38,095 nt of DNA from positions 1 to 38,095 of the forward strand of contig JYFJ02003746.1 of assembly GCA_000934665.2 (NCBI GenBank). The letters are read 5' to 3'. The notes beneath the pieces are model-generated. The model had not been told where the DNA came from. It saw nothing but the letters and a program-made list of their open reading frames with translations, and made no database searches. This DNA is from Catajapyx aquilonaris (taxonomy: Eukaryota). Shown here piece after piece: positions 1-38,095 of the stretch. Position 1 is the first letter of the stretch, and each line of letters starts with the position of its first letter. Position numbers and translations under genes: made by a program.

Positions 1-100
1 TTAAAATGTTTATCACGGCTTGCAAATGTCGAATTTTCTGTGCATTTTTGAGTGCAGGGATTTAAAAAGCCATTTCGCATTCATGCAATTGAAATTTGAA

Positions 101-450
101 ATATATATATATATATATTTTTCATTACCCCACGGGGGGAGTTATACTACTCCTTAGGGGGGGTGGGTTGCCACCTTTGGAATTGTTTTTTGGAGCGAGT
201 TTAAGAAGAATCTCAATTAGTATGCTCCAAGGGTGGGTGGGAGGGGATGTGCAAAGTGCAAGTGCAATGTCTCTAATCGTCATTTTGTGAACTCCCCCGG
301 GTGGCTTAGTCTGCCGGAAATTGCCACCCGAAATGAAGCCAGAGATGGCCCAACTCTGCACGGATAAAGGTGGGAACCCCGGGTGGGAATTGAACCCGGG
401 ACTTACATATCCGTGGGTGCACGCGTTACCGCGACGCCACTTCATCTCCC
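101..450 (-). mobile_element. tRNA-derived SINE
   Basis: The minus strand starts GGGAGATGAAGTGGCGTCGCGGTAAC...CCCGGGTTCAATTCCC (A-box/B-box like). The body recurs inverted at ~12154-12300 and is related to 17150-17378. The 3' end resembles that of the SINE at 9076-9365 and is followed by a (TA)n tract. Confidence 0.7.
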
Positions 451-559
451 CACAATATTCTATTTAAAAAGTTTATACTGTCATTTTCAAACTGGAGTTA
501 ATGTGAAACGGCGAAAAATGCAGTTCCGTAAACGGGTACCTGCTGTAGGGGCTCAATGG
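451..559 (+). repeat. 109-bp direct repeat of 5615-5723 (5' part of duplicated module A)
   Basis: CACAATATTCTATTT...GGGGCTCAATGG is near-identical at both positions. Confidence 0.9.
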
Positions 560-646
560 CTAGTGACCTCCTGAAAAGACGATGCAAAAATGTAACGTAA
601 CTGGTTACTGAAATGACTGCTTCTTTATTAACAATGAATAACCTAA

Positions 647-942
647 CCTAACTTCACACAGAAAATCATAACCTAAGGCGACTTCAACTTATGCATGCAG
701 AGGGAGCCAGTGGGAATGCCATAATTTTTTGGGGATGAGGGTTGCAGGCCTCATTCAGGTTGGAGAAGCAAGCTCCGCTCTTTTTTTTTTGCAGGAAGGC
801 AACAATCTTGGCGTGCTACCGGCCAAGTGTTAGTCTGGTTTAATTAACCCTCATCCCCAAAATATTATGGCATGCCCACTGGCTTCCTCTGCATGCATAA
901 GTTGAAGTCGCCTTAGGTTATGATTTTCTGTGTGAAGTTAGG
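647..942. mobile_element. MITE-like element with ~95-bp inverted arms
   Basis: 647-743 (CCTAACTTCACACAG...GATGAGGGTT) is the near-exact reverse complement of 846-942. Confidence 0.8.
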
Positions 943-2430
943 GGAAGTTGAGGCAGAGTTATCCGTGCAAGATGAATGGGACATATTGGGGTTCAGTGAG
1001 ACTTGGTACACAGAATCATGTTCGACGGAAGTGCGGTTCCCAAAGCATCGGAAGTTTGAGGTTTTCGCAATTAAACCACCAAGAGGTGGCTGGCCGTGTC
1101 AAAAAAGTTGCAACCTAAACTATTTGCGTCTATTCAGTACTTTCTGGCAGTAAAAATCAGAATACCCCCAAATAAAATGGACATTTTGGCAGTTCTTGTT
1201 TATATGCCACCAGGCGGGCAGATCAATGAATTACTAAAAGATATGGTAACAGGAATAGGCCAACAGAAGTATGAACAAAAGAGTATGATTATATTTGACG
1301 ACCCAAATGGAAGAATGTCAGACTGGGTTGTGCCTGTAGATTTAACAGCAAATGATCTTCATTTAAACATACGGTCTAGACAAGCATCAGACAAGGTAGT
1401 AAATGGCTACGGACAGGGTATATATTTGACTTTATCGTTCAGCACTACACGTATTTGGGAATTCCCTTATCAGCATCGGTGAAATTCTCCCATGCCTGAA
1501 TCGGTTTTCAAATCGAAGGTAAGGAAAGCCACTGGTCAACTCTGGCCTTTATTTAAAAAATTACAGATAAGAGATGTGGAAGTAGCAATGAAACTTTTCT
1601 CTGCGAAAGTAATCCCAATTGTACAATACGGCCTGTATGGGGCATTGGCTATAGTATAACGGACATAGAAATGGTACAGACACAGTTCTTAAGGAGATTC
1701 CTGGCACTACCGTATAAATCCTCGGGCAGTTTTGTCAGGCTAGAAACCGGTGTACAGAAGATTGAAATTAGATTAATCAAACAAGTAGCAAAATTTGTTA
1801 ACAAAATTTTGGAGATGTCACAGGATACCTTAATTCTTAAAGCATACGTCAGTGCAATCAACAACAGATCTAGTGTTTCGAACTTCTGGGTAACCTGGGC
1901 AAATCAAATACACGACCTGCTAGGCAAGTACGAAATAAAATAACGGAATTAAGTCTCCAGAAAATTTATATAGTCAAACTCCAAGAGAATGGCGGTGGTT
2001 AAGTGCCTTGCGGAGGATACAGCCAAACTGCAAACTTCGGAGGCATACAAATTTTATGATGAAATTAGCTATAACGAGGAGTCAGATAACTATCTGAAAT
2101 GGAAGCTGCCGTTAGCAGTTGCAAGACAAATTTGTAATTTATGAAACAATTCACCTTCACTCTGGGTCAAGGGCACGATTATACAGCTATCACAGACAGA
2201 ACCACGTTATCTGTGCAATTTGGGCACAATCCATCATTGGCTAATGGAGTGTACCCAGACTCGTGGCTTCGGAAACAAATTTCTGGCTGGGTGCTTGCAT
2301 GTTCCCCCAGATATGATCCACTGGCTCTTTTCAGCTTTAAAGAAAGGGTGAGCCCTCCTGCTTTACCGATTCTTTGTCGAACTCTCGGTCATCCTAGACC
2401 TGTGCACATTTTGTAGCGGAAAGCGGTGCA
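943..2430 (+). pseudogene. Degraded, internally deleted LINE ORF2 (APE endonuclease fragment plus post-RT C-terminal region)
   Basis: It contains the APE-like motifs DILGFSETW and VYMPP. QTQFLRRFLALPYKSSGSFVRLETG is similar to QSHFIKKYLMLPRSTSGYFLRLETG of the LINE at 30468. A Cys/His knuckle remnant (YLCNLGTIHHWLMEC) lies near 2200-2255. There are many stops and frameshifts and no RT core. Confidence 0.75.
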
Positions 2431-2575
2431 TAATGCAGTGCTTACTTCGATGTGTGCTTTGATGGATCGCAGCATAATTCTGTGCGTAATTCGATAGGGT
2501 TTCCCCCCTGTAGCGCCATAGCCATGGGTGAGAGGAAGGTTTCAAATTTCCTATCCCTTGTTCCTGTGCACTTTG

Positions 2576-2981
2576 ATGAAAGTTCAAAGAATTGCATCGG
2601 TGGAAACTTCCAGACTGTGTACTTGGGTAGACAATGTATATTATCTGATCATTGGTGATGAATTCCTTTGTGCTTCTAATGTTCTATATACCAGGGGTTG
2701 CAGTATTCGGATCAAATGGTCTAATTTGCATTCCAAAGTGAGCCATGGAGTGCCAATGCTAAATCCAGTAATTAAAAATTAAGCACTGCAAGTAAGCAAT
2801 TTGCACTCCAGATGAAAGTCTAGAGTGAAAACTTTGCTTGTGGACAAAAGTTTAAGATTTGACCCTGTTATACAAAGCAAAGGTTTGGCTTTTTATACGA
2901 TGGTGGATGTCTTCTCTATTTTTTTTATAGTTGTATTCCAATAGCTCACCATCATTTTAATACCATATATAACTGCCTCAG
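2576..2981 (+). repeat. Module B upstream intron segment, homologous to 18742-19156 and 12837-12946
   Basis: Shared sequence GGAAACTTCCAGACTGTG...GCAAAGGTTTGGCTT...TTTTAATACCATATAT..CAG ends at an AG acceptor in all three copies. Confidence 0.9.
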
Positions 2982-3239
2982 ACTATGACAGAGAAGCAGA
3001 GGAAGAGCTTTCATGCGTTGGAAAAGAAGGACAAGGAAAAGCGGCCTCCCAGCAGCCGTTCATCAGCTTTTTCTTTGTTCTGCGATGATGAGCGGCCAAA
3101 GATCAAGGAAGCCAACCCGCAAATCAGCCAGAGAGACCTGGACTGGCAGCTGGAAATTCGGTGGAGGAAAACACCGTCCCAAGTCCGTAACAGCTACGAG
3201 ACAGTCGCTGAGACATACAACAACCTCCTGTACCAGAAG
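2982..3239 (+). CDS. Internal exon encoding a divergent HMGB/Dsp1-like HMG box (end of box A plus box B), 86 aa, phase 0-0
   Basis: Acceptor CCTCAG|ACT and donor AAG|GTAAAT. The translation TMTEKQRKSFHALEKKDK...SAFSLFCDDERPKIKEANPQ...RW...Y...YQK matches HMGB-family motifs (TMS.KEK..F...A..DK; SAFF.FC...RPKIK..NP). Confidence 0.8.
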
Positions 3240-4409
3240 GTAAATGATGCCAATTGGAAATAGGATGCCATTTTGAAAGGAACTTGTTTTCGCTAGATTT
3301 TTCTGATCCTTCAATACTGACAAGGGGCCTTTCCTGGGTGATAATACCAAGTGATGAATACTAAATGATGGGTTCTACTTTCTTGTACTGATGATTGATA
3401 GTACCATTGACTCCTGATACAACAGCCTCGTCTTTAACAGATACGAGGTTATAACATACTTGAAAGGCTGTTCCTGCATATTTCCATAAGGTCCTGCATA
3501 TTTTTACTCCAGATGTAGACAACTCATTTTCACCTCACCAAGGCTATGAAAGACTATTTCTTGGCTACTTGATGGGAAAATGTGATGCCTTTGATCATTA
3601 CCTGGTGTCACCTCGCCATGCTTAGGAGGACACTGTAAACTGGAGTGGGGGTGATTTTCCCATATGTCACTTTTTTTAAGCTTCGTACTCCCCAAGTTTT
3701 GCATCTCGAGGTTGAGACATGCATGTTCTCTGTTCAATTTGTGAGTCTTAATGAACTGCTTGCCTTGTGCTGGATCACACAGCTGACCTTGGTTCCTAGC
3801 CATGAATGTGCCACACTATACCTGAGTGGGACAGTTGGCAGTGAGGAGACATCTGGCCAAGATGCAGCAAGTTTAGGAGGCCCTGCTTTACATTTGCTGA
3901 AAGGGTCAAAATAATTCTTTATCTAGTATATTTTGCAACAAGGCAATGGCAGAATAAAATTACAGCTTTTCTATATCCTGCTTAATTTATGTGTGAGCTA
4001 ATTTTGTATTTTCATGGATGGTTTCATTAATCAGTATTGATTAGTGTGCATTAAAGGCATACGGTAGGTAGAAAACATTGTGTATTCGTTGCAAAAGTAG
4101 CGACTTGGCTGTAATATACCTCTGTTATTACGGGCTGATTTCCACTTTCCCTCAAAGTCTGTTACTTATATCCGGAGTCTACTGTATATGGGGCAATTCA
4201 GTAAAATCTTTTTGAAGGAAGAGTTTTAACGTTCACTCAGTGAAAATGTATTGGTTCCTAATACATGCTAACCGTATGTATAACTAAACATTACTGATAT
4301 TGACCTTTTCATGCTCTACCACAACCTCAGATGTCATTTACATCAATGTAGCCGGCATTTGCCCTTGCTCTTGTAAGTCAACATGAATTATTAGAAGCAT
4401 TGGTTGTTC

Positions 4410-4530
4410 TACGAGGGCTATTTTTTAATTGAGTTCCGATGAGCTGTGAATTTAAAAAACGAGAGTAATGAAAAATCTCTATATCTATAAATAAGTATGT
4501 TTGTGAGTTTGTGAGTTTGTTTGTCCCTTC
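4410..4530 (+). mobile_element. TE fragments: possible mariner-like TIR start, then a possible non-autonomous Helitron-like 5' end
   Basis: TACGAGGGCTATTTTTT at ~4410 and TCTATATCTATAAATAAG...(GTTTGTGA)n GTTTGTCC at ~4477-4527. Pattern recognition only. Confidence 0.35.
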
Positions 4531-4915
4531 TAGAAATCCAGGGGAAGGCCCCTACACCGCCTTAAATTAGCATATCAGGGGTTACATTTTCCAAGGAATC
4601 CAAGGCCGCATGTTTCAGCTTCCGAAAATGAACCTAACTCCCACAACACGCATATTCCAGAATCTTTTCACTTACTTGGTCCCCAACAATTAACTTACAT
4701 AAACATCAAATAACAATATGTCAAGTCACATTCCCATGGAAATGCCCTTATGCAACAATAGGCCTACCTATAGCAAATTAAAGCATTGGCGTAAATTCAA
4801 CGCATCCACCAATTACGCTAATTGGCCACCTCACGTGAGTTCGTATTGTATGGTCATTCCGGGATTTTGTTGGATTTGAAACTAGACTTACAGAAAAAAA
4901 TCAATACGAAAAATA

Positions 4916-5475
4916 CAGTAAAACTTCTATAAGTAGAACTTCCCTAAGTCGAAGTTCTCTATAAGTCGAAGAAAATGATGAGCTTGGTCCTTCCCAAATA
5001 AACTTCCCTAACTCGAATTTCTATAACTCGAAGTGCAGACAGGGCCTTGCAATGGGATATCAATTCATTTTCAGTCTTCCTAAGGTTGAAGTTCATGTTG
5101 GCGAGTAAGGAAAATTTTCTCACTTCCCAGCCGAAGGGTCGAGAGTAGGCCACATGTACAGAAAGGCTCAATTTCCTCATCTCCGTCTACTAGACGTAAC
5201 CAAAGAAGTGTTTGAATCGATTGTGAAAATTGAATTCTTGAATAAGAGTAGCCAAATGTAACTGAGATTTTTTTACAACAAAACAATATATTAGAAACAT
5301 TGTAAGTGTGACAATAATTTTAAAGTTTTGAACATCTTTCGCCGCTAGATATAAAGGTATAGGCTTCCTTATCGAGTTAGGTGCTTAAATAATTCCAAAC
5401 TTCTCTAACTCGAATCTTCTATAACTCGAAGTTTTTTCATGGTCCCATGGAGATTCGACTAAGGAAGTTTTACTG
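4916..5475 (+). mobile_element. Tc1/mariner-pogo type MITE, family 1, full copy
   Basis: TA|CAGTAAAACTTC...GAAGTTTTACTG|TA with internal TAAGTCGAA/TAACTCGAA repeats. Other copies are at 25274-25877 and 18329-18740. Confidence 0.9.
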
Positions 5476-6387
5476 TAATACAGGATTTACAAATAATACT
5501 CTGTGTGGAAAACAAAATTTCCCACCATGCATCTGTACATACATTTCTAAAGTTCTTCAGAGCAAACATATGGAACGAGGTGGGGGTGTGAAGTAGGGTT
5601 GTTATCATATTTTTCACAATATTCTATTTAAAAAGTTTATACTGTCATTTTCAAACTGGAGTTAATGTGAAACGGCGAAAAACGCAGTTCCGTAAACGGG
5701 TACCTGCTGTAGGGGCTCAATGGTTTTGGCGTGCCCAACATGACCATTGTAACTTAAAAGCATTAAGAACATCATACTTAGGAATATTTACTCATAGTTA
5801 ATTTAAAATCTCTAAACAGCTCATTTTGACGTTATCTAGGACCATTATCCGAGTATCCGTGTTTTCCAATTATCCAGCGACATCCATGCAGCCAGTAGCC
5901 CAGATATTTGGAAGTGCACTGTCTTGTATTGCTACATTAATAGATGCGGTAGTGCAAAAGTGAAAGTGTTGTAGATGAAGATGACAAGTTGTTTTTTTCA
6001 CAAGCACAATCCAGTACGCACGCACACTCGCCCAAGTCCATTTTTCTGGGAACATTGTTGCCACAGTTACTCCTCATGGCCCGAAGTCACAATGATAGCC
6101 TCTAAGGTGCGTTCCAGAGCCTTGGCAATGTCCCAAAGGCCGCCATATTGTTACCCCTTGAAGCTTAGTGTTGGAAACAAGTTCTGTGATCTATGTTGCA
6201 CACTTGGTTGTGCTCATTTAAAAATTCATCACAGGTGCAATGATTGCCACGGTGCTGAATTTCTGTTGATTTGCAAGTGTCACTACGTAAATTATGAACT
6301 ATAACTGATAAAAATTTAATGTGTCCTACAGAAGTATATCGGGGATGTGTCCATTAACCAAGCCAATTGCAATTTTTACACACACAG

Positions 6388-6413
6388 AGGAGTGCGAGGC
6401 TGGCCGGGAAGAT
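6388..6413 (+). pseudogene. Probably dead RRSxRL micro-exon copy (RSARLAGK)
   Basis: CACACAG|AGG AGT GCG AGG CTG. The homologous donor GTAAGC reads GCAAGC here, and the length (26 nt) is not a multiple of 3. Confidence 0.5.
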
Positions 6414-6641
6414 GCAAGCATGAAGTCTTATTCCTGTTCAGTTTATCTAAATGCCGGAATGGAGAAATTTTTTATTTATTATTAATTTATTCACCTTGGT
6501 GCACTCCCTGTAGGGTTTCTGGCACCAGCCTTATTGGAATCCCCCACAGTGCAGCTGCGGTGTGCAGATGTGAAACTTTTGTAACAATTCTTTATGTAGC
6601 TTAACATTAATGGAGGTTACCTTCTTCAATTGCAGTCACAG

Positions 6642-6743
6642 GCACCACCTGCACCACCAGCGCCAGCGCCAGCGCCACCACCTCCTCCACCTCCAGCTCC
6701 ACCTCTACCGGCAGCTCCACCTGCAGCTCTGCAGCCAGCAGCA
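6642..6743 (+). CDS. Pro/Ala-rich exon 1 (34 aa, phase 0-0)
   Basis: TCACAG|GCA...GCA|GTGAGT, 102 nt. The same splice context is present in five paralogs. Confidence 0.7.
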
Positions 6744-7220
6744 GTGAGTAAACATAAATTAACACAACCTTATACTTTATTTCTTGTACTGATTTTTGGT
6801 ATAGTTTATGGTAAGTGGGGAATACAACAGGATTAGTCAAAACAAATTGAGAATGATTTTTATTTGAGACAGGACTGGTTCTCCACTCTCGGAGAGGGGC
6901 ATCTTGTACAGTATGTCTTGGAGTATTAAAGCAACCAATTCCTGTTCAAATAATATTCTGCCATCCCGGGAGACGGTGAAACCCGAAGTAGACCGGGGTT
7001 GATATTACATTCTGATTTTCCAGTGAGGTACAATATTCAGGGTTGAAATGTCTGACATGAACAAACTTTTCAGGCATTCATTGGGTGTAGACATTACATA
7101 TGTAATTATTATTGGTGTTGGAACAGGTTGAGTGAGTGGCTAATTAGATTTTCATTTGCGTCATGTTCTAATGTGGTCTGGTCATGTCAAGATGTACATT
7201 TTAAAAACTCACTGTTCCAG

Positions 7221-7316
7221 GTCAACAAGGACCTAGTGTGGAAGAGGCTCCAGAGCCTGTTTCCAAAGCACTCAGCCCCCGCAGGCCCCCAGCCACCGCA
7301 GGGAAGCAGCGGCAAG
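7221..7316 (+). CDS. Candidate exon VNKDLVWKRLQSLFPKHSAPAGPQPPQGSSGK (32 aa, phase 0-0, GC donor)
   Basis: TGTTCCAG|GTC acceptor. AAG|GCAAGT fits the GC-AG donor consensus. It is a GC-rich island in AT-rich DNA. Confidence 0.55.
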
Positions 7317-7566
7317 GCAAGTGATTCTGAATCCAGAAAAAACAGTGAGGGCAGTGGCAAGGTTACCGTGGACTTCAGGGCTAGTGTCCAGGGAAATGGA
7401 AACTCATGATCATTGTTGAGTAGAAATTTCCAGAATAAAATGGCAGCAATGAAATGAAAAACTCATGGTACTAGGAATGGAAAAAGAACCATAAAACATA
7501 GCCCTGGAACTTATAGATTCTATTGAAAGGGATGGGATTGTTTTGACTGCATTGGCTACATAATTA

Positions 7567-7723
7567 TGGTGTGTCTGAAAAGTTCGGTGAATGTTACAAT
7601 AAACCTACAAAACAGAAGGTTACATTATAGGAAGTACCTTTATTGGCCCTCAAAAGTAATCCATTCTTACCTTCTGTTTTCCTGCGCTTATTGTAACATT
7701 CACCGAACTTTACAGACACACCA
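7567..7723. mobile_element. Small mariner-like MITE
   Basis: TGGTGTGTCTGAAAAGTTCGGTGAATGTTACAATAA and its reverse complement at the right end. Confidence 0.75.
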
Positions 7724-7832
7724 CGTATATCTGGTTGCATATGGAACATCTGCTACCAAATATTTCGTAAGAAAAAATGTTGGTAACCCACCTCCCTAAA
7801 AGGGCTCTGTTCCCTCTAATTGGATGAAGCTA

Positions 7833-7978
<146 letters not shown>

Positions 7979-8003
7979 ACCAAGCCAATTGCAATTTTTG
8001 CAG

Positions 8004-8039
8004 CCACTCAGAAGGAGTGAGAGGCTGTCACAGCAGAGG
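8004..8039 (+). CDS. Candidate basic micro-exon PLRRSERLSQQR
   Basis: TTTTTGCAG| acceptor. The only donor is the weak AGG|GTGACT, because the paralogous GTAAG reads GAAAG here. 36 nt. Confidence 0.45.
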
Positions 8040-8132
8040 GTGACTGGAAAGCATGAATTCTTATTCCTGTTCAGTTTATCTAAATGGCACTTTTTATCCA
8101 TCATTCTGTCCGATTTTATAGATCCCAAACTA

Positions 8133-8739
8133 CAGGGTGATCCAACTTTATCACCCCAACAGTTATTGTAAAAATCGTGTAAGCTACTACTTTTTAATCA
8201 GTTACTTGCTAAGAGTTACTTTCTCGAGTACGTGGAGTAGCACCTGCTGATGTTAGGTCCAATGCCCATGTACCAATTAATGACCTATTTATTGGCACAA
8301 CCGGGTCTGTCCGGTTCAATGAATTAGCCCTCTGATTGGCAGCTAGTGACCTCATCTGAATCCCTCCAGAGAACACCAAAATGGGCCCTTTTGAAGGCCA
8401 ACACATGAATCAGTTTGGAGATGAGGAAATAAAAGGGATGATGACATGCACATGGGCAACTTTCCACTTCAGGGTTGCAACGTTCGCATCCGACCTATTG
8501 CGATTGACCCATTTGGCCAGTCACAACCCCAGCCGGCACAGCGCCGCAGACGACCTGTTTCCCATGGAGGACCCTTTCTTCCCTCATTAATTTTATTGGT
8601 ACATGGACATTGGATCTAATATCAGCAGGTGCTATTCCAGATACTCGAGGAAGTAACTCTTAGCAAATAGCTGCTTAAGAAGAAGCAGCTTATGGGATTT
8701 TTCCAATAACTGTTGGAGCGATAAAGTTGGATCACCCTG
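8133..8739. mobile_element. Tc1/mariner-type MITE with ~150-bp inverted arms
   Basis: TA|CAGGGTGATCCAACTTTATC...GATAAAGTTGGATCACCCTG|TA. Confidence 0.88.
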
Positions 8740-9075
8740 TACAAAAACTATCACTTTGCTCACTATACCGTCATCCACACGACGGTATGGCGATGTCCCC
8801 GCGAGTTTATACAATGCCATTGTTTGGTGAACATGTGGGGGTGTGTCCACAGGGCAACGCACTGTGTACAGTAGCGATCTGGTAGTGTTTGAATTTCGCG
8901 GGCGGATGTGACGCCATGATTTGGCCCAAACTTTGGAGGCCTCGTGAGCCCTACATAATCGCAGAGACATATAATGGAAACTGATCTGAAATCCTCAAAA
9001 CAAGGGCTACTACTTAAGATATGAACATTAGGAATAGGCCATCTTGATTCGAGATGCCAGCTTTTTAATAACTTT

Positions 9076-9365
9076 TTTTTTTTTTTTTTTTTTTTGTTAC
9101 CCCGTGATAGAGCTCGTGGCCCTCTTAGGGGGGAAGGGGAAGTTCCCAAGGGAGGGCGCCGTGCGATAGCCATTTCTGACATTCTTTTAACACCAGGCCT
9201 TTTCTCCTGGCCCCGAGCAGAGAAGGGAGTGCAATTCTGCTCCGGCATGTCGGGTGAAAAGCGGAAAAAGACCCGGCCAAGCAGAGGTGACGGGGACGGG
9301 ATTTGAACCCCGGCCTCCCTCTTGGCTGGCCAGCGGCGTAACCGCTAGACCACCATGCCGCCCTG
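9076..9365 (-). mobile_element. Full-length tRNA-derived SINE with poly(A) tail and 16-bp TSD
   Basis: TSD GCTTTTTAATAACTTT at 9060-9075 and 9366-9381. Minus-strand A box TGGTCTAGCGG and B box GGTTCAAATCC, with a poly(T) tract on the + strand. Confidence 0.92.
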
Positions 9366-9528
9366 GCTTTTTAATAACTTTAAACAGCCATTATTGATCA
9401 GGAGAGACAAAATGGAATCATATGGAAATCTCAAACCAAGGGGAACGACTCGATAAATAAAAATTATTAGGCACCCGACAACTTATTACAGGTATTAGAA
9501 AGAGAAAAAAAAACATTGCGTCTAAGCC

Positions 9529-9669
9529 ATTGTTGATCAATTGTTGATGAACTAACAATTGATTTCATTACTAAAATAACATTGCTGATTGATTGTTGAT
9601 GCACTAACAATCGACCTGATTATTAACATTGTTGATCGATTGCTGATCGATTGTTGATGAACTAACAAT
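9529..9669. repeat. Degenerate tandem repeat (ATTGTTGATC / GATGAACTAACAAT units)
   Basis: The motif recurs directly in the sequence. Confidence 0.7.
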
Positions 9670-10783
9670 AAAATAATATGAGACAGCAAAATAATCGTGA
9701 ATTTGTGCTTTATCGTGTACGCTTGGGAATAATTTCCAATAACAATATCCAGGTATAACTTACTGAGAGACTCGTGAATATCACGTCGACTGATCCTGCT
9801 GGCTGATTCGATCATCTTGCGAGGCAATTATCCAGCCTGCCAGAAGATGCAATATGTTTTGATTGCTGCCAACCAACCACATTGTGCAAAGCCTTATACA
9901 TAAAGCCATACTTGAAGCTATAAACTCTCCTGAGGTCATCCTGGAAGCTGAGGACTCGTTGGACTGTCCCAGATCTATGCTCCAGTCAATAAGCTATACT
10001 CAAAAAGTACGAAGAGGATTGTTCTAATCTAATACGGCTGGTTTGGAAAAAAAAACACCATTACTATATTAAACTTGGCACAAAGATTATGTTAACAAGA
10101 AACATTGATGTTACTCTTCGGTGCAGTGGGTACCGTACTGAGTGTTATGTACGTACAACCCAGACACTCCAAAAAAAAATTAAAATCCATAAAAATTCAA
10201 CTTTCTTTCGGATTGGAATACGATTTAGGGCCTGTGAAGAGCAAATTTGAAGTTACAACAAAAGCATTCATCTAAGCTTATAGAAAACAGTTCCCTATAA
10301 CGATAGCTTATACGGCACCACAATTCACAAGAGTCACGGCTTGAGCTCAGACACTGCCCTAATCGACATCGGCTCATCACTTTTCTGTTGCGGCCAAACC
10401 TACGTAGCCTTGGCTCTTGTCACAACAATTGACGGAATCCATATAATCGACTTTGATCATACCCAGGTAAAAGCTAACCCAATAGAAACTCCTTACACTG
10501 GAATACAACAGACTCGGACATAATATTAGACAAATCACAAAGTAGCCCTCCTTATGTCACGGAAACAAGGTAGATGTGTATGATGGGAGAGTTGCTGGTT
10601 TGGGGTGTTGGAATAATGTTTGGAAGAGCATAGCATGGGCGGCCCTCTTACAAACATGTTAGGTGTGTCCTCTGACACTTTGAAAATAAAAACCTATATC
10701 AATTCCACACTTTATATCGTATTTTCCTGTGTACCGGAGAAAATATCATTCCTTATTTACTGCAACTGCACAAAAAGTCTTGA

Positions 10784-11527
10784 GATCTAACCAAAAACGG
10801 ACTCGTAAAAAAACCGCCGTCCGTAGCCACTCCGCCTAAAAAAGTTGTGAGATCATGGGTGGACACCAAGCCTCTTTGTGAGACTATAGATTAAGTCAAG
10901 TTACTTGGCTCACGATTGGAGACTATAGACTTACAACTCGTAGACTTGGCGCATGGTTCGAGACTATATAGACTAAGGTTGAGCCACTTGGTTCACCGGG
11001 CATGAAGAGCAATAGACGGCTTAATGATAAAATTTAGTAGTTTCTGATCAACCAATGACTGTTACACGCCTTCCACTGCTGTAATATCCAGACTACAATT
11101 CCTTAATTACCGTATACTCATGTAGTAACAAATTCCCCCTTCAAACCATACAGGGTGTTTCTCAACTCGCGTCCAAAACTTCTATGGTGAACTCCTGAGC
11201 ACCAGTGAATCGCTTCACCTGCTCTATGTAAAGTGATCCACTGGTGCACACGAGTTCAACCTCAAAGTTTTGGACGCGGGTTGTGAAACACCTTGTACCG
11301 GTATAATTCCCCGTGAGTCAAATGGCTCAACCTTAGTCTATATAGTCTCGAACCATGCGCCAAGTCTACGAGTTGTAAGTCTATAGTCTCCAATTGTGAG
11401 CCAAGTAACTTGACTTAATCTATAGTCTCACAAAGAAGCTTGGTGTCCACCCATGATCTCACAACTTTTTTAGGCGTAGTGGCTAAGGACTTGGCGGTTT
11501 TTTTACGAGTCCGTTTTTGGTTAGATC
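10784..11527. mobile_element. Foldback/MITE with ~200-bp inverted arms containing GAGACTATAGA sub-repeats
   Basis: 10784-10986 is the near-exact reverse complement of 11323-11527. Confidence 0.88.
11151..11295. mobile_element. Small palindromic Tc1/mariner-type MITE nested in 10784-11527
   Basis: TA|CAGGGTGTTTCTCAACTCGCGTCCAAAACTT...AAGTTTTGGACGCGGGTTGTGAAACACCTTG|TA. Confidence 0.8.
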
Positions 11528-12153
11528 CTATTTAATTCAGTTAAAATCATGCTGGTGAAATCTGCATACTTCTGCCATGAATGACCGAAAAGAACACTGA
11601 ATTAATTTCACACGTATGACCTCCAAAGCCCCTTTTCTCAAAACTGTTCTCATGCGGGTTGACGCATTATTGCATAACACCATCCAATTATCAAATGCTG
11701 TAGGTACCAGTTTTACATCGCACCATTTTACGTTGTTTTACGATAACGGTGGTTAGAAAATCACATTATAAAATTTTTAAACTGGAAAATTGTGAAAAAT
11801 ATGACGATAACAACACAATCTGAACATAAGCACAACACTTTGGAGTCCAAACGCACGACCATAAAATAATGCCATTTTTTGTCTTTCGTGGTGCCGTGTG
11901 GCAGGTTCTATCGATAAATACAGTACCGTATTGTTGGTCTCATCGGTACCCTGCGCAGTCTATTAAATACCCTACGTCTACTGCAGTTCTTGCCAAAAGA
12001 AGGGAAAAGAGGCCTCAGAACCAGATGACCCTTCACCTGGAACCTTAACCATTAAATGTGCATTATAAATGTTTGAAATAGTCGGCATTAAAAACTGCAA
12101 TTTAAGCACTGCATCAGGGAAATTTTTGGAAATCTTGGAACCCATCTTATTTA

Positions 12154-12300
12154 CCCGGGAACACCCCCTTCATATCGTGCAGAGTTCAGGGACCTCTGGC
12201 TTCGTCTCAGGTGGTATTTCCACAGACTAAACCACCCGGGGGAGTTCACTAAAAATGGCCACGGATAAGACATTGCACTGCACCTTGCACATCCGCACTC
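12154..12300 (+). mobile_element. SINE body fragment (same family as 101-450)
   Basis: Similar to the reverse complement of ~240-383 (CGTGCAGAGTT...CTCTGGCTTC...CCACCCGGGGGAGTTCAC...GACATTGCAC). Confidence 0.7.
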
Positions 12301-12946
12301 CTGTCATCCTGCCCGTGGGCCCGGGAGTTACATATAAAGGCTCCAATGTACTTAATAAATAAAGGTCCGTGCTGCATACCTCAGATGAGGTCAAGCACTA
12401 CCCCAGATTAATTTTGTCTCGTTTTACGCCTTTTCATTTTACGCCGCGTTTTGCAGGAACCAATTACCGGCGTAAAACGGGTACTACCTGTATCCTTATG
12501 GGGAGCCTTGGGAGCCCGTTCGTAAGTACAGATCACAGTAAATCATACTGCAATAAGTCAGTAGGCCATTATCAAAACCAGGCGACCTATTTCCGAACAC
12601 CAGGAAACGCGAATGTCTGATTTTGCGCTTTTTATTTACGACCCAGGGAAAAATTATTACCATGTTCATTGTATGCTTTGCCATGTCTCCTATCACCTAT
12701 CTAGAGCACGGAAATCATGATCCATAAACAAAATCACAATGATCAATTGGAAATTATGATAGCTTGATGGTTGTGAAATGGGCGAGAAAGATTTCCTATA
12801 CGGGAAGTACCCGCTTTACGCCGCTCCATTTTACGAGCAAAGGTTTGGCTTCTTATACAATAGTGGATGTCTTAATTTTCTATTTTCTTTATAGTTGTAT
12901 TCCCATAGCTCATAATCCTTTTAATACCATATATGACTTCCTGCAG

Positions 12947-13018
12947 GTGGTGACTGGAGTGAAGAGGAAGGTGCCCACCTCTTCGCCCACCTCTTCGCCG
13001 AAGCGGCTCCATATTCAG
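12947..13018 (+). CDS. NLS-like exon VVTGVKRKVPTSSPTSSPKRLHIQ (24 aa, phase 0-0)
   Basis: TTCCTGCAG|GTG...CAG|GTGATG, 72 nt. It is paralogous to 19157-19240 and shares flanks 12837-13367 / 19050-19589. Confidence 0.65.
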
Positions 13019-13427
13019 GTGATGCATGACATGCGCATTTCGATCTGTAATACTTGCTGCTATCTACTCAGATTCACCTTGGATTTGCATCATCAAGTGG
13101 GAGTTAAATAGTATTTCCACCCAACACATACCTATCAGTTGCACATAGCAGTACAAATTCACAATAATTTTGAAATCTCTTCACATTAATTTTATTTATA
13201 TTTTTTCCCAACCTCTTTGCGGAGCACAGTTTCAGAACTGCTGTATTAAAGAATCTTTAATATGTCCTTCACTTTTAATAACATATGTTCATTTATTGTG
13301 GTAAGGGGATTGAAATTAAAAGACCCTGTGCTTTGCAGAAGCAATATTTAGTTTTATAGGAATGGTGAGCACCTGCTCTCACAAGGGCACGGTACTTGCT
13401 GTAAGTTGAGAAGCTTATGTATATATA

Positions 13428-13660
13428 CCTAGAGGAGGCACTCGGGCTGAAATGTGAGGGAGGCAACAATGCAGGCAACAATATTACCTCCATCAAGATG
13501 GCGGACGCCTGACATTATTGAACTAATTGTCGTCCCAGTTGTCATTATTGGTTGTTGTCCCAGTTGCTAGACAAATGTTAGAACAACAATATTACCTCCA
13601 ACAAGATGGCTGCTGCCTCAGCCTGTCTAATGGAAAAGGATAGGGAGTACCTCCTCTAGG
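13428..13660. mobile_element. MITE with short TIRs
   Basis: TA|CCTAGAGGAGGCACTC...GAGTACCTCCTCTAGG|TA. Confidence 0.7.
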
Positions 13661-13665
13661 TATAT

Positions 13666-14141
13666 TATATTAGGCGTATTCGGCAATTCAGGAATCTGAC
13701 TTCCTGGGCAGTTTGGATGTTCGGCAAATCAGGTGCCACGCCCCCTGAAGTAAGTGCGCATGCGCCCTACCTGACTTCCCAAGCTCAGGAACTTAGTGTA
13801 CTCCTGACCTGACTTACTTGCTGAGAAACAATTAACAAACAAATTATTGTTATGGATGCAGCAGTGTTGCCAATGCAAAATGCCCCAAAACCCTGCGAGA
13901 GGACCTGGAAATACCCGATTTTACCCGTATTTTCATTTTACCCGCACCATTACCCGCAAGCATCCGAAATACGGCACCGAAATACCCGAACATTGGCATA
14001 TCACTGGGATGCAGCACAGGCGGGTAGGGGGGTCTCTCAGTTCGGCCGTTCGGCAATAATCTTCTGAGGGGCAGGGCTAACAACTCAGATATCACGTGAC
14101 GCATCTCAGAATAATCTGAATTGCCGAATACGCCTAATATA
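13666..14141. mobile_element. MITE with 26-bp perfect terminal inverted repeat
   Basis: TATATTAGGCGTATTCGGCAATTCAG...CTGAATTGCCGAATACGCCTAATATA. Confidence 0.8.
13862..14006. mobile_element. hAT-type MITE nested in 13666-14141
   Basis: 8-bp TSD GGATGCAG (13854-13861 and 14007-14014), with termini CAGTGTTGCCAA...TTGGCATATCACTG. Confidence 0.85.
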
Positions 14142-14256
14142 ATAGCAGAACTCTTTGGGTAACACCGATGCGATGTGCCATAACCTGGCAACAGCAGAGC
14201 CATCTAGCAACTAAAGTACGCCTCCTTGGAGATGCGCGGATAGTCAACAGCGGATT

Positions 14257-14332
14257 AGTTGTTGCCAGGTTATGGCGTATCGCGTTTTTGTTTACTTACA
14301 ATGACGCGATACGCCATAACCTGGCAACAACT
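14257..14332. repeat. 29-bp perfect inverted repeat (third motif copy near 14170)
   Basis: AGTTGTTGCCAGGTTATGGCGTATCGCGT, an 18-nt spacer, then ACGCGATACGCCATAACCTGGCAACAACT. Confidence 0.85.
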
Positions 14333-14560
14333 GCTCGCCATCTATCAACGAAACAGTCCGCTCTCCTAGCGACTCTCGCCTGATGCGCCTGAGCGCACCC
14401 GTTCCTTGTCTATAAAATGAACCCCCTCTAGATGACGTTTCCGGACACGGGTTCCTATGTCAAAAATACTTGTCTTGGTCCCCTCTATCACCCCTGAAAG
14501 TCTCTACAGAGTTACAGGATACACCCTGTATAATGCAAGATTGAAGGTTGTGGAGTAAAT

Positions 14561-14805
14561 GAGGGGATTAAAATCAAAAACCGCCAGCTCCAGAAAATTA
14601 AAAAAATGAGTAGTGCCGGAAATGCATTCCTCATGCCATGGAATACATAATACCTGAATATGGTATCAAAAACCTACATATGTATATGGGTATAGCCGCT
14701 ACATTCAGGTATCTACATTGACATATACAGCGAAACTGTAGGTTTTTCTCGTTTTTCTCCGTTACGTTTATGACGGAGCTGGCGGTTTTTGATTTTAACC
14801 CCCTC
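14561..14805. mobile_element. MITE-like element with ~31-bp inverted ends
   Basis: GAGGGGATTAAAATCAAAAACCGCCAGCTCC...GGAGCTGGCGGTTTTTGATTTTAACCCCCTC. Confidence 0.7.
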
Positions 14806-15111
14806 TATGTACAATAGCATTGAAAGAACGGCACCTCTCTTAGTCATTCCCCAACCCCAGAATGGCCAACCTGGCAAGGGTGACTGTGCCAGCAGGCAGC
14901 TATGGGTCACTGGAGAACTCAAGGCCCACCATTATAAGATTTTATCCAAGTATATATGGAAAGTTGTCCAACTATTGATAGGATCTCCACATGCGTGGCA
15001 TAGCTGTCACATGGGTGACAGGGTTAGCATGGCACCCTGAAGAGTTCTGGCTGGTTTCACTGCATGCAGTTTGTGCTGTTTGCCAAAACTCTCAATGTTT
15101 CGCGTGGTTAC

Positions 15112-15199
15112 TTATTGCCTGCCCACCCACCCAGGACGGCACAGCGCATGCGCTCTCCTGGGGCAACACAGTGTGCTGATTTCTTGCATGCAAGAAATT
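15112..15199. repeat. Dispersed repeat, inverted copy at ~33209-33298
   Basis: TGCCTGCCCACCCACCCAGGACGGCACAGC...GCAAGAAATT is shared in opposite orientation. Confidence 0.8.
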
Positions 15200-15510
15200 G
15201 GGGCGTGCGCCCACTCCACCCCAGCACAGCAAGCCCAGATCGTCTCCATCTATGCGCCCTTGCAGTTCAGGCGAAAAAGAGAGATTGGGCAGCTGGGAAG
15301 TTGCTCCATAAAATAACTATAAAACTAGGGGGAAGTGTGGGGGGCAAAATCAGGAGCAGTAAAATATTCAGAGGGGTCCAAATTAAAATAATATTCTCCA
15401 CTTATAGCAATGTCCCATTCAGTGTCACCTTGCAGATGTGATACTTTTGTGGCCATTCTTTATGTAACTTAACATTAATCAAATTTACCTTCTTCCATTT
15501 TTCACGATAG

Positions 15511-15630
15511 GTTTGTCACACATGGGATGAGTCCCAGGCACCTGAGCCTCCAGCTCCACCTCCACCCCCAGCTGCAGATCCAGCACCACCCCCACAGGCA
15601 CCCCCACAACCTCCAGCAGCAGAGGGGCCG
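15511..15630 (+). CDS. Pro-rich exon 2 VCHTWDESQAPEPPAPPPPPAADPAPPPQAPPQPPAAEGP (40 aa, phase 0-0)
   Basis: TTTTTCACGATAG|GTT...CCG|GTGAGT, 120 nt, with module A flanks. Confidence 0.65.
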
Positions 15631-15702
15631 GTGAGTAAACATGAATTAACACAACCTTGGTTGCTCCCACGTGATCGTTTATGTAAACTTGTTCCCTCAG
15701 TA

Positions 15703-16322
15703 CAGGGTGCCCGTAAAGTCTGGACCCTTGGGAGTTTGTCATAGTACAGTCAAGGATCATATACTACATAAGAGGCGCAAACTTCTGTCGGCCCCTTTGA
15801 TGTTCGCGTCTCTCTGTTTATAGGGCGTTGCCAAGGCTGGCGGCCATTTTGAAGTGTGTGGTACGCCAACGAGGTGTAAATAGGGTACAGGCAAAAATAG
15901 GGTCCGCCATCTTCGATGGTTTTGGCGGCCATGGCAACTACATGGCAAGAACACGCGCAATTTGAATTCGATATTGGAAAATGGGTAAGTAAATTGTTAT
16001 TGCCGTGTATTGCCATGGCAGCCAAAACCATCAAAGATGGCAGACCTCCGCGGACCTTGACGACCTGCCTGTACCCTATTTATACCTCGTTGGCGCACCG
16101 CACACACTTCAAAATGGCCGCCAGCCTTGGCAACGCCCTATAAACAGAGAGACGCAAAAATCGAATCTTTGCGCCTCTCATGTAGTATATGCTCCCTGGT
16201 ACAGTGTTGTGGTAATATTATGTAACCGTAAGAACAATGTATAGTGACTGAGTCAACTTGTTGGACCTATCGACTTTCTGAGAGCCGGACGATTCTCAAA
16301 AGTTCATTTCCGGGACACCCTG
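15703..16322. mobile_element. Tc1/mariner-type MITE (host of a nested element)
   Basis: TA|CAGGGTGCCCGTAAA...TTTCCGGGACACCCTG|TA. Confidence 0.55.
15751..16198. mobile_element. Palindromic MITE, P-superfamily-like termini
   Basis: The arms are about 190 bp. The ends are CAAGG...CCCTG, with a 7-bp TSD GTACAGT at 15744-15750 and 16199-16205. Confidence 0.8.
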
Positions 16323-17149
16323 TAGATGAATTCCTCCCCGGCATTTTACAATCAAAAGGACCACCATTAATTTAAGTGAATAATTTTGGCCCAAAGTTGC
16401 TATTCATTAATATCACTCCTACATCGAATATTGAACAAAAAGAAGGAAAGAAACGGCCCAAAAACCTGCCAAAAACTTGTCAAAGGGTTAAGGGTGGCCA
16501 ATTTGAAAATACAGTTCCCATCTGTGGTTCCAATGATGGCTGTGATTCAAGGTGGCGAACTGAGCCTACCAAATGTTTGTGCGACAATACAGGGCGACCC
16601 TACTGTTTGTACACATAGGTACACTGTACTTCCGATTATTATCCAAGCTAATGACTGCACGGGTGTTGCCAGATAATTGGGAAACGCGAATAATCGGAAA
16701 ATGGTCCTGGAAAGGGGGCTTTTTGAAATTTTGAATTTTTAACTGATTTTGCCTTTATTTCCTACTATTGTAGCCTATTTGAAAAATATTTATTGCAACT
16801 TGCAGCTGCCTCTAGGCAATTTCATACTTTGCCCAAGGGTAAATCCAGAGCTGCTTCCAGTCCAGAGTTTGTTTTTTTTAAATTTTTTCGTTTACTTATT
16901 TTTGCATGCCTAAATTTGCCGCCCCTTGAAGTCTGCCGCCCTAGGTAACCGCCTAGGTTGCCTTGCCGTCAATCCAGTGCTTAGTAGGAGGGTGGCAGAT
17001 AAGAAAGACCATTAGGAATATGATTAGGAATGGTCTTTCTTTTCTTCGCCCCCTCCTTCTATGGCCTGCCCAAGCCCTTGCACTGTTGCAATTTACAGCT
17101 CTTCAACTTTTGCTGAAATTTTCTTTATCACCGGTGCAGGGAAGAAAGG

Positions 17150-17378
17150 ATATGAGGTAGGGATGGGGGTTTCTGGGGAGGAGACAAGGGTGCAGGTGCA
17201 ATGTCATTATACCTGGGTCATGTGCAGTCTCCCTGGAGGTTAGGTTGCCAGACACCTCCAAGGCGCGGGTCAGAGACCCTCCCGACGCAGGTGAAAGGGA
17301 GCTCACGGGTGGGGATCGAACCCGGGACCTTCGCTCAGCAAGCCGAGTCATTACCGAGTCGGACACTGCACCTCCCCC
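17150..17378 (-). mobile_element. Diverged tRNA-derived SINE related to 101-450
   Basis: The minus strand reads GGGGAGGTGCAGTGTCCGACTCGG...CCCGGGTTCGATCCCCACCC. The GTGCAATGTC body motif is shared. Confidence 0.65.
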
Positions 17379-18029
17379 TGATCTATGTCAGTTTTGACTG
17401 AGAACAGCACATACAGGGATAGGTTAACGTCAAATTTTGTGTCCAGAAGCAGTGGCCTCATGTGTTAAAGCTAAAGGAATAACTGGCTGGTTGGATCATT
17501 TGGTGGTAGATGAGCTGTCTAACCAAAATGCGTGGATGTGGAAGACATTTTGGCCACCATCACATCACACATTTTGCATTTTTCTCCTTTTTCCCCCCCT
17601 GACAGAACCACTACCTGATATCATGAGTGTTCAATGTAAGGGGATGAGGGTGGTTGATTACACTTGCAACAAAAATTACCTTTTTTCTGTCCATGGAAAT
17701 TCATCGCTATTTCCATGTTCCTTAGGTCACTCGTAATGCATAATGACCATTAATTTTGTCTGCAAGTTGTTTTTGGCCTCGTGACAGTCAAAAGACAAAA
17801 ATCCTCAATATAGGGTTTATTCCCAATCAAGTGGGCCTAAATGTTACTAGATTATCTCGGATTTCGGTTTAAAAATTCACACCTACGCCATAACACTGCA
17901 TATCAAGTTTCAGCCAAATTGCGAAATACCATGGGGAAGGAAAAAATCGCGCAAGTTTAGAAGTGGGGCCTTTTTTGGATAATTTTTTCGGTTACTAGAA
18001 ATGGTTGAAACCCAATCATACATACATAC

Positions 18030-18315
18030 ATTAGTGGGGGCCTAACCATGGTCTATTTCTGCCGCTAGGCTCAACACCAACGCCAGGGGGTCCTCCTCCT
18101 CCTCCTCCTGGATATTTGGCCACTCTGGGGATCTTTAACGTGCACTCGCGCAATGTCACAAGCACACGGGACCGACGGCTTTACTTCCCCTCCGAAGGAA
18201 GGCGCACTCTCACTTTTCTACCACCCGGAGAATTGTCACCGACCTCCTCCGGGTTCGAACCCACAACTTTGGGACCAGGGCGAGCGCGCTAACCACTAGT
18301 CCACTGGCACCGGCT
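18030..18315 (-). mobile_element. tRNA-derived SINE flanked by (CATA)n
   Basis: Minus-strand A box TGGACTAGTGG and B box GGTTCGAACCC. TCATACATACATAC lies on both sides. Confidence 0.8.
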
Positions 18316-18328
18316 CATACATACATAC

Positions 18329-18740
18329 CATAAAACTTCTATGCGTCGAACTTCTGTAAGTCGAAGTTCTCCATAAGTCGAAGAAAATGATGAGCTTGGT
18401 TGGTCACAATGTAAAATAATAGGAAATATAAACTTCCCTAACTCGAAGTTCTCCATAACTCGAAGTGCAGGCAGGGCCTTACGATGGGATATCAATGCAT
18501 TTTCAGTCTCCCTAAGTCCAAGTTCATGTTGGCGAGTACGGAAAATTTTCTCCTTTCCCAGCCGAAGGGTCGAGAGTGGGCCACATGTACAGAAAGGCTC
18601 AATTTCCTGATCTCCGCCTACCAGACGCACCGAAAGAAGTGTCTGACTCGATTGTGACAATTGAATCCTAGAATCTAAGAGTAGTCAAATGTCCATAAAG
18701 GATATTTTTTTACAACAAAACTATGATGAACATGTAAATG
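18329..18740 (+). mobile_element. MITE family 1, 3'-truncated copy
   Basis: Colinear with 4916-5310 and 25274-25705. Confidence 0.85.
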
Positions 18741-19156
18741 TATGAAAGTTCAAAGAAAATAATGCATTCATGGAAACTTCCAGACTGTGGACTTGGGTAG
18801 ACACTGTATATTATCTGATCATTGGTGATGAGTTCCTTTGTGGCTCTAATGTTCCTTATACCAGGGGTCGCAGTATTCAGATCAAATGGTCTAATTTTCT
18901 TTCCAAAGTGAGCCATGGAGTGCCAAGGCTAAATCCAGTAATTAAAAATTAAGCACTGCAAGCAAGCAATTTGCACTCCAGATGTAAGTCTAGAGAGTGA
19001 AAACTTTGCATGTGAACAAAAAGTTTTAAGATTTGACCCTGTTCTGCAAAGCAAAGGTTTGGCTTTTTATACGATGGTGGATGTCTTCTCTATTTTCTTT
19101 ATAGCTGTATTCCCATAGCTCATAATCATTTTAATACCATATATGACTTCCTGCAG

Positions 19157-19240
19157 GTGGAGAATGGCAGCCGAAAAAGGAAGCACCCGGGGTGGAAACC
19201 TTGGTGGCCCTCCCCCCCCTCGAAGAGGCGTCGCACGGAG
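19157..19240 (+). CDS. Bipartite-NLS-like exon VENGSRKRKHPGWKPWWPSPPSKRRRTE (28 aa, phase 0-0)
   Basis: TTCCTGCAG|GTG...GAG|GTAATG, 84 nt, paralog of 12947-13018. Confidence 0.65.
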
Positions 19241-20025
19241 GTAATGCATGACATGCGCATTTCGATCTGTAATAATTGCAATCTACTCAGATTCACCTTG
19301 GGTTCGCAGCATCAAGTGGGAGTTAAATAATATTTCCACACAACACATAGGCCTACCTATCAGTTACACATAGCAGCACAAATTCACAATAATTTTGAGA
19401 TCTCGTCACATAAATTTTATTTACATCATTTTTTCCAACCTCTTTGCGGAGCACAGTTTCAGAACTGCTGTATTAAAGAATCTTTAATATGCCCTTCAAT
19501 TTTAATAACATATGTTCATTTATTGTTGTAAGGGGATTGAAATTAAAAGCCCCTGTACTTTGCAGAAGCAATAGTTTTATAGGAATGGTTGGAGAGAAAA
19601 TGTTAGATTCAATAATTTTTGCCACATTAAATTTAAAGTGGTATGATTGCCGAGCTAGCTACACTCTCATGTTATCTAAGTCTATGTTCATTTAAGTTTT
19701 CTGGCCGTTCTGGCCGATTTCAATGCAACTCTTTGCTGGATTCTGCATTGCCCCGTTTTGTATCCGATAACTATGGTTGTGTAACTCAGAAGTGTGTGTA
19801 ATATGAAACTGTAGAGCATTATAACTAGTCTATTATTTGTTCATATCATTGGCATGGAAGAGAAAAATCTAAGAGGTCCCATTTTGGCAGTAGGATTTGG
19901 TTAGGGTTGCTGGTTGGATGAACATGTGTTAGGGTTTTCTGCAGATTTAGCCGCAGTTTACATGGTCATTAACTTAGTATTGGTAAGTGTTTGAGAATCA
20001 TCCATATATGGGATGCATCCATTAA

Positions 20026-20494
20026 CCCTTAACTACGTAGGTGGGTGAAACACCTTTAACTACGTAGGTGGAGCCTGAGAGGCTCCAACGGTATATTTAA
20101 ATTTCTGCTTATCAACTAAATTGTTATATTGGACTTTTCACATACAGAAAGTGCAGTTCAGATCATTAGGCTTCCGAAAACGTAAAAATCACACGCTGAG
20201 TCAGCATATTCCGACAGGGAAAAATTCTTAATTAAAAGGTTACATCATGCTTGAGCCGCTCAGGCTTCACCTACATAGGTAGAGCCTGAACGGTTCCAGG
20301 AGGGACCTGTTCCTCGTTACGAATTTTTTTAAACCAAACAATAGCGAATCATTTTTTTTTCTTTCCTATTCATGCTTAGGAAGATTTTTCTGACAAAGTC
20401 ATGGAAGGACAGGGGAAAATAAAATTCAATGAAAAAGTTACATGTGTTTAAATAGTGCTTGGAGCCTCTCAGGCTCCACCTACGTAGTTAAGGG
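20026..20494. mobile_element. piggyBac-type MITE
   Basis: TTAA|CCCTTAACTACGTAGGTGG...CCACCTACGTAGTTAAGGG|TTAA. Empty sites CCATTAACCAAGCC are present in paralogous modules (~6351, 21826, 25929). Confidence 0.92.
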
Positions 20495-20522
20495 TTAACC
20501 AAGCCAATTGCAATTTTTGCAG

Positions 20523-20558
20523 CCCATCAGAAGGAGTGAGAGGCCGTCACACCAGAGG
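20523..20558 (+). CDS. Candidate basic micro-exon PIRRSERPSHQR
   Basis: TTTTTGCAG| acceptor and weak AGG|GTGACT donor. It is the closest paralog of 8004-8039. Confidence 0.45.
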
Positions 20559-20775
20559 GTGACTGGAAAGGATGAATTCTTATTCCTGTTCAGTTTATCT
20601 ATATGCCACAATGGAGAAAATAATTCACCTTGGTCCACTCCCTGTACGGTTTCTGGCACCAGCCTTATCACAATCTCCCTCAGTGCAGCTGCGGCTTGGA
20701 GATGTGAATAATTTGTGACCATTCTTTATATAGCTTAACATTAATCAAGTTTACCTTCTTCCATTGCATTCACAG

Positions 20776-20964
20776 GCACCACCTCCAGCGCCTTCACGGC
20801 CAGCGCCAGTGCCACCTGCACCTCCAGCGCCACCTGCACCTCCAGCGCCACCTGCACCTCCAGCGCCACCTGCACCTCCAGCGCCACCTGCATCTCCAGC
20901 GCCAGCGCCACCTGCACCTCTAGCGCCAGCGCCACCACCACCAGGACCTGCACCGGCCCCAGCA
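20776..20964 (+). CDS. Pro/Ala-rich exon 3 (63 aa, (PPA)n minisatellite, phase 0-0)
   Basis: TTCACAG|GCA...GCA|GTGAGT, 189 nt. Confidence 0.7.
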
Positions 20965-21057
20965 GTGAGTAAACATAAATTAACACAACCTTATTGGTTC
21001 TACTTTATTTCTTATAAGGTGAAATGGGGTAAGTGCATACACAGGGTAAGTGCATAC

Positions 21058-21223
21058 ATGGGGTAAGTGCATACACAGGCCGCCATAGTGGAATGAAAAT
21101 GGCTGACGACACCAAAACGCATCAGGCACTCTTTGTGTAGCTGCACATAACATCCCCGGACGCGTTTTGGTGTCGTCAGCCATTTTCATTCCAATATGGG
21201 GGCCCGTGTATGCACTTACCCCA
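21058..21223. mobile_element. Palindromic MITE-like element, preceded by GGGTAAGTGCATACA repeats (21026-21076)
   Basis: TGGGGTAAGTGCATACAC...GGAATGAAAATGGCTGACGACACCAAAACGC and its reverse complement. Confidence 0.75.
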
Positions 21224-21227
21224 CGTG

Positions 21228-21345
21228 TCGCATCGGGCACAAACGAGTTGCATGTGCAAATGGTCAATGCAATATTGTGTGGGCAATACCACTGATGGAT
21301 ACACCACATGCTCTGGCAAGGTCATGAATGGTTATGCACAAGGCC
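21228..21345 (-). pseudogene. mariner transposase relic (HTH to WVP linker)
   Basis: The minus strand gives ITIHDLARACGVSISGIAHTILH, a frameshift, then DHLHMQLVCAR. This resembles mariner ...TI.ELA...GIS.G..HTILHDHL.M.KVCARWVP. Confidence 0.6.
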
Positions 21346-21856
21346 AGACAATCACTGCACTGGAGGTCCATGCAGCCAATAGCCCAGATATTTGGGAGTA
21401 CACTTGTATTTCTACTTTTATACACTAGATGCAGTACTGCTAAAGTAAAAGTGTTGTAGATGAAGATGAAGGGTTTGTTTTTTCACAAGCACAATCGAGT
21501 ACGCACCCACACTCGCCTAATTCCATTTTTCTGGCAACAGTGTTGCCACAGTTACTCCTCAAGGCCCAAAGTCACACCGATAGCCTCTAAGGTGCGTTCC
21601 AGAGCCTTGGCAATGTCCCAAATTGTTACCCCCTGAAGCCTAGTGTTGGAAACAAGTTGTGTGATCTGTGTTGCACACTTGGTTGCACTCATTTAAAAAT
21701 TCATCACAGGTGCAATGATTGCCACGGTGCTGAATTTCTGTTGATTTGCAAGTGTCACTACGTAAATTATGAAATATAACTGATAAAAATTTAATGTGTC
21801 CTACAGAATTATATCTGGGATTCATCCATTAACCAAGCCAATTGCAATTTTTACAG

Positions 21857-21907
21857 CGACTGAGGAGGAGTCAAAGACTGTTTGCCAAGCAGAAGGCCAG
21901 TGTTCAG
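21857..21907 (+). CDS. Basic micro-exon RLRRSQRLFAKQKASVQ (17 aa, phase 0-0)
   Basis: Strong sites TTTTTACAG| and CAG|GTAAGC, 51 nt. Confidence 0.72.
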
Positions 21908-22121
21908 GTAAGCATCAAGTCTTACTCCTGTTCAGTTTATATAAATGCCACAGCGGAGAAAATAATTTATTCACCGTGTTCCACTCCCTGTACGGTTTCT
22001 GGCACCAGCCTTATCACAATCTCCCCCAGTGCAGCTGTGGCTTGCAGCTGTGAATATTTTCTGACCATTCTTTATATAGCTTAACATTAATCAAGTTTAC
22101 CTTCTTCCATTGCATTCACAG

Positions 22122-22316
22122 GCACCACCTCCAGCGCCTTCACGGCCAGCGCCAGTGCCACCTGCACCTCCAGCGCCACCTGCACCTCCAGCGCCACCTG
22201 CACCTCCAGCGCCACCTGCACCTCCAGCGCCCCCACCCCCTCCCCCTTCCCCTCCCCCTTCCCCTCCCCCTCCACCACCTCCACCGGGACCTCCAGCTCC
22301 TCAGCCACCACCACCA
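22122..22316 (+). CDS. Pro/Ala-rich exon 4 (65 aa, phase 0-0)
   Basis: TTCACAG|GCA...CCA|GTGAGT, 195 nt. Confidence 0.7.
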
Positions 22317-23019
22317 GTGAGTATACATAAATTAACACAGCCTTCTACTTTATTTCTTGTACTGATTTTTGGTAGTTTATGGTAAGTGGGGCAATACAAC
22401 AACAAATTGAGAATGATTCCAAAATTCGGATGGTTCACTGGCTTTCTAGCCCTGTGTCATAGAAAAATACAAGCATAGCGAGAGTTTTTCTTGTAATATA
22501 TTAAAATTATTGTTACCAAACAACACCTGACAAAGATTTCGCAACATACCATTGTCATTTACTCTAAATTAAAATAATCGAAGGCCCTCTGATGCCATTT
22601 CTTATTGGAAAAATTTGAAAGCTCTCAAAAACCTACATTATAATTTTTTTTTTTTAATTGGTTTAGTTTAACCCTGGTAAGCTTCACACCTTTACATGGG
22701 GGAGTCTAAACTACTGTCACTTTACATATGACATGCATGTGTGTATGATGATTGTGTAGGTCAATTTAAAAACTGGGTATCAGTTTTTCATCTTGCCTTC
22801 ATTATTTGGAACAATTGCATGTGAGTCTTACGGGGCTACCCACAGGCTGTAGGTGCTCAATGGTTTTGCCATGCCCAATATGACGATCACAACTTAAAAG
22901 CATTCTAAGAACATCATACTTAGGAATACTTACTAGTAGTTAATTTAAAACCTCTAAACAGCTCATTTTTAAGGGTATCTAGGACCATTATCCGAATATC
23001 CGTGTTTTCCAATTATCCA

Positions 23020-23568
23020 GCCTTTGGATGAGAGTGGCAAGCCGTGCGTGCCCTCCCATGTGGCTCCAGGAAAAGCCATCCCAGACAGAGAGAGTTGGTC
23101 ACACTGACTAAGCCAGAAGTGAGGACACTTGATGTCACTGTTGGTAATTGCCGTGACCGGAATTCACCTTCACCCTCACGAGCTTATTCCGAAATTGTTG
23201 GCACCATATCGCCACACGAATTGCTCAGACATCTGTGGGCCATACCCTCCACTAGTCGGCGATGAATGTCGCATGTCAAATGTTGACCACTGGAACTGAA
23301 CATCTGACCACACTTATGCATTAGTCCATGTGACCAACCCTTTCTGTCTGGCCTGACTTTTCCTGGCAGAATGTGGGTGAGCACGCTCGACTCGCCACTC
23401 AGTCTCGTCCGATGGCTGCCGCGCCTGTGCATAAGCTGCAAGAAGGTGCCTATCCATCTTATAAAGTACTGGAAGGATGGACGTACATGCCCATGCTCGG
23501 CTTTGTCCTGTGCATTGCATGGCGTCAAAACTGTAGCACCTCTTAGCTTATTTTCCGACTAGCCCTTG
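23020..23568 (+). repeat. ~550-bp segment duplicated at 26770-27298 (origin unknown)
   Basis: CCTTTGGA.GAGAGTGGCAAGCCGTG...CTCTTAGCTTATTTT.CGACTAG is colinear and highly similar in both copies. Confidence 0.9.
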
Positions 23569-23837
23569 TGTGAGGTACTGAATATGTTGGCAGCAATGCT
23601 GGTTGATTGTAAAGAGGGTTGTTATGGTTTGAGAGAGGGATTATCGGAAGTGGGAGTGAAGATCGGTGTGAGTGAAAGAAGGAGAGGTGGACTGCGAAGT
23701 GGATTTCAGCGGCAATAAACCTATATTACATGTGTGTCAAGTCTTGGTATCTTGGGGGAATTACGGAACAGCTAAAGAGTGACTCCTGCCGTCCGCCCAC
23801 TCAGAAGAGTCCGGACCAATACAGAAGCTCCGTCACA
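23569..23837 (+). mobile_element. Solo LTR (269 bp)
   Basis: TGTGAGG...CGTCACA termini, a 4-bp TSD CTTG and an internal AATAAA. The element is absent from the paralogous site at ~27295. Confidence 0.8.
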
Positions 23838-23869
23838 CTTGTACGTGGTTGTTTTCTGATGGTCCGCGC

Positions 23870-24705
23870 CTCCCGTATCGCCCATACCTGAAGAGCTGGA
23901 GGGATGGTGCCACTGAGGACACATAGCAGGTGGCTCAGGGTAGTCTTGTACGACCTGGTGGCTGCTAGCAGGAAGGGCAGGAGGGCAGACTGAAGATTGG
24001 TCCTAATTGCTTTGATCTTGGTCCGATGGCCCCAAACTTCCGCCCCATAGGAGCAGTGGTAGAATTGCCAACGATAGGATGCGGAGTTCTAGGTGCCAAG
24101 CCCCATCTCTGTCCGGCAACGCTCCAAAGACGAGGAGATAGACTTTAAAGGGGTGTTAAGGGCTGACCAGCCAGTGCGGCTCTACAGCCAGACGAGGAGA
24201 TACACGGCGCACCTTGGCCGCCATCCGCTTTACGTGGGAAAACCAGGATAGTTTTGCGTCCAGATAAAAGCTGAGGACTCTCACGGAGTGGCACAGAGGG
24301 ATGCGTTCATCCAGAAAGAAAAGCCTTGGCTTGCCGGTCACCTTTCGGTGGGCCAGGAAAAGAGCCTTGGTCTTCCTCTCGTTATACTCCAGTCCTAGCG
24401 ACGACGCCCAATCTTGTAGTGTGAGTTCTAGTCTCTGCCAAGTCTCCTGGATCCTCACGGCGGAAGGCCCCGATATCAAGAGGACCTGATCTTCCGCATA
24501 TGCTTGTGAGTGGACACGGTCCAGGCCCTGTCTGGAACCAGCTGTCCATAACTATATTCCACAACATGAGGCCCAAACTGGACCCCTGCGGGCAGCCCCT
24601 CTCCATGATGTGATTACCCCAGTCACAGATGAGTTGGAGGAGGTGGAGGAACCCCTCCACCATGCGTTGCAGTCCTCCAGGACATCTTGCGCGAAGCATA
24701 GCACG
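23870..24705 (-). pseudogene. LINE reverse transcriptase fragment (R1-like)
   Basis: Motifs RGCPQGSSLGLMLWNIVMD, QAYAED (a YADD variant), GLEYNERKT and YLDAKLSWFSHVK, with frameshifts. Confidence 0.82.
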
Positions 24706-25273
24706 CAGATGTTAATCTCTCATGGGGGACGCTCTTCCACATACTGCTTTTTCACAAGGAAACTCAGTACCTGAAACTTGTGTGCCATTTACCTCATTTT
24801 TACGGCGTATAGGACCATTATTGAGTGACTGTGTTTTCCAATAATCCAGCGACATGCATGCAGCCAGTAGCCCAGATAATTGGGAGTTCACATGTATTTC
24901 TACATTAATAGATGCAGTACTGCAAAAGTAAAAGTGTTGTAGATGAAGATGAAGAGTTTTTTTTTCACAAGCACAATCGAGTACGCACCCACACGCGCCC
25001 AAGTCCATTTTTCTGGCAACAGTGTTGCCACAGTTACTCCTCAGGGCCCAAAGTCACACTGACAGACTCTAAGGTGCCTACCAGAGCCTTGGCAATGTCC
25101 CAAAGGCCGCCACATTTTTACCCCCTTAAGCTTATAGTGTTGGACACAAGTTGTGCGATCTGTGTTGCACACTTGGTTGTGCTCATTTAAAAAAAATTCA
25201 TCACAGGTGCAATGATTGCCACGGTGCTGAATTTCTGTTGATTTGCAAGTGTCACTACGTAAATTATGAACTA

Positions 25274-25877
25274 CAGTAAAACTTCTATAAGTCGAACTTC
25301 CCTAAGTCGAAGTTCTCTATAAGTCGAAGAAAATGATGAGCTTGGTTGGTCACAATGTAAAATGAAAATAGGTAATAAACTTCCCTAACTCGAATTTCTA
25401 TAACTCGAAGTTCTCCATAACTCGAAGTGCAGGCAGGGCCTTCTCATGGTATACCAATGCATTTTCAGTCTCCCTAAGTCGAAGTGTATGTTGGCCAGTA
25501 CGGACAATTTTCTCATTCCCCAGCCGAAGGGTCGAGAGTAGGCCACATGTACAGAAAGGCTCAATTTCCTTATCTCTGTCTACCAGACATACCGGAAGAA
25601 GTGTTTGACTCAATTGCGACAATTGAATCCTTGAATCTTAGAGTAGGCAAACGTCCATCATAAAGGAGAGTTTTTAACAACAAAACAATGAGGAACATTG
25701 TAAGTGTGATAGTGAAGTTATTTTTAAGTTTTGAACACTTTTCGTCGCTGGATATAAAGGTAGGCTTCCTTATAGAGTTATGTGCTTTACGAAATCCAAA
25801 CTTCTCTAACTCGAATCTTATATAACTCGAAGTTTTTTCCCGGTCCCATGGAGATTCGACTTATAGAAGTTTTACTG
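25274..25877 (+). mobile_element. MITE family 1, full copy
   Basis: TA|CAGTAAAACTTCTATAAGTCGAA...TTCGACTTATAGAAGTTTTACTG|TA. The empty site ATGAACTATAACTG is present in the paralog at ~6294. Confidence 0.93.
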
Positions 25878-25965
25878 TATAACTGATAAAAATTTTATAT
25901 GTCCTACAGAAGTATATCTGGGATTCGTCCATTAACCAAGCCAATTGCAATTTTTACACCCACAG

Positions 25966-26007
25966 AGAAGGAGTCAGAGGCTCGCTGCAAGGCGAAGCAC
26001 TCAAGAG
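25966..26007 (+). CDS. Basic micro-exon RRSQRLAARRSTQE (14 aa, phase 0-0)
   Basis: ACACCCACAG|AGA...GAG|GTAAGA, 42 nt. Confidence 0.7.
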
Positions 26008-26218
26008 GTAAGAATGAAGTCTTTTTATTCCTGTTCAGTTTATCTAAATGCCACAATGGAGAAATTAATTTATTCACCTTGGTGCACTCCCTGAACGGTT
26101 TCTGGCACCAGCCTTATCGCAATCTCCCACAATGCAGCTGCGGCTTGCAGATGTGAATCTTTTGTGACCATTCTTTATGTAGCTTAACATTAATCAAGTT
26201 TACCTTCTTCCATTGCAG

Positions 26219-26338
26219 GCACCTCCACTGCAGGCACCTCCACCGCCCCCACCCCCTTCCCCTCCACCACCTCCATCACCTCCACCACCTCCACCACCTC
26301 CACCAGCTCCAGGTCCTCAGGCACCACCACCACGACAA
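26219..26338 (+). CDS. Pro-rich exon 5 (40 aa, phase 0-0)
   Basis: CCATTGCAG|GCA...CAA|GTGAGT, 120 nt. Confidence 0.7.
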
Positions 26339-27473
26339 GTGAGTAAACATAAATTAACACAACCTTCTACTTTATTTCTTGTACTGATTTTTGGTAGTTT
26401 ATGGTAAGTGGGGCAATAAAACAGGACTAGTCAAGACAAATTGAGAATGATTCCAATTCCTGTTCAAATAATATTCCGCAATCCCCGGCAACAGTGAAAC
26501 CAGAAGTAGACCGGGATTCATATTCCATTCCGATTTTCCAGTGAGGTATACAATAATATTCAGGGTTGAGGTTTTGCTTCCATTTGAAGAAAACAGCCAT
26601 GGAGGAGTATGACGTGCTAAGATTATGAAGAGCAGTTACCAGTCACCTTGTTAGTCCACAAGACGTTGCAACTCTTTACTTACTAGTTGTTTATTTAAAA
26701 CCTCTAAACTGCTCATTTTTACGGTATCTAGGACCATTATCAGAGTATCCGTGTTTTCCAATTATCTAACCTTTGGACGAGAGTGGCAAGCCGTGTGTGC
26801 CCTCCCATGTGCCTCCAGGAAAAGCCATGCCAGACAGAGAGAGTTGGTCACACGGACTAAGCCAGAAGTGAGGACACTTGAGGACACTGTCGGTAATTGC
26901 CGTGACCGGAATTCACCTTCACCCTCGTGAGCTTATTCAGAAATTGTTGGCACCATATCGCCGCACGAATTGGTTAGACATGACATCTGTGGGCCATACC
27001 CTCCACTAGTCGGCGATGAATGTTGCATGTCAAATGTTGACCACTGGAACTGAATATCTGCCCACACTTCTGCATTAGTCCATGTGACCAACCTTTTCTG
27101 TCTGGCCTGACTTTTCCTGGCGGAATGTGGGTGGGCATGCTCGGCTCTCCACTCTGTCTCGTCCGATGGCTGCCGCGCCTGCGCATAAGCTGTAAGAAGG
27201 TGCCTATCCATCTTATAAAGTACCGGAAGGATTGTCCTGTCCATAGCATGGCATCAAAACTGTAGCACCTCTTAGCTTATTTTTCGACTAGTCCTCGTAT
27301 GTGGTTGTTTTCTGATGGTCCTGCCAAACTTCTCTCGCACAATGCATCAAGAACAGTCATAATGAATCAAGCCAGACCATGTAAAACAGGATCCCCTATA
27401 AGGCTATGGGTCTATCATTGGGTTATGATTATAACCATATTTATGATCCCAGAACTTCTTTTACACTTCTTTT

Positions 27474-27739
27474 CAAGGGGGTAGTTACTTACCCTCACTG
27501 GTGTACACCCTCACTGGTGAGCCGTGGAGAGCCGAGGAGAGCAGACGGAAAACTACGTCATATTGACGCCATATCATCAACCCCGCGGGTTGTGACGTAG
27601 TTGCCTCTCCTTGGCTCTCTGCGGCTCTCAGAGGCATCGGTGAGCCGATAAGACCGTGGGTGAGCCTGCTGGTGAGCCGCGGAGAGCCGCAGCTCAAGAG
27701 AGCTGGTGTACACTTTTTTGAGGAGTGACTACCCCCTTG
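27474..27739. mobile_element. MITE with short TIRs and internal GAGCCG repeats
   Basis: CAAGGGGGTAGTTACT...AGTGACTACCCCCTTG. Confidence 0.65.
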
Positions 27740-27894
27740 CTCCTTATAGTCTGTAAGAGTTGATAATTGAGCAAAATATGTAAGAGCCATTCCTTGAAAT
27801 TAAAGCAAATCTTATTGAAAGTTATAATATTGTTTACACTGTAAAATTTTTTGAATACCAGGTATTAACAGTCTCATTTAAATAATTGTTACAG

Positions 27895-27936
27895 GGCTTG
27901 AGGAGGAGCCGGAGGAGCCAATGTGGGGTGGCGAGG
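27895..27936 (+). CDS. Candidate 42-nt exon (phase 0: GLRRSRRSQCGVAR; phase 1: LEEEPEEPMWGGE)
   Basis: TTGTTACAG| and AGG|GTAAGT are strong sites. The reading frame is ambiguous. Confidence 0.6.
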
Positions 27937-28832
27937 GTAAGTGTACAGTCCCTTATTATTTGTATTGTGAATGTATATGAGTGCAAGCTCTTTGTAAGGT
28001 TCTGCATATCCCCATTTTGCATCTAGGTACCATGGCAGTAACTTTTCTAAATGTGTGTAATATCAAAGGGTAGGGCATACCTACCTTTTCTTATGTCGTT
28101 GGCTTACAATAGATATCCAAACAGCACAATTTTGGCAGCATGAGTTATTTACATCACATAAGGTCTGTTGCCTTCTGCACAATATGTTCCATGGATAGGG
28201 GTGACTTGGCAGCATTCCAGGCATACTGCTCATACAAAAGGGATGTTTTTCTGAGAGTGAGCACATATGAATACAAAAAAATGACCTCTTTCCATTTCAT
28301 GCTTGCTGGAAAGTCATCGAGGCCATTTTTCACCTCTCCTGATGCATTACTTTCACACCTAGAGTCACTTGTTGTTGTCATATTCAAACTATGCATTTCT
28401 GATGTAATGCTCAGCACTCAGCTAGAGAGAGGTGTTGTTGACCTAAAAGTGCAGTGGGCCAATGTAATTCCCTGTGGAACAAACTAGCCAAGCTGTATGG
28501 TAACCTTCACAGACAGTGACACTTTTGTTACTTGCTAAATCATATGTTATCACTTATCACATTAGTTATAATTGCATGAGCTATACATAAAAATTGCTTT
28601 CCACTGAAACTCTTTGCCTCGGCAGCAATGTTTCTAAGCAGTTTGTTAGGTATTGCCACTATACAGACGATATTATCCATTTCATGCATTATGACAAGTT
28701 GCTAGTCATGATGCAACTTAAATAAACTTTCACTGGAGTGAAGCCTGATATTTTGGATTAGGATGATAAAGTTAGGCTGAACTGAAATTTATTTTAGCTT
28801 ACATGAATAATCGTGTATTCTCATTTTCGTAG

Positions 28833-28892
28833 CTGAAGATGCACTGGGGCCCTTCACAGGAGTATGGGGAGACGAGCCCTATAAATCCCTAT
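28833..28892 (+). CDS. Candidate 60-nt exon (phase 0: LKMHWGPSQEYGETSPINPY; phase 1: EDALGPFTGVWGDEPYKSL)
   Basis: CTCATTTTCGTAG| and |GTGAGT, in a GC-richer island. The reading frame is ambiguous. Confidence 0.5.
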
Positions 28893-29734
28893 GTGAGTAT
28901 CACTTATTGATTCATTTTAAGAGTAAGGTCATTTACATAGACCAGAGCAAACTGGACCCGTCCCACTAATTTATTGATCAGCACCTCATTGCCAATGAGG
29001 AATTCTGATGTTGGCAGCACACAAAGATTCTGAACCTATGACAATTCATTACGTTTGATATCAATCAGATGTGATCAGTTTGTGCCTCTGTTGGATTGAC
29101 AACAGTGTGCCTTGCTACCAAACATTGGATCAGATCTAGACTGAGTCCAGCTTCCTTGGTTCTGTGATAATGGACCCCTTTATTATGACATTATAGTTCT
29201 GGATCATGCCTGCAACATCACTTCTATACTCTCAAAATACTGTATTCAGTAGTTAATTATTGTTTGTACCATTGTTTTGGTTGTCCAAGAAAAAGTGTAG
29301 TCATTGAAGTAATTGACAGACATAGAAGTGCAATCATCTTTATTACCCCTCCAAAAAATGGGTTATTATTGAGAGTCACACACTTGCTCATTTTACATTG
29401 TAGTGTGGCTATTGGAAATTGTTGCCAAAAAATGACTAATTTTCTAAAATAAAAGTTTGGTTGCTATGTCTTTCTTAAAAATGTTCGAATATCAGAGGAT
29501 GATTGTTGCAGGTACTTTTGCATATTAGCCCAGAACTCCATAAATATTTAAATGTAGTACTTGATGTCTAGCTAGACTACTACTAATTAATGCTATGCAC
29601 CTTTCTCAATTTAAGGCAACAAGGCGGTAGGGCGGCAGGGCAGGAGTCCCCTAATGGTATGTGTAATTTATTGTGCATTTGTAGTCTGGTTTGTGGTCAG
29701 TTATCCCATACCATATAAGGCATGCATTAGGAAC

Positions 29735-31320
29735 ATTCCAATATTTAAAAAAGGCAATAAGGAAGATCCATCAAATTATAGACCTATTTCTCTGGTAAAT
29801 GTCATTCTCAAATTGTTCACTGCAATACTCGCCAAGAGAATCACTGCATGGGCGGAGCTCAACAACTTATTCCCATTCACTCAAGCCGGATTTCGTACAG
29901 GGAAAGGATGTTCGGATTTAATTTTCGCATTAACAATTCTACAAAACAAGTATGTCTATGGCAAATCATCCAAGCTGTTCGCACTGTTTGGGGATTTTTC
30001 TAAAGCTTTTGACTCGGTCCCCTTTGATCTGTTATGGCAAAGATTGGCTAAGTTGGGCATGAGTACGAAATTAATGTGCGTGGTGAGAAAGATATACCAA
30101 GGAGCCAAGATAGTATCGTCTAACGGGAAACAAAAAATTCCTATTACGCAAGGGGTCCTTCAAGGAGACTCCCTCAGTCCAGTTTTATTTAATTTATACT
30201 TAGCAGACCTGCAACAACATTTTGATGCACAAGGAGCCCAAGGCGTAAACATAGGGATCCCATCACGCAATATCTCATTCCTTCAATATGCGGACGATAT
30301 TATTTTATTATCAAATCATAAACTATACTTTCAAAAAATGATTACCTCATTCTCCCAATACGTGGCTCTGAGCGGCATGACCATAAATTTAAATAAAACG
30401 AAAGTTCTCATTTTCCGCAAAGGCGGACCGCTCCCAAAATCCCGCATTCTATTGGGACTCGGATAAATTGGAAATAGTTAAAGATTATACTTACTTGGGA
30501 GTCCCACTAACTACGACTTTGAGATACCAGAGCACTGCCGACAATTTTGTAAAAAAAGGAATAATGGCAACAAATGCTAGTTGGCCCATCTCAATTTCAA
30601 CAAAATCCCGGAATTTGAACACAGGTTTCAAACTTTTAGACGCGAAAATTGCACCAGTCGCTATGTATAATGCACATGTATGGGGGCTAAACCACTTAGA
30701 TGTATTAGAAAAAGTCCAGTCCCACTTCATAAAGAAATACCTTATGCTTCCACGGAGCACCTCTGGATATTTCCTCCGCCTCGAAACGGGTCGCAGACCC
30801 CTCGCGGTTGGGGTGATGAAAATGCTCTGCCGCTTTTTGCAACGCATAGCACTTTCAGACCCAAAGGATCTAATTGTATTATGTTTCCAGACAGCATTAT
30901 CAGAAAAGCACCCTACCCAATTCGAATGGATAACAATAGTTAGAAGGCTTTTTTTTAGAAACAGGACTTTCACTCGATACATGGTATAATAACCCCGAGA
31001 AGATAAACTTAGAGGATGTATTAACAACCTTCATCCAAACCACCATAGACAAAGATATTGCCCGAGTTCAGGTTTCAAGAGTAAGGTATGCCCACTACAA
31101 TCTTTACATATCAGATCACCTTAGACAATATTACTTTGACTATCAACTTCCACTCCCTGTCACGAGACTATATAGCAATCTGAGAAACGGCTCAACCACC
31201 CACTGGATAAAGGGTCACACCCTCCGGTTGGATGGCACAGAAAGATGTTCCCTTTGTAACAGCACTGATCCTCTTGACTTGTTCCATTTTTTATACGACT
31301 GTATGCTTTTCAAATCTATT
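29735..31320 (+). pseudogene. 5'-truncated LINE ORF2: RT domain to C-terminal CCHC, frameshifted
   Basis: Motifs PIFKKG..DPSNYRPISL, QAGFR, DFSKAFDSV, GVLQGDSLSPVLFNLY, YADD, YTYLG and CSLC...HFLYDC. Frameshifts are near 30440 and 30950. Confidence 0.93.
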
Positions 31321-32078
31321 GCAAAATAGCACACTTTCCTGAGGCAAGTCAGTGTTGAAAGAGGTTGGAAGTGCAAATTTTCTTTTGACACAATGCAATG
31401 GGTGGGTTTCTCTGTCCTCCTGCTTCTGCTGATCAGCATTCGCCCATAAGCTTGCTCGTGGGTTACCTTGGACCTTGAAGGCAGCAGAAGCCTATGCGCT
31501 ATGCCTACAGAGGTAGGGAGGAAAACTTACTCATTGTGTCAGAAATTACTTGTGCATTTACAACCTCTTTCTATTCTGAGTTGCCCATGTATAGTTTTTG
31601 AACCTGAAATTTCCGCATTTAAAATGTCCGTAAGCCCCAGCCATGACTGCTATAGATGGCTAAAAATTTTCTATCTCTGTAAATGTGTGTCCCAATCTTT
31701 CATTTGAACACACAATGGGAAATCTCTTGTGTCCATTGTTTTGTTTCTTGATCACACAATTGGAGGGGGTAGCATTATGCATGAAAATTGTAGCTCTCTG
31801 ACTTTCAAGTGCTACAAGTAGCATAGTTCAATTTGCTTCTTGTAAAACAGAATATCTAGAAGCAATGTAGCTTTCCTGTTTTGTTACCTTGTGCCAGTTT
31901 TAAAGAAGTTTAGGTCTGGAACAGAAACCTGTTCAGTGTTCAGTATGGAATTTTTTTTCTTCGAAACGGTGGGATTCTCGTATACAGAGGAGTTATTAGT
32001 CTGTTTCGCCTCTGCAGTTATCTTTTTGGCAATGCAGCTGAAGAACGGAAAAATGACATGCCAGTACTAATAACAATA

Positions 32079-32254
32079 CAGTTGAATCCAGATATAACAG
32101 ACCTCAAGGGACCGCGGAAATCAGTCTTTTATAACCAAGGTTTGTTATATCCGAATACACGAGCCACATATGGAAGCATGCCGGGACCGGCCTTTCACGT
32201 CGGTTATAACAGAAAGTCTGTTCTAGCGGAGGCTGTTATATCCGGATTCAACTG
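32079..32254. mobile_element. pogo/Tigger-like MITE
   Basis: TA|CAGTTGAATCCAGATATAACAG...CTGTTATATCCGGATTCAACTG|TA. Confidence 0.88.
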
Positions 32255-32462
32255 TATAACTTTGTTTGCATTTTAAGATATTTCCAATATTACATGTGGG
32301 ACAGTCAGAGAATGAAGGAAATCCTCTTTTTTCCAACAGAAATGGCGGCCAAAGAACATGCAGAGCAGCAGGGGATGGTGCTAGTAAGGTATATGTAGGG
32401 TGTACCATAATGATTCCGAGGGCATTTTAGTATTACCCTTCAACCAGGTGCAATAATTTATA

Positions 32463-32760
32463 GTATTTTTATTTATTTTATTTATTTTACCCCATTAGCT
32501 GGCCAGTTGGCCATTTTTATGGGGACACAACCACCAAGCATTACATTACATTAACCACAAAGTTGCATGCATTTTGCAACATTTGAAAAGAAAGAGAAAA
32601 GGGCATAAATCTGGACTTTGGACAGATCTGCTAACACAAACGATAACAATTCCGAAGATACAACAGAAAGGTCGCTCTTTCGTGGGGTCTTGAATATTGG
32701 GCACTCGAATAGTATATGGAGGGTTGTTAATTGAGTGTTACAGTTAGTAGTGCTTTTAAT
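32463..32760 (-). mobile_element. LINE 3' end fragment
   Basis: Knuckle-like CNTQLTTLHILFECP followed by a (TAAA)n-like tail on the minus strand. Confidence 0.6.
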
Positions 32761-33339
32761 AGGTGTCAATACAGGCAGATCGGGCGCAAGAGCAGGAACT
32801 ATGGATATATCCTTGATACAAGAAGATAAGGACAAGGCCCGAAGACCGGGTATCTAAAAAGTCTGAATATTTTTTCACAACTAAAGTCAAAGTATTGTTC
32901 ATTGAGCCCCAGTCTCAAACCTCACCCAAAGCAGTCGAAGTTCATGCTTGTGTGACCCAGTTGATTTTATTGGATGGAATATTATCACGCATGGCCGACT
33001 TATCAGCAATCTTCGTAGGTCTATCCCCCAGTATTAAAGTGTTCGATTTTAATTGTAAATTTACAAAGGAGGCCAAATAAACCTAAAGCCTGGCACAAAC
33101 GAGGAAATGTGGGAGGGAAGCCACTTGCACCCACCATCCAAGTATTCATGTTCCCTCCTTGAGAGTACAAGTGTCGTGGCCCATCCCAGCATGCCCAGAT
33201 TGGCTCCAAATTTCTTGCTTGCAAGAAATCTGCACGCACAGATTGCCTCAGGAGAGCGCATGTGCTGTGCCGTCCTGGGTGGGTGGGCAGGCAATAAGTT
33301 GCTCCCAAATTTTCTCGTTTGCTCCTGCCCTAGGAGATA

Positions 33340-34117
33340 CGTGGGTTGTTTCAAAAGTCATTGCGCATATTTTTAAATTCAAAAACGGTAACGCATACAG
33401 AGATGACCTTCGCTAAGTTTTGAAGATCCGGCGATTACAATTTGATCTGGCATCTAGACGTTATCTATATCGTGAGGGGCCGGGGAAACAAATGGGGAAT
33501 GTGACCACCCCCACCGCACCATCGCCCTAAGACGGCCCGAGCCTGGTGCGCTTGGAGTTGTTGGATGTTGCATGCGGGACACTCGGCTACGGACAACACG
33601 GGAGCTTGATTTAGAGTGTAGGACAAGTCAGAGCACTATGCTTAGGACTCTGAAAGACTGAAGGGTCTCAGGAAGTTGGCATCCTCACTGGTTTCTTGCC
33701 ATCTCTTTGAGGTGCAAAAGTGCCACCATGTTGTCCTCGCTTGAAACTCTTGCATTGAGGGTGATGGGTTTTTAAAACTGTTTGTGGCGAGGGATGACAC
33801 ATGGCTCCAGTCATAGTGCTCTGACTTGTCCCACACTCGAAAGCAAGCTCCTGTGTTGTCCATCTCCGAGTGTCCTGCATGCAGCGTCCGACAGCCCCAA
33901 GCTTGTCAGGCTCGGTCCTTCTTATGGCGATGCGATGGTGTGGTGGGGGGGGTCACGATCCTATTTTGTTGTCAGGACCCCTTGCGATGTGGGCGGCATC
34001 TATATACGGGATCAAATTGTAATCGCCTGATGTCCAAAACTCAGCAAAAGTCATCTCAGTATGTGTTACCGTTTTTAAATGTAAAAATACGCGTAATGAC
34101 TTATGAAACAATCCACG
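33340..34117. mobile_element. Older mariner-like MITE with ~300-bp diverged inverted arms
   Basis: TA|CGTGGGTTGTTTCAAAAGTCATTGCG...CGTAATGACTTATGAAACAATCCACG|TA. The arms extend inward to GCACTATG/CATAGTGC. Confidence 0.85.
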
Positions 34118-34219
34118 TATAAGGGGTGCCCGCCAGTCTCCAAGACAGTGTAAGAAGTAATTAGCCGTGTTTTGGTGGAGGAGGAGGTGTGAGGAAGTAG
34201 TTTTGCACTTGATTGAACA

Positions 34220-34880
34220 AGTTAACCATGGTGATCCCCCAAAGCTGCTTCGTAGAAAAATACCGGACTATTTGAGCATTGAATGATAGCAACTTGAATA
34301 TCATGAAGCAGTGAATTCATAAGAATTGACCAGAGACTGTTAATTGGCACTAATGCTTTCACTTTGAAGTATTTACTGTCTTTAGAGAAGTTTCTGCTGG
34401 AGCTAAAGGGGACCCCCAATCTAATAGGTGTAGGTGTTTATCCAAAGAATGGCGGTGACATCCTAGTAGCAAGCGAATTCCCGACATTTACCAGCCCTTT
34501 TAAAACATAGCACTTTGGTTTTGTTGAGATTTAGATTTACCAGATTCTTCCTATAAAACCACTCCGAAACTTAGAGGTTTTTTTTGCAAATAGAGGGGAT
34601 TATTATCGACGAGAGGAATTGTATCTTCCTTGTAAGAATAGAAAGAGTATGAATTCAGAAGTGTTAGGTCTGAAACTAACCCCCGGAGAGCTATTTGACA
34701 CTAGGACAAGGTCAGACCAGAATGAATTAAATAAGACCGCGCTGAGAGGTTCACCTTGTCCGTTGTGAGTCAACAGCTCGTGGCAGCGGTCGATCAATAC
34801 CCTGAAATGTTTCCCTCTGAGTTTGCCTATATATTTATGGGCAAGACTTGTAAAAGTGAAATGTGATCGAGGCAACCTCT
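34220..34880 (-). pseudogene. Highly degraded LINE RT fragment
   Basis: QGEPLSAVLFNSFWSDL and LGVPFSSS motifs. Confidence 0.55.
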
Positions 34881-35019
34881 CCCCTGCCCTAAAACCAGCT
34901 TAACCCTGTAACCGTGACGTGGGGTCTTTTAGGACCCCAAGGGATTAAAATTCATTAAAATGAAGAGCTCCGGGGAAGAACGATCAAGGTCCACTTTTTG
35001 TCAAAAATGACTTACATAA

Positions 35020-35159
35020 TCACCTCAGAAGATAGTTTCACTAGCATAGAATATGATGGTTAACCATCGTATTCTATGCTAGTGAAACTATCTTCTGAGG
35101 TGACCATAGTGACTCCACAACCACGACCAAATTTGGTCGTGGTTGTCGAGTCACTATGG
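35020..35159. repeat. Two abutting spacer-less palindromes (84 bp and 56 bp)
   Basis: 35020-35103 is centred on GGTT|AACC and 35104-35159 on CAAA|TTTG. Each has one mismatched pair. Confidence 0.95.
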
Positions 35160-35326
35160 AAGGCCCTGAAAGTAGGATTTACGACGGCCTTACTAAAATG
35201 ATCAACAATCTATTTTTCCAGTCAAATTAATAACCAGTAACGTAGCATCCTGGCAACTTGCTTTTGTGTGTTGCAGAGGTTGCCAGACTGTTGTTGATTT
35301 GGGGGATATGATTGTTGAGTGGAGTC

Positions 35327-36569
35327 CTGTACAGTGCTGGACATAATAGCCGTCGCTGAATGTTTTTTTCCGGCGGCGACGGCGGCGGGGTTACCTGGCA
35401 ACCCCTTCCGGCGGGCCAATTCAAACAACAGCACATGGAGAGTGCTTCCATTGTTGCCACTGTTTACAAATCGAGTGAGTGACGCGGACGACCCAGCGAC
35501 GGGTCTCTTCTGCCTGCTTACACAGTATCTGCAGGGATGCGCAGGAGAAAACGGGAAAATAATGATGTTAGAAGCAAACCACGTTGGGAAAATATTATCC
35601 CTGGACTCAAAGAAGGGTTTTCGTCCACAGCACACGAAATACTATATTCCACCCCTGAGGAGGGGGTGCCAATGATTAAGGTCAGGGGTGTGCGAATTGA
35701 AAGTGGGTCAAGCCGTCAACTGACGGATTCTTTCGGTTTTCGTGTCTTTTCCGCGTACTTCGAAACCTCGAAGACGAATGGAGACCATGCCCCGTATCGC
35801 CGTATGTCAGACACCATGTCAGTCTCGTAATTTGTCCCCAAAGACGTCATATCTCAAAATGGCTTCCGCTGTTACGCATATACCAGTACATGTCGTTCGC
35901 GTCATATTCGCACCAGGGAGAGATACACAACTAACATGACACGTACCGGGGTTGGACACAATAATATGAACACCTGCAACAAGCGTTAGTCGTGTATGCG
36001 AATATGACGTGAACGACACGTGCTCGTAGGCCTATATGCGGAACAGCGGAAGCCATTTTGAGATATGACGTCTTTGGGGACAAATTACGAGACTGACGTG
36101 GTGTCTCTCATACGGGGCATGGTCTCCATTCGTCTTCGACGTGTCGAAGTACGCGGAAAAGACACAAAAACCAAAAGAATCCGCCAGTTGACACACTTTC
36201 AATTAGCACAACCCTGATCTGAATTGACACCCCCTCCTCAGGGGTGGAATATAATTCGTGGGCTGTGGACGAAGACCTTCCTTTGAGTCCAGGGATAATA
36301 TTTTCCCAACGTGGTTTGCTTCTAACATCATTATTTTCCCGTTTTCTCCTGCGCATCCCTGCAGATACTGTGTAAGCAGGCAGAAGAGACCCGTCGCTGG
36401 GTCGTCCGCGTCACTCACTCGATTTGTAAACAGTGGCAACAATGGAAGCGCTCTCCATGTGCTGATGTTTGAATTGGCCCGCCGGACGGGGTTGCCAGGT
36501 AACGCAGCGCCGTCGCCGACGGGAAAAAAAAAATTCAGCGACGGCTAATTTGTCCAGGATTGTATCAGC
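35327..36569. mobile_element. Large foldback element, ~580-bp inverted arms with ~85-bp spacer
   Basis: 35327-35911 is the reverse complement of ~35997-36569. A third arm copy begins at ~38008. Confidence 0.88.
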
Positions 36570-36599
36570 CATTCTGCTGAACGGGTTGCCCTAACAGAG

Positions 36600-37600
36600 A
36601 GTCTTCCTGAGTGGTGTTAAACTAGACTCTGTGTAGTTATTTTGTGGTGGTTGCTTGCGAGAGGCAGGGGCCGCTTCATTGGTGTCAGAAGAATTCTATT
36701 TGTGATTGTCAACTTGGACCATTTATCAGTGTAATGGAATATGCCTAATTTTGCTAGTTTACGCCTGCCTCCAGTAGGGTGCATTGTTGTCCCAAGGAAA
36801 CGCGTGGGCACAATCCCCCCCTGGCACGAAGTCACTCTGTTTGACAGTACGGCTCCGAAAACAGTGGGTGCCAGGGAAGGCAGGGGCCCGAGATGGCTAC
36901 TCCCCAGCATTGTGTCGGAGACGAGACGAGCGGCTGCAGGCAAGACTCCGGAACTTTGGAGAGAAGTTGGTGCAGGTGCAGATGGTTGTGGAGGCAGAAA
37001 GTCAGAGGCTCGAGGGATGAAGGCACATAAGCGGGAAGTGGAAGAGAGATTGATGATCTTGAAGGGGGCTTTTGCCGGTGGGGGCGGGAGAACGCCTCAA
37101 CAGGTGTTCCCCACCATCAATCCATTTGGAATGTGATCGCCAGTCCCACCACATCCACACCAAGTGAACTGTTGGAGAGAGGCAACTGAGGAGGTAGGTG
37201 CGGTTGTCACACGACAGCCGAGGCGGGCTTCCGAGAAGGGACATTGGAGCATCCGGGTGTGGGGCCAGCCAGAGCAGAGCTAGACGAGTTAGTGATTCCG
37301 CAGCTGAGATCGTGGATGCTGCAGGTATTATCCCATCGAGGGATGTTTTGATGGTCCAGAGGCAGGTGGGGGTCGAATAGTACCAGACAAGAAGGAATCA
37401 TGGGGCTAGATGGGGGCACAGCGAGAGGTGACAGCTCCAGTAGCCAGTGGTGGCCAGTCTGGTTGACAGAGAGACCACCTGGGGCCGAGAAAGAAATGTC
37501 CAGATGTGGGGAATCCCTTGCGGAGAGGTCCAGGAAATGAAGGGGGTGTAGACGGAAATGACGGGGCGGCAGGAATTGACCTCAGGGCTTTGGTTGGACT
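36600..37600 (-). pseudogene. Possible degraded gag-like ORF1 of a LINE
   Basis: GC-rich block with frameshifted Cys/His clusters around 37130-37280 on the minus strand. Weak evidence. Confidence 0.3.
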
Positions 37601-38007
37601 AATTAGGAGGTAAACATACTAAAAGTCCTGGGACCTAGGAGGTGAGACAAATAGGAGGCAAAATGAGTAGGATATATTATACCATAATGTATCCTCAACT
37701 GATCGAAAGTTCTGCAATTTGAAAATTTGTGCAAATTCCGATATATATGACGCAATCCCGTGTATTGCAATTTATCGTTATTATATAATATATTATTGGG
37801 TTAGCTTGTGTCTCCCTTCATCCCTGACTACCCCTCATAGGGAAATGTCGTGATGTTGTTGTATATAATAGATTATACATTATAATATATATTATTACAT
37901 AATATTATTATATATTATATCATAATATTATACAGGGTGATCAAACTTTTTTGTCGTTTTAGTTATTGACCAATTCGGCCTAAGCTGCTTATATTGTAGC
38001 CCGTTCC

Positions 38008-38095
38008 CTGGCAACCCTGTCCGGCGGGCCAATTCAAACATCAGCCCATGGAGAGCGCTTCCATTGTTGCCACTGTTTACAAATCGAGTGAGTGA
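38008..38095 (+). repeat. Partial copy of the foldback arm (35395-35482), runs off the window
   Basis: CTGGCAACCC..CCGGCGGGCCAATTCAAACA...TTTACAAATCGAGTGAGTGA. Confidence 0.9.

Follow-up and report, generated by a model that had tools for sequence, protein, structure and literature searches.

A candidate lineage-restricted chromatin protein gene with an HMG box and repeated HMGN-like mini-exons

Do fifteen short, frame-compatible islands scattered over some 26 kb of Catajapyx aquilonaris DNA belong to one gene, and what would its protein do? We analysed the whole 38,095-nt stretch (the window), in which the original prediction had placed a single modular chromatin-protein gene on the + strand, the strand of all features given below. 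Its formal description of the islands was accurate: AG lies directly upstream of all 15, GT follows 14 and GC follows one (at 7316), and every island has a length divisible by three and is stop-free in phase 0, for a sum of 1503 nt (501 codons). The statement that paralogous exons differ in length by multiples of three also holds, but trivially, because every island length is itself divisible by 3.

By itself, the combination of AG...GT/GC boundaries, 3n length and an open phase 0 is common in the window. A background scan (YAG acceptor preceded by 58% or more pyrimidines, top-5% donor, 3n length of 36 to 300 nt, open phase 0) returned 29 rows on the + strand versus 13 on the - strand; the former comprised 13 of the 15 islands, nine alternative-boundary variants and seven unrelated rows (six donors). 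Five Pro-rich islands are open in two or three of the three frames, so their stop-free state is uninformative. The features that rise above chance are the HMG_box match, the donor and acceptor scores, the GC content of the exons, and the coincidence of divergence islands with the proposed exons. All 15 island donors reach at least the 95.3rd percentile of matrix scores among 2128 GT sites, with a matrix of general donor frequencies and sites picked by eye beforehand, and all 15 acceptors are YAG, so that consensus splice sites are present at each exon boundary (15 YAG acceptors, 14 GT donors and one GC donor). The exons have a GC content of 63.5% versus about 43% for the window. As judged from sequence, the islands are supported as behaving like real exons, because splice signals coincide with a divergence contrast that is itself bounded by splice sites.

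The first island (2982..3239) encodes, as originally proposed, an HMG box, which is complete and of predicted HMGB type. Pfam PF00505 (HMG_box) matched with an E-value of 1.4e-9 and 38.7 bits against a gathering cut-off of 25.4, covering residues 28-78 and profile positions 6-56 of 69. An AF2 model of this exon (25-row alignment, pLDDT 83) contains helices at residues 29-44, 50-63, and 66-85, giving a predicted three-helix, L-shaped HMG-box fold. In agreement with this model, all Foldseek matches listed against the PDB (ranks up to 50) were HMG boxes, the best among them being HMGB1 (TMq 0.70; all E-values at least 0.0099), and the top phmmer match in the PDB was HMGB1 box B (E 8.8e-10). The exon donor, AAG/gtaaat, lies at the 98th percentile, and sequence context marks the ATG at 2985, with A at -3, as a candidate start codon. 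One HMG box is present in the window, since among the tblastn matches listed for 150 HMG proteins all those with E < 1e-3 fall at about 2930-3260.

Most other islands could be assigned to two kinds of duplicated module: the A module would consist of an NLS-like exon and its flanks, and the B module of an RRS exon, an intron of about 215 nt and a Pro-rich exon. The basic NLS-like exons are A module copy 2 at 12947..13018 (…KRK…PKR…), recognised by comparison with copy 3, and copy 3 itself at 19157..19240 (RKRK…KRRR), recognised by its AG/GT ends and module alignment. The Pro/Ala-rich spacer exon of B module copy 1 (6642..6743, 102 nt, AG/GT, donor gtgagt) lies in a segment, 6300-6858, that matches 25878-26452 at 80% by self-BLAST; its frame is taken from its neighbours only, because the exon is open in all three frames. 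The Pro-rich spacer at 15511..15630 (donor CCG/gtgagt, 99.9th percentile) represents a diverged copy of B type that has no RRS exon paired with it, and the intron 5' of it (15401-15499) matches 26113-26214 at 84% (self-BLAST). Two AG/GT-bounded spacers carry an 18-nt repeat detected by TRF: the Pro/Ala-rich exon at 20776..20964, with 5.5 copies encoding APPAPP (20806-20904, period 18, 97% matches), and the Pro-rich exon at 22122..22316, with 4.4 copies (22152-22231, 98% matches). A further Pro-rich spacer at 26219..26338 is defined by module alignment and a donor, CAA/gtgagt, at the 99th percentile.

Splice-like signals suggest, with less force, that two unique islands are exons as well. One is 7221..7316 (VNKDLVWKRLQSLF...), whose GC donor AAG/gcaagt has a top-percentile context; an ORF at 7056-7409 runs on beyond this donor. 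The other is 28833..28892 (LKMHWGPSQEYGETSPINPY). Neither has a paralogue in the window by self-BLAST or a match in Pfam. Further downstream, a YAG acceptor followed by a phase-0 ORF to a stop makes 29404..29439 (CGYWKLLPKND, then stop) a weak candidate for the terminal exon, one of seven listed in a scan for such acceptors and stops; an AATAAA begins 9 nt past its stop (29448).

Five mini-exons carry an R-R-S-x-R motif. RRS mini-exon 1 (8004..8039, PLRRSERLSQQR, AG/GT) encodes an HMGN-like motif, and the segment around it (7978-8090) matches 20497-20609 at 93.8% by self-BLAST; an (AAT)48.7 array ends 25 nt upstream of this exon. Module alignment and AG/GT ends define mini-exons 2 (20523..20558, PIRRSERPSHQR), 3 (21857..21907, RLRRSQRLFAKQKASVQ, with the top-percentile donor CAG/gtaagc) and 4 (25966..26007, RRSQRLAARRSTQE). 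Mini-exon 5 (27895..27936, GLRRSRRSQCGVAR, donor AGG/gtaagt, 99.7th percentile) retains the motif start, while its flanks are scarcely alignable in pairwise comparison with B2, B4, and B5; on its sequence, it is an older paralogue. Module alignment and translation also revealed a degenerate sixth copy that was absent from the original list (6388..6413, 26 nt). It reads RSARLAGK and lacks a GT donor (AT/gcaagc), and is probably dead or skipped.

According to PMC12487698 and PMC13347269, the acidic-patch-binding motifs of HMGN2, Dsup, and Dot5 read RRSARLSA, RRSSRLTS, and RRSARIAT, the three arginines are essential, and the motif works with a second DNA-binding element. These papers define HMGN-like proteins by an Arg-Arg-x-x-Arg motif whose third position is Ser, together with another DNA-binding element; the predicted protein fits this definition in sequence, the HMG box being the other element. 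The R-R-S-x-R core is kept in 5/5 RRS exons, three of which read RRSxRL and the other two RRSERP and RRSRRS; position 4 is occupied by E, Q or R, and the full HMGN octamer RRSARLSA occurs in none of the five. Across these copies, the codons for R, R, S, and R vary synonymously only (AGA/AGG, AGT/AGC). The + strand holds five occurrences of RRS.R, every one within the listed exons, against about 0.02 estimated by chance from product composition (R 41/501, S 40/501). The RRS exons measure 36, 36, 51, 42, and 42 nt and thus differ by multiples of three, in contrast to unconstrained intron gaps of 7, 3, 4, and 6 nt. When extended to 20-21 residues, fragments short enough to make this a weak test, the five exons matched neither Pfam HMG14_17 (PF01101) nor any other family at a maximum E-value of 10.

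Short arginine-serine motifs serve many uses, and the most credible alternative, although itself doubtful, is a real gene in which RRSxR(L) is a basophilic kinase site (R-R-x-S or R-R-S type), a 14-3-3 site or a nuclear/nucleolar signal, and the Pro-rich exons are SH3-, WW- or profilin-type ligands. The blank HMG14_17 result, weak as that test is, agrees with such a role, as does the E, Q or R at position 4, which differs from the A or S found there in motifs with demonstrated patch binding; an acidic E beside an anchor arginine might weaken patch binding. Against this stand three arginines and a serine at the exact spacing found in the patch-binding motifs of three unrelated proteins, and the purifying selection on these residues while adjacent codons change. 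A DNA-binding domain is also present, as described for Dot5 and Dsup. Moreover, kinase-site and patch-binding roles are compatible, as phosphorylation of HMGN S24 is reported to lower binding in PMC12487698, where AlphaFold 3 is also said to model the contact between motif and acidic patch poorly.

Comparison of the duplicated modules provided further evidence that the exons are more than a chance pattern. The proposed growth by tandem duplication of exon-carrying modules was borne out by self-BLAST and module alignments, in which all copies are in + orientation. In these modules of 0.1-1 kb, introns are 91-94% identical versus 58-67% for exon bodies, so that exon divergence exceeds intron divergence 6-10 fold, with its onset and end at splice sites. 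Between the A module exons at 12947 and 19157 (A2 and A3), 42/72 exon positions are identical versus 421/448 in the flanks (Fisher p 4e-14; exon/flank JC distance ratio 9.7). In B3, B4, and B5 the RRS exons are 60-67% identical and the intervening intron 91-94% (divergence ratios 6.0-6.6, p 2e-6 to 1e-4), although exons of 36-84 nt that share about 60% identity cannot be aligned with certainty. In seven long pairs of paralogues, identity drops at the RRS and Pro exons; other drops mark pair ends, one intronic indel and one short stretch near the end of the B pair. One further drop occurs in each of three repeat pairs, one of W and two of X, with the X drops covering tandem repeats, and the Y and A-upstream pairs have none. 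Because exon bodies outside the motif core change 6-10 times faster than adjacent introns, the pattern points to diversifying selection, possibly with gene conversion homogenising the introns; conversion could yield part of the exon-intron contrast in the absence of positive selection.

This contrast also bears on whether the locus is a decaying remnant, either of a formerly functional modular gene or of non-genic segmental duplicates, unexpressed, with frames and splice ends as leftovers helped by selection by eye. Word-index homologue searches found no orthologue or annotated protein, an exhaustive phmmer search returned generic HMG boxes only (best about 34% identical), and the matches from a metagenome scan were no more than 30-36% identical where they spanned at least 55 residues, with one 30-residue match at 52%. 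Decay would be in keeping with this missing orthologue, as well as with the degenerate copy at 6388-6413, the motif in which L has become P, the background islands of the same formal type, the Pro exons open in several frames, and a start and stop that are only candidates. However, neutral decay predicts equal divergence of exon and intron, whereas the observed exon excess is 6-10 fold and bounded by splice sites; 259 non-Pro codons contain 0 stops and 0 frameshifts despite about 40% divergence between copies; motif codons changed synonymously only; and the HMG box is predicted by AF2 to fold confidently. We therefore regard a remnant as rather unlikely. The blank or distant homologue searches fit a lineage-specific gene, as far as sequence comparison reaches, though the lineage may simply be unsampled.

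It appears quite improbable that the exons are divided among at least two genes or transcripts, such as an HMG-box gene from 2982 to about 8039 and a repeat-protein gene from about 12947 or 19157. By self-BLAST, the intron segment 5' of the HMG exon (2576..2981) recurs in part upstream of both NLS-like exons: 2576-2978 matches 18742-19152, in the intron before the exon at 19157 (90.8% over 411 nt), and its last 100 nt or so (2876-2978) match 12836-12942, in the intron before the exon at 12947 (86%), with the paralogy stopping at the HMG exon's acceptor. The longer match could mark the starts of repeated units, and the long introns (up to about 5 kb), containing transposon fragments, would also suit a split. 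Nonetheless, strand and phase are common to all exons, the tblastn matches listed place a single HMG box in the window, inspection showed neither an internal start nor an internal terminal exon, and RRS and Pro modules flank the proposed split on both sides (8004 versus 20523, 93.8%). It is highly improbable that the A and B modules belong to the interior of a transposable element that had captured exon fragments, their copies being insertions: three B units do directly adjoin the same Y segment of about 480 nt (5820-6301, 21367-21776, 24793-25273) and further repeats (X, W) lie in between, yet the five B-type and three A-type copies share one orientation in a local cluster, partial copies are centred on exons (7978-8090, 15401-15658), the Y, X, and W copies lack splice-bounded divergence islands (with one low-identity stretch each in W and two X pairs), and the modules are surrounded by neither a transposase nor a terminal-repeat structure.

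Most likely, duplicated mini-exons make up a gene here that has not been described before and whose product would bind DNA and nucleosomes. More fully, we assign a probability of roughly 60% to a real multi-exon gene on the + strand that evolves under diversifying selection and whose product, a strongly basic chromatin protein restricted to its lineage, combines a single HMG box and five HMGN-like anchors with polyproline spacers and stretches encoded by NLS-like exons. The predicted product has at least about 500 residues, 34% proline and a pI of about 11.3, and begins with the HMG box, followed by alternating Pro/Ala-rich spacers (34-65 residues), the five RRS mini-exons (12-17 residues), and two NLS-like exons. 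Because of the HMG box, the basic NLS-like exons and the pI of 11.3, the product does look nuclear and chromatin-bound, in line with the original prediction, its localisation being predicted from sequence.

The gene would have enlarged by tandem duplication of the 0.1-1 kb A and B modules, with duplicated copies staying in frame because all exons are phase 0-0, and its exons would be transcribed as one mRNA. The HMGB-type box may bind and bend DNA without sequence specificity, while each RRSxR(L) motif, by analogy with HMGN2, Dsup, and Dot5, might insert its arginine anchors into the H2A-H2B acidic patch. Polyproline spacers would keep the anchors separated, so that one molecule could engage several nucleosome faces simultaneously, and the motif serine could serve as a phospho-switch, as in HMGN. 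If this is true, the protein would be a natural example of several acidic-patch anchors combined with a classical DNA-bending domain, and would allow the organisation of chromatin by multivalent patch binding to be approached directly.

For an architectural protein of the nucleus, it is unusual that copies inside one gene diverge 6-10 fold more in exons than in introns, and this suggests a genetic conflict centred on chromatin. A bolder and distinctly speculative extension, which we hold with better odds of being wrong than right, is that the HMG box is paired with an array of HMGN-like anchors on polyproline rulers whose exons were driven apart by an arms race, perhaps against opponents that likewise attack the acidic patch, such as selfish DNA, viruses or meiotic drivers, and that alternative splicing of the phase-symmetric exons varies the number and spacing of anchors. 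Nature would then offer a first multivalent protein with HMGN motifs and, inside a single nuclear gene, an instance of the toxin-like pattern in which introns are conserved and exons hypervariable. Divergence islands between paralogous modules can also serve to identify real exons where a genome lacks annotation and RNA data.

Box B of HMGB1/2/3 is nearest to the box of exon 1 in sequence and fold (30-35% identity, TMq 0.6-0.7). The box shares Ser-Ala-Phe at the start of helix 1, which is typical of non-sequence-specific HMG boxes. Canonical HMGB proteins (HMGB1-4), with two tandem boxes and an acidic tail, were considered and rejected as a description of the part inside the window: among the matches listed the window holds one box, not two, and the product lacks an acidic tail (D+E = 26/501, pI 11.3). 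This box also has, by alignment, a 4-residue insertion ahead of helix 1 and lies entirely inside one phase 0-0 exon, and the remaining protein is unrelated to HMGB.

The arginine spacing of the R-R-S-x-R-L core is identical to that of HMGN, tardigrade Dsup, and yeast Dot5, and in Dot5 and Dsup the motif is likewise joined to a separate DNA-binding part. Differences are the five motif copies plus one dead copy versus a single one, E, Q or R at position 4 where the motifs quoted as proven have A or S, and a DNA-binding part that is an HMG box, accompanied by Pro-rich spacers; unlike HMGN, the 20-21-residue RRS pieces have no Pfam HMG14_17 match. The HMGN/Dsup motif is said, in PMC12487698, to point to "an untapped realm of proteins" binding the acidic patch. 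The present locus resembles two further kinds of system in its gene structure.

Titin PEVK, TCOF1/treacle and the salivary proline-rich proteins are modular genes of repeated symmetric exons, and they share with this locus the in-frame duplication of short phase-symmetric exons and low-complexity segments; to our knowledge, none of them combines an HMG box with HMGN-like motifs. Exons that evolve faster than introns characterise snake-venom PLA2, three-finger toxins, conotoxins, and primate NPIP/morpheus, and the likeness lies in paralogues with introns about 92-94% identical and far more diverged coding exons. In contrast to the toxin families and NPIP, the paralogues here are exons of one gene rather than gene copies, and the product is a predicted nuclear chromatin protein rather than a secreted toxin.

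The 15 plus-strand islands between positions 2982 and 28892 are read here as candidate exons of one modular gene, whose product would be a multivalent chromatin-architectural protein; for this reading of the gene as a whole we estimate a probability of about 0.6. The proposal hinges on transcript evidence.

The HMG box in exon 1 (2982-3239) is real. It matched Pfam HMG_box with E 1.4e-9, scoring 38.7 bits where the cut-off is 25.4, and the AlphaFold2 fold, Foldseek and PDB sequence matches bore out the original prediction of such a box. The model, built from a 25-row alignment, had a pLDDT of 83 and helices at residues 29-44, 50-63 and 66-85. All matches listed by Foldseek in the PDB (the best 50 at most) were HMG boxes, headed by HMGB1 (TMq 0.70), with E-values of at least 0.0099 throughout, which is normal for a domain of this small size. 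Among solved chains, HMGB1 box B was the closest in sequence (E 8.8e-10), followed by HMGB2 and HMGB3 box B. When 150 HMG proteins were compared with the window by tblastn, every listed match with E < 1e-3 fell at approximately 2930-3260, and among these matches exon 1 appears to hold the only HMG box of the window. The ATG at 2985, codon 2 of exon 1 with A at -3, could be the start codon. An HMGB1 retropseudogene or recent HMGB retrocopy was rejected: identity to box B is only 30-35%, and the ORF lacks box A and the acidic tail and has clean splice-like ends.

No close homologue of exon 1 emerged from homologue searches, an exhaustive phmmer search or a metagenome scan. The "longer" homologue search gave 43 candidates, none of which was scored, and the "near" search with the ORF at 2973-3263 gave none. 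Exhaustive phmmer returned 707 matches, none at E <= 1e-30 and the best at 34% identity; the five retrieved were multi-box HMG proteins. Six metagenomic loci were found, five with 30-36% identity over at least 55 residues and one with 52% identity but only 30 residues long. Nine further exons of at least 20 residues matched no Pfam family, and the window contained no Rfam match and no tRNA.

Five mini-exons (8004-8039, 20523-20558, 21857-21907, 25966-26007 and 27895-27936) encode an R-R-S-x-R core, reading RRSERL, RRSERP, RRSQRL (twice) and RRSRRS; the predicted RRSxRL repeat thus holds for RRSERL and both RRSQRL copies and fails for RRSERP and RRSRRS. The R, R, S and R codons are present in 5/5 copies with synonymous variants only (AGA/AGG, AGT/AGC), and the core is under purifying selection. 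The copy at 27895, an older paralogue, retains the motif start while its flanks scarcely align. By arithmetic from product composition, the chance expectation of RRS.R in 501 residues is approximately 0.02; because the five copies share one origin, the weight rests on their conservation. Judged by sequence, all five match the HMGN-like nucleosome-binding motif. PMC12487698 gives this motif as RRSARLSA in HMGN and PPRRSSRLT in Dsup, and describes cryo-EM contacts of the RRSAR arginines with the acidic patch (H2A E56/E61/D90/E92 and H2B E113). It cites earlier work in which serine phosphorylation is reported to lower binding, and its own modelling of phospho-S24 predicts repulsion from the acidic patch. 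Read through to 20-21 residues, the RRS exons matched neither HMG14_17 nor any other Pfam family, and the protein is therefore not classed as HMGN. That the motif is used for something else is possible, if doubtful, with this Pfam result on one side and the likeness to known nucleosome-binding motifs on the other.

Self-comparison and alignments upheld the proposed exon-module duplication, with two kinds of tandem module, all in direct orientation. The B module consists of an RRS mini-exon, an intron of approximately 215 nt and a Pro-rich exon, and occurs on the plus strand at 6300-6858, 20495-21016, 21829-22361 and 25932-26452, with partial, exon-centred copies at 7978-8090 and 15401-15658. 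Each A module comprises an NLS-like exon and the sequence flanking it, and the two lie at 12836-13366 and 19050-19589 (plus strand). The upstream intron of the A type recurs a third time in the 400 nt preceding the HMG exon (90.8%), the similarity stopping at the acceptor. An (AAT) microsatellite at 7833-7978 (48.7 copies, 97% matches) takes the place of the upstream part in the B copy with exon 8004-8039 and ends 25 nt before its acceptor.

Comparison of these copies disclosed that exons have diverged faster than introns. Between the A modules A2 (exon 12947-13018) and A3 (exon 19157-19240), the flanks agree at 421/448 positions (94%) and the exon at 42/72 (58%; Fisher p 4e-14), with a Jukes-Cantor distance ratio of 9.7. 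B copies B3, B4 and B5 have a common intron at 91-94% identity, compared with 60-67% for their RRS exons (ratios 6.0-6.6, p 2e-6 to 1e-4); in the youngest pair, B2-B3, the contrast is not significant (89% against 94%, p 0.45). The fall in identity sets in no more than a few bases from the acceptor and stops at the donor. RRS exon lengths (36, 36, 51, 42 and 42 nt) differ by multiples of three, compared with intron gaps of 7, 3, 4 and 6 nt. Across seven long pairs of paralogous segments, stretches of low identity coincide with RRS and Pro exons, the others being pair ends, one intronic indel and a single short stretch close to where the B pair ends. Pairs of Y, a segment of approximately 480 nt adjoining B units, and of the A-upstream region had no such stretch; the W pair and two X pairs (interleaved repeats) had one each, those of X spanning tandem repeats. 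Since exons cannot outpace introns by neutral decay, selection "sees" the exon segments: either they are under diversifying selection, or gene conversion homogenises the introns and exon diversity is maintained. In toxin and NPIP genes, exons likewise outrun introns. A sixth RRS copy (6388-6413), reading RSARLAGK over 26 nt with no GT donor, is probably dead; that the whole gene is a dead remnant of this kind is unlikely in the face of the exon-intron contrast.

On recheck, all 15 islands were recovered exactly at their predicted coordinates, each preceded by AG and followed by GT (14) or GC (one, at 7316), with lengths divisible by three and phase 0 free of stops (1503 nt, 501 codons). In the flanks, pyrimidine-rich tracts run up to a YAG, and the donors include gtgagt, gtaagt and gcaagt. 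Acceptors are YAG in 15/15, and 15/15 donors rank no lower than the 95.3rd percentile among 2128 GT sites on the strand, scored with generic matrix frequencies at sites previously picked by eye. A background scan (YAG acceptor preceded by 58% pyrimidines or more, top-5% donor, length 36-300 nt and divisible by three, phase 0 open) returned 29 plus-strand rows, comprising 13/15 islands, nine boundary variants of islands and seven unrelated rows, and 13 minus-strand rows. The formal property of AG/GT borders, divisible length and open phase is by itself not beyond chance, and the open frame of the five Pro-rich islands is uninformative because 2 or 3 of their 3 frames are open. The exons have a GC content of 63.5% versus approximately 43% window-wide. 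A minus-strand gene was ruled out, splice-like signals and HMG box lying on the plus strand only. A candidate 3' terminal exon (29404-29439, plus strand), one of seven formal candidates, has an AATAAA starting 9 nt past its stop. For the candidate exons at 7221-7316 and 28833-28892 the support is splice-like signals, with neither a paralogue nor a family match. That the 15 islands belong to two or more genes is quite unlikely.

That the exons are transposon-borne fragments is very improbable. A decayed non-LTR retrotransposon (29615-31329, plus strand) has three overlapping ORFs in different frames; its LINE reverse transcriptase (29615-30466, RVT_1 E 1e-36) shares at most 45% identity with its best relatives, of which those named come from insects, a springtail, a scorpion and lizards. 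Other RT-like fragments lie at 24156-24711 (minus strand) and in LINE-like ORFs at 1075-1943 (plus strand). The X repeat, of approximately 400-600 nt (4911-5477, 18325-18741 and 25269-25879; same strand, 81-86%), holds 15-17-nt tandem units (TCTATAAGTCGAAGTTC); its copies are intronic and variably placed relative to the modules, one being inserted between Y and B. The W repeat, of approximately 650 nt (22927-23576 and 26677-27305, 88.5%), follows a B module each time. A conserved ORF on its minus strand (…FQYFIRWIGTFLQLM.RRGSHRTR…) matched no Pfam family, and roughly the first 90 nt of the repeat also match 5785-5874, the start of a Y segment. Inverted-repeat pairs within the long intron 8039-12947 (10784-11003/11306-11527, 95%; 8131-8280/8592-8741, 86.7%) may be hairpin-forming transposon remnants. 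A near-perfect large palindrome (35330-36564) has arms including 35385-35641/36252-36508 (257 nt, 96% complementary) and additional pieces at 94-95%; one arm end recurs at 38002-38095, and both arms hold the same ORF of approximately 100 residues (RGRPSDGSLLPAYTVSAG...), with no Pfam match. CpG o/e reaches 0.9-1.0, with 51-52% GC, in short stretches at 14001-14400, 33201-33600, 35401-35800 and 36201-36600 (window-wide o/e 0.60). By usual norms, the window-wide value speaks against a mammalian source.

The predicted 501-residue product of the proposed single modular gene contains 171 Pro, has 65 Arg+Lys versus 26 Asp+Glu, and has a pI of 11.3. Its Pro/Ala exons hold an 18-nt (APPAPP) repeat in 5.5 and 4.4 copies (97-98% identity), and the paired basic clusters of the two A-type exons (KRK…KR and RKRK…KRRR) resemble, we infer, bipartite nuclear localisation signals. 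In a multivalent chromatin protein, the HMG box would occupy DNA while up to five arginine-anchor motifs occupied acidic patches, the polyproline spacers setting the reach of the anchors and the motif serine acting as a possible phospho-switch. Our literature search turned up no protein described as combining an HMG box with HMGN-like motifs; the papers listed on HMGN-like motifs concern Dsup, Dot5 and HMGN. According to PMC13347269, the yeast Dot5 motif RRSARIAT has three essential arginines and acts in synergy with a second DNA-binding region, whose counterpart here would be the HMG box.
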